Shown: positions 1-64,000, counted from the stretch's first letter. The stretch is DNA of 64,000 nucleotides from Lentisphaeria bacterium (GCA_041690595.1 JAWLHB010000007.1:186001-250000); one strand, 5' to 3'. Notes: generated by a model not told the origin, from the letters alone. Translations and numbers: made by a program.

Positions 1-333
1 GAGCACGGCAACAAGATCGATGTTCGCTGGCTTGCGCTCACTGACCGGAGCGGCAGCGGCCTCCTTGTCACGGGGCCATCCAATCTCAGCTGCAATGCCA
101 CGCACTATCCAGCCTCGGATCTCATTACTGCCAGACATACCAATGAACTGACTCCCAGACCGGAGGTCTACCTTTACCTCGACTACAAGCAGCGCGGGCT
201 CGGCACCAACAGCTGCGGCCCCGACACGCTCGAGAAGTACCAGGTCAAGCCCGGCACGTATTCGTACACCTATCAGCTCATTCCCATTGAGGCAACCGCT
301 GCTCCCGCCGACCTCGCTCTTGCCTTTCGATGA
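1..333 (+). CDS. 3' end of beta-galactosidase (GH2, LacZ-type C-terminal small-chain domain), 5'-truncated by the window edge
   Basis: Frame 1 read manually: EHGNKIDVRWLALTD...ARHTNEL...LYLDYKQRGLGTNSCGPDTLEKY, stop TGA 331-333. Resembles the ENGNRxDVRW and GxxSCGP motifs of LacZ/EbgA C-termini. Confidence 0.8.
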   Translation, partial: EHGNKIDVRWLALTDRSGSGLLVTGPSNLSCNATHYPASDLITARHTNELTPRPEVYLYLDYKQRGLGTNSCGPDTLEKYQVKPGTYSYTYQLIPIEATAAPADLALAFR

Positions 334-387
334 CGGCATCGTCAGGCGGTCAGCGCAATTCTTAACCGTCGCATCATGGTTATTGGC

Positions 388-416
388 TTGTGAACGGTGT
401 TTGACGTGGCTACAGT
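388..416 (+). promoter_or_regulatory. Putative sigma70 promoter for prepilin-like gene 1
   Basis: TTGTGA (388-393), 17 bp spacer, TACAGT (411-416). Confidence 0.4.
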
Positions 417-464
417 AGTCGAAAGGAAGAGGAACCTCAAACTACACCATGGAGCAAGCCGCAG

Positions 465-1115
465 ATGAAAAGGCAGAGATTCACCCTTATCGAACTACTG
501 GTTGTGGTGGCGATTATAGCGATTCTGGCCTCGATGCTTCTGCCCGCGCTGGGCAAAGCCCGCCTGCGCGCCCGCAACATCCAGTGCAGCAACAACCTCA
601 AGCAGATCGGCCTGGGCATGATGGGTTACGGGGATGAGTATGATCGGTTTCCCGCCAGCACCACCAACAACGACCTGAAGGAACTGCGCTGGTACAAGAG
701 CGTTCAGCCCTACATCAATGCTGCCACTCCGACCAGTAACAACCGCATGCTCCAGTGTCCCGCCGACGTCAATATGCATGTCTACAAGATCAGCTATGGC
801 ATGAACTACTACTGGGGACTCTGGCTGAGTGCCGCGAGTGGATGGGACGTCGGGATGCCGAGCCGCTCGACGACGCCCAGCGATACCATTATCGTGGCCG
901 AAAGCGTCGATCCGACCAACTTTCCGGCTGCTCCCGGCAGTGGACACACCATCTTCTATCTGACGGCCAACTTCGGCGATCGCTTCGAGATTGCGCGTGC
1001 CAGCCGCCACCCCACCAACTGGAATGCCGTCTTCATCGACGGCCATGTGGAAGGTCGATCGGGTCGTCCCACGAACGTAGCGAAGAGCCCCTTCTGGGGC
1101 GATCCTCGTCCGTGA
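465..1115 (+). CDS. Prepilin-type N-terminal / H-X9-DG domain protein (DUF1559-like) #1
   Basis: [42 protein letters not shown] motif, C-terminal [14 protein letters not shown]. Confidence 0.9.
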
Positions 1116-1117
1116 GC

Positions 1118-4100
1118 CTACTCCCGCGGGCGTAAGGTAAAGGTTGTTTCGGTCGTGAGGTTGGTAAGGCGTTCGTTGAGGCGCAGTATCCATGTGCCTG
1201 GGGTATCGTTCAGGGCGGTGGGGATGCGCAGAGTGCCGCGGCCATCGCGCATGGAGACGTTGGTGGCGTAATGGGAGCGCGCCATGCCGTCGGGACCGAT
1301 GACGTCGGCCCGGATCACCGATACGGGCGCGGAGCAGCCACGCAACTCCACCTGCACGAGCTCGCCTGCCTGGACTTCCGTCAGTTCGGTCGAGGGTGGG
1401 GGGGCTGGCGCACTCTGCAGCGCCAGGAGCCTGACTTCGCCATGAGCCATGGTGAAGGCTATCCGCGTGCCTTCGCCGATCCATTCACCCGTGCGCACAT
1501 CGAGCGCCCGCGCCGCGGTCGGCAGGACCAAGAGCATCTCTCCGGCGGATTCGGGAAAGCGATGATCTTGGATCAGGCCGAGAAGGGGGATGTCACCGTT
1601 GGGGTACAGCATGCGTTCGATACCGTGAACGGCCTCGCCGTTCGGCCATTCCAACTTGGCGGGGGGCAGCACGTCGTGGCCGGTCAGCAGGTCGCGCAAG
1701 TGAGCCGACATCACCGCAAAGGCGGGGTCCGATGGTACGTAAGCGGGGAGGATGAAGTTCGCGTAGTGGGCCGCGCCGGCGCCGACCGACATGCTGGCAA
1801 TGGCAACGAGGCCACCGGCGAAGCGCGCGTTGGCCTCGGCGCCGACGAGGGCGATGGCATCGCCGCCGTGGAGTTGCACCGTGTCGTCGTCCGCCAGGGC
1901 CGTCAGACTGTAGGCCGGAAATCGTTGGGGCTGGCGACTGACGCCGAAGAGCTCCTTCAGCCAATGATCGTCAACCGGTGTTCCATCCCCATCCACGCTG
2001 CCGCAGTTGGGGCCGGCGATGATGGTGCCGCCGGCGCGGGCGAATGCCGCGATGGCGTCACGCGTTGCCGCATCCACGGATGGGGCGGAACCGAGAAAGA
2101 GGAGCTTGTAGTCCGCGAGTCTGCCATCGGCAATAAGCCTCGGGGTGACGAAATCCCATTGGTAACCGTTGTCTTCGATCAATTTGCGCATGTGCTCCAT
2201 GTTGGCGAGGTAGGCGCCCTGAGCGTTGGTGGGCATGCTGTCGTTCTTGTTGGTCGTGAGGGACTGCGCCCAGGCAGTGGCCAGAGACTCCTGGCTGAAG
2301 AAGATCGCGACCTCGGCCTGTGGCGCGGGCAGGTCGTGAAGCAGGCGCCCGACCCCTTCGAGCAAGGGACGCATCTCCTGACGAATGGAGGCCCATGCGG
2401 CGGTGGTGCGCAGATCGGCGGTGAAGTAGCTGTGCAGCGGATGACCGAAGTAGTAGAGGCTGGCGCCGCTCGCGCCATGCAGCGCCCAGTACCAGGGCAG
2501 ATAGGCGTTCGACTTGCCATGGCTGGCGCCATAGCCGAACCACCCGAGCTGCTTGCTCTCCGGCGCCAGCGACCGCACCAGTTCCCGCTCGTAAAGATAG
2601 TTGGGACTATCGAGCCCGTGGGGGCGCATGTCCATGGCGTAGGTGCCGAAGAGGTTCAGCCGGGTGGCCATGGCATCCATATCCCAGCCGGAGTACCAGC
2701 GCATCAGGCGCGTGTTCTCATAGCCGACCAGGCAGTGTGGAAGACGCGCGCGCACCAGGTCGCCCACCCGCGCACTGGCCGAGGTGAAGACATGATCCAT
2801 GAAGCGCCGGAAGACGACAAACTCGGCGACATTGTCGCGTTCCCTTGCCTGGCTGTAGGTGATCAACCCCGGCTCCTCGAAGGAGGCGTAGGTGGTGCTC
2901 CATGCCGTGTTCATCGCCTCGACGTTCCCGTACTTCTCCCGCAGCCATACGCGATAGGCAGCCAGCGTGTGCGCCGAGTCGCAGAGATCCAGGGTCGGGT
3001 TCGAGAGCACGAGAGCGGCCTCGTCCTCGATCACCAGCATGGCCGGATTGACGATCGCCATGTCTTCGCAGAAATTGCTGAAGGCTCGATCCAGTGTCGC
3101 CAGAGTCTCGGGATCGTTCAAGCAGGGGTGACGGGTGTTGCCGACCACCTTGGGATTGTCGGTGAAGTTGTGGCCGCGATAGCCACGATTGTTGAACTTT
3201 GTCTGGTATCCCCAGAACTGGGTGAGCATTTCTCCTTCGAGAGGGATCTGCAGGCCATTGAGGCCATCGCCGCCAGCCGCCAGAAAGCTGTTCACGCCCA
3301 TGTCGTCGCGCAGCAGGTCGATGATGGCCGGGACGGTATGCGGCGGAAAGACGGAGGTGCCAAGGACGGAAATGAGGAAGTTGAAGGTGTAGTCGTTGAG
3401 GCGCTCGGTGACGTCCAGGCGCTGATGGACGTACGTGTGCGCCGTCGTGATGCGCACCCCCTCCTGAACCAGCTCCACGGTGGCGATTGCCTCATGTCCA
3501 AGCCAGCCGGCCGGCTGCAGGTCGACCTGCCAGCGTCCGGCATCGTCGAGCGCCAGTGGCTGCTCGATCGTCGCCAGAAGTCGCTTCCGGTGATCGGTCA
3601 GCCGTGCATGAAGGTGATAGGCGCCATCGGACAGCCCCGCGGCTTGACCGCTGATGCGCACTGCCTTGCCGGGCGCCACGCGCGGCGTTGCCGCTTGCAG
3701 ATCGAGCAGCCGCTCCTTTCGTCCCCCCTGGCGATGGAGCAGCCGCCAATCGGTCACGCCGCCGTCGGCATCACACGCGCGCAGGATGAGGAACTGGGTG
3801 CCCGCCAGGCCAGTGGTGGGGAAGGGGACGCGTGCTTTGCCCGCGGCAAGGGGAAGCTCCTGCTCGCGCACCAGTCGCCAATAGCTGTCGCGGTGTTCCG
3901 TCTTGAGAGTGACGCCCGCAACCTCCACCTCGACCGCGTCGTCGCCCATGATCGTGCGGCCGGGGAGGTCGCGTTGCGCCGCCCAGCGGATGGCTCGCGC
4001 CATGAGGGCATAGTAACTCTCCCAGTAGGGCCAGGTACGCTCGCGGTACTGCTCGTAGCTCTGCCGGGTATCCGGATAGAGCCAGTAGCCGCGCACCGCG

Positions 4101-6373
4101 TGCAGCTTCAGGCTGACGGTTCGCCCGTTTCCGACTTGGCCAGCGGCCACGTCGCGCAAGTAGTTGGCGGGCAGCAGGGCCAGGGGCAGATCCGTGGTCA
4201 CGGGATGCGGCAGCGCCTGCTCCGGTGCACGGATATCGAAGATCGCTTCCAGATCGCCCGTGCCTGACGGCAGGCCACTGGTGGTCACCAAGCCGGTCCC
4301 TTCGCGCACGCGGTCGAGGATGGCCTCCCAGTAATCGCCCTGGGAGATCGGCATGCCGCAGACGATGACGTCATAGTAGCCTGCCTCCAGCCGCCGGTTC
4401 ACCTGCTCATGAGTGTAGGAGAGGAGCCGTCCCTCCCACGGCTTGATGACGTCGTAATCCAGGCCGATACGCTGGGCGATTTCGACTGGAATGCGCCCCT
4501 CGGCATAGTTGTTGTAGCTGCCGCTTTCGTCCTGGCCGCGCCCCGGGAGGATGAAGAGCACCTTCATCGGGCCGCCGCTCAAGGGGCGAGCCCAGGGCAG
4601 ATGGGGCGTCACCGGCGGCTCCCCGAGGGGCTGCATGTCCGCCTTGCGCAAGGCTTCGCCCTGATTACCGATATTGAGGCTGACCCGCGCCCCCGAAAGG
4701 CTGATGGCGGCAAAGCCGGCACTGCCATTATCGGCGGCCTGCACCAGCTCGATGGCGTCGACGGAACGGGTGTTGGCTGGAAAGCGCAGCGTCGCTTTTG
4801 CCGGCGCAAAGGCCTGGTCCTGCCGCGGCTCTCCCAGCGCGTCCAGCACGCCAGTGCTGCCGTCATCCAGAGTATAGGTCAGGCGGACGAGGGGCCGACC
4901 GCCGCCGCGGCCGATAAGCTCTGCTTTCAGGCGATACTCACCACCCCCCGGCCATGCCAGGCCGATCGGTTGACTGGCGATCGTCCCCGCTGCGTCACGG
5001 ACCACCGCCCAATTGCCGCTCAGCTGACGGGTCTCTTCGCAGCGACTTTCCGGCGCCAGATCCCACCCATCCGCCGGCACCTCGTTATAGCCGGGATTGA
5101 AATCGCCGTTGCTGACCAGGTCGATGCGGCTCTCGCGCTTCCATGGGCCGATGCCACGCAGGCGCCCTTCGGAAGGCAGGGAGCCGTCGATGAAGTAGCC
5201 GCGCGGGAAGAATTCCGGAGTCCGGTAGTAGCGTGCGGTTCCCATGAAGCTCCACGTGGTCCAGGCCTTGTTGACCATATCGTTGAAGCAAAGCTGCATC
5301 CCCCATTCTTCGCTCGGCAGGGGAGCGGCTTCGCGACCGAAAGCTGCCCAGGGGATCGCTGCCTCCATGGTCAGCAGCCCGTCGGTGCTCCGCGCCTGGA
5401 GACTGACGGGAGCGCCATCACGCGGTTTGCCATCCACGTAATGTTTCGTCTCGCCCTCCTGGGCAAGTATCCACTGGTAGACGGGGCCTTGACGATCCGG
5501 CTGCGCGAAGAACTCCACGGTATCGGCGGCGCCATCCGCGGCGCCGGCCACGCTGAAGAGCAGGTAGAGGTGCTGGGCGTCCGCCGCCAGGCGGAAGGAG
5601 CCGGAGCGTCGCGCTGGCGTCGGCTCGCTTTTCACCCGCATGTCATGGAAGCCCACGTACTCTGGAAGGGTCGCCCAGATCGCCTCGTCGCCGGCGCCGT
5701 CCACGGTGACAGGCGCCTCGATGCGGGCCACCTTCAGGGCGGGTCGATAGAGGAGTTCCTCGCGTGCGCCGATGGAGAGATCGTCCAGCCACACGCTTTT
5801 CACCAGTCCCCGCTGGTGCAGGTAGAGCCGAAAGAGGTCGACATAGCCCACCGCGTGCAGCATGGGCAGTCCCATCGCTCCATGACGATCGTCAAGAACG
5901 ATGTCGTAGGTACCGGCGCTGCAGTCAAAGTAGAGCTTCAGGTGATACCATCGTTCGCTCTCCAGCGGTGCCTCCGGGAAGAGCGGTTCCATGCCGTCCG
6001 GGGTGTGCCGCTGCAGCGCCTCCCCATCCCGCATCGAGAGTCGAAAGATATCTTCGTTGTTGCCCTTGAGGTAGAACTTGAGCCAGGCGCCCTTCTCCAG
6101 CTTGAGTCGCAGGGAGAGAACACCATTGATCATGCGTCCGAAGCTGGCCGAGACATTGCAGACTTCGCCATTTCCCAGGCTTTCGATCTGGAGACACTGG
6201 TCTCCGGCGGCCTCGTCTCCACCGGCGACCCGGGCAAACGTTCCTTTCTCCAGACGCATTCCAGCTTGCTCCAACTCGCCCCGGCTGCTAAAGTCAAACC
6301 AGAGCGCTTCGGCCATTGCCGTGCAGGAGACGCATAGCAGGGCGATTGCAGCCAGGGGTAGTCGATGCTTCAT
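1118..6373 (-). CDS. Giant secreted multidomain glycoside hydrolase-like protein, 1751 aa (beta-sandwich/CBM9-like modules + GH42-like domain + trimerisation domain)
   Basis: True start MKHRLPLAAIALLCVSCTAMA (signal peptide) at 6373 inside the 2217-aa ORF. CBM9-like VDGAGDEAIW...YLLF...MEAAIPW; GH42-like YRVWLREKYGNVEAMNTAWSTTYASF; trimerisation-like VAIFFS...WDFV...YKLLFL...FARAGGTII. Confidence 0.7.
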   Translation of the reverse strand: MKHRLPLAAIALLCVSCTAMAEALWFDFSSRGELEQAGMRLEKGTFARVAGGDEAAGDQCLQIESLGNGEVCNVSASFGRMINGVLSLRLKLEKGAWLKFYLKGNNEDIFRLSMRDGEALQRHTPDGMEPLFPEAPLESERWYHLKLYFDCSAGTYDIVLDDRHGAMGLPMLHAVGYVDLFRLYLHQRGLVKSVWLDDLSIGAREELLYRPALKVARIEAPVTVDGAGDEAIWATLPEYVGFHDMRVKSEPTPARRSGSFRLAADAQHLYLLFSVAGAADGAADTVEFFAQPDRQGPVYQWILAQEGETKHYVDGKPRDGAPVSLQARSTDGLLTMEAAIPWAAFGREAAPLPSEEWGMQLCFNDMVNKAWTTWSFMGTARYYRTPEFFPRGYFIDGSLPSEGRLRGIGPWKRESRIDLVSNGDFNPGYNEVPADGWDLAPESRCEETRQLSGNWAVVRDAAGTIASQPIGLAWPGGGEYRLKAELIGRGGGRPLVRLTYTLDDGSTGVLDALGEPRQDQAFAPAKATLRFPANTRSVDAIELVQAADNGSAGFAAISLSGARVSLNIGNQGEALRKADMQPLGEPPVTPHLPWARPLSGGPMKVLFILPGRGQDESGSYNNYAEGRIPVEIAQRIGLDYDVIKPWEGRLLSYTHEQVNRRLEAGYYDVIVCGMPISQGDYWEAILDRVREGTGLVTTSGLPSGTGDLEAIFDIRAPEQALPHPVTTDLPLALLPANYLRDVAAGQVGNGRTVSLKLHAVRGYWLYPDTRQSYEQYRERTWPYWESYYALMARAIRWAAQRDLPGRTIMGDDAVEVEVAGVTLKTEHRDSYWRLVREQELPLAAGKARVPFPTTGLAGTQFLILRACDADGGVTDWRLLHRQGGRKERLLDLQAATPRVAPGKAVRISGQAAGLSDGAYHLHARLTDHRKRLLATIEQPLALDDAGRWQVDLQPAGWLGHEAIATVELVQEGVRITTAHTYVHQRLDVTERLNDYTFNFLISVLGTSVFPPHTVPAIIDLLRDDMGVNSFLAAGGDGLNGLQIPLEGEMLTQFWGYQTKFNNRGYRGHNFTDNPKVVGNTRHPCLNDPETLATLDRAFSNFCEDMAIVNPAMLVIEDEAALVLSNPTLDLCDSAHTLAAYRVWLREKYGNVEAMNTAWSTTYASFEEPGLITYSQARERDNVAEFVVFRRFMDHVFTSASARVGDLVRARLPHCLVGYENTRLMRWYSGWDMDAMATRLNLFGTYAMDMRPHGLDSPNYLYERELVRSLAPESKQLGWFGYGASHGKSNAYLPWYWALHGASGASLYYFGHPLHSYFTADLRTTAAWASIRQEMRPLLEGVGRLLHDLPAPQAEVAIFFSQESLATAWAQSLTTNKNDSMPTNAQGAYLANMEHMRKLIEDNGYQWDFVTPRLIADGRLADYKLLFLGSAPSVDAATRDAIAAFARAGGTIIAGPNCGSVDGDGTPVDDHWLKELFGVSRQPQRFPAYSLTALADDDTVQLHGGDAIALVGAEANARFAGGLVAIASMSVGAGAAHYANFILPAYVPSDPAFAVMSAHLRDLLTGHDVLPPAKLEWPNGEAVHGIERMLYPNGDIPLLGLIQDHRFPESAGEMLLVLPTAARALDVRTGEWIGEGTRIAFTMAHGEVRLLALQSAPAPPPSTELTEVQAGELVQVELRGCSAPVSVIRADVIGPDGMARSHYATNVSMRDGRGTLRIPTALNDTPGTWILRLNERLTNLTTETTFTLRPRE

Positions 6374-6424
6374 GGTATTCACTCTCCGGAAGAGTTGTAA
6401 GGACTGAAAGATTCCGCTATGATC

Positions 6425-6435
6425 TGTACAGTACA
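6425..6435. promoter_or_regulatory. Palindrome TGTAC-A-GTACA in divergent intergenic region, candidate GntR/AraR-type operator
   Basis: Inverted repeat between divergent starts at 6373 and 6473; resembles the B. subtilis AraR site core TGTACGTACA with one extra central base. Confidence 0.4.
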
Positions 6436-6472
6436 AGTTTCCCCACAATAAGCTTAAAACAAGGTTTTGGCC

Positions 6473-7780
6473 ATGCCGGGAATCGAACATACCCATATCA
6501 CCCGTCTCGCCTGTAGCCGACTTCCTTCGTGGCAGCAGCAGTTCATCGATAGCCAGCGGCAGGCGCTCATCGACACGTACTGCAAGCTGCCCGACATGTA
6601 CTTCGATACCACCGGGGAGAACTACCTTTTCGCCAATCGCTACTACTTTGCCACTGACGGCATCCAGTTCCACTATCTTCCCGATACACCCGTGGTGCCC
6701 CTTTACCGCTACTACGGCGTCGATCGTGAGCAGCAGCGCCTGCATCTGCTGCAGGATTACAAGAACAGCAATTGGCGCCATGCGTCCCGGGGCTTCACCT
6801 GGTACACCCGCCATGCCATCGAGGCGTTGCGCGAAGGGAATCTGGCAGACGGCTTGGCTTATGCCGGTTGGCTCCTCCACATGCTGCAGGACTACAGCTA
6901 CGGTAATCACAGCCTGGAAGGTCCGTACGGCACCGACATCTTTGTCCTCAATCGCCTCTTTCCCGAAGCCGACGATCCGGATCTCGACCCGATGACCATT
7001 GTCAGCCGCTCCGCTCCGCCGCCGGAAGCCGATCAGCTTGTCGATCTCACGCCGCGGCTGCTCGGCGTCACCCCCGAAGAGATTGCCCTTCATCTTTACA
7101 CGGAGCACCTTCGCACCACCTGCCAGGCGCGACAGCTCTGCCTGCAGATCGTCGTCAATGCCCGGCAGAACAATGCGCACCTCAACGCAGAACTTTTTCA
7201 CCGCATGTATCGCGGCGCGGTTCAGCTCAGCGCCAGCGTTCTCTATACGCTTGTCTGCAATGCGAGCCAGCAGTGGCCGGAGACGGATCTGGATGCGCTT
7301 CGACGCGTCTGGCTCAGCGATCTCGAGCCGATTCAACGCCCGTGGCTCCTTTCCTCGCCGTACCGCACGCGCGCTCTCATGCGCGACACGGCGCTGGCTC
7401 CGGATCGTACCCGCATCCCACTCTCCATTCTCCCGGCCAAGGGAGAGCCGGCCACGACGATTGGGAAGGGCTTTGGCCTGGGCGCACACTACGAATGCCG
7501 CATTGCCTACGAGCTTCCCGCGGGGCTCTATGATCGCTTCACCTGCCGCATCGGCCTGCAGTCCCAGGTGGCGGAGTTGGGTGATGTGCGCGTGGCCTTG
7601 ACTGTTGACGGCAGGGAGCAGGCAGCGGGGCGTCTCCATGCCGACCAACCTGCCATCGCGGTGGATGTGGCTGATCCCGCCGGCCGGCTGGAACTCTCCG
7701 TCGTCAGCGATGTCGGACTGGCTGCTCCGCACAATCATCTTGTCTGGGCGGAGCCACTGCTTCACCGGCATTCGATCTAA
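6473..7780 (+). CDS. Zn-dependent phospholipase C/S1-P1-like domain fused to C-terminal NPCBM/NEW2 carbohydrate-binding domain
   Basis: N-terminal EHTHIT and GWLLHMLQDYSYGNH (HxxxD...H); C-terminal KGFGLGAHYECRIAYEL...FTCRIGL...VDG NPCBM pattern. Confidence 0.6.
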   Translation: MPGIEHTHITRLACSRLPSWQQQFIDSQRQALIDTYCKLPDMYFDTTGENYLFANRYYFATDGIQFHYLPDTPVVPLYRYYGVDREQQRLHLLQDYKNSNWRHASRGFTWYTRHAIEALREGNLADGLAYAGWLLHMLQDYSYGNHSLEGPYGTDIFVLNRLFPEADDPDLDPMTIVSRSAPPPEADQLVDLTPRLLGVTPEEIALHLYTEHLRTTCQARQLCLQIVVNARQNNAHLNAELFHRMYRGAVQLSASVLYTLVCNASQQWPETDLDALRRVWLSDLEPIQRPWLLSSPYRTRALMRDTALAPDRTRIPLSILPAKGEPATTIGKGFGLGAHYECRIAYELPAGLYDRFTCRIGLQSQVAELGDVRVALTVDGREQAAGRLHADQPAIAVDVADPAGRLELSVVSDVGLAAPHNHLVWAEPLLHRHSI

Positions 7781-7799
7781 CCCACCGGAACTCGTCGCT

Positions 7800-8702
7800 A
7801 TGGGATTTAAACTGGATCTTCATGAGCCACTCGGCCAAGGCATCCGCCGCATCATGCGTGAACAGATCGAATCAGCACTCAAGGATCTGGACTGCCCTGA
7901 CGAGAAGCTTCATGACGGCGTGCACGACGCGCGAAAAGGCTTCAAGAAGATCCGGGCGCTCCTTCGCCTGGTGCGTGAGCCCCTTGGCCAGCCCCATTAT
8001 CGGCAGGAGAACCGTCGCTATCGGGATGCCGGTCGCCGGATTTCCCTGGTTCGCGACAGCAAGGTGCATGTTGAAACGCTTGACGATCTCTGCGCGGCAC
8101 TCCCGGAGGAGATACCGGCGGAAAGCTGCGCCCTCGCCAGGCAGATCCTGCTTGACCGCCACGAGCAGCTCCTCGACCAGATTCTTGCCGCCGGCATTGC
8201 CAGACGGCGCGTTCAGCTTGTCCTTCAAGAGGGACTCCTCGATCTCGAGAGCTGGCCCGATTTCGAAGATGACTTCAGTACTCTTCAGCCTGGGCTGATC
8301 GCCAGCTACGGCAGTGGGCGGAAGAGGTACCGCGCCTCCCTGAAGAGGCCGTCGACGGAGCTGCTGCATGAGTGGCGCAAGCAGGTCAAGTATCTCTGGT
8401 ACCAGCTGCGCCTCCTGCCGCCACTCTGGCCGGCGATTATCGACCCGTTCGCGGAGGCTTGCCATACGCTCTCCAGCGCTCTGGGCAGCGATCACGACCT
8501 GGCCCTTCTGGACGTAGAGCTGCGGCAGTTCGAAATTCCCGAGGAGGATCGGCAGACAATCACCCGGTTGATCGAATCGCGTCGACACCAGGTTCAGCTT
8601 CAGGCGTGGGATCTTGGCATGCGCCTCTACGCCGAGACTCCGGCCGCTTTCGCCAAACGCCACCACGCCTACTGGAACGCGGCGAGGCCGCTTCAGTCAT
8701 AG
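7800..8702 (+). CDS. CHAD domain protein
   Basis: VHDARKGFKKIRALLRL, LHEWRKQVKYLWYQ, LGSDHDLA; ATG at 7800. Confidence 0.9.
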   Translation: MGFKLDLHEPLGQGIRRIMREQIESALKDLDCPDEKLHDGVHDARKGFKKIRALLRLVREPLGQPHYRQENRRYRDAGRRISLVRDSKVHVETLDDLCAALPEEIPAESCALARQILLDRHEQLLDQILAAGIARRRVQLVLQEGLLDLESWPDFEDDFSTLQPGLIASYGSGRKRYRASLKRPSTELLHEWRKQVKYLWYQLRLLPPLWPAIIDPFAEACHTLSSALGSDHDLALLDVELRQFEIPEEDRQTITRLIESRRHQVQLQAWDLGMRLYAETPAAFAKRHHAYWNAARPLQS

Positions 8703-9832
8703 CGGCCGTAGTTTTCGCAGACTTCGACCAGCTTGCGGATGTTGGCATCGGGAGTGTCGCGGCCACACTGGTCGCCGGTTGAGAGGATGAAGCCGCCACC
8801 GGCAGCCGCATCGTCGATTGCCTGGCGTGCCGCGGCTTCCACCTGCGCCACGCTGCCACGCAGCATGATATCCGTCGTGTGCAGATTTCCCATGAGCGCG
8901 ATGCGGTCGCCATAGCGTTGCTTGATGTCGGCCAGAACGCAGTCGCCCATTGGGGGGATCTCCAGCGGATTGATGCAGTTCAGGTCCGTCTCCTCGACAG
9001 CACGCTGCACCAGGTAGGCCTCTTTGCCGCAACTGTGGAGCATGGTCGCCACGCCCGCTGACTTGCACATCGCTGTCAGCTTTTTCAGCGTGGGGAGCGC
9101 ATACTTGTCGAAGAGGGTTGGATTGGCCAGGGTGATGCTGCCGGAGCCGCCGAGCAGGACATAGTCGAAGAGGCCGGAGTCGAGGATCATCTCCATCTGA
9201 GTGACGACGACCTTCTCGTGCAGCTCCCGCCATTCTTCGAGGAAGGCCGGACAATCCATTTCGGCATAGACCAGAGGCGCCACGCCGCCTTCCATGTATC
9301 CCATCCAGTTCTGGAAGCCGGGATAGCCGATACATGCGCCAAAGGCGTGATGTTCACCGACCTCCTGCTTCTGCCGTAGCGCTGGCTCGGTGGTATAGCC
9401 GGTCGGCACGGGAAAGAGATGGCGCAGCTTGGGAAAGTCTCGCGCCAGGTCCTTGACCAGCTTCTCGGTCGGAGTTGGCGGATCGCTCACATAGTAAGTC
9501 GTTTCGCCGGTGAGTTCGCCATCCGGGGTGGTGATGACCGTGCGCTGGACGAGACGCTCCTCGCTCCGAGCCACGATCTCATGAGAATATTCGACGCCCG
9601 TGGCATCATGATGGAAGCCGAGGTGCCCGTCGTAGAACCAAGCGTCGATACCGAAATGATTGGCCGCCGCCAGGTATGCGCGCCAGAGGGGCGGATCCAG
9701 GTGAAGGTAGATGTCCCAGAAGGGTTTTCCGGTCAGCCGGCAGGGGATCATGTTACTGAAATCCGGGGTGCACGGCACCTGATCCGGCTGGCCCCCTGTC
9801 ATGGCGGTCAGCAAGCGTTCGCGACTGTTCAT
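8693..9832 (-). CDS. Uroporphyrinogen decarboxylase-like (URO-D/MtaA-CmuA family) protein
   Basis: MNSRERLLTAM.G..PD.VP, LHSCG, ALMGNL, GGFILSTGDQCG. Confidence 0.85.
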   Translation of the reverse strand: MNSRERLLTAMTGGQPDQVPCTPDFSNMIPCRLTGKPFWDIYLHLDPPLWRAYLAAANHFGIDAWFYDGHLGFHHDATGVEYSHEIVARSEERLVQRTVITTPDGELTGETTYYVSDPPTPTEKLVKDLARDFPKLRHLFPVPTGYTTEPALRQKQEVGEHHAFGACIGYPGFQNWMGYMEGGVAPLVYAEMDCPAFLEEWRELHEKVVVTQMEMILDSGLFDYVLLGGSGSITLANPTLFDKYALPTLKKLTAMCKSAGVATMLHSCGKEAYLVQRAVEETDLNCINPLEIPPMGDCVLADIKQRYGDRIALMGNLHTTDIMLRGSVAQVEAAARQAIDDAAAGGGFILSTGDQCGRDTPDANIRKLVEVCENYGRYD

Positions 9833-9866
9833 AGTCCTGATTCCCCCTGTTGCCTCCCCGTAGTGA

Positions 9867-10601
9867 TCAATTCACGACGGGATTGTTGTGCGGGTTCTGC
9901 CCGCGACAGTGCCAGATCTTGAAGCTGCTGTTCGCCGGATGATCGGGATTGAGCTTCATCTGTTGTGAAAAATAGCGCATCGTGTAGCCACAGCGGCGGC
10001 GGTCGCCGCGGTTTGGATCGGCGCCATGAATGAGCCGCGAATCATGCAGCGAGCACTGGTTGGGCGCCAATTCGAAGTAGACGGCCTTGCTGTTGTCGAT
10101 GCCGGGGATCTCCGACCCGAAGAGGTTGTCGGCCGTGTCTACCTGCACATAGTCGCTGAAACCGTTCACGTGTGTTCCCGGGATCACCTTCATGCAGCCA
10201 TTGCCGCGGTCGGAGGCATCCAGGGCCAGCCAGATCGTCACGATACCGGTGAAGGAGTCGAACCGGCCGTTCCAGTAGGCGGAATCTTCGTGCCAGGGAG
10301 TCGCTCTGCCGACCGCTGGTTCCTTGCAGATGAAATGGCTCGACCACAAGCCGATGTCCGGCCCGATCAGCGGCTCGACCAGATTCAGTGCCGCGTCGTC
10401 CATCAGGAAGTCCAGCAGCCGCGCATCGTGGAAATGGGGGGTATCCAGTTGATCCGCCCGCAGGTCGCCCTTGCTGGCCAGGTGCTCTTCGAAGATGGCG
10501 CACAGTCGCTCGAAGTCTGGCTTCTCAAAGAGCGGTTGGCGGTAAAGGTAATAGCCATTTTTGCGATAGAAGTCGACGGCGTCGGCAGTCAGGGTTGGCA
10601 T
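9867..10601 (-). CDS. Phytanoyl-CoA dioxygenase (PhyH) family Fe(II)/2OG dioxygenase
   Basis: TPWHEDSAYW (HxD), NGCMKVIPGTH, IHGADPN...RR; GGAG RBS before ATG 10601. Confidence 0.9.
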   Translation of the reverse strand: MPTLTADAVDFYRKNGYYLYRQPLFEKPDFERLCAIFEEHLASKGDLRADQLDTPHFHDARLLDFLMDDAALNLVEPLIGPDIGLWSSHFICKEPAVGRATPWHEDSAYWNGRFDSFTGIVTIWLALDASDRGNGCMKVIPGTHVNGFSDYVQVDTADNLFGSEIPGIDNSKAVYFELAPNQCSLHDSRLIHGADPNRGDRRRCGYTMRYFSQQMKLNPDHPANSSFKIWHCRGQNPHNNPVVN

Positions 10602-10755
10602 GATGAACTCCAAGTATCCTCTTCAGGATATTTGATATCGATACAGGTAAGATGGGTTTGAGGTGCATATAGTATAGGCACAAAGGCGAATGAGATCTTC
10701 CGCCGTTCTGAGATTTTCTTCCGCTTATTTGATGCAGGAGCCAGATTTTCCCCTT

Positions 10756-11589
10756 ATGCTCAACGTGCTTCATTTTGCCGATTTCGTCCAGTCGCCCGAG
10801 CTATTGCATTTTGCCCGCACAACCTTCACGGGGATGCGCGACAATCCGCACACGCACGACTTTGCGGAGATCTTCTGGATCGAGTCGGGGCGGGGCACGC
10901 ATCTGGTCAACGAGACACAGCAGCCTCTGCAGCGTGGGCATGTCATTCTGGTGCGGCCGGCGGACCGTCACGACTTCCGCAGCCATGACGGCGAGTGCAT
11001 GACGTTAACGAACTTGGCCTTTCCCGCCGAAATCCTCACGTCGCTGCGCGAGCGCTATGCAGCCGAAAGCCCGCTGCTTGCCGGTCTTGACGAGCCGTTG
11101 CCACCAGTTGCCCGCGCGGCCCCCACGGTGATCGCCCGTCTTCTCGCCGCGGCACAGGAGTTGCTTGACCAGCGACACTCACGCCTGCAACTCGAAAGGT
11201 TCCTCCTCAATCTGCTTCATGCGGTCGATCGTTCGCGCTTGCAGGCGGAGGATCCGGCCGTTCCGGATTGGCTCGCCGACGTGATCGAGACGGTTCGGGA
11301 ACCGCTGCACTTCCGCCGGGGGCCGACCCATCTCGCCCGGCTTGCCGGTCGCTCTCACGAACATGTGGCGCGGGTCATCAAGCGCTGTCTCGGTCTGACT
11401 CCTACTGGCCTGCTCAACCAGCTACGCCTCGATCATGCCGCCAGGCAACTCCTCATGACCGATGACGACATCGCCGCCATTGTCCTCGACGCCGGGTTCG
11501 GCAGTGTCGGCCACTTCTATGCCTGCTTCCATGAACGCTTCGGCGTCACGCCGCGCCAGTACCGCCTCCAGCAGCAGCTACTGCTGTGA
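10756..11589 (+). CDS. AraC-family transcriptional regulator (cupin + HTH, ChbR-like)
   Basis: PHTHDFAEIFWIESG cupin; GFGSVGHFYACFHERFGVTPRQYR. Start may be 10690-10756. Confidence 0.9.
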   Translation: MLNVLHFADFVQSPELLHFARTTFTGMRDNPHTHDFAEIFWIESGRGTHLVNETQQPLQRGHVILVRPADRHDFRSHDGECMTLTNLAFPAEILTSLRERYAAESPLLAGLDEPLPPVARAAPTVIARLLAAAQELLDQRHSRLQLERFLLNLLHAVDRSRLQAEDPAVPDWLADVIETVREPLHFRRGPTHLARLAGRSHEHVARVIKRCLGLTPTGLLNQLRLDHAARQLLMTDDDIAAIVLDAGFGSVGHFYACFHERFGVTPRQYRLQQQLLL

Positions 11590-11591
11590 CG

Positions 11592-14500
11592 CTATGAGTT
11601 GAACAGGCGCCTGATGTACCAACCGAGGCAGCGCGCGGCATGGGTGATCGGCGGGGTGCTGGGACGGGTCAGGCGGGCCGCCACGCGGCAGGTCCAAGTG
11701 CCATGACGGCGCGAACCGCAGGTTGTACCCAGGCGCTTCGCGAGCGTGGCAGCTTCGGTGACGGAAACGGCTCGCATCAGCTCGGCGCAGAGGGTGAGGA
11801 ATTCCGGGATGCCCGTCATCGTGCCCATGTACCACTGATCGGGTTCGCCCTCGTCCTGGAGCAGGGAGCGGTAGTGATCGTAGTTCTGGAGGAAGGATGC
11901 GTCGTCCTTCAGGCGGAGGCAGGCTGCGCCAAGGGCGCTTGCCAGGTAGCGGGCGGTATGATCGGGCGCCAGTTGACGCAAGGCCTCGGCGGCATTGTCG
12001 CGAATGGCGACCTGCAAATCGGTCCTCCCGCCGAGATCGTTTGCGAGGAGACGGTGCAGGACGATGAGGTAATTGCAGACGGCAAACATACCGACTCCAC
12101 GCCGCTCGCGCCATGACCGCAGGAAGTCGCGCGCCTGCTTGTCGTTCGTCTGCATCAGGAGTCGGCCGATCACTTCCCAGACCGGCGTCTCGCGTTCCAC
12201 CAACTCTCGATGCGCCTTCCACCACGCAATGCCTGCCGCCGTCTGTTCGATGGGGACCAAGCCTTCCAGCAGGACGGCACGATGCAGCGCGCCATCCCAT
12301 TCCACCCCATCGAGCAGGCTGACGAAGAAGAGCAGGGTCTTTGCCCGCAGTTTGTTCCCTCTTCCCGACATCCCAAAGGTGGCTGCCCACGTGATCTTCT
12401 CTTCGGTTACGATGGTTTCCTGAACGTGCTTCAGTACTCCCAGGCGCAGCCGATCGCCGCCGGCAAGGTGCTGGCGGACCAAGTCGAGTACGGCGGTGGC
12501 GCCGAGTGCCGCCAGCAACTCGTTGTAGAGCGTTTCTTCGGGCCAGAGATCGTCGTCCCCCGGCATGGTAAAGACGGTTGCGGCCAATGCCCGCAGCTCG
12601 TCGAGTCGCTCGAAGTGGGCGCAGATGCGGCCTTTGCGGGCGAGGAGGTAGGGGTTGTGGTCGTGGAATCGTTCCGCTTTTTCGAGGACACGCGACGCTT
12701 CGTCCTGGCGGTTCTCCTCCCAGAGTCGATCGAAGCGTCGCAGGTAGAGCGGCAGCTCGCGCGGGAAGTCTTCCAGCAATTGATCCCATTCGGGAACCAG
12801 CTTGGACGGGCGCCGGCCGGCAACCTCCAGCAGGTCGAGTCGTCGGGCGCGCAGCTCCGGCTGATCCAGCAGGGCGGCCGGCGTTTCGGCGAAGAGCGCT
12901 TCGATGCGCTCCTTGTCCTCATCGTCCGAAAGCCAGAGCATCAGCTCTTTCCAGCCCCACGTGTACCATGGCGCCTGCCGCACGACCTCCATGAGGGCGA
13001 CGACAGCTTCTTCGCGCCGTCCCTGCCGGCGGTCGATCCATGCCAGGCGCCCGTGCGCCACGGAAGGATCGCGCTGCCGTTCGATCTGCTCACGGATCAC
13101 CTCGCGGGCATCGTCGTGGCGGTGCAGGGCGACCAGCAATTCCGCCAGTTCGTCGGCGGCCTCGTACAGTCCCGCGTTGAAGGCGAGGGCCTGCCGCAGG
13201 GCATGTTCGATAGCGGCGGGCTCGTTGTGAAGGCGGCTGCGGCGCAACGCTCCAGCATAGATCTGCCAGCAATACGCTCCTTCGGGGAAGATATCGGTTC
13301 CCTGACGCGCCACCTCGACCGCGGCCTCGTCATCGCCGATGTCGAAGAGGCAATCCAGGAGGATTTCCCGCAGCTGCATCGATTCCGGCATGGTGTCCAC
13401 GGCTTCCCGCAGCACCTTTACCGCTTCGATGATTTCGCCATTCTGCCAGAGGAACTGGGCCAGCCGCTCGCGGGCCTCTTCGTCCAGAGGATCGATGCGA
13501 ACCGCCTCCCTCAACAGGGCCAGCGGCTCTTCATTCTGGGGATTGCCCTGCCTCAGCAGGAAGGCCAAGCGCAGCCGCGCCTGGTTGAAGCAGGGGTACC
13601 GCGCCAGCAGCTCCCGCCACACGGCGACTTCCTCGGCTTCATTGACCAGGATGGCATGGGCCCTGGCCAGGGAGATGCGCAGATCGCGGTGGTCGGGGTA
13701 GGCCTGAATCGCTTCGCGAATGATGGAGATCGCGCGTGCCGCGTCGCTTCGTCCTTCGCCGGCCTCCAGGAGAACATCCGCCTCGGCTTCCAGAAGTTCG
13801 GGATCACGGGTGGCCTGCTCCCGCCACCGTTTCACGGCCTCCAGCGCCGCCTCGCGGCCGAAGCGCTGTGCGATCAGCAGCGCCAATCCTCTGGCTCCAT
13901 GGAGATGACCGATGCCGCTGAGCAGGGAGGCTTCCAGGCGTGCCTGCACGTCAGCCTGACGGTCCGGCCCCATGGTGGTGCTGACCTCCCACGCCTGGCG
14001 ATAGGCGATGGCATAGTCCGGTTCCACCTCGATTGCCTGCAGATAGTAGCCAAGGGCGGCCTCGCGATCTCCATCCGCTTCGGCGATGCGGCCCATGAGC
14101 ATCAAGGTCACTTCATGGTCCGGGCAAGTTCGCTGGCAACCGCGCAGGGCCTCGTCGACTTCTCCGCGCCTGGGGTCTTCCGAGCGGATGGCCAGATAGC
14201 CGACCTCATCCATGAGTCGGTGGGCGAGTTCACGCCAGGCCCACGCATCGTCCGGATTGCGGGCGAGGCGTTCCCGCAGGAGCGGCTTGATCGCATTGTC
14301 CCGATAGAGGCGTCGCAGCCAATCGAAGACCATGTACTCGAATTCGTCATGACCGGGATAGTGCAGCTGAAGGTGCTGTGCGCGCGAGAGAGCTGCCTGG
14401 CGCCCATCACGTTTGGCGAGAAAGCTCAGGTAGAGGCCGTTGGGGACGGTGCCATCCGGCACTTCCGCCAGCCATTCTTCGCAGCTTGCCATGGCTTCCC

Positions 14501-16835
14501 GCCATTGGCCGGCGGCATCCAGGAAATAGGTTCTGATGTCGAGGTGCAGGAGTCGATTGCCGGTCTTCTCCAGCGCATCGAGGCAGTGGCGGGCCTCCTT
14601 CCATTCGCCGCGGCCGACATGATAGCGCACGCCGTAGGCGAGTAGTTCATCGTGATCGGGGTGGGTCGCCAGAACATCGCGCATGAGTGAGTCGGCGCGC
14701 CCGGGATAGCCATACTGCAGGAGCGCGTCGATCAGCGTTGTCCAAGTGACCGCACCACGTTCACGCGATTCGTAGCGTTCGGCTCGTTCACGCAGCCAGG
14801 CGAGCCCTTCTTCTTCGCGGCCCAGTTGGCGCATCACATCGGCGTAGGCGGCGGCATAGTGGTCATGCTGGGTCATGAGGGAGGCGGCGATGCGAAAGGC
14901 GAGTGCGCCTTCCGCAAATCGCCGTTGGCGGCTCAGTACATCCCCGAGGACATGGTAAGCTTCCGCTTCCAGCGGCTCCCGCTGGATCGCCTTGTGAAGG
15001 AGGGTGAGCGCTTCATCCGCTTGATCGGCGGAGAGGCTGATCAGATCGGCGTACTGGCAGACGTAGTGCGCCGGAGGGTAGCGCCATGGCTCTCCCACGT
15101 GGGTTCCCATGAGCAGCTTCTGATGGACCAGTTCGCCCAGAACTTCGCGCCGACGGGCGGTATTTCCTACTCGATGCAGATAGAAGACCAGGAGTCGCCG
15201 GATAGAGAGGCAGCGAGGAAACTCCTGAAGCATGCGTTGCAGGATGTCGATGGCGTCGCCGATTCTGTCCGTGCCGGCCGCGTGCATGGCCTGGAGGTAG
15301 TGGGTTGTCGGGTCATCGGGCCAGGACGCCGTGAGCCGGTCGAGGATGGGGGTTCCCGCCAGCACTCCTTCGCGCTCGATGGTCTTGATGTACTCATTGA
15401 AGGCGGTGAGAGGATCACAGGCGGCCGGCGGCAGGATCTCCAGCCGCGACGCCTGGTCGGCCGGCACAATTGCCATGGCCTTTGGGCCGATCGGCGCCTC
15501 GTCCGCGCCGATGGCCTCACGGCGGAGTCGCACCCATCGTTCACGCGAGGGGTCATGCACGATCAGGGAATCGGTCGCCCCGTCCAACCCCATGGCCGTG
15601 GTGGCATGGGCACTGGCGTCCCATTCCATGCCGAAGATGAAGGGGATACCGGCCTGGAGCGTTGCCTGGATCAAGTCGTCGGTGGCGATGAAGTGGCGTA
15701 CAGCATAGCCGCGCTCGATCAACCAGTTGGCCGCGTCCCAACTGGGCGTGCCGCCGAAGGTCAAGTCACGAGCCAGCTCTTCCACGTCGATGGTCTCTCC
15801 CAGGCCGCCCAGGGCCGCACCGATACTGGCCGGGAGGCAGGTGTTGTGCTTCTGATAGATGCTGGCGATTGGCAGGACAAAGAGTTCGCTGTCGGGGGTC
15901 TTCTCGAGGCGCTCGAGGGTTTCGCGCACGAAGGGCAGGGCGCGGTCGCGCGGCAGGTCGCGCAGGAGGTCGGTTTGGCCGGAAATCAGGGCTACGTCGA
16001 GCTTTGCCAGGGCGGGCATCATGTGCAGGTCGCGCTCGGCGAGAGGTGCCACCTCGAGCATGCGATCGGCCAGGCGCAAGGCCTGCTGACACCAGGTCTC
16101 ATGGCTGGCTGGATAGCTGCGCTCGGCCATGACGAGGTTGTACCAGCAGGCCATCTGGGCCACTTCGCAGCTTTGTCCTGTCAGAGCCTGGTGGCCCAAT
16201 CGGGTCGCGGCCTCTTCGAAACGGCCCAGCTTGGCGAGGGCCCGCCCGAGTGCCGCTGCCGCTGCCGGCATGCCGGGCATTGCGGCCCATGACCGCTCCG
16301 CCTCTTGCAGCGCCTCATCCCAGCGATCGTCCGCCAGCAAAACCTGGGCGGCGCACGAATCCACCCAGGCAGTCTCCACGTGCAGCTCGCGCGCCTGCTG
16401 AATCAGGCTGTTGGCCCGGGTCATATCCCGGACCATCAGCCAGTTTATGGCCTGGTAGGCGAGCCAGGAGGCTTGCAGGGAGGTATCCGTGGTGGCCAGC
16501 AACGGCGCGGCGTCGAAATCGCGCAGCAGCGCGTAGAGGTCCTGGCCACCGCGCAATGCATGGCCGCAATAATACCGCACCAGCGGATGCTCCGGGGCGC
16601 GGCGGTACGCTTCCCGGAAAAGGTGGCGGGCCAGCTTGACGCCACCAAGCCGATGGGCCAGGCGTCCCGCCATGACCAGCTCTTCCATGGACAACCGAGC
16701 TACCAGCTCGGGCCGGCCCCAACAGCTTGCCGTCAGCTCGTAGGCGTCTACGAAGCGACTCTGATCATAAAGCGCCTCCACCTCTTCGAGGGTTGGCAGA
16801 TCCCGATGGTTGGCCAGTTCCGGCATTGTCTTCAC
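11592..16835 (-). CDS. Large TPR-repeat protein with an embedded C39-like (papain-fold) peptidase domain
   Basis: 1747 aa, many TPR-like helices; YQKHNTCLPAS...AHATTAMG...IVHDPS gives a Q/C/H/D set. Confidence 0.75.
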   Translation of the reverse strand: MKTMPELANHRDLPTLEEVEALYDQSRFVDAYELTASCWGRPELVARLSMEELVMAGRLAHRLGGVKLARHLFREAYRRAPEHPLVRYYCGHALRGGQDLYALLRDFDAAPLLATTDTSLQASWLAYQAINWLMVRDMTRANSLIQQARELHVETAWVDSCAAQVLLADDRWDEALQEAERSWAAMPGMPAAAAALGRALAKLGRFEEAATRLGHQALTGQSCEVAQMACWYNLVMAERSYPASHETWCQQALRLADRMLEVAPLAERDLHMMPALAKLDVALISGQTDLLRDLPRDRALPFVRETLERLEKTPDSELFVLPIASIYQKHNTCLPASIGAALGGLGETIDVEELARDLTFGGTPSWDAANWLIERGYAVRHFIATDDLIQATLQAGIPFIFGMEWDASAHATTAMGLDGATDSLIVHDPSRERWVRLRREAIGADEAPIGPKAMAIVPADQASRLEILPPAACDPLTAFNEYIKTIEREGVLAGTPILDRLTASWPDDPTTHYLQAMHAAGTDRIGDAIDILQRMLQEFPRCLSIRRLLVFYLHRVGNTARRREVLGELVHQKLLMGTHVGEPWRYPPAHYVCQYADLISLSADQADEALTLLHKAIQREPLEAEAYHVLGDVLSRQRRFAEGALAFRIAASLMTQHDHYAAAYADVMRQLGREEEGLAWLRERAERYESRERGAVTWTTLIDALLQYGYPGRADSLMRDVLATHPDHDELLAYGVRYHVGRGEWKEARHCLDALEKTGNRLLHLDIRTYFLDAAGQWREAMASCEEWLAEVPDGTVPNGLYLSFLAKRDGRQAALSRAQHLQLHYPGHDEFEYMVFDWLRRLYRDNAIKPLLRERLARNPDDAWAWRELAHRLMDEVGYLAIRSEDPRRGEVDEALRGCQRTCPDHEVTLMLMGRIAEADGDREAALGYYLQAIEVEPDYAIAYRQAWEVSTTMGPDRQADVQARLEASLLSGIGHLHGARGLALLIAQRFGREAALEAVKRWREQATRDPELLEAEADVLLEAGEGRSDAARAISIIREAIQAYPDHRDLRISLARAHAILVNEAEEVAVWRELLARYPCFNQARLRLAFLLRQGNPQNEEPLALLREAVRIDPLDEEARERLAQFLWQNGEIIEAVKVLREAVDTMPESMQLREILLDCLFDIGDDEAAVEVARQGTDIFPEGAYCWQIYAGALRRSRLHNEPAAIEHALRQALAFNAGLYEAADELAELLVALHRHDDAREVIREQIERQRDPSVAHGRLAWIDRRQGRREEAVVALMEVVRQAPWYTWGWKELMLWLSDDEDKERIEALFAETPAALLDQPELRARRLDLLEVAGRRPSKLVPEWDQLLEDFPRELPLYLRRFDRLWEENRQDEASRVLEKAERFHDHNPYLLARKGRICAHFERLDELRALAATVFTMPGDDDLWPEETLYNELLAALGATAVLDLVRQHLAGGDRLRLGVLKHVQETIVTEEKITWAATFGMSGRGNKLRAKTLLFFVSLLDGVEWDGALHRAVLLEGLVPIEQTAAGIAWWKAHRELVERETPVWEVIGRLLMQTNDKQARDFLRSWRERRGVGMFAVCNYLIVLHRLLANDLGGRTDLQVAIRDNAAEALRQLAPDHTARYLASALGAACLRLKDDASFLQNYDHYRSLLQDEGEPDQWYMGTMTGIPEFLTLCAELMRAVSVTEAATLAKRLGTTCGSRRHGTWTCRVAARLTRPSTPPITHAARCLGWYIRRLFNS

Positions 16836-16944
16836 TCTTTTATCGCTTTTCCGGATTTACGTATCCTGCAACGTGCCGCCGAGCGCCCCGACTGTCAAGC
16901 CGCATCCTGCCACTTCAGCAACAAAAAGAGTCTCCGGCCTGAGG

Positions 16945-18120
16945 CTAATCGCCGCGGCGGATGCTCTTGTCGCCGTACTTGGCGCGGATCCGATCGAGAG
17001 CATGATCCACCTGATCGCGCCGCTCGTCGCGGGCCACGGGATCGTCAAAGAGATCCGGTTGCACCAAGTGGTCCTGCGCTTGCGACTCGTCGAGAAGGCC
17101 GCTCACGCCGAAGCCGATGAGGCGCACCGGGCGAGGCTGCATGGCTTCCGCGAAGAGCTCCATTGCCAGATCGAGCAGCGTTTGATCGGCGTGGGTGGGG
17201 ATGGGCAGGGCGCGCTGGCGGGTGATGGTGGTGAAGTCGCTCCAGCGGAGCTTGAGCTGACCGGTTGTTCCCAGCATGCCATGCTTGCGCAGGCGCCGAC
17301 CGACCTTCTGGACCAGTTCTCGCAGGGTCGCCTCCAGGAGATCGCGGTCGTGGCAGTCGTCGCCGAAGGTATGTTCGTGGGAGATGCTCTTCTCGAGCAC
17401 ATCCAGCGCGATCTGGCGAGTGTCGCGGCCGAAAGCGAGTTCGTGGACATGGAGTCCGCCTTTATCGCCGAGCAGGCGAACGAGATGAGAGAGGGGCGCC
17501 TGCTGGAGATCGCCAATGGTGCGCAGGCCGACAGCATGCAGGCGCTCCGCCCCTTTCTCGCCGATGCCCCAGATGCGCCTTACCGGCAGTGGCGCCAGAA
17601 AGCGGGCAATCGCATCAGGATCAAAGGGGACCATCGTCAGGCCGTCGGGTTTGTTCATGTCACTTGCGAGCTTGGCAAGGAACTTGTTTGGGGCGACGCC
17701 GACGGAGGAGGTGAGGCGGGTCTCTTCCCAGATGGCTTCCTTGAGCTTGCGGGCTACGGCTTCGGCCCCGCCGAAGAGGTGCAGACTGCCTGTGACGTCG
17801 AGGAAGGCTTCGTCCACCGAAACAGGCTCCACGAGTGGGGTGAAGCGACTGAAGAGGGCGTGGATCTGCTGGGAGACGAGGTGGTACTTGTGCATGTCCA
17901 CCGGCACAAAGATGCCGTGCGGACAGAGCTTTGCCGCGGTGCGCGAGGGCATGGCGCTGTGCACACCGAAGCGTCGCGCTTCGTAGGAGCAGGTAGAGAC
18001 GACGCCGCGCCGATCACCCGCGGCGCCGACAATGACGGGCTTGCCCCGCAGCTCCGGATGATCGCGCTGCTCGATCGCCGCGAAGAAGGCATCCATGTCA
18101 ACATGCAGAAAAATAGCCAT
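16945..18120 (-). CDS. dinB: DNA polymerase IV
   Basis: FLHVDMDAFFAAIEQ, SYEARRFGVHSAMP, SVDEAFLD, NKFLAKLASD. Confidence 0.95.
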   Translation of the reverse strand: MAIFLHVDMDAFFAAIEQRDHPELRGKPVIVGAAGDRRGVVSTCSYEARRFGVHSAMPSRTAAKLCPHGIFVPVDMHKYHLVSQQIHALFSRFTPLVEPVSVDEAFLDVTGSLHLFGGAEAVARKLKEAIWEETRLTSSVGVAPNKFLAKLASDMNKPDGLTMVPFDPDAIARFLAPLPVRRIWGIGEKGAERLHAVGLRTIGDLQQAPLSHLVRLLGDKGGLHVHELAFGRDTRQIALDVLEKSISHEHTFGDDCHDRDLLEATLRELVQKVGRRLRKHGMLGTTGQLKLRWSDFTTITRQRALPIPTHADQTLLDLAMELFAEAMQPRPVRLIGFGVSGLLDESQAQDHLVQPDLFDDPVARDERRDQVDHALDRIRAKYGDKSIRRGD

Positions 18121-18133
18121 GACGCTTGGAAGG

Positions 18134-18775
18134 TCAGCCGTTCCAGGGCTCGTCGAGGCGCAGGACGGTCTTCATCCGTTGCGTATGCAGGATGGCCTGC
18201 AGTTCGGCGACGGCCTCCTCGACATCGTGGTTGACGATCAGGTAATCGTAGCGGCGCCATTGCGCCAGTTCCTCCAGCGCGTTCTGCAATCGACGGCGGA
18301 TGACGTCTTCGGCATCGGTGCCGCGGCCGCGCAGACGTCGACTCAACTCTTCCAGGCTTGGCGGCCCGATGAAGGCGAAGACGGCCATGTCGCGCCATGG
18401 GGGCTGATGGCATCGCTCGCGGATCTGCATGGCGCCCTGTACATCGATATCCAGGAGGACGTCGATGCCGTGTTCGACATGGCTGAGGACTTCGGCGGCG
18501 AGGGTTCCATAGTAGTTGCCGTGCACTTCGGCGTGTTCGAGAAATTCGCCCGCGGCTACCCGCGCCTCGAAAACTTCGCGGCTGACGAAGTGGTAGTCAC
18601 GGCCATCCAGCTCGCCCGCCCGAGGTGCGCGCGTGGTGCAGGAGACGGAGAAACGAATGCCGGGGGTCTCCGCCAGGAGTCGCTGACAGACGGTGGACTT
18701 GCCGGCGCCGCTGGGGCCGGAGGTCACCAGTACGCAGCCCCGGCGTTGCGCGTTTTGTTGAAGGTGTTGAATCAT
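18134..18775 (-). CDS. gmk: Guanylate kinase
   Basis: SGPSGAGKST, SCTTRAPRAGELDGRDYHF, HGNYYGT, LDIDVQGA. Confidence 0.95.
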   Translation of the reverse strand: MIQHLQQNAQRRGCVLVTSGPSGAGKSTVCQRLLAETPGIRFSVSCTTRAPRAGELDGRDYHFVSREVFEARVAAGEFLEHAEVHGNYYGTLAAEVLSHVEHGIDVLLDIDVQGAMQIRERCHQPPWRDMAVFAFIGPPSLEELSRRLRGRGTDAEDVIRRRLQNALEELAQWRRYDYLIVNHDVEEAVAELQAILHTQRMKTVLRLDEPWNG

Positions 18776-18832
18776 CCGCAAAGGTACGCCCTCAAGTTGT
18801 TCGGCGCAAATGCGGCTGGGCGGTCAGGGCGG

Positions 18833-21088
18833 TCAAAAGCGGATCTCGGCGCCGGAGAGCATGAACCAGCGTTCGTGCCAGAGGCGCACGCTCTTGGGAT
18901 CGCTGGTGTTCTGGATGGTCAGATGGTTGATGCCTTCCTGGAGGAGGCCGGGGGGAATCTCGATCTCCTGTCGGGACCATTCCCACTTTCCGAAAGTCGT
19001 CTTGCCGGTATAGATGGTAGTGTCATTGAGCTGCACGTCGATGTGGGCGGGCCACTTCTCCCTGGCGTCGCTGTCCAGCCCTTCGAGGACGAGGGTGGTG
19101 GTGCCCTGTGGCGGGTTGTACAGTTCGAATTGTGCGGTCATGCGATCGCTGCGTCCCTGGTCGTTGCCTGGCACGTAGATGACGGTGGCTTCCCGCTCCG
19201 GCACCTTGGGACCCTTGTGGCCGCCGACGTAGGGTTCGGGGCCATGACCGAACATGAAGGTCCGCGCTTCGAGTCGAACGCCACGCTCCTGCTGCCGGGC
19301 CTTGGGCAGGGGCAGTTCCTGGCCGGCGAGCCATTGCTTGATCAGCGCCATCATTCCGGGGCGTCGCTTCTCAGCGGCAATGCCGAGTGCGTGGGCATCG
19401 CGGGCAAACTGCACCAGCTCCGCCTCGCTGTCGCTCCGCATGCGGCGCAGGGAACCGAGGAGCAGGTCGACCGTTTTTTCGTCGACGTCTCCGGGATGTT
19501 GCAAGGCATCCTCGATGAAGCGTGAGGTCTCGTCGCGCAGTTCTTTGGCGATGGTCCATTCGCTGGCGCCTCTGGCTTCTTCCAGGGCGGCCAGAGCCTC
19601 CCGCAGATAATCGACGGTGTAGAAGTCGGCGGGGTAGCCATCGATGAAGGTCTCGGCGGTCACTGTCGACTTGGTCTGTTGATAGCGGTGGTACATGAGT
19701 TCGACGAAGCGTGCCATGGCGTCGCCGCCGCCGCCATAGTAGTTGCGGCAGAAGTCTTTGCCGATGGCGAGGGGGTCGGTGTCGATATCCCACATGAGGT
19801 GTCGATAGAGATGGCTCCACAATGGAGCGAGGTGACGCGGGTGACCGTAGCTGTACATGATGCCGCGCACCCCCTCGTTGTGATACCAGGTGAGCTTGTC
19901 CTTCTGCTGGCCGGGCATGCCGGGGAAGTAGCGGTCGCCGCTGTACTCGCATACCCAGACCTGGCCCGGTGCGACCTTTGCCCAGCCGCGGATCTTGGCG
20001 ACCTGGCCGGGCAGCAGCACGCCTAGCTTCTCCCGATGACCGAAGAAAGGCATGTCCAGCCCGCTCGAGAGGACGATGCGCATATTGGGCTCCGGTTTGA
20101 TGTTGGCGGGCGCCTGATCGGAGCCGCCATAGGCAAAGGTGATGATAATGATCTCCGGATGCTTCTCGGCGACGGCTCTGGCGATCGCGTTGGCCCATGT
20201 CAGCAGCCGCGCGGCATGTTGGCCGGGGGCTTCGTCCAGTTGGCGGCAGGGTTCGCAGGCGCACCAGATACGGGTATCGCCGTAGGTCACCGGGAAGATC
20301 GTCTTGTCTGGTTGCGACTCGATCCATTTGAGGGTGCGCTCGATGGAGATGCGCCGCACGTCTGGATTCGAGAGGCACAGGGGGGTGCGCTTGTCGTCGA
20401 AGGCGTCCTTGCCGATGCGCGTGCCGTTTCCCAGGAGTGCGTAGTACTCGGGGTGCTGGTCGTAATAGAGGGCTTTCGGGATCAGGAAGCCGGCGGAGTG
20501 ATCGATCCAGAGGTTGGAGTCGCGGGCCAGTCGCGGATCGATGGCGGCCAGGGCTTCATCGGGTCGAGCCTGGTCTTCGCGATTCTCGTAGTTGCGCATG
20601 GGCATGTCGGGGATCAAGTCGGCGTTGACGATCGGCAACTCGCGAGTGGCGGGGGTATCCGCCACGGTAACGGTGCGCACGCCGCGCGGCAGGCGCCCAT
20701 ACTGGCGATAGCCCAGCAGGCCGAGGTAATGGCGCACGCCGAGCAGGGTTCCGTAGGGTTGTCGGCCCGCGATGGCGATGCCGTCCTTTGTGGTGCGGAT
20801 GACAAAGCCGCCATAGTGGACGGCCTTGAGTTCGTCTTCGCCGATCCACCCCAGCTCCAGGGCTGCCTTTGCCCCGATGGCCAGAGTCGGCCCGCCTGGG
20901 CGGCGATACAGCCCTTTGTAACGTTTGCCGTAAAGGGCGTCGAATCCGTCGTTCAGCTCACCGACTGCCTGCGCCAGCAACTTTCCCGGTTTTTCGCTCA
21001 CAAATGCACCGTCGAAGTCGTCCACGGTGAAGCCGCCGGCGACTGACAGGGCAGCCAGAGTCAGCGCCATCACTGCACGGATTCTCAT
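18833..21088 (-). CDS. Secreted DUF4838-type protein (putative glycoside hydrolase-like) with C-terminal beta-sandwich
   Basis: Signal peptide MRIRAVMALTLAALSVAG; GTLLGVRHYL, HPEYYAL, LCLSNPDV, WCACEPC, ITFAY. Confidence 0.75.
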   Translation of the reverse strand: MRIRAVMALTLAALSVAGGFTVDDFDGAFVSEKPGKLLAQAVGELNDGFDALYGKRYKGLYRRPGGPTLAIGAKAALELGWIGEDELKAVHYGGFVIRTTKDGIAIAGRQPYGTLLGVRHYLGLLGYRQYGRLPRGVRTVTVADTPATRELPIVNADLIPDMPMRNYENREDQARPDEALAAIDPRLARDSNLWIDHSAGFLIPKALYYDQHPEYYALLGNGTRIGKDAFDDKRTPLCLSNPDVRRISIERTLKWIESQPDKTIFPVTYGDTRIWCACEPCRQLDEAPGQHAARLLTWANAIARAVAEKHPEIIIITFAYGGSDQAPANIKPEPNMRIVLSSGLDMPFFGHREKLGVLLPGQVAKIRGWAKVAPGQVWVCEYSGDRYFPGMPGQQKDKLTWYHNEGVRGIMYSYGHPRHLAPLWSHLYRHLMWDIDTDPLAIGKDFCRNYYGGGGDAMARFVELMYHRYQQTKSTVTAETFIDGYPADFYTVDYLREALAALEEARGASEWTIAKELRDETSRFIEDALQHPGDVDEKTVDLLLGSLRRMRSDSEAELVQFARDAHALGIAAEKRRPGMMALIKQWLAGQELPLPKARQQERGVRLEARTFMFGHGPEPYVGGHKGPKVPEREATVIYVPGNDQGRSDRMTAQFELYNPPQGTTTLVLEGLDSDAREKWPAHIDVQLNDTTIYTGKTTFGKWEWSRQEIEIPPGLLQEGINHLTIQNTSDPKSVRLWHERWFMLSGAEIRF

Positions 21089-21119
21089 GATGCCTCTCGC
21101 CTGATCGTTCAGTTGAAAA

Positions 21120-22130
21120 TTACCAGACGCCGTGCTGGTGGGGACCGAAATCGGCTTCGTAATAGGGGACAACCATTTCTCCCGGCCTGGCTACTTCGTC
21201 GACGAGGGCGCTATCCTCTTTGGTAAAATCGACGTTGAGGGCGCCGAGATTGTCCTCCAACTGCTCCATGGTGCGGGGGCCAATGATGGGGCTGGTGATC
21301 CCTGGCTGGGCGGCGTTCCACGCCAAGGCGAGCTGAGACACGGTGCAGTCCTTGTCGCCAGCCATCTGCTCGAGGACATCCAGGATGTCGAAGCTGGCGT
21401 CGGAGAAGATGCGATCGGCTCGTGCGCCCTGGCGCTTGCCCAGTCGTCCTTCGCTGGGGCCGTCGCCATCGCGTCTGTACTTGCCGGTCAGAAAGCCGCC
21501 GGCGAGGGGCGACCAGGGAATGATGGCGAGCCCGTAGGTTTGGGCCAAGGGGACGAGTCCCCGTTCGATGCGCCGGTCGAGGGGATGGTAGGGGGGCTGT
21601 TCGCAGACAAAGCGGGCAAGTCCGCGCATCCAGGAGACGCTGAGCGCCTCCATCACCTGCCAGGCATGAAAGGTGGAGGTGCCGAGGTAGCGGACCTTGC
21701 CGTCGCGCACGAGCTTGTCCAGCGCCTTCAGCGTTTCGTCGATGGGCGTGTCGGAGCGCGGTCGATGAATCTGGTAGAGGTCGATCCATTCAGTCTGCAG
21801 CCGTTTCAGACTTGCCTCGCATTGCTGGATGATATGACGGGCGTGGTTGCCGCTCATGTTGGGATCATCGTCGTCCATCTTGCCGTGCACTTTGGTGGCG
21901 AGGAAGACGCGTTCGCGCTTGCCGTTGCGCTTGAGGGCTTTGCCGACGATCTCTTCACTGGCGCCCTTGTTGTAGACGTTGGCGGTGTCGAGGAAATTGA
22001 GGCCGCGGTCCAGGAAGCGGTCGATGATCGCGAAAGAGTCCTCTTCGCCGGTGCGCCCCCCGAAGTTCATGCATCCGAGGCAGAGTGAGCTGACCTTTAC
22101 ACCGGTACGACCGAAATTGCGAAACTCCAT
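21120..22130 (-). CDS. Aldo/keto reductase
   Basis: LCLGCMNFG, LDTANVY, LATKV, IDLYQIH, PWSPLAGGFLTGKY. Confidence 0.92.
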   Translation of the reverse strand: MEFRNFGRTGVKVSSLCLGCMNFGGRTGEEDSFAIIDRFLDRGLNFLDTANVYNKGASEEIVGKALKRNGKRERVFLATKVHGKMDDDDPNMSGNHARHIIQQCEASLKRLQTEWIDLYQIHRPRSDTPIDETLKALDKLVRDGKVRYLGTSTFHAWQVMEALSVSWMRGLARFVCEQPPYHPLDRRIERGLVPLAQTYGLAIIPWSPLAGGFLTGKYRRDGDGPSEGRLGKRQGARADRIFSDASFDILDVLEQMAGDKDCTVSQLALAWNAAQPGITSPIIGPRTMEQLEDNLGALNVDFTKEDSALVDEVARPGEMVVPYYEADFGPHQHGVW

Positions 22131-22239
22131 GATGGCGTCTACTCCTGCTGATAGTCGATCTTTCTTGCGCCGAGGTGCGCGTGTCATCGACTACTATAGA
22201 GCAAGAGAGGAGGCGGATGCATGGCTGGGCAGTGGCGTG

Positions 22240-23220
22240 CTACCCGGCGGCGACATCCGCTTCGGCTCGTTGGAGCAAGGCGCGGATGTAGCCGATGGTG
22301 TAGGCGAGGGCGGCCTGTTCACCTTCATCGCTGACGAATTCAGGATAATGGTCGGGGATCAACAGGCCGTTGAAGCCGACCTCCACAAGTGTTCGCAGGA
22401 CCTTGTACATGTCAACGCAGCCATTGTCGATGAAGGTCTCGACGAAGGCAGGCAAGGGGCCGCTGACATTACGGAAGTGGACGGTGAAGAGCTTGTCGCG
22501 GGCGGCAAACCAGCGGATGGCATCCTCGATGCTCATCCCCATGGCGTCGCCGCCTTCGGCCCAGGTGCCGACACAGAAGAGGACTCCCCAGGCTGGGCTT
22601 TCGGTCATGGCCATGGCCCGCTGAAAGGCCTGCATGTCGCGGAAGATGCGCGCGCAGCCGTTGAGTGTCGGCAGCGGCGGATCATCGGGATGCAAGGCCA
22701 GCCGAACACCCGCAGCCTCGGCAACAGGTAGCAGGCGCTCCATCATGTGGCGGTAGTTTGCCCACATGGTCTCGTCGTCATAGTGCTGACCGAAGACAGG
22801 AACCTCCGCCGGCAAAGCTGCCATGTCAAAGGCTCGCGAGCGGGCCTGACGCACGGTGGCGGGGCTGGTGGAAGGCAGGGGGGCATAGAGGAAGAAGTCG
22901 TAGTCGAGGGTATGAAGGCCGAGCTCTCCCATGGTGCGGATGAAGTCGGCGAGTCGATCGAGGCGCTGCTCACGCCCGCCGGTACCCAAGGCGATTTCCC
23001 TGGCCTTGTAGCCGCCGTAGACGACACTGAAGATATCGAGGCCGATGGCCGAGAATTTCGCGACGGTCTCCGCGAGGAAGACGGGATCGTCATCATCTTC
23101 GGCGATGTGCACGCGCACATGATCGATGCCCAGTTGGCGCAGAAAGAGGAGTCGTTCCTCGTCGGCGGTGGCAGATACGTGAGTGCCGACCTTGATGCCG
23201 GGCGGAAAGCGCGTATTCAT
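22240..23220 (-). CDS. uxuA: Mannonate dehydratase family protein
   Basis: LLPVAEAAGVRLALHPDDPP, LFCVGTW, VHFRNV, FVETFID, LIPDH. Confidence 0.8.
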   Translation of the reverse strand: MNTRFPPGIKVGTHVSATADEERLLFLRQLGIDHVRVHIAEDDDDPVFLAETVAKFSAIGLDIFSVVYGGYKAREIALGTGGREQRLDRLADFIRTMGELGLHTLDYDFFLYAPLPSTSPATVRQARSRAFDMAALPAEVPVFGQHYDDETMWANYRHMMERLLPVAEAAGVRLALHPDDPPLPTLNGCARIFRDMQAFQRAMAMTESPAWGVLFCVGTWAEGGDAMGMSIEDAIRWFAARDKLFTVHFRNVSGPLPAFVETFIDNGCVDMYKVLRTLVEVGFNGLLIPDHYPEFVSDEGEQAALAYTIGYIRALLQRAEADVAAG

Positions 23221-23301
23221 AGTAGAAGACCTGCTGCTGTGAGTTGGTAGACGATAGCGTCTGTGCCAAGGCTCTGCAACCACGAATCGAGGGACTTTTC
23301 C

Positions 23302-24738
23302 ATGGCTGATGATCATTCGTATCATATGACTCCGCAAGAATTCCGCCACCATGGCAAGCAACTGGTGGATTGGATTGCCGACTACTGGGAGAGAGTGGAA
23401 GAGCTGCCGGTGATGTCTCCGGTGCGGTCGGGGGAGATCCGCGCGCAGTTGCCGCCGGGGCCTCCCGCCGAAGGCGAGCCGATGGCGGCCATCATGGCGG
23501 ATTTCGAGCGAATCGTGATGCCTGGCATCACGCACTGGCAGTCGCCCAACTTCTTTGCTTTCTTTCCGGCCAATACATCGGGCCCCTCGGTGCTGGGCGA
23601 GATGTTGAGCGCCGCCCTCGGAGTGCAGGGCATGCTCTGGGCCACCAGTCCCGCCTGCACCGAGTTGGAGAGTCATGTGCTCGACTGGCTGGCGGACATG
23701 CTCGACCTTCCGGGGCGCTTTCGCTCGTGCACTCGGGGTGGGGGCGTGATCCAGGATTCCGCCAGCAGTGCCGCGGTGTGCGCGCTCCTGGCGGCTCGCG
23801 AGCGGGTCACCCAGGGGCAGTCCAACCTGACAGGCGCCAACGGGCGGCTGGTTGTGTATGCCACGTCGGAGACACACAGCTCCATCGAGAAGGCGGTGGG
23901 AATTGCTGGTCTTGGACGGCAGATGCTTCGCCGGATCGAGACGGACGAGAATCTCGCGATGCGGCCGGAGGCGCTGGCAGCCCAACTGGATGCGGACCTG
24001 GAAGCGGGGCTGGAGCCCTGCATGGTGGTCTGTACGGTTGGGACGACCTCTTCGAACGCCAGCGATCCGCTGCATGAGGTGGGGCGCATCTGCACGGCAC
24101 GGAAGGTCTGGATGCATGTGGATGCCGCCATGGCCGGGGCGGCAGCGATCTGCCCGGAGTTCCGCTATCTTCAGCGCGGGTTGCAGCTTGCGGACAGCTA
24201 CTGCTTCAATCCGCACAAATGGCTGTTCACCAACTTCGACTGTGACTGTTTTTACGTCGCCGACCGGCAGGCGCTGATCAGTGCGCTCAGTATTCTGCCG
24301 GAGTACCTACGCAACCAGGCTTCGGAGTCGGGGCAGGTCATCGACTATCGAGACTGGCAGATACCGCTGGGGCGCCGCTTCCGGGCGCTGAAGCTCTGGA
24401 TGGTGATCCGGCACTATGGGGTTGAAGGCTTGCGTGCGCATCTGCGCCGACATGTGGAGCTTGCGCGACGCTTTGCCGAGTGGGTGGAGGCCGACATCGA
24501 CTTCGAGGTGGCCGCGCCCCGACCGCTGAACCTCGTCTGCTTCCGTCATCTTGGCGGAGACGAGGTGAATCGGCGGCTGGAAGCACGGCTGAACAACTCC
24601 GGCAAACTCTACCTCACGCATACGACGTTGTCGGGTCGGTATGTGCTTCGGCTATGCGTTGGTCAGAGCTGGACGGAGGAGCGGCACGTGCGCGCCGCGT
24701 GGGAGCTGATCCGCGAAAGCGCGTCGACACTCGGCTGA
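23302..24738 (+). CDS. Aromatic-L-amino-acid decarboxylase (group II PLP decarboxylase)
   Basis: THWQSPNFFAFFP, SPACTELE, HVDAA, FNPHKW (PLP Lys), DYRDWQIPLGRRFRALKLW. Confidence 0.9.
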   Translation: MADDHSYHMTPQEFRHHGKQLVDWIADYWERVEELPVMSPVRSGEIRAQLPPGPPAEGEPMAAIMADFERIVMPGITHWQSPNFFAFFPANTSGPSVLGEMLSAALGVQGMLWATSPACTELESHVLDWLADMLDLPGRFRSCTRGGGVIQDSASSAAVCALLAARERVTQGQSNLTGANGRLVVYATSETHSSIEKAVGIAGLGRQMLRRIETDENLAMRPEALAAQLDADLEAGLEPCMVVCTVGTTSSNASDPLHEVGRICTARKVWMHVDAAMAGAAAICPEFRYLQRGLQLADSYCFNPHKWLFTNFDCDCFYVADRQALISALSILPEYLRNQASESGQVIDYRDWQIPLGRRFRALKLWMVIRHYGVEGLRAHLRRHVELARRFAEWVEADIDFEVAAPRPLNLVCFRHLGGDEVNRRLEARLNNSGKLYLTHTTLSGRYVLRLCVGQSWTEERHVRAAWELIRESASTLG

Positions 24739-24747
24739 TGCGAGGCT

Positions 24748-25335
24748 TCAGAAGCGCTTGCCAAGCATGAAGAGGATGGTGTCGACGCCGTGGTTGTCGT
24801 CATCGATGCTGGCGTTGGAGAGATGGTGCCAGCGGATGGATGCGAACCATGGTCCGCCGCGGTCGCTGTCCATGGCCAGGCCGAAGCCGGCCTGGGGATT
24901 GAAGTTCCAGCGGAACGCCTGGTTGTTTTCGCGCCAGTCGGTATAGATGGCGCCGATGCCTGCTTCCACGTAAGGGTGAAAGCGCTCGTTCTTCATGGAG
25001 TCGAGGTAATATTGCAGCATGCCGACGGCGGAGAGGACGGCGCCATCCTGGCCGGAAACCCGCATGCCGCCACTGAGTTCCATCTTGAGGCGCAACGCTT
25101 CCGAGCCATTCTCCCAGCCCAACGATTGTGGCGACCAGAAGCGATGATACGTGATCAGGAAGTAGTCGAGAGCGTCGCTGAACTCATGCGAGACACCGTA
25201 CGCGGCCGATAGGCCGTTGGGGTACGCCATATCGTCGAGGGCAGCGGACTGCTCCGCCGGCGGTTCCATATCCTGAGCCTGTAGAGCGAAGCAGGAGAGC
25301 GCCAGAATCAGACAAATCACTTTGGGCATGATCAC
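24748..25335 (-). CDS. PagL-like lipid A 3-O-deacylase / acyloxyacyl hydrolase outer-membrane beta-barrel
   Basis: Signal peptide; PYVEAGIG, FNPQAGFG, RWHHLSNA (H-x-S catalytic), terminal F. Confidence 0.8.
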   Translation of the reverse strand: MIMPKVICLILALSCFALQAQDMEPPAEQSAALDDMAYPNGLSAAYGVSHEFSDALDYFLITYHRFWSPQSLGWENGSEALRLKMELSGGMRVSGQDGAVLSAVGMLQYYLDSMKNERFHPYVEAGIGAIYTDWRENNQAFRWNFNPQAGFGLAMDSDRGGPWFASIRWHHLSNASIDDDNHGVDTILFMLGKRF

Positions 25336-25499
25336 TTTTCCTTATGAGGGCTTGAAGTTCAGGTGCCTTACTATACCCTTTGTAGAAAGATAAAGATGAT
25401 CCTCCATATTGCCAGCCTCGGAAAGCGGATAAAAGAGCCGCTCGAGAAATTGTCCACAGGCAGAAGCTTTCCCACCTTTGTTCTAACAGGAGCCTTCAC

Positions 25500-26390
25500 A
25501 TGACTCTCGACAGACACCTGCTCATGCGGGTTTTCGCGTTCCTCATGATCCTCGGTCTCGCCTCGGTTCCGACCTCTGTTCTGGCGCAGGCCGGCTCGTC
25601 GCAACCACCGATTGCGGATGCAACGTGGGACGACGACGACGATTGGGGCGATGATGATGCGGAGCCGGTGGTCGTGCGGGACTACATCGAGCCAGTCAAC
25701 CGCGCCACCTTCGTCTTCAATGATCGTCTTTACTACTGGGTCATCAAACCGGTGTCGACCGGTTATGGAAAGACGCTGCCCGAGAAGGCGCGGACAGGCA
25801 TCCAGAACTTCTTCGGGAATATAGGCACTCCGGCCCGGGCCGTCAATTGCCTTCTGCAGCGCGATCTGCGAGGCTGCGGAACCGAGCTGGGGCGCTTCGT
25901 TGTCAATACCACGTGGGGAGTGCTGGGCTTCGGCGATCCGGCGGCCAGTCGCCTGGACATCCAGCAGCGGCAGGCGGATCTGGGGCAGACGCTGGGCATG
26001 TACGCCTTCCCGGAGATCACCTTCATCAACTGGCCGGTCTTCGGCCCCTCCAACGTGCGAGACACCATCGGCAAAGTAGGTGACGCCTTCCTGGATCCGG
26101 TCAACCTGATCGATCCCTGGTACTGGCGCGCGGCCGTCAAAGTCGAAGAGCAGGTCAATACGGCCTCCTTCCCGCTTCCCCCCTACAGCACTCTCGAGCA
26201 GATCAAGGAGGACCCGGCGACCTTCGACTTTTATGTCGCCGTCCGCAATGGCTATTCCCAGAATCGCAGCCACGCCATCGATCGGGCCAAGCAGCGAGCC
26301 GCGGGGGAGAAAGCGGAGCCGACGGCAGATACTGCCGATGACGTCGAGGGCGATCTTGCGCCGGATGCCAGTCTCCCGGTTACGCCCTGA
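25500..26390 (+). CDS. mlaA: MlaA/VacJ family protein
   Basis: DYIEPVNRATFVFND, RFVVNTTWGVLG, DLGQTLG, PVFGPSNVRD; AGGAG RBS. Confidence 0.85.
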   Translation: MTLDRHLLMRVFAFLMILGLASVPTSVLAQAGSSQPPIADATWDDDDDWGDDDAEPVVVRDYIEPVNRATFVFNDRLYYWVIKPVSTGYGKTLPEKARTGIQNFFGNIGTPARAVNCLLQRDLRGCGTELGRFVVNTTWGVLGFGDPAASRLDIQQRQADLGQTLGMYAFPEITFINWPVFGPSNVRDTIGKVGDAFLDPVNLIDPWYWRAAVKVEEQVNTASFPLPPYSTLEQIKEDPATFDFYVAVRNGYSQNRSHAIDRAKQRAAGEKAEPTADTADDVEGDLAPDASLPVTP

Positions 26391-26512
26391 CCCGCAAAGT
26401 CGCGCTTGACGCGGCTCCGATGACGGCTACAGGTATGAGACGGGCCTGCAACTTCGCCGGCCCCGCCGCGAACAGATTCTGTGCGCAATCCTCAAGTCAA
26501 GGAGGCTGCATC

Positions 26513-27322
26513 ATGTACCGCCTGCTCATCTGTCTCACCTGCATCTCCATTTCCTTCAGCTTCGGGGCGGAAAGCGAGAAGCTTCCCGAGCTGGACAAAG
26601 GCAAGTGGAAAGGGTTCTTTGCCGGTTATGAGAATCGTCTTTTCGATGCCGTCCTGCAAACGGATGGGCAACTTCTGGTGAAGCCGAAGAACCGGGAGGG
26701 CAAGTACATCGGGAAGCCGATTGTGGTCGGTCAGCCCAACTGTGTCTACTATCCTCCCGGGCAGCAGCAGCACAGCCGCCGGATCGTGAAGTTCACCGAT
26801 TATCCCAAGCCCACCGAGAATCCGCGCGAGATCGTCCTGGCGGGTGAATTCGAAGAGGGCGTGAAGTTCGAGGTCAAGTACACGTTCAGCCCGACTGGGA
26901 TCACCTTCAGTGGAGGGTACAAGGATCCGCCCTCGCTGACCTTCCCGTCGCAGTATCGCCTGCTGACGCGGTTTCCGCAGACGCACACCATCGCGCCGGA
27001 GGTGCCCCAGAGTCAGCGCGAAGAGCTGGTGAAGGGGTATCTGATCAAGAGCCGGGAGATCGTCGATGGGCGGCGCAAGCGTTTCGAGTATGCCTATGCG
27101 AAGTCGACGAGGTTCAACGGTTTTCTGGATGAGCTGGAGGTGGTAGGTCCGTGGGAGGAGCGTGTCGTGGCGATGAGCCACCGGAAGCTGGACAACGAGA
27201 ACCAGATGCGCCTCTGGATCTATGCGGACAGTTGTCCTTGGCAGGGCTTCCTCGCCTACTACCATACCAGTGACAACGAGATCAAGCGCTACAAGGCGGA
27301 GATAACGCTCACGGTCAAGTAG
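26513..27322 (+). CDS. Hypothetical secreted protein
   Basis: GGAGG RBS, signal-peptide-like N-terminus, typical codon usage; no family recognised. Confidence 0.75.
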   Translation: MYRLLICLTCISISFSFGAESEKLPELDKGKWKGFFAGYENRLFDAVLQTDGQLLVKPKNREGKYIGKPIVVGQPNCVYYPPGQQQHSRRIVKFTDYPKPTENPREIVLAGEFEEGVKFEVKYTFSPTGITFSGGYKDPPSLTFPSQYRLLTRFPQTHTIAPEVPQSQREELVKGYLIKSREIVDGRRKRFEYAYAKSTRFNGFLDELEVVGPWEERVVAMSHRKLDNENQMRLWIYADSCPWQGFLAYYHTSDNEIKRYKAEITLTVK

Positions 27323-27325
27323 GGG

Positions 27326-28249
27326 TCAGCGCGTGGCGGTGATGCCTTTGGAGAGCTGTTCGGCCATCTGCTCCAGGTTCTCCAGGTAGTTCTCGGCCAG
27401 TGGGTCGAGACGGACGATGGCGCCGTCGATGGAGCTGGCTATGGCGTTGGCGCTGCGCGAGGAGAACTGAGGCTGGACGAAGACGACGCGGATGCCGCGC
27501 TCGCCGGCCAGTTGAATCAGGCGGGCGAGCTGGCGTGCGCTCGGCTCCTTGCCGCCGGTTTCGACCGAGAGTTGCTTGAGGCCATACGCATCGGTGAAGT
27601 AACCGAAGGCGGGATGGAAGACGAGGATCGCCTGACCGCGCACGGGGGCCAGGACCTCGGTCAACCGCGTGTGCAGGGCATCCAGCTCGGCCAGCAGCTC
27701 CTGCAGGTTCTTCTGGTAGAACTCCTCTCCTTTCGGGTCGAGCCTGGTGAAGCTTGCGGCCATCGTAGTTGCAATGGTCTTCGCATTAAGGGGGCTCAGC
27801 CAGACATGCGGATCCTTGCCTTCGTCGCCATGATCATGGTCGTGGTCATGATGCTGGTGAGGATCGAGTTCCAACTCTTCGAGGGAGTCGCTGATATCGC
27901 GCAGGGTGATTCCCTGGCGCAGGTCGATGACCTGGAGCTGCTTCATGGTGCTCTCGATCTTCGGCATCAGGGAATTCTCGAAGGAGACGCCGATGCGGAA
28001 GAGGAGGTCGGAGCCGGCGAGGCGCGCCATCTGTTTCGGGGCTGGAGAATAGGTGTGCGGACTCTGACCGGGCGTCACCAGTACGTCGACGGAGACGCGC
28101 TCGCCACCAACCCGCTCGGCGAGTTGCTTGAGGGGCAGGATGCTGACGAATGCCTTCACCTCCGCTGCTTCCAGCGCCGCGAAGGGCAGTACCAATGCGA
28201 TTGTCACCAGATACCGGCCAAACCACTTGCGCATGCCCGATCCACTCAT
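27326..28249 (-). CDS. znuA: Zinc ABC transporter substrate-binding protein
   Basis: PGQSPHTY, His-rich loop HQHHDHDHDH, DPHVWLSP, HPAFGYF. Confidence 0.9.
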   Translation of the reverse strand: MSGSGMRKWFGRYLVTIALVLPFAALEAAEVKAFVSILPLKQLAERVGGERVSVDVLVTPGQSPHTYSPAPKQMARLAGSDLLFRIGVSFENSLMPKIESTMKQLQVIDLRQGITLRDISDSLEELELDPHQHHDHDHDHGDEGKDPHVWLSPLNAKTIATTMAASFTRLDPKGEEFYQKNLQELLAELDALHTRLTEVLAPVRGQAILVFHPAFGYFTDAYGLKQLSVETGGKEPSARQLARLIQLAGERGIRVVFVQPQFSSRSANAIASSIDGAIVRLDPLAENYLENLEQMAEQLSKGITATR

Positions 28250-28301
28250 CGTCTTCACCTCGTGCTTTTCATGATTATGCGGCTACCGAAATGCCGCCTA
28301 T

Positions 28302-28319
28302 ATGATAGAGCATTATCAT
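28302..28319. promoter_or_regulatory. Fur/Zur-like box upstream of znuA
   Basis: ATGATA-GAGCAT-TATCAT inverted repeat (minus strand ATGATAATGCTCTATCAT), about 50 bp upstream of the start. Confidence 0.6.
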
Positions 28320-28342
28320 CAAGAAAGCAAGTGGAGCGGTAA

Positions 28343-28365
28343 GACGAAACGGACGAAACGGACGG
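28343..28365 (+). repeat. 9-bp intergenic microsatellite (GACGAAACG x2.5)
   Basis: gacgaaacg gacgaaacg gacgg. Confidence 0.55.
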
Positions 28366-28390
28366 TTGTGGTGTTCGGCAGGGGGAGAGA

Positions 28391-29458
28391 TCAGGGGGTG
28401 ACTTTTGGGTCGGCGCTGGTTCCGGCGAGGAGTTGCCAGATGTCGCTATCGAGGGAGCGGGTGGCGGATCCGGCCAGCTGGGCGAGGCTGTCGCGGGAGA
28501 GATCGGGGTGTATGGTGTGGGGGGATTGCACGGAGCAGGCTGCCACGAGGTTGCCGAAGCGCAGGGCCATGTCGAGTTCCAACTGGGCGGAGAGGGCGCA
28601 TAGCATGCCGGCGAGAAAGGCGTCGCCGGCGCCGGCGGTGCTTGCGGGCTGTACGCTCCAGGCGCATTCGTAGACAAGTTCGCGGCCGTCCCAGACCCAG
28701 CCGCCCATCCGGCCGCCGGTGATGGCGACGCAGAGCTTGCGGTTCATGTGGCGCAGCTTCCATACGGCTGCCTTGGCGATGTCGTGGCCATCCTTCCCGC
28801 GTGGATCGCCGCCCACGACGGCGATGGCTTCATCGAGGTTGATGGCGAGGAGGTCCACTTGGCGCAGAAGGCCGCCATTCATCGCGTCGACGATTTCGCT
28901 GGTGGTGAAGGAGGCAACGCGAAAGCAGCCATATTTGGTTGCCATCTCGAGCAGGGCGGCGCGGGCCGCCAGCGGCACCTCCGGCATGGCCAGGGCGATG
29001 GCATCTTCCGCATAGTTGGCGAAATCGGCCTCGGCCGCCTGAATCGACTCGGCATCGACCGCCGCGCAGGCCGAATTGTCTGTCGTGAGGTTGCCGCCGG
29101 TGCCGTCTGGATAAACGAAGCAGAAGGAGAAGAGGGTAGGGGCAGAGGGCAGCGTTTGGACGTACTTCATGCGCATGCCGGTGGCGGTCATCTCGGCGAG
29201 CAGCCGGTGTCCGTTCTCGTCGTCGCCGACCTTGCCGATGGGGAGGACGGCGAAGTCGGGTCCCATGAGGAGCTGCATGTAATGGGAGACAATGTGGAGC
29301 TTGCAGTAGTCGCGGCGATTGAGGTAGACGCCTCCGCGGCTTTCTTCGCGGCCGAGGGTGGTGTTGCCGTTGAGGGCGAAGAAGGTGCCGCTGCCGATTC
29401 CGCCGGTACCGATGAGTGCTTCGAAGAGGGGAGTCTTGACGGTGAGGTGGCGGGCCAT
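28391..29458 (-). CDS. PfkB-family carbohydrate kinase
   Basis: IGKVGDDENG, INLDEA, STAGAGDAFLAG. Confidence 0.88.
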   Translation of the reverse strand: MARHLTVKTPLFEALIGTGGIGSGTFFALNGNTTLGREESRGGVYLNRRDYCKLHIVSHYMQLLMGPDFAVLPIGKVGDDENGHRLLAEMTATGMRMKYVQTLPSAPTLFSFCFVYPDGTGGNLTTDNSACAAVDAESIQAAEADFANYAEDAIALAMPEVPLAARAALLEMATKYGCFRVASFTTSEIVDAMNGGLLRQVDLLAINLDEAIAVVGGDPRGKDGHDIAKAAVWKLRHMNRKLCVAITGGRMGGWVWDGRELVYECAWSVQPASTAGAGDAFLAGMLCALSAQLELDMALRFGNLVAACSVQSPHTIHPDLSRDSLAQLAGSATRSLDSDIWQLLAGTSADPKVTP

Positions 29459-29460
29459 GT

Positions 29461-30351
29461 TCAGATCCCCAGCTCCCATTCGGGATGTTCGGCGAGTGGG
29501 TGGCGGGCGGTCTCGACCGTCGCCGTCAGCAGGGCATCGGGATGTTCCTGCAGGAGGGTCATCGGATACTCGGCGGTGAGTGGGCCGAAGAGGGCGACGC
29601 GCAGGGCGGTCTGTTTCCAGGCGCCAGTATCGCTGAAGAGGCGGACTTTGCGGGCGGAGAGGCATTCCCTGACGCCGAGGGTCACGGACATGGGTGGCAC
29701 GAACTGCCAGGCGGTGCCGAAGGTGCGTTGCGCCAAGGCCATGATCGTGTCCCAGTTGTTCGTCTGGACCCGCACGGTGCTTTCGCGCACCTGGTCGATG
29801 GTGAGACGGCTGTAGGGGTCGCGCCGGGCCTGGTTGTAGGCGATGTGTCCATCCTGACCCCAGCCGCCATAGGTAAGATCGATGGGGGCAGCGGCGATAC
29901 GCTCGCGCAGCTCGCTTACCGTCTCTGGGGCTGGCCAGACCCGCTGACTGTCCGGCACCGACAGCTCCGGCGCGACGGGTGCGTAGAATTCGCGCTCCAT
30001 GAAGCCGCGAAAGCTGTAGGGATGGCGGCGGGGCAGTTCATTGCCCTGCCAGTCCAGGCATTCATCCATGTGGAAGACGGTCATGTGGCGCAGGCTGACG
30101 CGCTCTGCATTGACCAGACGGGTAAAGGGCTCGTACCAGCAGGCGGGACCGCAGGGGATGATGGCGCGAAAATCGCGTCCTGCCTCCTCGGCCTCCGCTA
30201 TGGCCGCGATGAGTTCACGCGCCATGAGCTCTCCCATGGCTGCGGAATCCCGCACCAGGCGGAAGGGGAGCTTGAGTTGGGCATGCCCTTCCAGTTCTTC
30301 CACGGGCACGCGACACCAGGTCGCCAGTTCCGCCACGCTGAAGTCGCTCAT
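29461..30351 (-). CDS. Glucosamine-6-phosphate isomerase/deaminase-like (NagB superfamily)
   Basis: IIPCGP, FHMDECL, GGWGQDGHIAYN, SVTLGVRE, YPMTLLQEHP. Confidence 0.8.
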   Translation of the reverse strand: MSDFSVAELATWCRVPVEELEGHAQLKLPFRLVRDSAAMGELMARELIAAIAEAEEAGRDFRAIIPCGPACWYEPFTRLVNAERVSLRHMTVFHMDECLDWQGNELPRRHPYSFRGFMEREFYAPVAPELSVPDSQRVWPAPETVSELRERIAAAPIDLTYGGWGQDGHIAYNQARRDPYSRLTIDQVRESTVRVQTNNWDTIMALAQRTFGTAWQFVPPMSVTLGVRECLSARKVRLFSDTGAWKQTALRVALFGPLTAEYPMTLLQEHPDALLTATVETARHPLAEHPEWELGI

Positions 30352-31352
30352 TACTGTTTTCCCTCGATTATGCCCCGCAGCAGACACGCCACATTGCCAC
30401 CGTAGACGATATGCCCCGCGGTATTCGGATGGGTGCTGTCGACGAGCATCGATGCATCGCGCGGAAAGAGTTCCTGCCAGGGCAGGCAGAGCATCTTCGG
30501 CATCTGGGCGACGAGCGTGGCCAGTGCCTCCCGATAGGTCGACAGCAGCTGGCCCTGCTCGTTCGGCTGGGCAGGTTGGTCGTCCGCGCCTTTGCGGTAG
30601 ATGGGTTGCTGAACCACGATGGTGGTGGTGGGATAGAGATCGCGGAGCCGTTCCAAATAGGCTCGAGCTTCGCCGATGTCGCGATTTCTGCCCCAGTCGT
30701 TGATGCCGTAGGCGACATAGATGAGGGCGGGATTCTCGATGGGGCGTTCCGGAAGGCTGGCGGCGTCGAAGACATGTCCGCCGACGCCGCAGTTGTGCAG
30801 GCTCATTCCCAGCTTGCGCGCCGCCAGGGTCGCATAGGTGAGGGATGGGTGATCGGCGTTGCCGCCGCGGGCTATCGAATCGCCGAGAACCAGAAGAACT
30901 GGTCGCTCGGGGCCCGGCCGCATACTGGCGTCGTCGTCCAGCCCGATGGAGCGGATCCAGCATTGACGTGAATGCCACAGGTAGAGCGTCACCAGGCGCT
31001 CCTGGCGCTCGCCGTCGACGCTCAGCCAGAAGCTCTGGGCAAGCTCTTCGGTCACCGCCGCTCCGCCCACCGAGCCGGCGAACTGGTCATCGATCCAGAT
31101 GTCGAAAAAGGCGGGCGCATCCGCCGCGGGGCTGAGGACGATCTCCAAGTGGAGTTGGTCGCTGTCGGTGTAGAACTCCAGAGCGACGCCGGATGGGTGT
31201 TGAGCCCAATCGCGCTGGTAGGGGCCATACTCCCCGTAGTAGTCAATGGCGGCATCGGGATGGCGAAGGAACTGCAGCCCCTTTTCCTCCTGGCGCACCT
31301 GGTTTGCCCCCCGCCCACACGCCACCAGCTCTTCCCGCGACATTATACGCAT
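30351..31352 (-). CDS. SGNH/GDSL-family esterase
   Basis: GDSI, GVGG, YGIND, DSTHPN; stop overlaps the next start. Confidence 0.88.
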   Translation of the reverse strand: MRIMSREELVACGRGANQVRQEEKGLQFLRHPDAAIDYYGEYGPYQRDWAQHPSGVALEFYTDSDQLHLEIVLSPAADAPAFFDIWIDDQFAGSVGGAAVTEELAQSFWLSVDGERQERLVTLYLWHSRQCWIRSIGLDDDASMRPGPERPVLLVLGDSIARGGNADHPSLTYATLAARKLGMSLHNCGVGGHVFDAASLPERPIENPALIYVAYGINDWGRNRDIGEARAYLERLRDLYPTTTIVVQQPIYRKGADDQPAQPNEQGQLLSTYREALATLVAQMPKMLCLPWQELFPRDASMLVDSTHPNTAGHIVYGGNVACLLRGIIEGKQ

Positions 31353-31436
31353 GCTTCTGTGCCTCCGCTACGATGTTCAGTCTTGACGCAAGAGCCCAAT
31401 GTAATCGCCTTTCGCCAGATCACAATCGGTCAGTGG

Positions 31437-31503
31437 TCTGACGGATCGGGCGGATCTGACGGATCTGACGGATCGGAGACGGATCGGGCGGATCGGACGG
31501 TCG
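31437..31503 (+). repeat. 9-bp tandem repeat (TCTGACGGA / TCGGGCGGA, about 7 units)
   Basis: tctgacgga tcgggcgga tctgacgga tctgacgga tcggagacgga tcgggcgga tcggacggt, just downstream of pyc. Confidence 0.85.
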
Positions 31504-31518
31504 CAGGCAGTGCGCTGT

Positions 31519-34500
31519 CTATGGCTCGTAGGCGATCAGCAGGTCCTTGGCGTTCACCTGGTCTCCTGCTTTGACGTAGACAGCGTCGATGACGCCGTCG
31601 TGGTCGGCGTAGATGGTCGTCTCCATCTTCATGGCTTCCAACGTCAGGAGTCGTTCACCTGCTTTGATGTGCTTGCCCTTTTCAGCGGCAATGGTGACGA
31701 CGAGCCCTGGCATGGGTGCGCCGATGTGGTCGGGATTGCCGACTTCGGCTTTGGGGCGCTTGGGCAGGAGCTGCTTCAGGTTTCGTACCGGCACCTTCAA
31801 CTCGCGTGGCTGACCGTTGAGTTCGAAGTAGACGGTGGAGTCGCCTTCCTTGTCTGCCTCGGTGACAGCCAGGAGCTTGATGAAGAGGATCTTTCCGGGT
31901 TCGATCTCGACGGCGACCTCCTCTCCGATGGGGGCGCCGTGGAGGAAGACGTGGGTGGGTAGGACGGAGACATCGCCGTAATGACTCTGGTGCTCGGCAA
32001 AGTCCTTGAATACCTGGGGATAGAGAAGGGCAGAGAGGAGACGGCGGTCGGAGATCTTGCTGCCCAACGTGCGTTCCAGTTCCGCCCGAGTGGCTTCGAA
32101 ATCCGCGGGCTCCAGCAAGGCGCCGGGTCGGCCATGCAGCGGTTCGGCGCCGCGCAGGACGCGCTGACGCAGTTTCTCGGGAAAGCCGCCTTCTGGTTCG
32201 CCGAGGTACCCTTTCAGGAAGTCGATGACGGATTGCGGGAACGAGAGTTCGCGGTCACCGTCAAGCACATCGGAGGTTGTGAGATCATTGGTGACCATGA
32301 ACAAGGTCAGGTCTCCCACGACCTTTGATGAGGGGGTAACCTTGACGATGTCACCGCACATCTGGTTGACGTCGGCGTAGGTTTGGCAGATCCGGGGCCA
32401 GCGTGCTTCGAGGCCTAAGGCGATGGCCTGCTGGTAAAGGTTGGTGTATTGGCCGCCGGGCATTTCGTGTTTGTAGACGTCCGCCGTGCCGGCCTTGAGT
32501 TCGGGTTCGAAGGGTGCGTAGTACTGCCTGGTGACCGCCCAGAATTGGGCCGTTCGGTCGAGCTTCTCACCGTCCATGCCGGTGTCCCTGTCGGTGAAGC
32601 GCAGCATCTCGACGGTGGTGTTGAGATTCGGCTGGGAGGTGAGGCCGGAGAGGGGTGCCATGGCGCCGTCGACAATATCGACACCGGCCTCGGCGGCTTT
32701 AAGCAAGGCGCCGAGCTGCCCGCCGCTGGTGTCGTGGGTGTGGAAGTGGATGGGGAGGCCGACTTCCTGCTTGAGCGTGGAGATCAGCTTGTGGGCGGCA
32801 TAGGGCTTACAGAGGCCGGCCATGTCCTTGATGGCCAGAATGTGTACGCCCATGGCCTCCAGCTCTTTTGCGAGGCGGACGTAATAGTCGAGGTTGTACT
32901 TCTCGCGTGAGGGGTCGAGGATATCGCCGGTGTAGCAGATGGCGGCCTCGCAGATGGCGCCCGTCTCCAGAACCGCATCGACGGCGACGCGCATATTGGT
33001 CATCCAGTTGAGCGAATCGAAGATCCGGAAGATGTCGATGCCGGCGGCGGCGGCCTCTTTGACGAAGGTCTGGACGACGTTGTCGGGGTAGCTTGTGTAG
33101 CCGACGGCGTTGGAGGCACGGAGGAGCATCTGGAAGAGGATGTTGGGGATCTTCTCGCGCAGCCGTGTGAGCCTGTCCCACGGGTCCTCGTTGAGAAAGC
33201 GCATGGCGCTATCGAAGGTGGCGCCGCCCCACATTTCGATGGAGAAGAGGTCGGCGTGGTGGTGGGCGTAGGCGGGGGCGACGGCCAGCAAGTCGTAGGT
33301 CCGCATACGTGTAGCGAGCAAGGACTGGTGGGCATCGCGGAAGGTTGTGTCAGTGAGGAGAAGGTGCTTCTGGTCGCGAATCCACTGGGCGAACTTCTCG
33401 GGGCCCATTTCATGGAGGCGGTCGCGGGTGCCGGGCGGCGGCTGCTTGAGCGGATCGAAGGGGGGGACCGGCGCTGGGCGACGGACGATGGTGTCGGGCT
33501 TCTTCTTGACCAAGTCGTTGCCGTTGACGGCGACGTCGCCGATGAAGCGCATCAGTCGCGACGCTCGGTCGCGGCGGCGAGGGAAGCGAAAGAGTTCTGG
33601 GGTTTCATCGATGAATCGGGTATGGCATTCTCCGGTGCGGAATGCGGGATGACCGATCAGGTTGATGAGGAAGGGGATGTTCGTCTTGACGCCGCGGACG
33701 CGGAACTCCTGGAGGCAGCGCTCCATGCGGCTCACGGCATCGGAGAAGCGGGAGCCGCTGGCAGTGACCTTGACGAGAAGGGAATCGTAGTATGGGGTGA
33801 CGACCGCGCCGGTGAAGGCCGTACCGGCGTCGAGGCGAATGCCCATACCGGAAGCGGAACGGTAGTGGAGCAGCCGTCCATAGTCTGGGATGAAGTTGTT
33901 CTCGGGATCTTCGGTCGTGACGCGGCACTGGATGGCGTGCCCGCGTATCTGGATGAGGGACTGGTCGCCCATGCCGATCTCTTCATGGGAGAGTGGGTAT
34001 CCCTGCGCAATAAGGATCTGTCGTTTGACAATATCGTGGCGCACCACCTCTTCGGTGACCGTATGTTCCACCTGGATACGGGGGTTGATCTCGATGAAGA
34101 AGAACTCTTCGGTCTCTTTGTCGACGAGGAATTCGACGGTGCCGGCGTTGTCGAAGGCGGTCTTTCGGCCAATGGCGACGGCCGCTTCGCATATCGCGTT
34201 GCGGGTTTCGTGCGAGAGGTTGAGTGCGGGCGCCATCTCCACGACTTTCTGGTGACGGCGCTGGACGGAGCAGTCGCGCTCGTGGAGGTGTACGACGTTG
34301 CCGTACTTGTCGCCCAGGATCTGCACCTCGATGTGACGGGCGCGCGGGATATACTTTTCGACGAAGATATCATCACTGCCAAAGGCTCCGCGAGCCTCGC
34401 GCTTTGCCTCCTGGAGGCGATTCTCGAGGTCGGCTTCTTGCTCGACCACGCGCATGCCGCGTCCGCCGCCGCCATGTGCGGCCTTGAGAATCACGGGGTA

Positions 34501-34971
34501 TCCGCATTCTCGGGCCAGTTCTCGGGCCTGGGCCAGATCGCGGACGGAGTTGGCGCTGCCTGGGAGCACGGGCACACCGGCCTCTTTGGCGAGAGCACGG
34601 GCGGCCGTCTTATCGCCGAGCACTTCCAGCAGCTCGGGCCGCGGCCCGATAAAGGTGATGCCGGCGTGTTCGCATGCTCGCGCGAAATGCGGGTTCTCGG
34701 ACAGGAACCCGTAGCCTGGATGGATGGCGTCGACCTTCTTTGCTTTCGCCAAGGCCACGATAGCGTCGATATCGAGGTACGCCTTCACCGGCTCCCGCTC
34801 ATCGCCTACCTGGTATGCCTCGTCAGCCTTGAATCGGTGCAGCGCAAAGCGGTCCTGATGGGCGTAGATAGCGACCGTGCGCATGTGCAGCTCGTGTGTG
34901 GAGCGGAAGACCCGGATGGCGATTTCGCTGCGATTGGCGACCATCAAGCGTTTGAAGGGCTTTATTTCCAT
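31519..34971 (-). CDS. pyc: Pyruvate carboxylase
   Basis: VANRSEIA, HPGYGFLSE, RDAHQSLLATR, AIKDMAG, biotin motif EAMKME; ATG 34971. Confidence 0.97.
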   Translation of the reverse strand: MEIKPFKRLMVANRSEIAIRVFRSTHELHMRTVAIYAHQDRFALHRFKADEAYQVGDEREPVKAYLDIDAIVALAKAKKVDAIHPGYGFLSENPHFARACEHAGITFIGPRPELLEVLGDKTAARALAKEAGVPVLPGSANSVRDLAQARELARECGYPVILKAAHGGGGRGMRVVEQEADLENRLQEAKREARGAFGSDDIFVEKYIPRARHIEVQILGDKYGNVVHLHERDCSVQRRHQKVVEMAPALNLSHETRNAICEAAVAIGRKTAFDNAGTVEFLVDKETEEFFFIEINPRIQVEHTVTEEVVRHDIVKRQILIAQGYPLSHEEIGMGDQSLIQIRGHAIQCRVTTEDPENNFIPDYGRLLHYRSASGMGIRLDAGTAFTGAVVTPYYDSLLVKVTASGSRFSDAVSRMERCLQEFRVRGVKTNIPFLINLIGHPAFRTGECHTRFIDETPELFRFPRRRDRASRLMRFIGDVAVNGNDLVKKKPDTIVRRPAPVPPFDPLKQPPPGTRDRLHEMGPEKFAQWIRDQKHLLLTDTTFRDAHQSLLATRMRTYDLLAVAPAYAHHHADLFSIEMWGGATFDSAMRFLNEDPWDRLTRLREKIPNILFQMLLRASNAVGYTSYPDNVVQTFVKEAAAAGIDIFRIFDSLNWMTNMRVAVDAVLETGAICEAAICYTGDILDPSREKYNLDYYVRLAKELEAMGVHILAIKDMAGLCKPYAAHKLISTLKQEVGLPIHFHTHDTSGGQLGALLKAAEAGVDIVDGAMAPLSGLTSQPNLNTTVEMLRFTDRDTGMDGEKLDRTAQFWAVTRQYYAPFEPELKAGTADVYKHEMPGGQYTNLYQQAIALGLEARWPRICQTYADVNQMCGDIVKVTPSSKVVGDLTLFMVTNDLTTSDVLDGDRELSFPQSVIDFLKGYLGEPEGGFPEKLRQRVLRGAEPLHGRPGALLEPADFEATRAELERTLGSKISDRRLLSALLYPQVFKDFAEHQSHYGDVSVLPTHVFLHGAPIGEEVAVEIEPGKILFIKLLAVTEADKEGDSTVYFELNGQPRELKVPVRNLKQLLPKRPKAEVGNPDHIGAPMPGLVVTIAAEKGKHIKAGERLLTLEAMKMETTIYADHDGVIDAVYVKAGDQVNAKDLLIAYEP

Positions 34972-35151
34972 GGGCGATCCTCGGAATAAGTCTGTTAGAC
35001 AGGGGGGCGGCGGCGCGGGGCAGGTAGTGTAACATGAACTGTTCTTCCGGAATTCCAAAGCGTAGCACAAACAATCCGGGGATTCAAGCTGATACAGGGG
35101 GGCTTGGGCGGGGCTGACGTTCCCCCGGTGGGGGGCATGCGCGGGGGGTGA

Positions 35152-36375
35152 TCAGGTCAGCTTGAGGACGGTGCAGAGGGGATCGATGGGGGTGTGGGGG
35201 AGACCGGAGACGATCAGGGCGCCGGTGGGGTCACGGTGGAAGGGCAGGGGCTGCCCGGTCTTGAGGACGGTCACGGTTGAAATCTCGCGGCGCAAGACGG
35301 GAATGCGGGTCTCGCGGCCGGGCCATTCGTAGAGGTAGAAATAGAGAGCGTCGCCCTTGGCGGTGAAAAAGCCGCAGGAGTTGCCCTGATGGCTGCGGGG
35401 TGTCGGGCGCGCCACGTCTGTGGCCTCGATGCCGTAGACTGCTTCGGCATGGGCGTGAACCCAGGCACCCATGACCTCGAGGATTTCGAGTTGCCAGGCG
35501 GGAATGACGCCGTCCGCGTCGGGGCCGACATTGAGCAGGAGGTTGCCGCCGAACTCGAGGGTGTGCAGGAGGAGGAGCAGGGCCTGGGCGGGGGTGCGAC
35601 GGTTGAGGGCGCTACGGCAATATCCCCAGTAGCTGAAGTCGTCGTCGCCGAGGGTCATGCAGGCTTCCCAGGCGTGGACATTCGCGGGCGGTCGAATGAT
35701 GTTGCGGCCTTCGATGGTGCCGAAATCCTCGTCCAGACCCGACCGGTTGTTGATGAGGATATCGGGCTGCAGTTGGCGGACCATGGCGTTGAGCTTTTCG
35801 GCTTGCCAGAAGGCGGCGACATCCTCGCGGGTGGGGTTTTCCTTGAGGGGGCAGGCCGCGCCGTCGTACCAGAGGAGGTCGATTTTGCCGTAGTTGCTCA
35901 TCAGCTCGCGGAGTTGGGCATGGGTGAGGTCGCGCATGCGGGCCGCGGCGTCGGCCGGGTCGGCGCCGTTGTCCTGGAAGCGCCAGTCGTTTAGCGAGTA
36001 GTAGAGGCCGACGCCAAGATCGTGTCGGCGGCAGGCGGCGACAAAATCGGCGACGAAGTCCCGTTGCGCGGGGGAATTCATGCTGTTGAAGGGGTCGGCC
36101 TTGCTGTCGAATAGGGCGAAGCCGTCGTGATGCAGGGTGGTGAAGACGGCGTAGCGCATGCCGGCTTTGCGCGCCGCGAGGCACCAGCTATCCGGTGAGA
36201 AGGAGCGGGGATTCCACTGCTGGGCGAGGGCGGCATACTCGTCGGCGGGGATGCCGTCGCGATGGCGAACCCATTCGCCGCGTCCGAGGATGGCGTAGAG
36301 CCCCCAGTGAATGAAGATGCCGAAGTGGGCTTCCTTGAACCAAGCGAGTCGGCGTTGACGATCGTCGAGATCCAT
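35152..36375 (-). CDS. Alpha-L-fucosidase (GH29)
   Basis: FGIFIHWGLY, HHDGFALF, LWYDG (nucleophile), INNR, GNLLLNVGP. Confidence 0.9.
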   Translation of the reverse strand: MDLDDRQRRLAWFKEAHFGIFIHWGLYAILGRGEWVRHRDGIPADEYAALAQQWNPRSFSPDSWCLAARKAGMRYAVFTTLHHDGFALFDSKADPFNSMNSPAQRDFVADFVAACRRHDLGVGLYYSLNDWRFQDNGADPADAAARMRDLTHAQLRELMSNYGKIDLLWYDGAACPLKENPTREDVAAFWQAEKLNAMVRQLQPDILINNRSGLDEDFGTIEGRNIIRPPANVHAWEACMTLGDDDFSYWGYCRSALNRRTPAQALLLLLHTLEFGGNLLLNVGPDADGVIPAWQLEILEVMGAWVHAHAEAVYGIEATDVARPTPRSHQGNSCGFFTAKGDALYFYLYEWPGRETRIPVLRREISTVTVLKTGQPLPFHRDPTGALIVSGLPHTPIDPLCTVLKLT

Positions 36376-36482
36376 GAAAGGGGGCTCCTGCTGGCCGGCT
36401 GGGCGGCGTTGTTCTTCCGGGCGCGTGGTGGGACGTAAGGTAGCACGTTCGCCTGCGCTGCATAGCCCGATGGTGGCATGGG

Positions 36483-36510
36483 AAATGTGTATACAATATG
36501 TATATTCTAA
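36483..36510. promoter_or_regulatory. AT-rich divergent promoter region with TGTATACA palindrome, candidate GntR-family operator
   Basis: aaatgTGTATACAatatgtatatt; perfect 8-bp palindrome at 36488-36495 between GH29 and the regulator. Confidence 0.5.
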
Positions 36511-36586
36511 ATATTTAGTTTTTTATAGAGTTGTTGTTGACATCGTTCAGGTTGGTGGTTATAGGTATAGAAAGGAAGGAGCGATT

Positions 36587-37726
36587 ATGGCAAGTGTCAC
36601 TGATCAAACGGGGACGCGTCTCCGGTTCAAGTACCAGGTGATCGCGGAGCAGGTAGGGTCCTGGATCGCCAGTGGGGAGTATCCGCCGAGTAGTGTTCTT
36701 CCGTCGGAAGTAGAGTTGGCGGAGCATTTTTCGGTCAATCGCATGACGATGCGGAAGGCACTGGGCCTGCTGTGCGAAGAGGGAGTACTGAAACGGTACC
36801 AGGGAAAAGGGACGGTGGTGATCGGGCCGATTGGTGGCGCTGATCTGGCCGATGTATTGTACATTGGCCCGGTGGAGGCCCACTTGTTCAACAATATCGT
36901 GCGCGCTGCCCAGCGGCAGGCCCAACAGCGAGGCGTTCGGTTCCAGACATTGGAGACTCCGCGGAGCGACGATTCCGCTTGGCAGGCGACGTTGGCGGTC
37001 TATGCCGAAAACGCGGGCGGGTTCATCGTGGCGGCGGAAAGCTATCCGATCGTGCATAAGACACTGTCGTCACTGAAGCGCCCTGTTGTCGTGGTGGGAG
37101 ACGAGCCGCCGAAGGGGCTGACTCTGCCGCCCGGTACGGCCTGTGTTCTAGCGGATCAAATGCGTGCGATCAGAGTGGCGATGGAGCATCTGCTCGAGTT
37201 GGGACACCGGCGTATCCTCCTGGCGGAGGGCGACGCCAATCCGGCCGGCGCGCAAATCGGCGCTCGACAAGGGGATCGAGCCTACCCTGAACCATTGGCG
37301 ACATACTATGGCGCGTATCGCGGGGTGCTGGCTACCCATGGTGTCGCCGACTGGGAAGGAGTGGTCAACTGCTACCAGGAAGTCGAAGGCGTCGTTCTCG
37401 ACAGCATCTTGGCGTTCCTGCAGGCGCCGGACCGGCCCACCGCGGTGGTCTGTCAACCGGACTTCCGGGCCCGCGGGATCTATGCCGTGGCGGCGCTTGC
37501 CGGCTTGCGGATACCGGAGGATCTCAGCGTAATTGGCATCAACGATACGCCTTGGTGTCCAGCCTTGTCTCCGGCCCTCAGCTCCGTCAATGTCGGTGAA
37601 TCCCTGATGGGCAGGCTGGCGATGGATATCCTGATTGGCGACATGCCAGAGGAGCACCTGTCGATCCGCGTGTCACCGTCGCTGTGCGAACGTGATTCGA
37701 CGGCACCCGTGGGTAGAACCACGTAA
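36587..37726 (+). CDS. GntR-HTH + LacI-type sensor transcriptional regulator (AraR architecture)
   Basis: LPSEVELAEHFSVNRMTMRKAL...QGKGT; GHRRI, IPEDLSVIGIND, LSSV. Confidence 0.9.
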   Translation: MASVTDQTGTRLRFKYQVIAEQVGSWIASGEYPPSSVLPSEVELAEHFSVNRMTMRKALGLLCEEGVLKRYQGKGTVVIGPIGGADLADVLYIGPVEAHLFNNIVRAAQRQAQQRGVRFQTLETPRSDDSAWQATLAVYAENAGGFIVAAESYPIVHKTLSSLKRPVVVVGDEPPKGLTLPPGTACVLADQMRAIRVAMEHLLELGHRRILLAEGDANPAGAQIGARQGDRAYPEPLATYYGAYRGVLATHGVADWEGVVNCYQEVEGVVLDSILAFLQAPDRPTAVVCQPDFRARGIYAVAALAGLRIPEDLSVIGINDTPWCPALSPALSSVNVGESLMGRLAMDILIGDMPEEHLSIRVSPSLCERDSTAPVGRTT

Positions 37727-37749
37727 CCTCAGGAAGAAGGGAGCGATGG

Positions 37750-39222
37750 ATGACGAGAGTGCATTCACAAGCAATGCTGTTGGGGTTCCTGATCAGCATC
37801 TGGGGGCTCGCAGGCGATAAGGTCGTGGACCTTGCAGCCTGGCGAAGTACGCCTGCGGTGCACGGCCTTGCGACCTGCGTCCCCGAGCTGGCCTATCCGC
37901 TGCCGGAGGGCTGGCTGCCCACGCTTTTCTGGTGGCAAGTGCCGTTGTCGTACGACAATGCCGCTGCCTTGGAGGGGGAGCTGCGGGTGTTGGCGGCGCG
38001 TGGCTTGTCACCGTGTATCGAGTTGCGTGGCGACTATCAGGCGCCCGCCGAGCACATCGAAAACGCCATTGACAGCGCCAGAGCACTGGCTGCGGCCGGC
38101 ATTCCCGTGAACCTGGCCATGAAGGGAGGGTTGAGCCTCTATCGGCTGCCGGACGGCACGTTGGCGCGGCATGCCGATGCCCCGGACGACGAGCAGAAAG
38201 ATGCCCATGGCAAGATCTTCAGCTGGCTGCCGCTACGCGATGGATGGACGGCCATGGCGATGCATCTGGAGCAACTCTTTGCCCGGTTCGCGGCAGCGAC
38301 TATCCCCATTGCGGGCGTTTGGTACGACTACGAAGATCACCCGCATCCCTGGAACGGTATGTGGCAGCACAGCGGCCGGTGCGCCCGCTGTCGTCAAGCC
38401 ATCGGGGACGAGAACCTGAAGGATCGTGAGTCCTGGCTGACGTGGGTGTACAACCTCAACGTAGAGGCATTGGCTACCGCGTTTGCCGGACCCGTCGAGG
38501 CGGCCTTGCCGGCTGCCGAAGTCGGCTTCTACGGCTATGTGCCGTCTACGGAGGAGTATCCCACGATGCCGTGGCTCGGCACGAGCTATGCGTATCCGCC
38601 GCGCCGGATCAACCCGTCGAGCATTGACGTGGCGCAACCGGTCTGCTATGCGTCCCGTGGCATTGCCGCCAAGGCAGGAAACCACGACGCGGCCTATCTG
38701 GCGACGCTGCTCAATGCCATCCGTCACGTCCAGCGCAATCTGCGCATCGACCAGCGCCTGATGCCGTATGTGTGCAGCGAGGTGACGCCGCACCATTTCG
38801 CTCAGGCACCGCGCCTGAGCAAGGCGATGTACCGGGAGTTCCTGCGCCACACGATCCTGCGTGGCGCCCGCGGTTTTTACTGCTTCAACGTGGCGCCGCC
38901 CTATATGCCGACGCCCGAGCATTACAGCGAACTGGCGGACATCAACAGCGTCTACAACGAGCTTTTCGCGCCGCCTTTTCGCGAGTTTCTGGAGGGGGGC
39001 GTTGTGCTGAACGACAGCTACCTCGATCCAGCGGAGGAGTCTGCTATCGTCTGGTCGGGCATGCGCCGCGGGAATCGTGCCTTGATCAGGGTGCTTTCGC
39101 TGGGTGCGCCGACCATCGTGGAGATTGCACCGTTTCCCGACCTGACGGTGCACCTGATCGCGCCGTCTGGAGGCAAAAGCTATCTGGTCGATGAATCGGG
39201 TAGCATCGAGCCGCTGAACTGA
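37750..39222 (+). CDS. Uncharacterised secreted protein, paralog A
   Basis: Signal-peptide-like N-terminus; GVWYDYE, CARC, YREFLRH..LRGARGFY; colinear with 40022-41548. Confidence 0.8.
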   Translation: MTRVHSQAMLLGFLISIWGLAGDKVVDLAAWRSTPAVHGLATCVPELAYPLPEGWLPTLFWWQVPLSYDNAAALEGELRVLAARGLSPCIELRGDYQAPAEHIENAIDSARALAAAGIPVNLAMKGGLSLYRLPDGTLARHADAPDDEQKDAHGKIFSWLPLRDGWTAMAMHLEQLFARFAAATIPIAGVWYDYEDHPHPWNGMWQHSGRCARCRQAIGDENLKDRESWLTWVYNLNVEALATAFAGPVEAALPAAEVGFYGYVPSTEEYPTMPWLGTSYAYPPRRINPSSIDVAQPVCYASRGIAAKAGNHDAAYLATLLNAIRHVQRNLRIDQRLMPYVCSEVTPHHFAQAPRLSKAMYREFLRHTILRGARGFYCFNVAPPYMPTPEHYSELADINSVYNELFAPPFREFLEGGVVLNDSYLDPAEESAIVWSGMRRGNRALIRVLSLGAPTIVEIAPFPDLTVHLIAPSGGKSYLVDESGSIEPLN

Positions 39223-39249
39223 CAATCCCCATCAGGAGAGGAATTCGCC

Positions 39250-40011
39250 ATGGTCGTTCCAAGACGCGTCATCATCCGTCAATTCCCGGTGTGTTTCACC
39301 TTGATAGAGCTGTTGGTTGTGATAGCCATCATCGCGGTTCTGGCATCGATGCTGTTGCCGGTGCTGTCGGCGGCGAGGGAGAAAGGGCTGAGCGTTTCCT
39401 GCATGGGGCAGCAGAGGCAACTGGGCATGGGGTTTGAGATGTACATGGACAGCGAGAGCGATCAGTTCTTTCCTCATGCGAGCGGCTCGAGCGTATCATG
39501 GCGGCCGGTCTGGTTCATTCCGGTGGCGCGGGCGATGTCGATCCCCGGAGCACCGGACCAGGATACCACGCTCTGGTCTCCGCCCCGAAAGTCGATCTTG
39601 TGGTGTCCCCGGGCGCGTGTCGATGGCTTTGTGGCGTCAGTCTGGTATCTGTCGTACTCGTATCCGTATGGTGGTTGGAGCGACCGGGCTCTCGGCGGCC
39701 CCTTCTATGGGTGGAGCGGGTTGGGACCGCGCCGTCACAGCGAAGTCCAAGTACCCGAGCGCACGACGCTTCTGGTGGAGATGGTCAATAACGCGCCGGG
39801 AGTGTCTTCCCACCTGTGGGGAAGCAGCTTGCTCAGGTGGGAAGGCCCCACCATCAACGGTGCCACCTGGCACTTCGGCCGGCATGGCAGAGAGTATCAG
39901 GTCAGCAATTTTCTGTACGTAGACGGGCACGTCGAGCCGAAGCTGGATGGTCGGCGGCTGACGGCCCAGTTCAGTCCGACCGCCGATCCCTACAACTTCG
40001 ACATGCGCTAG
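39250..40011 (+). CDS. Prepilin-type N-terminal / H-X9-DG domain protein #2
   Basis: [40 protein letters not shown]...SNFLYVDGH. Confidence 0.9.
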   Translation: MVVPRRVIIRQFPVCFTLIELLVVIAIIAVLASMLLPVLSAAREKGLSVSCMGQQRQLGMGFEMYMDSESDQFFPHASGSSVSWRPVWFIPVARAMSIPGAPDQDTTLWSPPRKSILWCPRARVDGFVASVWYLSYSYPYGGWSDRALGGPFYGWSGLGPRRHSEVQVPERTTLLVEMVNNAPGVSSHLWGSSLLRWEGPTINGATWHFGRHGREYQVSNFLYVDGHVEPKLDGRRLTAQFSPTADPYNFDMR

Positions 40012-40021
40012 GAGACCCGCC

Positions 40022-41548
40022 ATGCACCGAACTACCCCGCTTGCCCTGTTTGCTTTTGCCGCGTTGCTCACCGCTCTCGTTCTTGCGGATGAGAAGCCTG
40101 AGTCGGCGCCTGAATGGACTACCAGGCCCTTGCTGGAAGGCATTGTCGTCAATGTTCCCGAGCTGGCTCACCCTTATCCGGAAGGTTGGCAACCGACGCT
40201 GCATTGGACGCAGGTACCGCTGTCGTTCGATGATCCGATGGCGCTGAAAGGGGAACTGGTGGCCCTTCAGGCGAGGGGGATCCTGCCCTGCATCGAAGTC
40301 AGTGGCGACTACGCGGATTACTGGGCGTATCCCGCCACCGAAGAAAGCCTAACGAGGGCGTTGGCGCAAGCCAAGGCTGTGGCGGCGGCGGGTTTCCCGG
40401 TCCACTTGGCCATGAAGGGCGTGCTTGCTCTCTACATCGTGCCTGGCGGCAAGAAGGGGCAGCCGGTCGTGCACGACCAGGCACCGGTCGAAGGCCAGAA
40501 GACTGCCGTAGGCGGCGATTTTTGTTGCCTGCCCTTGCGCGATGGGTGGACGGCGCGGGCAGCGCAACAACGCGCGCTCTTCCAGAGATTCGCGGCTGCA
40601 GAGATCCCGATTGCCGGCGTCTGGTACGACTATGAAGGGCTGCCCTACCCGTGGAACGGCTACTATGAGCACAGTCAGCGGTGTCCCGGATGTCGCGCGG
40701 CGATCCCGCCCGAGATCTTGGCGGACCGTCAGCGTTTCGTGGCCTGGGCGCTGAATCTTCGGGATGAGGCGATGGTGGAGGCGTTCGCCATCCCCGTCAG
40801 CGAGGTACTGCCGGATGCGCTTCTGGGCTTCTACGGTTTCACCTTGTCGAGCGAAGCGCATCCGTCTCTGCTTACCATGGGAACGCGCCTGCCGCCTGCC
40901 GTGCACAATCCCCAGGAAATCGACGTCGTCCAGCCGGTTTGCTATGCCAGTGAGAGCGTCGTTGGGCGCTTCTATAATGCGGACTGGCCGACCCCGCGGC
41001 GGGAGACAGATGCGGTCTACATGGCAACTCTGTTGCGTACGATGAGTGGCCTCCATTGGAACATGCGGGACAATCAACGGATGGTCCCTTACGTAAGCAG
41101 CTACGTGGGTACCCGTCAGCATACACTGCCGCGCATGAGCAAGTCCCTCTATCGGGAATTCCTGCGCCATGCCATGCTGCGGGGAGCCCGTGGTTTCTAT
41201 TGCTTCACGGTCTCACCACCGTACGGAACGATGGCCGACTATTACGAGGAACTGGCGGACATCAATCATGTCTACAATGAGCTGTTTGCCGCGCCCTTTC
41301 GGGACTTTCTGGAGGGCGGGGCGGTACTGCACGACGTTTGGCCCGACCCGAAGGATGACACCGCGGTTATCTGGTCTGGGCTTGCCAAGGGGGATCGAGC
41401 GCTGGTGCGGATCCTCACCCTGGCCGCCTCGTCACGGGCCGTGGATATTGTCCCGTTTCCTGGAGGAAATGCAGTGCACCTGATAGCCCAGCCAGCCGGC
41501 TCTACGTACATCGTGACGCGGGACGGCGCGGTCGAGCTGTTGCCGTGA
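40022..41548 (+). CDS. Uncharacterised secreted protein, paralog B
   Basis: Signal peptide MHRTTPLALFAFAALLTALVLA; GVWYDYE, CPGC, YREFLRHAMLRGARGFY. Confidence 0.8.
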   Translation: MHRTTPLALFAFAALLTALVLADEKPESAPEWTTRPLLEGIVVNVPELAHPYPEGWQPTLHWTQVPLSFDDPMALKGELVALQARGILPCIEVSGDYADYWAYPATEESLTRALAQAKAVAAAGFPVHLAMKGVLALYIVPGGKKGQPVVHDQAPVEGQKTAVGGDFCCLPLRDGWTARAAQQRALFQRFAAAEIPIAGVWYDYEGLPYPWNGYYEHSQRCPGCRAAIPPEILADRQRFVAWALNLRDEAMVEAFAIPVSEVLPDALLGFYGFTLSSEAHPSLLTMGTRLPPAVHNPQEIDVVQPVCYASESVVGRFYNADWPTPRRETDAVYMATLLRTMSGLHWNMRDNQRMVPYVSSYVGTRQHTLPRMSKSLYREFLRHAMLRGARGFYCFTVSPPYGTMADYYEELADINHVYNELFAAPFRDFLEGGAVLHDVWPDPKDDTAVIWSGLAKGDRALVRILTLAASSRAVDIVPFPGGNAVHLIAQPAGSTYIVTRDGAVELLP

Positions 41549-41621
41549 GCCTGGCTCCAGCCAGCCCCCCCCAGGTTATCGAACTCTGCTTTCGCGGACA
41601 ATCATCAACTGAGGAATCCCT

Positions 41622-42947
41622 GTGTTCAGTCCCTTCCACTCCCTGTTCTCGCTCAAGGCTGCGCGAGAATGCAGCACCTACCGGAGCAGCAGCTATGACC
41701 GCAGCGGCGGCAATGCCGATTTTGAGCGCTTGCTGCCCGGCCAATCGGTCACTATCCTCGAGGCCGAGGGGCCAGGAACGATTACGCACATCTGGTTTGC
41801 ACTCGGCAGTCTCGACCCCGACTACCTGCGCCAACTGGTGGTGCGCGCTTGGTGGGATGGTGAGGGATCACCCAGCTTGGAGTGCCCGCTGGGCGATTTT
41901 TTTGGGGTGGGGCACGGGATCTCCAGCAAGTACGATTCGGCGGTGATGAACATGGTGCGCGGCACCGGCGAGCGCGGCGGCGCCACCGGCGTCAACTGCT
42001 GGCTGCCGATGCCATTCGGCGAAAGTGCCCGGATCACGGTGACCAACGACGGCGAGCTGCCCTGTCAAGCGTTGTATTACCAGGTGGACTGGCTGCGGGT
42101 AGCTGAGGCAGATGTCGCCGATCGGGGTCGCTTTCACGCCCAGTGGCGGCGAAATCCCCGTTGCCGGCCAAGGACGGACAGAGACGCCTACGAGACGCGT
42201 GGAGTCCACGGACGCTGGGCCATCAATCTCGATGGTGCGGATAACTTTGTCGCCGCCGACCTGAGGGGTCTCGGTCGCCTGCTCGGTGTCAATCTGAGTA
42301 TCGACAATCTCGACGATTCGCATCACGATCGCTATGTGTGCTGCTTCAATGAGGGGGATGAATGGATCGTCATCGACGGGGAGCCCTACCCGCCGCGACT
42401 GCATGGAACCGGAACCGAGGACTACTTCTCCGATGCCTGGGGGATGACCGGCGATGCGCGCCTGTGGTCAGGGACCAGTCTCTGGGAAGATGCGCAGCGC
42501 AAGGCGGGCAAGCGCCCGAAGGGCACCTGCTATCGCTGGCATCTGCCGGACCCGATTTACTTCCGTGAATCCTTGCAGTTGAGTTTTGAGCACGGGCACG
42601 CGAATCACCAGGCGAACGACCTCGCCGCCACAGTGTACTGGTATCAGGAGGAGCCGCACCGCCCATTCCCCCTGGCGCCGGTCGCGGAGCGACTGCCGGT
42701 GCGCGATATCGGCGCGCCAGATGTCGAGGCGGAGCGCCGGGCCGTGTCCGCGGCAGCTTGGGCGGTGAACGCCTGGTATGACATCTTTCTCGACGGTACA
42801 CGCGAGGAGTTGGCCGCCGTTCAACAAAGGGGGGCTGACATCGGGCCTGTATGCGGGATCTGTGACAGCTTTCTGCGCGGCCAGGCCACGGTGGGTGCCG
42901 TTCTGGAGGCCGCCGACACCCTTAGGCATCAACTGGGGGGCGGCTGA
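41622..42947 (+). CDS. DUF2961 / GH172-family glycoside hydrolase
   Basis: SSYDRSGGNAD, GPGTITHIW, PLGDFFG, NEGDE, HGTGTEDYF, EHGHAN; GTG start with GAGG RBS. Confidence 0.88.
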   Translation: MFSPFHSLFSLKAARECSTYRSSSYDRSGGNADFERLLPGQSVTILEAEGPGTITHIWFALGSLDPDYLRQLVVRAWWDGEGSPSLECPLGDFFGVGHGISSKYDSAVMNMVRGTGERGGATGVNCWLPMPFGESARITVTNDGELPCQALYYQVDWLRVAEADVADRGRFHAQWRRNPRCRPRTDRDAYETRGVHGRWAINLDGADNFVAADLRGLGRLLGVNLSIDNLDDSHHDRYVCCFNEGDEWIVIDGEPYPPRLHGTGTEDYFSDAWGMTGDARLWSGTSLWEDAQRKAGKRPKGTCYRWHLPDPIYFRESLQLSFEHGHANHQANDLAATVYWYQEEPHRPFPLAPVAERLPVRDIGAPDVEAERRAVSAAAWAVNAWYDIFLDGTREELAAVQQRGADIGPVCGICDSFLRGQATVGAVLEAADTLRHQLGGG

Positions 42948-42980
42948 CCGACGCCGTTGGGAGGTCCGCGGGGGCTGAGC

Positions 42981-43013
42981 GATCTGACGGTTCTGACGGA
43001 TCTGACGGATCTG
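42981..43013 (+). repeat. 9-bp tandem repeat (TCTGACGGA x3.5), same family as 31437
   Basis: gatctgacggttctgacggatctgacggatctg. Confidence 0.8.
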
Positions 43014-43040
43014 TGGGCTTTGGGGGGGAGGGCTGTGGGA

Positions 43041-43060
43041 AATGGGAAGTACCTGTCCCC
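43041..43060 (+). repeat. 20-bp direct repeat, copy 1
   Basis: AATGGGAAGTACCTGTCCCC; 18/20 identical to 46295-46314. Confidence 0.7.
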
Positions 43061-43151
43061 TGATTGAGGCGTCTTGTACTTTTGTGGAAGGTCAGGTAGC
43101 TTGTTCACGCCGCCGATGACGCAATCATGTCAGACACAGCAGAGGCGTATA

Positions 43152-46100
43152 ATGCACGCGTTTCGTGAGGACGAGCGACTCTGGGATCGTGAAGCATCGT
43201 TGTGGGAGATGGCACAGACGGTCACCTTGAAGAGAGCCGTGCCGTCGGACAACCCGATGCCGGAGGGGATGTGGCAGTGCGGGCCCACGCCGGCGGTGAA
43301 CTTGAGTACGCAGAAGTTGAAGGCGGGGCTCTGGGGAGCGCCGGAGTCGCTGACGCTGAGCCTGGGCAAGACGGATGTCTGGGACCGCCGCCAGGGGTGG
43401 GCGAAGCCGTTGACGCTGGCGGAGATTCGCGAGGGTGCATTCTCCGCGGCCAATGCGGGGATAAAGCCAACGCAGAGCGTCGGTGGATACCTGCTGCCGG
43501 AGGGGGGTGCGGCGGAGCGTTACCGCTATCATGGGGCGTACGCGTTTCCGTGCCCGAAACCGGTTGGGCAGGTCATTCTTCGTTGCGCGGAGTTCGCGGG
43601 CGCCCGGCAACCGGAATCGGCCATTTCCTGTGCGGACGGCACCGCTCGGCTCGCGCTACGGCATGGGCAGGTAAGCCTGGAGACGACCTGGCTCGCCATG
43701 ATGACACGCAATCTTGTCGCTATCCGCTTTGCGGGGCAGGGGTTGGCGAGGCCACCCGCGCTGCGCCTGTACCGTCATCGGGATACGACGGGGCTGGGAC
43801 GCCAGTTGCGGGATGACCAGTACGACTATGCCGCGGATGTGGGCTTGGACATTCCGTTTGGCCCACCGGTGGCTGGGAAGGATGATCGCTTCTTCTGGGT
43901 TCGCCAGCGCTTTCCGGCCGAGAAGACCTTTCCGGCCGGGTTCGAGTACGTGTTGATGGGGTTAGTCGTCGAGGACCGGGTCGCGTTGGAGGCGGTGAAC
44001 GACATGTGCGGCATGGGCACGAAGGCCGCGGAGCGAAAGACAACCGGTCGCGCGTTTTCGGGAATCCGGATTGCGGGCGAGGAGAATGACAGCCCGGGTT
44101 CCGCCGCGACCGCGCAGTGGGCGCAGGGCCGCCAACAGGGGACGGCGCTGGTGGTTGTGGTGACGAGTGCGGAGTCCGGTGAGCCCATGGAAGAAGCTCG
44201 TCGTCAACTGCTGGCGGCGGAAGGGATGGGATGGGACGGTCTGGTAGCCGAAAACGCCGGGTGGTTCCACGATTTCTACGAGCGGCGCGAAAGGGGACGG
44301 GTCTTCAGCGGCTCAAACGAGCTTCTTCGCCTGCGCATGCCGTTTGTCTTTCGCAGCTGGAGTGCGGCGCCCGATGTGATGGCCGAGTCGTACCTGACGC
44401 ACCCAGACCCAACACGTTATGAGGCAGATGAGAGCTATGCCATGCTTGGGGACTCTAGTCCGTTTCACGGCTTGCCCTGCTACAACGAGATCTATTGCAC
44501 CGGCCAGCACGTGCTGAATCGCAGCGACCGCGTCAGCTATTGGCCGAAGCTGGCAACCCACTGGCTGGAGGCTGCCAAGGAGAACGCCCGTACGGTCTTC
44601 GGTCTTCCCGGCGCCTTCGGCCCGACCCACGGTTATCTGCCGCCGATAAAGGCGGACGCGTACGCGCATTGCTCGTCGATCTGGGAGTTCTGCATGGAGA
44701 GCCCGGCTCAGGTGCTCAAGGTGGCCTGGGATACCTGGGATTATGGCGGTGACGATGGCTTTCTGGCGGGCATCGTTTATCCAGCCCTGCGTGAATTGGC
44801 TATTTTCTATGCGGCGTACGTCACCCTTGGGGAGGACGGCAAGTACCATGTCATCCCGACGGTTTCGGCGGAACACTGGGGATGGACCTACCAGTTTGCG
44901 CGCAATCGGGATTCGTCCTCTGCGCTGAGCCTCTTTCGCTGGACGCTGGAGGCGGCTATTCAGGCTTCCGAACTTCTGGAGCGGGATGCCGAGTTGCGCG
45001 AGGGATGGCAGGACGTAGCGCTGCGCCTGGCGGCTTATCCAACGACAAAGGATATGGAAGAGGCGTTTCGGCGGGAGCGGGAGACGAGGTCTGAAGCGGC
45101 GGAGATCCAGGGGGAGTGCGTATTCCCGCGGGAGTGGTCGGTTTTCGGTCCGGTCGGCGCAGACGCGCCAGAGCCCGATTTCGCAGGTATCGGCGAGCTG
45201 CCGGCCGAGCTGATGATTGCTGGTGAACGCCTTGCTGCCCGGAAGGGGGTGTTCAGCCGCAATCGCCTGGACCTTGGCGAGCTTCTCGGAGGCATAGAAA
45301 GCGGGAAAGCCGCCTACCTGCTGGCGGACATTTTGGCCGACCGGGAGATGGTGGCCACCTTCAGCGCCGGTGCCGATTGGTGGATGAGGTGGCGGTTCAA
45401 CGGCGAAGTGGTCTGCGACACGTTTCCGGCCGGAAATCGCGCGCACCCCCCCAGTCTGCTTGACCACCGGTTCACGGTTCACCTCAAATCGGGGACGAAT
45501 CGTATTGCCGTGAAGGTCGTCGGCGGGACCGGCAGTTTCATGTTGGTGGCGGGTGGCCCGTACGAGGTGCGCGGGGAGCTGCGTGAGCCAAGTTGGCTGG
45601 CGAGGATCGCGGAGGAAGGCTGCGTTTACTGCGGCGAGGCTGGTGTCAGTCCCTTCGAGTCATCGTTCAACTTTTATCATGGCGTGACGCCTACGCTTCT
45701 GGCCGATCGGATACACCTGGATTCCGAGCCCGGTGAAATCGAGGTCATGTTGCGTACCGCCCGGTTAACCGGCGGGTGGCGCAACCGCGATGTCTTTCAT
45801 CTGCTGGGCGCCTATCCGGCGCTGCGCAAAGGGGTGCTTGCTTCCCAATACTTCGACGCCAAACCGGACGAGCCGATAGATACGCCGGAGAAACTGTTGG
45901 AGGTCATCGCGGAAGAGCCGGAACGGCTCCTCAATTCCCGCTCGGGTCGTATTCATCTGTTTCCGTGCGTGCCGCCGGGCACGACCATCGCTTTTCGCGA
46001 TTTTCAGGCACGCAACGGGTTCCTGGTATCGGCAGAAATGGTTGAAGGCCGGGTCACCTTTGTTCGCATCGCGGCCCGTCGAGATGTCCTCTGCCAGGTG

Positions 46101-46244
46101 ATGAACCCCTGGCCCGGCCGCCCGCTTGTCGTGTGTGGCGACGAAGACGGTCGAGACGTAGCGCACGAGATGGACACGGTGCGGGGGGAATGCCTGCTTT
46201 TCCATGGAGAAAGCGGCCATTCGTACCGATTGGCGCCGTTGTAA
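43152..46244 (+). CDS. GH95-like (alpha/alpha)6 glycoside hydrolase with inserted beta-sandwich module
   Basis: LSLGKTDVWD, HVIPTVSAEH, C-terminal LLNSRSGRIHLFP...ARNGFLVSA; start uncertain (43074-43209). Confidence 0.7.
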   Translation: MHAFREDERLWDREASLWEMAQTVTLKRAVPSDNPMPEGMWQCGPTPAVNLSTQKLKAGLWGAPESLTLSLGKTDVWDRRQGWAKPLTLAEIREGAFSAANAGIKPTQSVGGYLLPEGGAAERYRYHGAYAFPCPKPVGQVILRCAEFAGARQPESAISCADGTARLALRHGQVSLETTWLAMMTRNLVAIRFAGQGLARPPALRLYRHRDTTGLGRQLRDDQYDYAADVGLDIPFGPPVAGKDDRFFWVRQRFPAEKTFPAGFEYVLMGLVVEDRVALEAVNDMCGMGTKAAERKTTGRAFSGIRIAGEENDSPGSAATAQWAQGRQQGTALVVVVTSAESGEPMEEARRQLLAAEGMGWDGLVAENAGWFHDFYERRERGRVFSGSNELLRLRMPFVFRSWSAAPDVMAESYLTHPDPTRYEADESYAMLGDSSPFHGLPCYNEIYCTGQHVLNRSDRVSYWPKLATHWLEAAKENARTVFGLPGAFGPTHGYLPPIKADAYAHCSSIWEFCMESPAQVLKVAWDTWDYGGDDGFLAGIVYPALRELAIFYAAYVTLGEDGKYHVIPTVSAEHWGWTYQFARNRDSSSALSLFRWTLEAAIQASELLERDAELREGWQDVALRLAAYPTTKDMEEAFRRERETRSEAAEIQGECVFPREWSVFGPVGADAPEPDFAGIGELPAELMIAGERLAARKGVFSRNRLDLGELLGGIESGKAAYLLADILADREMVATFSAGADWWMRWRFNGEVVCDTFPAGNRAHPPSLLDHRFTVHLKSGTNRIAVKVVGGTGSFMLVAGGPYEVRGELREPSWLARIAEEGCVYCGEAGVSPFESSFNFYHGVTPTLLADRIHLDSEPGEIEVMLRTARLTGGWRNRDVFHLLGAYPALRKGVLASQYFDAKPDEPIDTPEKLLEVIAEEPERLLNSRSGRIHLFPCVPPGTTIAFRDFQARNGFLVSAEMVEGRVTFVRIAARRDVLCQVMNPWPGRPLVVCGDEDGRDVAHEMDTVRGECLLFHGESGHSYRLAPL

Positions 46245-46294
46245 TGACATGAGGCAGGTGGCGGGGTGGAGGCCAGGCGGGTGGAACGTGCCTT

Positions 46295-46314
46295 AATGGG
46301 AAGCACCTGTCGCC
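46295..46314 (+). repeat. 20-bp direct repeat, copy 2
   Basis: AATGGGAAGCACCTGTCGCC. Confidence 0.7.
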
Positions 46315-46325
46315 AAGGTGAGGCA

Positions 46326-46350
46326 GACAGACGAAACGGACAGAAACGGA
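46326..46350 (+). repeat. 9/10-bp microsatellite (GACGAAACG-type), same family as 28343
   Basis: gacagacgaaacggacagaaacgga. Confidence 0.5.
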
Positions 46351-46561
46351 GGCAACATACGAGCCCGCCCCTCGTTTGAAGTGGGATGGTTCACCGGAAT
46401 GGACTGAGATAGAACAAAATCTGCTTAATATGAGTTGACTTTTGAGTTATCCATGCTCTATTGGTTGGCGGTGATACCTCAAATTTTCGGAAATGGTAAG
46501 CAGGCATGGGTGGACAGGGACGAGCAATGGGGCAGGTTCTGGAGACCGGGGTTTTCGGTGC

Positions 46562-46760
46562 GGTGGTACCGAGGATTCGACCGATGTTTTCGGTGCTTTT
46601 TGGTGGACCGAGGATTGGACCGATGTTTTTGGTGGACCGAGGATTGGCGATGTTTTTGGTGGACCGAGGATTGGACCGATGTTTTTGGTGGACCGAGGAT
46701 TAGACCGATGTTTTTGGTGGACCGAGGATTAGACCGATGTTTTTGGTGGACTGCGGATTT
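46562..46760 (+). repeat. 29-bp tandem repeat array (about 6.5 units, no spacers)
   Basis: Unit GGTGGACCGAGGATT(G/A)GACCGATGTTTTT at 46602, 46631 (27 bp), 46658, 46687, 46716; degenerate copies at 46562 and 46745. Confidence 0.95.
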
Positions 46761-46801
46761 CAGAGGCGGGCGGGGAGAGCCAGACTTCATTTTTTTGTTT
46801 C

Positions 46802-46850
46802 TTGCATTGGACTGGTTGAGCTTCTATACTATCGAGAGTCTTCGTAGAAC
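46802..46850 (+). promoter_or_regulatory. Sigma70 promoter plus downstream operator-like site
   Basis: TTGCAT-17bp-TATACT (46802-46830); AGTCTTCGTAGAAC (46837-46850) is 11/14 identical to the palindrome at 53502. Confidence 0.65.
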
Positions 46851-46904
46851 CTAAGTCGGCGCATCTGGCGCCTGAGGCGCAACATCGGACGGGGAGAGCT
46901 ACCC

Positions 46905-49460
46905 ATGAGACGGATCTGGATCAGAAGGTGTACGTGGTTTTTCGGCATCGTGGCAGCACTATTTATCAGCGGAGCGATGAGCATGAAGGGGCAGGAGGTT
47001 GCCATTACGAAGAATGGAGAGCCGGCAGCGAGCATTGTCATCGATCGGGATGCGAACCGGGCGGCGCGCTTTGCGGCGCTGGAGCTTCAGCATCATGTGC
47101 AGGCGATCAGTGGGGCGGTTCTGCCGATCGTCCATGATGGTGAGGCGGTGACAGGGCTGCCGATTCTGGTGGGGGAGAGCGCCGCGACCCGCGCGCTTGG
47201 CCTGGAGAGCAGTAGTTTTGGTCGTCAGGAGTACCTGGTGCGAATCGGGCAGGAGAGGATCGTCCTGATGGGGCGCGACCGGGAGGACAAGGGGGAGCCG
47301 AATCTGGACTTTGTTGCGAACCCGAATGCGATACAGAGCTGGCCCTCGGTGTGGCACGAGCAGGGCAGCATGTACGCGGTCTATGATTTTCTGCGGGATC
47401 ATTGTGGGGTGCGCTGGTTCAATCCGACGGATGTGGGCACGGTATATCCGACGGCGGCAACGCTGACAGTGAGCGGGGCGGAGGTACAGCGGAAGCCGTT
47501 CATGTGGTATCGCGGGGGTACCATGATTGGGCAGCCGGAGCGGGTTCAGTGGGGCGGTGGGCTCTGGCGAAGCGGCACCGCGGAGGGAGAGAATTACATG
47601 GAGCTGGGGTATGCGAGTCTTTATGAAGCCCAGTCGCACGTGAATAGCCGGAACCTCGGTCTGCGGGCGCAGAACACGCTCTTCATGCTGCGCCAGAAGG
47701 GCGGGGGAGAACAGGCGCCCTGCAATCATTCCTTCTACAATTTCTATGAACGTTTCCATACCAAGGGGCACGAGAACTTCGAAGCATATCGACCGGAGTT
47801 TTTCGCGCAGGGGTACAGCGGCGAGAAGCCGCCACAGATGTGCTACTCCAACGACGGCTTTGTCGCGCAGGTGGTCACGGACATCCGCAGCTACTTCGAC
47901 AATGGCGGCTATCAGAAGCGGATGAGCGGAATCGGGACACCCGGGTACACGTGGGGCGAGAACTTTTTCGCGCTGGAACCGATGGACAATTCGGCTTTCT
48001 GCAAGTGCGACGCCTGTACCCCCCAGTATGAGCTGGATCGTCCGCGGGCCGAGCAGCACAGCACCTACTGGTTTCGCTTTGTCAATCGGGTTGCCAACGA
48101 GATAGCCAAGTCGCATCCGGATAAGAAGATCACGACGCTGGCGTACATGACGCACGAAGGGCTGCCGACGAACCTGAAGGTTGCCGACAACGTCATCGTC
48201 TACTTCTGTATCTCGGGCAATCGCATGCCGTACTCGCCGCTGCTCGACCGCCAGATGGCGCTGCTGGATGAATGGCACCGGAAGGAGAATGTGCCCATGA
48301 GTCTGTGGCTCTACAATACCTTCCCTTTGGAGATCGCGAACAATGGCAAGTTCTTCTGCTTCCCGGGTTTCTTCGCGCATGAACTGGACAAGCAATTCAA
48401 GCGCTTCCGGGAGTATGAGATCAACGGCATCTTCCACTGCGGCTTCAATGGCGAGGTGGCGAACTACCTCTGCTATCGGCTCATGGATGATCCGGATGCC
48501 GACGTGGATCTGCTTCTCGATGACTATTTCAGCAGCTTCTATGGGCCTGCCGGGGCGGCGCTGAAGAGCTTCTATACGCTGGTCGAAGAGCGCTACTGCA
48601 ATCCGGAGAATTATCCGAAGCAGGGGGACGAGCCGTATGGCGGTCATCAGGACGTGCGCATCGCCTGGAAGCATCTGGGCAATGCGGAGACGATGACGAA
48701 GCTGGCCGAGTACATGGCTGAGGCTCACGCCGCCGCCGTGACCCCGGAGCAGAAGCAGCGTGTGGCGCTCTGGGATCAGGGTGTCTACCAGTACATGAAG
48801 GCGGGTTACGAGAGCTTCAACCGGCGTATGTCCGCCCCCATCCCGGAAGTGATCGCGCCGCGGGTCCCGTTGGCGCAGGGTGATCCGAACGCGGTTTCCT
48901 GGGAGCAGGCCGGCGTGCTGGTGACGACCATGTACGACCGCGGTTCGGAAACGCCGATCCCCTTCAAGGTGACGGGCCGGGTGTGCCACGATGGCGACTA
49001 CCTGTACGTCGAGCTGATCGACCATTGCGATCCGTCAAAGCTGGAAGTCTCGCCCCAGATCGCTTGCTACGATGACTGGGAGGTGATGTTCGCCCACCAG
49101 CGGGCGCAGCCTTTCCGGCAGTACATGTTTGGGCCGACCGCCATGACTCAAGGCCTCTCCTATGGGGAAGTGAACTGGCGGCAGGGGGTAGTGGCGGCGG
49201 AGTATACGGACCATGCCTTCGGCGCAAAGGCCGTCAGCGACACTTCCGGTGAAGGCTGGGTGCTGCGCCTTGCCTTTCCCTTGGAGAAGATGCTGGAGAA
49301 GCCGGTCCTGCCGGGCGAGACGATTTACAGCAATCTCATCCGGGTACGAGGGCCGGCGCTGAACAAGAGCTTCGGTCCCGGCTTCGGAATCGAGAGCTGG
49401 GTCAGTTACATGACGGTGAAGGAGGTCGATCGCGCCGGTGCGATCACCCTCGCGAAGTAA
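46905..49460 (+). CDS. Secreted DUF4838-type protein with C-terminal CBM9-like domain
   Basis: Signal peptide; [50 protein letters not shown]...LRLAFPL. Confidence 0.8.
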
Positions 49461-49536
49461 CCATTTGCCGATGCTTCAACCCGATCCGGCGCCGAGGGCA
49501 CCGCGCTCTCCGCGCCGGATCATAGTGGAGACGATA

Positions 49537-50256
49537 ATGATGCATGCTTCCATTCGGTTTCGCTTCACCCTGATCGAGCTGCTGGTCGTGGTGGCGATTA
49601 TTGCCATCCTTGCATCGTTGCTGTTGCCGGCGCTGAGTCAGGCCCGTGCCATGGCGAAGAGCACGCAATGCATCAACAAACTGAAACAGATGGGAATGGG
49701 GTGCGCCATGTACATCGGCGAGTGGGACGGCTACTTTCTGGATGGTTCTCCCTGCCCCATGCTTCCTGAGGCGATCCATCCATACCAGCCTTATAACTGG
49801 ATGCGTCGGCTGGCGGAGTATCTAAGCCTGCCGGACAAGAACCGGCTCAAGCCGGTGGAAGACAAGGCGAAGACCTTCACCTGTCCGCAGGAGCCTGCCG
49901 GGGAGTTTAACGGCAATTATCCATCGTGGCACATCAATCAGTTCATCGCCAGCTTCGGCAGTCCCGGAAGCTTTAAGGCGGATCGCCCGCGCAAGGCGGA
50001 CTCGATCACGTTGCCTTCGGCCAAGGTTTACTTTGGCGGCGGCACCATCAACAGCGCCTTCTATCACGGCTTCTTCTATCCGTCTTACCTGACGACCGGC
50101 CAGTTGGAGATGCGCCATCCGGGCAGCAAGGTCAACATCCTCTTTGTCGATCTTCATGCGGGCTCCTTTGGGGCGCCGCCTCTGCCATCGGCGGCGAACG
50201 TGCCGCTTGCCAGCAAATGGCTCATCGAAGGCCATGGAGCGGCGCCAGGACTGTGA
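49537..50256 (+). CDS. Prepilin-type N-terminal / H-X9-DG-like domain protein #3
   Basis: [62 protein letters not shown]. Confidence 0.9.
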
Positions 50257-50270
50257 GCTGTCGATCGCGC

Positions 50271-53200
50271 TTATTTGTCTGCCATGGCTTGCAGTCCCGC
50301 ACGAAAGCGCGCCGCGATTTCGGTAGCGGTAAGGGCGCGATCGTAGAGGGAGACTTCATCCATCATCCCGCGGAACTGGAGGTGACGTACGTTGGTGTGT
50401 GGCAGGCCCAGGCGCAGGGCTCCCGCCATGCGGCGGAGGGGCACGCGGATGGGCTCACGGGAGGTGCCGGCATGGCGGCCATTGACGTAGGCCAGCAGCC
50501 GCTGACCATCGAAGACACCCACGACGTGCTGCCATTCGCCGGGAGTGAAGGCGCGCCGCTGAGCGTAGAGGTACTCCTGCTTTCCCTCCTGGGGATTGGC
50601 GCTCAACCAGAGGAGATTGCCTGGCCGCAGGTGCACATCGAAGGTATCGCCGGGGGCGCTGAAAAGACGGGGATAGCTGGGCTGCTCCGGCTGCGTGGTG
50701 GCGGCGGCGGTTTGTATCCAGGCTTCGAAGGTGAAGGGGGGACCGGCCTGTGGCGGGGCATCGTCGAGGCCGACCGCGGTTTCGATATCCGCCATCGCGT
50801 CGTCCGGGGTCACCTCGGCTCCGGCGAAGGTCTCGATTCCCTGGACTTCGATCCAGGCAGCGCGTTGGTCAACGGGAAAGAGGATGCCGCGGCCGAAGGG
50901 GCTGTCGCAGCGGGTAATGGGTCCATGGATGGTGCCATGATGGTTGTTGCCGGAGCTGTCGAGGACGGATTCGCCATCGTCTTCGAAGCGCCAGCGCGCG
51001 ACGAGCCCGGGGCCATCGGCATTACTGGTGGGTGGGGGCGCGGGGTCGAGGCTGATGCGGGCATAGCGGGGAGCATGATCGTATCCGGCGAAGGTGGGGA
51101 CCCAGATGGGCTGGTCTGGATCGCCGGGAGAGCGCCTGGCCGCGTTGAGCAACAGGGCGCCGCCGGGGCGAAGTCCGTCCGCCGTCAGCTCCGCCAGGGG
51201 GATGGCGGCGTAGAGTTCCCAGCCATCCTCGGTGACCGTCGAACCCGTGGAGGTTGCATCCAGACGGAACTCTCGCACCTCGCCATCGGTCTTGGCGGCC
51301 GTCAGCACCTGCCAGTAATCGTCCTTGGTGGGTGCGGCGCCTTTCTCAGTGAGTCGCACGTAGAGGAACTCGTCATCGTGGGTGATGCGTCCGATGATCT
51401 GGCGTTGAGATGCTTCGCAGGCGAGCCCGGTCCAGCGCATCATGGGGGTGGCATCGTGCCAGTCTACCCGCCGCGGATCGTGATCGGGCACCGGCTCGAA
51501 GACGAATGGCGAGGAGAGGTGGGGCACGCTGTACCACCCCTTCATCTGCTCTTCGTATTGGGCTTTTCCCTGCTCCAGGTACTGCCAGACGGCCAGGTCG
51601 AAGAGCTGGAATCGATCCTGCTGGATTGGACTGGCATCGAGTATGGCGACCCGTGCCTGATCCATGATGGTCCGCAGTTCCGCCATGCGTGGGCCTGTTC
51701 CGAGCCACGCCCAGGCGATGATCTGATGCTGATGCCCATTGAAGTTGGGCGGGTAGCTTGTCGGATCGCAGTAGATTTGCTCGATACGCTCGTAGAGTTG
51801 ACGCAGCGGCTTGCCTGCCGGTCCGTAGCCGCGGGTGAAATACTCGTCGAGGAGGTGATCTATATCGAGGGTCACGTCGTCGAGGAGGGCGAAGGTGACG
51901 TATGCCTCGACGTCTTGACCGAAGCCGTTCATGAAGAAGCCGCGGACGCCCGACTGGTGAAAGTACTTGAATTCGCTGGCGATGGTGTGGGCGAAGAAGC
52001 CCGGAAAGACGTGCCAGCTCGGCTTCTCGCCACGATTGGCCATTTCCGTGGGGAAGCAGTAGTAGAGCCACATGTAGAGAGGATGATCTTGGGCCGCCCA
52101 CTCGGCGAAGAGACGGTGTTCATGCTCCCAGCTCTCCCGCGCGTAGGGTGCACGGATATGCATGCAGTACTGCACGTCGATGTTGGAAGCCAGGGTAAGG
52201 TCGCGGGGATAGGCCGCATACTGAGAGTAGGCGAGGGCCGCGACGCGTTTCCCGGGATACGCTTCGCCCACGGCCTCGGCGGTCCGGTTGATCACTGGCC
52301 AGACCAGATCGCTAGCGATTCCATTGGCAAAGGTGTAGGGCTCCTCGAGCGGCCGCAGCCTGGCCTGACAGTCCGCGCACTCGCAGTAACCGCCGTTATC
52401 CATCGGCACCACGGCGTATCGCTCCGTTCCCCAAAATTGGTTGCGGTCCGCGAGCGGCTGTCCGCTGTTGGGGTTCAGGGGGGTACCGCCGAACCAGGCC
52501 AGCGCGTCGTCCACAATCTGTTGCTGGACGGCTGGATTGGTGTAGCAGGGCTGCTGGGGGCGGCCCAGGTTGTCGAGCGTCTTGGCGAACCAGTCCGGAC
52601 GCTCCTCCACGAAGATATCGGGATTGCGCGGGTTTTGCTTCCAGAAGCGGTCGTAGAAGTTGTAGAGGGAGTGGTTGGCGCTGAAGAAATCTCCCCCGAC
52701 CCGTTTGCGGTACAGGAAGGCACGGTGCGTTCCGCGCTTGGCCCAATTCTGGTAGGTGTGCTCGTGGGTGAACTGTTCGCGCATGCGTGGGTAGGCCGCG
52801 GCTTCATAGGCGGCGAAGCCATCCGATGCCGGATGCCAGAGCGAGGTGAAGGAGTCGTACCATTGGCTGTGAACGAGGGTGAAGACGTTGCGGGTGGGGA
52901 AGGAGGGTTGACGGCGAACCTCCATCTCCTCGACGATGAGTGTGCGGCGGGGCTCGAAGTCGGTTCCTACCTCGACAGGCGACAGCCAGCGAATGCCGCA
53001 GCCACGCTCCAGAAAGTCGTAGACCGCCCAGAGGGTGGCCTTTCGATCCCAGAAGCCCGGCCAGGTGGTGATGTCATAGATCTCATGCGCACCATGTTTG
53101 ACGCGGTAGCTGACTTTTTCGTGGTCGGGGGCGTCCCGGCCGGCCAGCAGCAGCTCGTTCGGCGTCACCCGCACCAAGTATTCCTGGTCCTCGAAAACTT

Positions 53201-53441
53201 CGGTGTCGATGCCATGGCCGATGCGTATCGGCAGCAGCTCCTGAGGTTCCTCATGGAGGATCGGCAACTGGGCGCCGGTGATCAGGAAGATGTGTGCCTG
53301 CAGTTCATAGGCGGCCAACTGCGCGGCCTTCGTCGGCTCCTCTTCCAGCACGATTGCCGCGCGGACCGCGCCCTCCTCGACCAAGGTCAACCCATGAAGC
53401 AGGGGGCAGAGCAGCAACAGCACGGACATCAGCTTTTTCAT
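50271..53441 (-). CDS. Secreted DUF4838-type protein + CBM9-like + C-terminal LamG domain
   Basis: Signal peptide; TLWAVYDFLERGCGIRW, NHSLY, PCYTN, YCECADC; LVARWRFE...WQHVVGVFDG...FRGMMDEV. Confidence 0.82.
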   Translation of the reverse strand: MKKLMSVLLLLCPLLHGLTLVEEGAVRAAIVLEEEPTKAAQLAAYELQAHIFLITGAQLPILHEEPQELLPIRIGHGIDTEVFEDQEYLVRVTPNELLLAGRDAPDHEKVSYRVKHGAHEIYDITTWPGFWDRKATLWAVYDFLERGCGIRWLSPVEVGTDFEPRRTLIVEEMEVRRQPSFPTRNVFTLVHSQWYDSFTSLWHPASDGFAAYEAAAYPRMREQFTHEHTYQNWAKRGTHRAFLYRKRVGGDFFSANHSLYNFYDRFWKQNPRNPDIFVEERPDWFAKTLDNLGRPQQPCYTNPAVQQQIVDDALAWFGGTPLNPNSGQPLADRNQFWGTERYAVVPMDNGGYCECADCQARLRPLEEPYTFANGIASDLVWPVINRTAEAVGEAYPGKRVAALAYSQYAAYPRDLTLASNIDVQYCMHIRAPYARESWEHEHRLFAEWAAQDHPLYMWLYYCFPTEMANRGEKPSWHVFPGFFAHTIASEFKYFHQSGVRGFFMNGFGQDVEAYVTFALLDDVTLDIDHLLDEYFTRGYGPAGKPLRQLYERIEQIYCDPTSYPPNFNGHQHQIIAWAWLGTGPRMAELRTIMDQARVAILDASPIQQDRFQLFDLAVWQYLEQGKAQYEEQMKGWYSVPHLSSPFVFEPVPDHDPRRVDWHDATPMMRWTGLACEASQRQIIGRITHDDEFLYVRLTEKGAAPTKDDYWQVLTAAKTDGEVREFRLDATSTGSTVTEDGWELYAAIPLAELTADGLRPGGALLLNAARRSPGDPDQPIWVPTFAGYDHAPRYARISLDPAPPPTSNADGPGLVARWRFEDDGESVLDSSGNNHHGTIHGPITRCDSPFGRGILFPVDQRAAWIEVQGIETFAGAEVTPDDAMADIETAVGLDDAPPQAGPPFTFEAWIQTAAATTQPEQPSYPRLFSAPGDTFDVHLRPGNLLWLSANPQEGKQEYLYAQRRAFTPGEWQHVVGVFDGQRLLAYVNGRHAGTSREPIRVPLRRMAGALRLGLPHTNVRHLQFRGMMDEVSLYDRALTATEIAARFRAGLQAMADK

Positions 53442-53498
53442 TCTCTTCTCCTCATCACTTATGCCTTGAAGGACGCTTGTGAAATGTCGGTAGCCCTA

Positions 53499-53518
53499 TA
53501 TAGTCTACGTAGACTCTA
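53499..53518. promoter_or_regulatory. Perfect 14-bp palindrome AGTCTACGTAGACT (53502-53515), candidate LacI operator in divergent promoter
   Basis: TATAGTCTACGTAGACTCTA (18/20 self-complementary), central CG as in LacI operators, overlaps a TATAGT -10-like element. Confidence 0.7.
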
Positions 53519-53542
53519 CATGATTACAAGTTGGGGATGGAA

Positions 53543-54574
53543 ATGGCACTATCGGTGAATCAGACGCACTTGGCGCAGCGTCTCGGCCTCTCGCAACGGG
53601 CCGTGAGCAAAGCACTGCGCGGGCAGCCGGGCGTTTCCGAGGCTACGCGGGCGAGGGTGATGGCGATGGCTCAGGAATGCGGCTACCGCCCCAACCGTCT
53701 GGCCCGCGCGCTAGCGGACGGCGCCAGCAAGGTCATCGGCATGCTTACGCCAGCCTTTGGCGGCAGCTATTTCAGCGACCAGATCTTTGCCGCCCAACGT
53801 TACCTCGATGAGCATCAGTACGGGCTGCTGCTCTCGCACTGGCGACAGAACGACCCCACTGATGACAGCGACATCAACATTATGCTCCAGCACCAGGTTG
53901 ACGGCATCCTGAGCATTCCCAAAGCGATTGTTCCATGGAAAGAGTCGATCTACGCGGAGTTGGCGGAGCAGCAGGTCAGCATCGTCTGCATCGGTCAGGA
54001 GGTTCCCCTGCCGGGATTCTGCTCCGTCTGTTCGGACGATCTGAACGGCAGTCGGCGCGCTACCGAGTTTCTGCTGCGGCTTGGTCACCGTCATGCTGTT
54101 TATATCGGACCGCTGGCTCCCCTCTCCTCGTCGCAGATCCTGCGCCGTCAAGGTTATGAAGAGGTGATGGTTGCCGCGAGTTTGACGCCAGTTGCGGTCG
54201 AGACTGGTGTGGGAGATCACGGCAGCAGCATGCGTGATGCGGTTATCGCTACGGTCATCAAACGGCCTGAGGTTACCGCCATCATCTGCTACAACGATAC
54301 GGACGCGCTGCATGCAATAGATGCGCTGCATGGGATGGATCTTTCGGTGCCGGAAGATATTTCGGTGGTGGGCTTCGGTAACGATCTCCCTTATCCCGAG
54401 CACATGCAGGTGCCCCTCACCACCGTCAATCAATCGGCCGAAAGCTTGGGCCGTCTTGCCGCTACACAGCTTCTGCGTATGATCGCGGGCGAAGATGTCA
54501 GCGGCACTCATCTCGTTCCCACGGAGTTGGTCATCCGCCGAAGCACCGCCAAGCCAGTAGACCGGGGCGCTTGA
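53543..54574 (+). CDS. LacI-family transcriptional regulator
   Basis: LAQRLGLSQRAVSKALRG...YRPNRLARAL; GHRH, VPEDISVVGFGN, LTTV. Confidence 0.93.
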   Translation: MALSVNQTHLAQRLGLSQRAVSKALRGQPGVSEATRARVMAMAQECGYRPNRLARALADGASKVIGMLTPAFGGSYFSDQIFAAQRYLDEHQYGLLLSHWRQNDPTDDSDINIMLQHQVDGILSIPKAIVPWKESIYAELAEQQVSIVCIGQEVPLPGFCSVCSDDLNGSRRATEFLLRLGHRHAVYIGPLAPLSSSQILRRQGYEEVMVAASLTPVAVETGVGDHGSSMRDAVIATVIKRPEVTAIICYNDTDALHAIDALHGMDLSVPEDISVVGFGNDLPYPEHMQVPLTTVNQSAESLGRLAATQLLRMIAGEDVSGTHLVPTELVIRRSTAKPVDRGA

Positions 54575-54729
54575 GCATAGGGGCGAGGTGGACTTGACGC
54601 GATGAAGGGGATTTTGTTGGAATGAGGCGTTTTTTTCGTGGGGTCTGTTATACTATGCGTGATTGCTGGTGCGGTGAAGGCAGCGAAACCAAACGTTAAC
54701 GAGCGCGGTGGCGCCGGAGGGGTGAAGGC

Positions 54730-55440
54730 ATGAGTGCAAAGAAGCGGGTACTGCTGTTTGGCGGTGGCGGGGTGCATGACCACAAGACGATCTGCCCTGT
54801 CTTGAAGGGCTATCTGGAGTGTGACGATCGGTATGTGATCGATCACGTGACCGAGGATTACGATGTCCTCCTGGCCTCACGCCTCGAAGGATACGATCTG
54901 CTGGTCATGTATCACACGGGCAAGACGCTGACGACCGAGCAGGCCAGCGGCATGACCGGCGCCGTCGCGGCAGGCATGGGCTTTGTCGGCATCCATGGCG
55001 CGGCCGATTCTTTCAAGACTTCGCCCGAGTATATTGCGATGATCGGGGGTGTCTTCAAGGGACACCCCTTCACCCGCGACTACCTGATCAGCCTCTGCGA
55101 TCCAACCTTTGGCATCGTCGCCGTCCATGACCATCCGATCCTCGAGAAGTTCGAGGGGTACGTGGTGAAGGACTGGGAGAAGTGGCCGGTCTTCGAGTAC
55201 ATGGTCACCGACGAGCAGTACCTGCTGGACTACGATCCGCGCAACAGGATCCTGGCGACGGCGCTCTTCAAGGGTGTGGCGCAGCCGGTAGCGTGGGCGC
55301 GTCAATGGGGCAAGGGACGTGTCTTCTACTCGGCAGTCGGCCATCATCTGCAGGCGATCGAGTCCTACTTCTTTACGACCATCTTCAAAGGTGGTGCTGC
55401 CTGGGCAACGCGTCCGGACGAAGAAGAGGCCACAAAATGA
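54730..55440 (+). CDS. ThuA-like domain protein
   Basis: GMGFVGIHGAADSF, GGVFKGHP, DEQY, GKGRVFYSAVGH. Confidence 0.85.
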   Translation: MSAKKRVLLFGGGGVHDHKTICPVLKGYLECDDRYVIDHVTEDYDVLLASRLEGYDLLVMYHTGKTLTTEQASGMTGAVAAGMGFVGIHGAADSFKTSPEYIAMIGGVFKGHPFTRDYLISLCDPTFGIVAVHDHPILEKFEGYVVKDWEKWPVFEYMVTDEQYLLDYDPRNRILATALFKGVAQPVAWARQWGKGRVFYSAVGHHLQAIESYFFTTIFKGGAAWATRPDEEEATK

Positions 55441-56546
55441 GTGCCGGCGTCAGGGAGAGCTCCCGGTCGGCGATCGACGCCATCCTGCGCGGACGCCATG
55501 CGTCATTCGTGCCCCTGCACGACGCGCCGTGGTCGGATACCGTCGACAAATGGGTGAAGCAGGGCATGCCTACCGATGCGAATGGGAAGGCCGTGAACGC
55601 GGAAGACCATTTTGGCTTCGACATGGCCGGCTGCGGTGGCTGGTTCAAGTGGCAGGCCGTCTATGACCGCGAGGTCATTCTGGAAGAGAACGAGCAGTGG
55701 AAGATTGTGCGCAATGGCAACGGGGCGGTGCTGAAGTGGTGGAAGACCCACTCCGGAACGCCCGAGCATATCGACTTCCACATGAGCAGCCGGGCGATCT
55801 GGGAACGGGACTATCGGCCCAAGCTGGTGGACTTCGATCCCAAGCGGGTCGACGTGGAAGGGGCGCGCAAGAACCTAGCGCTACGGCGGGGGCAGGAGAA
55901 GTGGACCTACTTCGGACATCAGTTCATCTGGGAATGCCTTCGGGCCTCCCTCGGTGATGTGGCCATGTACATGGCCCTGATCGAAGATCCCGAATGGATC
56001 CACGACTTCAATCGCGTCCACACGGATATGTGGAAGAGCTGCTATGCGTACCTCTTCGAGCAGGTGGGCAAGCCCGACGGCGTCTGGGTCTATGAGGATC
56101 TGGGCTACCGCGACAAGCTCTTCTGCAGCCCGAAGGTTCTGGCGGAGGTCATCTTTCCCTATTATGCGGAGCTGGTCGACTTCTTCCATGGCTACGACTT
56201 ACCGGTGGTGCTGCATTCCTGCGGCTACCAGGCGCCGATGATCCCGCTAGCCATCGAAGCCGGCTTCGACGGCCTGAACCCGATGGAGGTCAAGGCCGGC
56301 AACGACATCTTCGCCTATGCGGAAAAGTACGGCGACAAGCTGGCCTTTGTCGGAGGTTTCGACGCCGTGATCCTCGAAAGCAGCGATCGCGAGCTGATCC
56401 GGCGGCGCGTTATCGACTTCATGGTGGGCATGAAGAAGCGGGGCGCCCGCTTCGTTTACGGCTCCGACCATTCGCTCTCCACCAATATCGACTACGACGA
56501 CTTCCTTTACAGTCTGGAAGTCTATCGAGAGCTGGCTGAGTATTGA
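55437..56546 (+). CDS. Uroporphyrinogen decarboxylase-like (URO-D/MtaA) protein
   Basis: YEDLG, LHSCG, LNPMEVKAG, AFVGGFD, GSDHS; ATGA overlap with the ThuA gene. Confidence 0.85.
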   Translation: MSAGVRESSRSAIDAILRGRHASFVPLHDAPWSDTVDKWVKQGMPTDANGKAVNAEDHFGFDMAGCGGWFKWQAVYDREVILEENEQWKIVRNGNGAVLKWWKTHSGTPEHIDFHMSSRAIWERDYRPKLVDFDPKRVDVEGARKNLALRRGQEKWTYFGHQFIWECLRASLGDVAMYMALIEDPEWIHDFNRVHTDMWKSCYAYLFEQVGKPDGVWVYEDLGYRDKLFCSPKVLAEVIFPYYAELVDFFHGYDLPVVLHSCGYQAPMIPLAIEAGFDGLNPMEVKAGNDIFAYAEKYGDKLAFVGGFDAVILESSDRELIRRRVIDFMVGMKKRGARFVYGSDHSLSTNIDYDDFLYSLEVYRELAEY

Positions 56547-56581
56547 CCCGGCCGGCAAGTATCAACCTGAGGAATACAGAG

Positions 56582-57568
56582 ATGAAGAAGATCAGATGGG
56601 GCATCCTTGGATGCGGTAACATTGCCAAGAAGTTCGCCGCGGGGCTGACCGTGATCCCCGACGCGGAGCTGGTTGCGGTCGGTTCGCGCAGTCAGGAAAA
56701 GGCCGATGCGTTTGCCAATGAGTTCGGGGCAACTCGGCGCCATGCCAGCTATGAAGCACTGGCCGCGGATGCACAGGTCGACGCCATCTATGTCGCCACG
56801 CCGCACGTCTTCCACCGGGAGAACTCGATTCTCTGCATGGAGCACGGCAAGGCGGTCCTCTGCGAGAAGCCCATCAGCATCAATGCTGCCGATACGCAGG
56901 CCATGATCGACAGCGCCCGCGCCAACAAGGTCTTCCTGATGGAAGCCATGTGGACCCGCTTCCTGCCGACCATGACCAAGCTGCGCGAGCTGCTGGCCGC
57001 TGGAACTATCGGCGACGTTCGCATGATCATCGCGGATTTCGGCTTCCGCTCCGGCTTCAATCCGCAAGGGCGCCTCTTCGACCCGGCCCTCGGCGGCGGT
57101 GGGCTCCTCGACGTCGGCGTCTATTCCGTCTCTTTCACCTCCATGGTGATGGGCGGCAAAGCGCCGCTCGGCGTCGTCAGCCAGGCGGAGATCGGCGCGA
57201 CCGGCATCGATGAACAGGCCGCCTGGATTCTCAACTACGAGGATGCCAGGCTCGGTATCGGCTATTCGGCCGTGCGCACGGGGACGCCCCATGAGGCGAC
57301 GGTCCTCGGCACCGATGGCCGCATTCGTGCCGAAGCTCCCTTCTGGTCCGGCGAGCAGCTCACCGTTACCGCTGGCGGCAAGACCGAGACGCTCACCCTG
57401 CCGAAGGTAGGCAACGGCTACAACTACCAGGCTGTGGAAGTCATGAACTGCCTGCGCGCCGGCAAGTTGGAAAGCGAGATCATGCCATTGGCGGAGTCGC
57501 TCCAGATCCAGCAGACCATGGAGCGCATTCGTGCTCCGTGGGGACTCGTTTACCCCAGCGAAAAGTGA
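56582..57568 (+). CDS. Gfo/Idh/MocA oxidoreductase
   Basis: WGILGCGNIA, IYVATPH, LCEKP, MEAMWTRF, GGGLLDVGVY. Confidence 0.92.
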   Translation: MKKIRWGILGCGNIAKKFAAGLTVIPDAELVAVGSRSQEKADAFANEFGATRRHASYEALAADAQVDAIYVATPHVFHRENSILCMEHGKAVLCEKPISINAADTQAMIDSARANKVFLMEAMWTRFLPTMTKLRELLAAGTIGDVRMIIADFGFRSGFNPQGRLFDPALGGGGLLDVGVYSVSFTSMVMGGKAPLGVVSQAEIGATGIDEQAAWILNYEDARLGIGYSAVRTGTPHEATVLGTDGRIRAEAPFWSGEQLTVTAGGKTETLTLPKVGNGYNYQAVEVMNCLRAGKLESEIMPLAESLQIQQTMERIRAPWGLVYPSEK

Positions 57569-57581
57569 AAGGATAGCCCGC

Positions 57582-58556
57582 ATGAGCAAGATGCAATATG
57601 GACACGTTCCGGGCGTCGATAAGCCCGTGTCGCGCATCGTCCAGGGAACGACGATGATCAATGAAGGCGGCGATGAAAAAGAGATGTTCGCCCTGCTCGA
57701 CGCCGCTTTCGAGAATGGCTGCAATGCCTTCGACACGGCCCACATCTACGGTGGCGGCGGCAACGAACGCATGGTCGGCAACTGGATCCGCAGTCGCGGC
57801 ATCCGCGAGGAAGTCGTCATCATCGCCAAGGGCGCCCATCACAGCCGCGATCGTCGGCGCGTGACCCCGTGGGATATCAGTGCCGATCTTCATGACTCCC
57901 TCGCCCGCTTTCAGGTCGACTACATCGACCTGTATATCCTTCATCGGGACGACCCGACCTTTCCCGTCAGCCCGATCATCGACTGCCTCAACGATCATGA
58001 AGATTACGGCCGCATCAGCGCCTTCGGTGGCTCGAACTGGTCTCACATCCGCCTCCAGGAGGCGGCCAGATACGCGGACCTGACGGATCAGACACCCTTT
58101 GCCGCCAGCAGCCCCAACTTCAGCCTCGCCGAGCAGCATGAGGAACCCTGGCCCGGCTGCGTTAGCATCTCCGGGACAAAAGGCGCCGCGGGCCGCGAAT
58201 GGTATCGCCAGACGCAGTTCCCGGTCTTCGCCTGGTCGACCCTTGCCAGCGGCTTCTGGAGTGACCGCTACTCCCGCGATAACTACCAGACGCTCGATAT
58301 CCCGGCGGCTGGGCTGGTGCGCCAGTGCTACTGCCGCGAAGACAACTTCCAGCGACTCGATCGTGTCCGCGAGATGGCAAAGGAGAAGGGCCTCACCGTA
58401 CCGCAACTGGCGACCGCCTACGTCTTCAGTCAACCGCTAAACGTTTTTGGCCTCATCGCGTCGGCGAATCGCGCTGAATTCGAGGCGAACCTCGAAGCGC
58501 TGTCACTGGAGTTGACCGCCGAAGAGTGCTCCTGGCTCGACCTGCGCGAAAAATAG
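57582..58556 (+). CDS. Aldo/keto reductase
   Basis: FDTAHIYG, IAKGAH, IDLYILHRDD, FGGSNW. Confidence 0.9.
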   Translation: MSKMQYGHVPGVDKPVSRIVQGTTMINEGGDEKEMFALLDAAFENGCNAFDTAHIYGGGGNERMVGNWIRSRGIREEVVIIAKGAHHSRDRRRVTPWDISADLHDSLARFQVDYIDLYILHRDDPTFPVSPIIDCLNDHEDYGRISAFGGSNWSHIRLQEAARYADLTDQTPFAASSPNFSLAEQHEEPWPGCVSISGTKGAAGREWYRQTQFPVFAWSTLASGFWSDRYSRDNYQTLDIPAAGLVRQCYCREDNFQRLDRVREMAKEKGLTVPQLATAYVFSQPLNVFGLIASANRAEFEANLEALSLELTAEECSWLDLREK

Positions 58557-58566
58557 GAATGCTTTG

Positions 58567-58602
58567 CTGGCGGGAGCACCCCGTTGGAGGGACTCCCGCC
58601 AG
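58567..58602. terminator. GC-rich stem-loop between convergent genes (bidirectional terminator or REP-like)
   Basis: CTGGCGGGAG (58567-76) pairs with CTCCCGCCAG (58593-602); no long U-tract. Confidence 0.55.
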
Positions 58603-58609
58603 TTCCTGA

Positions 58610-59662
58610 TCAGAGATCGATGCCGCGAATCATGACGTTGGCTTCGCCCTTGGCCACTTCGCCGATGGTCTCGGCGGCAAAGCCAGCCTCGCGACAGAGC
58701 TTCAGCGCTGCGTCTTCCGCCTCGGCGGGCACGAAGAGGACCATGCCGACACCCATGTTGAAGACGCGGTACATCTCCTCGTCCCCGATCTTGCCCCCCT
58801 CCTGGATGAGCTTGAAGATCGGTGGCACGGGCAGCGTATCCCGATCGCAGATGACGCAATATGCGTCGGGTACGGTGCGCGGGATGTTGTCGTAGAAGCC
58901 GCCACCCGTGATGTGCGCCACCCCGTGCAACGGCAGCTCCGCGGCAAGTGCGGCACGAATGGCCGGCCAGTAGCAGACATGCGGCTTGAGCAGGGCGTCG
59001 CCGACGCTCTCGCCCTTCAGCAGCTCGGGCGTATCCGTCACCTTGTAGCCGCAATCGTCGAGAAGCACCCGCCGGGCCAGGCTGTAGCCATTGGTGTGCA
59101 GGCCGTTGCCCGCCAGCCCGATTGCCTTGTGACCGACAGTTATCCGATCGCCGGTGATCAAGCGTGAGCGATCGACCACACCGGTGATGCAGCCAACCAG
59201 GTCGAAGTCGTTGCCGTACATGCCCGGCATCTCCGCGGTCTCGCCGCCGAGCAGCGCCACATTCTGCGCGCGACACGCGTCGGCAATGCCCCCCAGAACC
59301 TGCTCGTACAGGGGGCTGCGCAACTTGCCGATGCCGATATAATCCAGGAAATAGAGAGGCTCGGCTCCCTGCACCGCGATGTCGTTGATGCAGTGATTGA
59401 CGATGTCGTAGCCGACCGTGTCGTACTTCTCCATCATCGCCGCCACCATCAGTTTCGTCCCTACGCCGTCGACGCTGGAAACCAGTACCGGCTGCGTATA
59501 GCCGGTGAGATCCAACTGAAAGAGCCCACCGAAGCCGCCCACCGGCGCCAGCACTTCCGGACGCTTCGCCGCACCCAGGCGACCCTTCAGATCCTTCAGC
59601 AAACGCCCCGCCAGATCGATGTCGACACCGGCTTCCTTGTACCTGTCGCTCTTCGCGCTCAT
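58610..59662 (-). CDS. purM: Phosphoribosylformylglycinamidine cyclo-ligase
   Basis: YKEAGVDI, GGFGGLF, DGVGTK, GGETAEMPG, HTNGYSL, HITGGG, VFNMGVGM. Confidence 0.97.
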   Translation of the reverse strand: MSAKSDRYKEAGVDIDLAGRLLKDLKGRLGAAKRPEVLAPVGGFGGLFQLDLTGYTQPVLVSSVDGVGTKLMVAAMMEKYDTVGYDIVNHCINDIAVQGAEPLYFLDYIGIGKLRSPLYEQVLGGIADACRAQNVALLGGETAEMPGMYGNDFDLVGCITGVVDRSRLITGDRITVGHKAIGLAGNGLHTNGYSLARRVLLDDCGYKVTDTPELLKGESVGDALLKPHVCYWPAIRAALAAELPLHGVAHITGGGFYDNIPRTVPDAYCVICDRDTLPVPPIFKLIQEGGKIGDEEMYRVFNMGVGMVLFVPAEAEDAALKLCREAGFAAETIGEVAKGEANVMIRGIDL

Positions 59663-59821
59663 GGACTCTCCCTCTGAAATGATGCTCGACTACATGTGCC
59701 CCATCAATAGACTATACCCGCACGAGATTTCAATTCACACAGCTCCACCACCGCTAGACTTGGAAGCACGCCGAAGTGCCCGTAGTTTACTGGATAACCT
59801 CTATCCAAAGGACCGCTCCCC

Positions 59822-61327
59822 ATGCGAACCGCCGCCGCACTCGTGCTCCTGCTCTTGACGATGCTTCCCCTCGCCGCGGAGCCGGAATCGGTCGCGCTCC
59901 TGGAGCAGGCCATCGCCGCCATGCAGCAGGACGGCCTTCCGGAAGGAAGCGCCTGGCACCTGCGCATGAAAACAGTCGAAGAGCTGCATCCCGACGTCGA
60001 GCTGACGGCGGAGGTGGAGATCTGGTGGAATGCCGGCGGCTATCTGGAGTTGCAGCGCTACCGGGAGCACCTCATCCATGCGAAGCTCTGGGACGGTGCC
60101 CAGCTCTACTTTGCCGAGAGCCGGCGCATCCGTTATCCCCTGGTCATCGATCAAAAAGAATTTCAGCTGAGTTGGGAGGCGATGCAGGTGGCATCGCTGG
60201 CTCCCCTGCGGCGAGACGATGCCTTCACCCTTTCCCTCGGCGAGACGCGCCGGATCGACGACTTCAGCTGTCGCGAACTCATCGCCCAATCGCGCCAATC
60301 CGGGATCGTCTATCGCCTCTTCCTCGATCAACGCGCGCACCTGCTTCGCGCCCTTGCCTACCCCACGCAGGTACTCTACGGGGGCTCCATCCATGATCAC
60401 GATCATGAGGTCCGCTTCGAGAACTATCGCAAGGATGCGTCGGGAATGCCGATAGCGCGACTGATTCGCCACCTCGAGGATGGTGAGCAGAAGCTGGCCG
60501 CGACGGTGCGCACCGTTGACCTGCAGGCGGATATCCCCGTGGACTTCTTCACCCGTGAGCGGCTGGAGGCCATCCTCGAAGAGCACCCTCCCTTTCCCTC
60601 CCAGCTCAACAGGGCACAGCGGAAACTGCTTCGGGATACGGTCGATGCCATCGAGAAGGGGAATGCCGAGCACGCCGCCATGCGCCATTCGGCCGTCACC
60701 AGGCTACTGGATCCAGCAAAGTATCGGGCCGCGCTGCTCGACCAGCCTACCTACGTGATGGTCGCGCCGAATCGCCTTGGCGGCCACTCCTCCGCGCACT
60801 TCATGCCGATGGATCTCGACGAGCAGGGGCGACCCCGCCTCGACGTTATCACCCTCCGGGATCAGCCACTCGAAGGCTTCACCGACTTCCTCACCCTCCT
60901 GCACGAGGCCAGCCATCTCCTCATCCGGCAGTACCAGACCGCTGCCCCCATCCTTGCCATCGATGACGAGGACTTGGTGGCGTGGCAGGAGGAATCGACC
61001 TACCTGCTCAAGAACCTCACCGACTTCGAAGCCGTTGCCTTCGCCGACCCTCGGCCCGATAACTGGGAGCAGGAGGTGCAGCGCCTCTGGGGCCACGTCC
61101 TCCTGCGCTATCGCTACGGCATGGCCGAGCATGCCCTCACCGATGCGGAACTCGCCCAGATGGAGGCGATCACCGGCTTCCGCGTTCGCCTCGACGAGGT
61201 GCGTCAGATTTATCTCCAGGCTGGTCTGCCCGAAGCCGTCATCCCGATGCAACTCGCCGACCGCTTCAACAAAGTGGTCGATCGCATCGAGAAGCGTCAG
61301 AACCAGCTGCGCCGCCCCTGGCGGTGA
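59822..61327 (+). CDS. Secreted hypothetical protein with C-terminal HEXXH motif
   Basis: Signal peptide MRTAAALVLLLLTMLPLAA; beta-rich N-half; TLLHEASHLL. Confidence 0.7.
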   Translation: MRTAAALVLLLLTMLPLAAEPESVALLEQAIAAMQQDGLPEGSAWHLRMKTVEELHPDVELTAEVEIWWNAGGYLELQRYREHLIHAKLWDGAQLYFAESRRIRYPLVIDQKEFQLSWEAMQVASLAPLRRDDAFTLSLGETRRIDDFSCRELIAQSRQSGIVYRLFLDQRAHLLRALAYPTQVLYGGSIHDHDHEVRFENYRKDASGMPIARLIRHLEDGEQKLAATVRTVDLQADIPVDFFTRERLEAILEEHPPFPSQLNRAQRKLLRDTVDAIEKGNAEHAAMRHSAVTRLLDPAKYRAALLDQPTYVMVAPNRLGGHSSAHFMPMDLDEQGRPRLDVITLRDQPLEGFTDFLTLLHEASHLLIRQYQTAAPILAIDDEDLVAWQEESTYLLKNLTDFEAVAFADPRPDNWEQEVQRLWGHVLLRYRYGMAEHALTDAELAQMEAITGFRVRLDEVRQIYLQAGLPEAVIPMQLADRFNKVVDRIEKRQNQLRRPWR

Positions 61328-61345
61328 CGCAGCCGGCTCCAGTTC

Positions 61346-62668
61346 TTACCCGCAGACTTCCCGCAGCGCGCGGCCCATGGCCTCGACGCTTTCGTCCAGT
61401 TGCTCTTCCGTGATGACCAGCGGCGGCGCGACACGGATCACATTGCCGTGGACTCCCACGGAGCCGACCAGCAGCCCCTGATTCGCGCACGCCGTCATCA
61501 ACGGACGAATCAGCTCCGGCGCCGGCTCGCGGCTCGCTTTGTCCTTGACGAACTCCAACCCGTAGACCAGGCCCATCCCGCGCACGTCGCCCAGCTTCGG
61601 GCAGCTCTCCTGCAGACGGCGCAGCTTCGGGAGCAGGTACTCGCCCAGCCGAGCGGCGCGGGCCGGCAACTCCTCGTCCTTCATGATATCCAGGACCGCG
61701 ATCACCGCGGCGCTGGCCACCGGATTGCCGCCCAGAGTGCTCGACATCTCCCCCTTGGCCAGGCATGCAAAGATCTCGCTGCGTGCCGCGACGGCCGCGG
61801 TTGCGATGCCGCTGCCGATCCCCTTGCCGATGGTGACGATGTCCGGCGTCAGCTGCTCGTGCTCCATCGCCCACATGCGGCCCGTCCGGCCGTACGAGGA
61901 CTGCACCTCGTCCAGGGTGAAGAGCAGCTTCTTGCCGCGCAGCCAGGCTTCCAGGCGGGTGAGCCAGCCAGCCGGCGGAAAGATGAAACCTGCCGCTCCC
62001 TGATAAGGCTCGACAATGGCTCCGGCAAGGCTGCCCGTTGAATTCGCCGCGATCATGCCCTCGATGAAGTCGAAATAGCGCTTGAACTCGGGCCCGTCAT
62101 CGCACCAGCCACACGGGTCGCGATAGGGGTTGGGGTAGGGGAGGCGGATGACGCCGGGCAGGGTGGGGCCGTACTTTCGCTTTGGGCCAGCCATGCCGCC
62201 CATCGCCGCCGCCGCCGTCGTGCGGCCATGAAATCCCCCTTCGAACGAGAGGATCTCGAAGTTTCCCGAATACCGCTTCATCAGGCGGCTCGCCGCCTCG
62301 GTGCATTCGCTGCCGGTGCTCAGGAAGAAGCAGCGATTCAGATGCGCGGGCAGCGCCTCGACCAGTCGCTCCGCGGCACGAATGCGATACTCGGTCGGGC
62401 ATTCATAGTTGTTGAGCAGCTTCTGGCTTGCCTCGCGCGTCGCTTCCACCAGTCGCGGATGGCAATGACCCACATTCGTCACCAGCACGCCGCTCGTCCA
62501 GTCAATGAAGGTGTTGCCATCGACATCAGTCACCACCGCTCCACGACCGCTCTCCCAGACGACCGGCGCCTGAAAGCCGCAGACATCCGCCTCGAACTCG
62601 TGCCACCTCTCCAGCAGCGCCTTGCTTTTCGGCCCTGGCAGCGGCCCCTTTACCTTGGCTATACTCAT
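61346..62668 (-). CDS. Class III PLP aminotransferase (GabT/ArgD-like)
   Basis: DVDGNTFID, FHGRT, EPYQG, DEVQSSYGRTG, IGKGIGSG, TLGGNP. Confidence 0.92.
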   Translation of the reverse strand: MSIAKVKGPLPGPKSKALLERWHEFEADVCGFQAPVVWESGRGAVVTDVDGNTFIDWTSGVLVTNVGHCHPRLVEATREASQKLLNNYECPTEYRIRAAERLVEALPAHLNRCFFLSTGSECTEAASRLMKRYSGNFEILSFEGGFHGRTTAAAAMGGMAGPKRKYGPTLPGVIRLPYPNPYRDPCGWCDDGPEFKRYFDFIEGMIAANSTGSLAGAIVEPYQGAAGFIFPPAGWLTRLEAWLRGKKLLFTLDEVQSSYGRTGRMWAMEHEQLTPDIVTIGKGIGSGIATAAVAARSEIFACLAKGEMSSTLGGNPVASAAVIAVLDIMKDEELPARAARLGEYLLPKLRRLQESCPKLGDVRGMGLVYGLEFVKDKASREPAPELIRPLMTACANQGLLVGSVGVHGNVIRVAPPLVITEEQLDESVEAMGRALREVCG

Positions 62669-62670
62669 GA

Positions 62671-63642
62671 TCAGACCTCGTTTACCGGGAATTTTGGTGC
62701 TTCGCCGCGGGCATGGCGCAGGATGTCGTCGACTATGCTCTCGCGAATGTGTTGGCCGGCCTCTTCACTCGCCCAGCCGATGTGGGGCGTGAGAATGCAG
62801 CTGGGAAGGTCGAACAGGCGCATCTCGCGCGGTGGCGGCTCCGTATCGAAGACGTCGATCGCGGCGCCCGCGATCACCTCTGTTTCCAGCGCGTCGGCAA
62901 GCGCCTCCGCATCGACCATCGGCCCTCGCGAGGTATTGATCAGGTAAGCGCTGCGCTTCATCTTCGACAGCGATTCGGAATTGATGATGTGGCGCGTTTC
63001 CGTGTTCAGCGGCGTATGCACCGTGATATAGTCCGACTCGCGCCAGAGGGTCTCGTGGTCCACAAACTCGATCTCGAGTGCCGCCTTGCGCTTCTCGCTC
63101 AGGTAGGGATCGCAGCCGATGATCCGGAAGCCGAAGGACTTGAGCTTTCTTGCCACCTGGCTGCCGATGCGGCCCACCCCCAGGATGCCCAGCGTCTTCC
63201 CTTCCAGCCGGTAGATGGGGAAGAGCTCCGAGAAGTCCCACTGGCCGCGCGCACTGGAATCCTCCAGCGTCTTGCGGCTGCTCACCACCTTGCGACCACA
63301 CGCAAGGATCAGCGCGATGGCATGCTCGGCCACATCTTCCATGCAGTAGCTGGGCTGGTACGCGAACTGGATACCATGGCGCGTGCACGCTTCCACGTCC
63401 ACATTGTCATAGCCGATCCCGTGCCGAATCAGCAGCTTGCACTTGGGCAACCTGCCAAGCAGCGAATCGGTCATCTTCACCATGTTGACCACTACCACAT
63501 CCGCCTCTTCCAGCTTCGGGACCACCTCGTCTTCAGGCTTGAACTTCAGCTGATACGCCGCAAAGTCGATCCCTTGTTCCTGGAGTTGACCAGCTTCCCA
63601 GTCCAGATTGTCTTCAATGTAATCGGTGACGACAACTTTCAT
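62671..63642 (-). CDS. D-isomer-specific 2-hydroxyacid dehydrogenase (SerA/CtBP-like)
   Basis: RHGIGYDNVD, GILGVGRIG, INTSRG, DVFDTEP, LTPHIGW. Confidence 0.9.
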   Translation of the reverse strand: MKVVVTDYIEDNLDWEAGQLQEQGIDFAAYQLKFKPEDEVVPKLEEADVVVVNMVKMTDSLLGRLPKCKLLIRHGIGYDNVDVEACTRHGIQFAYQPSYCMEDVAEHAIALILACGRKVVSSRKTLEDSSARGQWDFSELFPIYRLEGKTLGILGVGRIGSQVARKLKSFGFRIIGCDPYLSEKRKAALEIEFVDHETLWRESDYITVHTPLNTETRHIINSESLSKMKRSAYLINTSRGPMVDAEALADALETEVIAGAAIDVFDTEPPPREMRLFDLPSCILTPHIGWASEEAGQHIRESIVDDILRHARGEAPKFPVNEV

Positions 63643-63659
63643 TGCTCTTTCCTTTTGAT

Positions 63660-64000
63660 TCAGCCGGTGACAGGAACCCACGAGCGGGTTTGGTCGGCCA
63701 GGTAGATGGCCTCGACCACATGGAGGGCGGCAACGCCGTCGCGGCCGGTGATCGGGGGCCGGGTATCGTTGAGAATGGAGTCTGCAAAGAGGCGCACGTA
63801 CTCATGGCCCATGATGCCCGAGTAACCGCCGCTGCTCTGCAGTTCGAAGGTCTGTTCACGCCGCGGCGAGCCCGCGAAGCTCGGATGATCGCTGCAGACG
63901 TGCAGCACATCCTTCTGCCCCTCGTACGCCGGCGCCCAGGAGATGACCCCCTGCGTGCCGCGCAACGCAATGTAAAGGTCGCGGCCGTAGGGGAAGGAAT
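63660..64000 (-). CDS. C-terminal part of a probable Gfo/Idh/MocA oxidoreductase (runs off the window)
   Basis: LRGTQGVI...FADSILNDTRPPITGRDGVAALHVVEAIYLA, typical Gfo/Idh C-terminus. Confidence 0.7.
   Translation of the reverse strand, partial: SFPYGRDLYIALRGTQGVISWAPAYEGQKDVLHVCSDHPSFAGSPRREQTFELQSSGGYSGIMGHEYVRLFADSILNDTRPPITGRDGVAALHVVEAIYLADQTRSWVPVTG

Follow-up and report, generated by a model that had tools for sequence, protein, structure and literature searches.

In the available text of two papers (PMC8857213; PMC12673574), the uptake of polysaccharides by Planctomycetota and Verrucomicrobiota in the absence of SusC/D is described as an open question. A 64,000-nucleotide stretch of DNA from a Lentisphaeria bacterium (the window) raises it in a particular form: what is the role of type IV pilin-like genes that stand among glycan enzymes? 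This analysis revealed about 175 such pilin paralogs in the genome, many of them between a sugar regulator and glycanases, which suggests that each polysaccharide has its own interchangeable pilin, replacing the usual receptors. We regard it as about an even chance that these loci are polysaccharide utilisation loci (PULs) whose pilins, each specific to its locus, would capture glycans and share one machine.

Three pilins, A, B and C, are encoded in the window. Cassette A lies at its left end, where the 3' end of a GH2 beta-galactosidase gene (1..333, + strand; 1053 aa, with the start left of the window, GH2 by Pfam) precedes pilin A (465..1115, +), a DUF1559/H-X9-DG type IV pilin-like protein recognised from its sequence, with the leader MKRQR followed by Phe+1. 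Convergent with pilin A is the gene for a GH42-like protein (1118..6370, -), which scores above the cut-offs of PF02449 and PF08532, has an N-terminus judged by eye to be signal-peptide-like, and is 1750 rather than 1751 aa long. In its paralog family, a pilin lies within three genes in 9 of 11 cases. An NPCBM/NEW2 carbohydrate-binding-module protein (6467..7780, +) is divergent from the GH42-like gene. To the left of the window, an SSF symporter, a TIM-barrel isomerase and DeoC-like genes are divergent from GH2, and this Na+/solute symporter is two genes upstream of pilin A. For cassette A, no sugar regulator was found among the called genes of the window or of the 10 kb to its left.

Cassettes B and C are contiguous (35152..54574). 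Cassette B comprises a GH29 alpha-L-fucosidase family gene (35152..36375, -) and, divergent from it, the gene for a regulator with a GntR-HTH and a LacI-type sugar-binding domain (36587..37726, +); in the AT-rich promoter region between these divergent genes, a palindrome of 8 bp (36488..36495) is a weak candidate for a GntR operator. The regulator is followed on the + strand by paralog A (37750..39222), a predicted secreted glycoside-hydrolase-like TIM barrel, pilin B (39250..40011), paralog B (40022..41548), a DUF2961 protein (41622..42947), which we take to be GH172, and a GH95-like protein (43152..46244) with a partial match of PF22124 to the catalytic domain. Paralog A matched no Pfam/NCBIfam family, and paralog B belongs to an unnamed family of which 20 proteins were found; the two share 52% identity over 480 aa. 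The model of paralog B resembles GH42/GH164-type barrels (GH42: Z 17.3, rmsd 4.8, 367 aligned; GH164: Z 16.7), and its family has an invariant D-Y-E motif (D203, E205). From this model we infer a GH-A-type TIM barrel fold for both paralogs, the fold of paralog A by way of paralog B, with putative glycoside hydrolase activity. A close homologue of pilin B in a Phycisphaerae genome sits before a paralog-B homologue, a second homologue (locus L131) has no paralog-B enzyme family nearby, and among loci with paralog-A/B homologues a pilin was seen in only one of four.

In cassette C, a DUF4838 protein with a signal-peptide-like N-terminus (46905..49460, +) and pilin C (49537..50256, +) are convergent with the gene for a DUF4838 protein carrying a LamG/ConA-like domain (50271..53441, -), which in turn is divergent from a LacI-family regulator (53537..54574, +). 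A perfect 14-bp palindrome with a central CG (53502..53515) between the two divergent genes is a candidate LacI operator. An imperfect copy with three mismatches (46837..46850), just upstream of the DUF4838 gene that precedes pilin C, is a candidate for an operator shared by the LacI region and the DUF4838-pilin C unit. Scans for consensus promoters and terminators gave matches at chance level. Elsewhere in the window, a third DUF4838 gene (18833..21172, -) is without an adjacent pilin. A sequence-only reading had placed all three pilins in glycan loci, and gene identity, order and strands agree with this, except that the regulator present in B and C is absent from A; cassettes B and C are accordingly PULs in the broad sense of a regulator together with glycan enzymes. 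Also as first described, neither a TonB receptor nor SusD nor a sugar ABC transporter turned up among the 42 window ORFs scanned.

The pilins share the N-terminal helix and the C-terminal H..N..DG motif of DUF1559 (PF07596, SBP_bac_10)/TIGR04294. The H-X9-DG motif that had been ascribed to all three is literal only in pilin A, the variants being H-X12-DG in B and H-X10-DL in C. PF07596 scored 57.3 bits for pilin A (above the cut-off) and 21.3 for pilin C (below 23.3), with no match for B; TIGR04294 scored 14.4 for B (below 19), with no match for A and C, and its cut-off was passed by 14 paralogs among the 150 scored of 327 candidates. An assignment of pilin A to GspG was rejected (TIGR01710, 26 bits against a cut-off of 88.85), and the true GspG genes are in loci L001 and L014. 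Likewise, the presence of three pilins in 64 kb was rejected as a density signal (1.38 expected, P(>=3)=0.16).

The heads had been called not alignable by eye. They are indeed hard to align pairwise, only 244 of 15,225 head pairs reaching E<=1e-3, but a common scaffold exists: among the 175 pilins, C36 is found in 175, C-P in 166/165, H in 141, N in 145 and D-G in 152/151, and the alignment places A, B and C on this scaffold. The predicted structure of pilin B (AlphaFold, pLDDT 91.5) exhibits a helix at residues 3-53 and an antiparallel beta-meander, a type IV pilin fold with long variable loops. In a structure comparison (VIA), the best 19 rows were all type IV pilins or pseudopilins, although the best match was modest (Z 5.8, rmsd 3.5, 119 aligned), and Foldseek with the model returned nothing at E<=0.001. 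A full HMMER search with pilin B found 7 proteins at E<=1e-30, and its 154,564 matching clusters at E<=1e-3 are mostly reached via the common helix. With the head alone, a word-index search among 236 candidates found only itself, and an Atlas search found only unnamed clusters plus one with PF07596 on 16% of its members. Trp (3.8/1.8%), Tyr (6.5/2.9%) and Asn (6.4/2.8%) are overrepresented in the heads; variable loops rich in these residues would also suit adhesion or the binding of proteins. In five other pilin-like proteins of the genome, the head is a LamG domain.

Genome-wide, the pilins are tied to regulators. A LacI/GntR regulator is adjacent to 73 of the 175, against 5.8 at random and a maximum of 15 in 2000 draws, a strong enrichment of the kind that the first reading had predicted. 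Sixty-two pilins lie directly downstream of a regulator on the same strand, compared with seven that have the regulator downstream, and the median gap from the regulator stop to Phe+1 is 47 nt. Conversely, a pilin lies no more than three genes away from 101 of the 135 regulators (background 13.8%). None of the enzyme families tested is as close to regulators as the pilins are: adjacency was found for 4/67 DUF4838, 2/16 GH29 and, at best, 4/11 of the small GH42-like family. Large proteins resembling glycanases usually come after the pilins that stand downstream of a regulator, the gene next to a pilin having a median length of 817 aa versus 349. Glycan-catabolic Pfam domains were found in 18 of 86 pilin neighbours and 6 of 111 controls (p=0.0016), and 8 of 20 sampled pilin loci lacked any glycan Pfam domain. 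No regulator lies within three genes of 62 of the 175 pilins, and 21 are without both a regulator and a large neighbour. The cassette of regulator, pilin and glycanase is the majority layout, with exceptions, and not a rule. Heads and enzymes are also linked, since pilin pairs with heads matching at >=100 bits have homologous enzyme neighbours in 9 of 17 cases (background 2.4%), as do 5 of 12 cross-phylum head pairs, with one ascertained locus removed (about 0.4 expected). This co-inheritance can stem from whole-cassette transfer or duplication. A regulator-pilin fusion was rejected as a general signalling device, as none of 12 long in-frame extensions in this genome matched a regulator.

The same order of regulator and pilin was found in Phycisphaerae (31/85) and in a class-level relative, G020 (9/31), for which the comparison of heads and neighbours gave 0/19 shared and no head at >=50 bits. 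Relatives of family f2 have up to at least 91 pilins and zero or one LacI, and those observed in G025 and G029 belong to non-glycan or tandem arrays. Among the relatives, four that are 99% complete and carry at least 91 pilins lack TonB receptors. Counts of TonB receptors and pilins anticorrelate (rho -0.66 in 30 genomes; -0.63, p=0.05, for 10 family means), a relation based on first-look counts of candidates in related genomes. The number of secretins, 1-8 in all 34 genomes, does not follow that of the pilins.

The pilus/T2SS machinery expected elsewhere in the genome was found, namely one full T2SS, partial ones, T4P genes and a single PilD-type prepilin peptidase with both Pfam domains. A secretin-PilM-PilO-like-ATPase operon is headed by a pilin family member and is kept in six same-order relatives. 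Transporters are few in comparison with the roughly 140 regulators: 4 TonB receptors, 2 SSF genes and 31 matches to ABC permeases. The TonB receptors lie 10-24 genes from the nearest pilin, and most pilin loci are without permeases. PF07980 (SusD) had no match in the genome, the positive control Bacteroides thetaiotaomicron being matched, and no SusC/SusD PUL was found.

Given this machinery, a locus-specific pseudopilin could instead be an export adaptor, through which a shared T2SS would recognise the large enzymes of the adjacent genes and secrete them. Of the neighbours, 39% exceed 1000 aa and many look exported, and heads travel with enzyme families; the crude signal-peptide score of the neighbours (41% vs 28%) separates weakly and was discounted. 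The authors of a study on Verruconatronum alginivorum (PMC13274419, 2026) favour T2SS export of alginases for a comparable case. In the parts of that study available to us, the alginate-induced cluster contains a PulG-like pseudopilin of 251 aa, pgaptmp_000050, with 67 homologues in the genome, and some pilins of similar size are annotated DUF1559; length and annotation make it a probable DUF1559 member. It makes up 0.513% of protein with alginate as substrate but 0 with sucrose or mannose (Table S3, one replicate per substrate), and no other alginate-induced protein of the locus is as abundant. It was the one pilin seen to be induced substrate-specifically among 30 rows of that table. The predicted co-induction with adjacent hydrolases thus has a published example, from another Verrucomicrobiota species and a probable family member. 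At about 8-fold over GspG (0.064%) and 5-fold over the lyases of the locus (about 0.1%), however, the pilin exceeds what a tip adaptor needs. Moreover, the T2SS operons here already carry canonical GspG/H/I/J/K sets, and the pilin-adjacent GH2, GH172 and GH95-like proteins have no signal peptide evident by eye. In the Kiritimatiellae genome G033, with at least 75 LacI, only 1-2 pilins and no expansion, secreted proteins with a common C-terminal tag come next after 9 of 14 regulators; in six of these nine there are lectin-type domains (LamG or F5/8) and in none a catalytic GH domain, so that the slot holds what looks like cargo rather than export parts. (PEP-CTERM was rejected as the tag: the tails seen lack the motif, and no PEP-CTERM was found in the genome of the window.) We therefore consider the export adaptor unlikely. 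The V. alginivorum pseudopilin is described as a single case and read as enzyme export; the present account adds a layout seen across the genome, a linkage of heads with enzymes and a hypothesis of glycan binding.

Less probable still is an uncleaved periplasmic binding or scaffold protein, with the helix as an inner-membrane anchor and the head holding oligosaccharides or enzymes, without any filament. This would fit the loss of Gly-1 in this lineage: residue -1 is Arg, Cys and Arg in pilins A, B and C, and the canonical Gly is found in only 14 of 175 (Arg in 54, Pro in 11) and in 0/31 members in G020, so that cleavage is not assured. It would also fit two ORFs of other genomes (L096, L182) that read in frame from LacI into a pilin and the former description of PF07596 as a solute-binding protein family (PMC2754498, citing Studholme 2004, in the part available), a source that also reports 74 such genes in Rhodopirellula. 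Nevertheless, the residues needed for assembly into a filament are almost invariant (Phe+1 and Glu+5 in 174 of the 175, Pro+22 in 173) and accompany the hydrophobic 21-mer of type IV pilins, position -1 is occupied by Gly or Ala in 91/91 Phycisphaerae members, and a family member leads the secretin/PilM/ATPase operon. Position -1 is equally degenerate in the T2SS and Verru_Chthon pseudopilins of this genome (Gly in 4/22 motif hits), which points to a relaxed peptidase.

The least probable account, a general adhesin or surface-variation repertoire hitchhiking in accessory DNA without a functional tie to the adjacent enzymes, is in keeping with the family's huge size and with pilins in tandem arrays or housekeeping contexts (L064, L067, L069, L167, L169), but not with the fixed position and strand behind regulators in two phyla, the candidate shared operator for pilin C or the alginate-specific induction.

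The reading that we prefer, a locus-specific pilin for glycan capture, has parallels. Bacteroidota SusC/SusD PULs and LacI-ABC-SBP loci combine a regulator, a recognition protein and glycanases, with one locus per substrate. The order is the same here, and the slot of SusD or of the solute-binding protein would be filled by a pilin with a constant helix and a locus-specific head. Released sugar would switch the LacI/GntR regulator, as its family and the candidate operators suggest, and the pilin, often the first gene, would be co-transcribed with the enzymes, consistent with the layout seen and the induction of the probable homologue. The single peptidase may process it, accepting non-Gly residues at -1 in this lineage, and one of the unlinked T4P/T2SS-type machines observed could load it. 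At the surface, the aromatic variable loops would bind the cognate glycan. The captured polymer would be held for the exported enzymes of the locus and, in the weakest step, PilT retraction might draw it through the secretin into the periplasm; a few general inner-membrane transporters would take up the products. The original proposal of substrate-specific heads on a shared machine is partly supported, by enrichment, machinery, the published co-induction and head/enzyme linkage, and weakened by the scarcity of Gly-1 and by pilins outside glycan loci.

Related devices differ in scale or fold. Akkermansia MUL2 (Amuc_1098-1102) and its aquatic homologues link a type IV-like pilus of Verrucomicrobiota with the attachment and uptake of glycans without SusC/D (PMC13174399), but MUL2 has a single pilin in a single conserved locus for the machine, in contrast to about 175 variable pilins over separately regulated loci. 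The window cassettes are not MUL2; a MUL2-like operon lies elsewhere in the genome, with model scores all below the equivalog cut-offs (Amuc_1101, 466 bits; Amuc_1098, 375; Amuc_1100, 32; locus L009). According to the available part of PMC4471445, the Sulfolobus bindosome places sugar-binding proteins with class III signal peptides on a type IV filament machine, and the Neisseria minor pilin ComP binds DNA for uptake by retraction. The bindosome proteins have the fold of ABC solute-binding proteins and belong to a monoderm archaeon, whereas an enlarged pilin fold in diderms is involved here, and ComP is one pilin for one ligand, as opposed to hundreds of head variants. No description of the regulator, pilin, glycanase layout or of the degenerate -1 was found in the literature searched, subscription papers and bioRxiv supplements lying outside the search.

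A bolder version is possible but doubtful: a PVC-wide SusC/D-independent glycan import, in which every substrate would induce a pilin of its own as the main subunit of a substrate-specific retractile filament, made by a common machine and dragging polymer through a secretin to the periplasm, the 175 heads an antibody-like library of glycan binders, and the tagged Kiritimatiellae lectins a convergent substitute. The pilins make one of the largest uncharacterised PVC protein families a candidate for SusC/D-free uptake. Its place in the operon is fixed, its fold has been predicted and a pattern of induction has been published, and the candidate is directly testable in cultured strains. A pilin is at the same time a marker for glycanase families without a name, such as that of paralogs A and B, and, if the heads bind glycans, they would be a large new source of lectins.

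This analysis revealed that the pilin-bearing cassettes of the window are real members of a genome-wide locus type that crosses phyla. Gene calls in the window located the pilin-like genes A, B and C, of the DUF1559/H-X9-DG type (465..1115, 39250..40011 and 49537..50256, all on the + strand), and their neighbours where the sequence-only reading had placed them. The sugar regulator expected in every cassette is missing from cassette A, whose SSF symporter gene lies just beyond the window edge, and the H-X9-DG motif attributed to all three pilins is literal in pilin A and not literal in pilins B and C. Cassettes B and C form one contiguous 19-kb block. A perfect 14-bp palindrome with a central CG (53502-53515) separates the divergent LacI and DUF4838-LamG genes of cassette C, and a 3-mismatch copy (46837-46850) precedes the DUF4838 > pilin C unit. 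The window holds 3 palindrome matches vs 0.58 expected (at least 3 in 2/100 shuffles), and the genome 91 at up to 3 mismatches, 5 of them intergenic. As candidate operators, the pair is suggestive of co-regulation of cassette C by LacI. An intergenic tandem repeat (46597-46759; period 29, 5.7 copies, 94% matches) lies between cassettes B and C, and shorter 9-bp repeat arrays occur at 31440-31500 and 42981-43013. The window also encodes a 1747-aa protein that combines TPR repeats and a weak peptidase C39-like domain (11592-16835, - strand) and, divergently, a PagL-like outer-membrane barrel and an MlaA lipoprotein (24748-26390).

With an HMM of the N-terminal helix, 197 ORFs were found in the 8.1-Mb, 97%-complete genome (G000), 175 of them full-length core paralogs; because of this number, three pilins per 64 kb are unremarkable (1.38 expected; P=0.16). 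Hits to Amuc_ and Verru_Chthon families, together with Atlas taxa, suggest that the genome belongs to class Lentisphaeria of the Verrucomicrobiota. The neighbourhood enrichment for which a check had been proposed was borne out, as 73/175 pilins adjoin a LacI/GntR-type regulator vs 5.8 for random genes. The underlying set of 5708 genes was called with a home-made codon model, so gene starts are approximate. Same-strand pilins lie directly downstream of a regulator in 62 cases and directly upstream in 7, and 101/135 regulators have a pilin within three genes (background 13.8%). With a wider regulator set, a pilin is the very next gene for 64/142 regulators, and 113/175 pilins have a regulator within three genes. 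The median distance from the regulator stop to pilin Phe+1, the residue after the cleavage site, is 47 nt. The next same-strand gene after a pilin (n=121) has a median length of 817 aa vs 349 and exceeds 1000 aa in 39% vs 6% of cases. Within three genes of a pilin are found 35/66 DUF4838 genes and 7/19 members of one sulfatase family; two other sulfatase families (4/34 and 2/16) and GH29 (4/16) are little or not enriched. Pfam domains were compared at E<=1e-10 between 20 pilin regions (the first half by contig order of 40 random pilins) and 20 control regions, after removal of regulators, pilins and 8 short control genes. A GH, lyase, CBM, sulfatase or DUF4838 domain was present in 18/86 pilin neighbours vs 6/111 control genes (p=0.0016), or 12/20 vs 5/20 per locus (p=0.054). 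Neither a regulator within three genes nor a large neighbour accompanies 21/175 pilins. Tandem short family members (about 160 aa) with Gly at -1, before the cleavage site, adjoin O-antigen-ligase-like or sulfatase genes (L011:6340-7548 and L012:1-2252) and are possible conserved major pilins.

The literature searched yielded no account of this regulator > pilin > glycanase order. Two Phycisphaerae MAGs carry at least 121 and at least 83 family members; in 60 regions sampled around high-scoring members, 31/85 testable pilins stand directly behind a regulator and 73/91 have one within 4 kb. The corresponding values in the class-level relative G020 are 9/31 and 18/31. Counter to the layout rule, family f2 has up to at least 91 pilins and only 0-1 LacI, and the pilin loci inspected in G025 and G029 are non-glycan or tandem arrays. 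In G029, L169:7316-11470 holds five tandem family pilins in housekeeping surroundings, with no glycanase nearby. Across 30 relatives, pilin candidates per Mb vary inversely with TonB receptors (rho -0.66; family means -0.63, p=0.05), from family f7 (at least 91 pilins, 0 receptors, 99% completeness) to family f5 (2-9 pilins, 2-25 receptors).

One explanation is that the pilin serves the export of the neighbouring enzymes. According to PMC13274419, a 251-aa PulG-like pilin with 67 homologues belongs to an alginate-induced cluster. On alginate it made up 0.513% of protein, against 0 on either sucrose or mannose (one replicate), and the authors propose T2SS export. It outranked every other protein of its locus (lyases about 0.1%) as well as GspG (0.064%); other pilins of similar size, among the first 30 of 89 PILIN rows, were at <=0.016% or undetected. 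The Kiritimatiellae MAG G033 has at least 75 LacI-type regulators and 1-2 pilins. In ten loci chosen from its top LacI hits (L151-L160), a secreted protein of 510-830 aa comes next after 9/14 regulators and ends in a common G-T-hydrophobic-R tail, a candidate sorting signal not found in G000; three of the remaining regulators are cut by contig ends and two differ. The nine tailed proteins contain tandem LamG (five), F5/8 domains (one) or no Pfam match (three), and Pfam shows no catalytic GH domain in any of them. Large GH42-like and DUF4838 enzymes follow, 5/11 having their best G000 match within four genes of a pilin. Lectin-type proteins fill the pilin slot, behind the regulator and ahead of the enzymes, in a genome without pilin expansion, which favours recognition over export. 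The export reading is rather unlikely.

The mature pilin B model (pLDDT 91.5) has a helix of 51 residues, and its N..DGH motif builds a pair of strands at the C-terminus. The 19 structures that match it best all belong to type IV pilins or pseudopilins (best match: Z 5.8, rmsd 3.5, 119 aligned), and Foldseek gave no match at E<=0.001. C36 is kept in 175/175 pilins and C-P, H, N and D-G in most; the two cysteines are probably joined by a disulfide. The loops between conserved positions are hypervariable and about twofold enriched in Trp, Tyr and Asn, an enrichment typical of binding surfaces. A LamG/ConA head occurs in 5/7 other G000 pilin-like proteins scanned, all five of them stand-alone proteins (L191-L195). 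PF07596 has been termed a solute-binding family, with citation of Studholme 2004, in PMC2754498. An uncleaved periplasmic binder, a reading for which the loss of Gly at -1 also counts, is nevertheless improbable. Residue -1 is Gly in only 14/175 pilins of G000 and 0/31 of G020, and Gly or Ala in 91/91 Phycisphaerae members; a review (PMC4471445) describes Gly as the unvarying last residue of bacterial leaders. Other G000 prepilin-like proteins, T2SS pseudopilins included, are equally degenerate (Gly in 4/22 motif hits). The sole prepilin peptidase (L010:6190-7446) has both Pfam domains, is long (418 aa) and carries an extra stretch ahead of the second Asp motif; relaxed specificity of this predicted enzyme would be the simplest reading of the Gly-1 loss. 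In other genomes, single open frames span a LacI regulator and a pilin at L096:6835-8685 and L182:6156-7997, the L096 junction showing a Gly-Phe cleavage site with no Met between.

That the pilin is a hitchhiking adhesin is the most improbable reading. Of the heads that match across genomes at >=50 bits, 6/13 have homologous neighbours vs 0.5 expected; leaving out the ascertained L091 gives 5/12, with several cases from one locus. Within G000, 9/17 head pairs at >=100 bits have homologous neighbours vs a 2.4% background, and 4/28, 5/24 and 7/175 in lower bit-score bins. Paralog B (40022..41548, + strand) is modelled as a GH42/GH164-like barrel (pLDDT 89.0; Z 17.3, rmsd 4.8, 367 aligned), and its earlier description as an unknown glycanase therefore gains support from the model. 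At L048, a paralog-B homologue lies behind a pilin that, of all 175, matches pilin B best (42%); no pilin was seen at the other 3/4 homologue loci, and the enzyme family was not found near a second pilin-B homologue.

Pilus/T2SS machinery, whose presence was to be checked, was found at several loci, with 19 T2SSE-family ATPase matches above cut-off (PilT-type proteins among them), 6 secretin and 14 PilC/GspF domain matches. Among these loci are a PilB-PilB-PilT-PilC cluster, a complete T2SS, a Tad locus and a MUL2-like operon; the MUL2 pilus has been linked to glycan attachment and uptake (PMC13174399). Some 53 kb to the left of the window (L003:5278-15482, contig G000:C7), an operon begins with a divergent member of the family and runs in the order pilin, secretin, PilM-like, PilO-like (labelled by position; no family hit), unknown, PilB/GspE and 732-aa unknown. 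A pilin precedes the secretin in six same-order relatives (split in one), and two further contigs end too early; five class-level relatives have the secretin with no pilin in front, the remaining operon being in view in four. This operon is a candidate dedicated machine. A 1500-aa ORF at L008:7714-12216 links the membrane and ATPase domains of an ABC exporter with a secretin domain, either as a real fusion or through read-through. G000 has four TonB receptors, whose nearest pilins are 10-24 genes away. A genome-wide profile search gave no SusD; ABC permeases gave 31 matches, and there are 2 SSF genes.

Already known were the pilin family, a link between pili and glycan uptake, and one case of induction. 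Import through the secretin, the least supported step, is possible but doubtful. The most likely reading, in which we place about even confidence, is that each pilin would capture its specific substrate as a subunit of a shared type IV filament machine.
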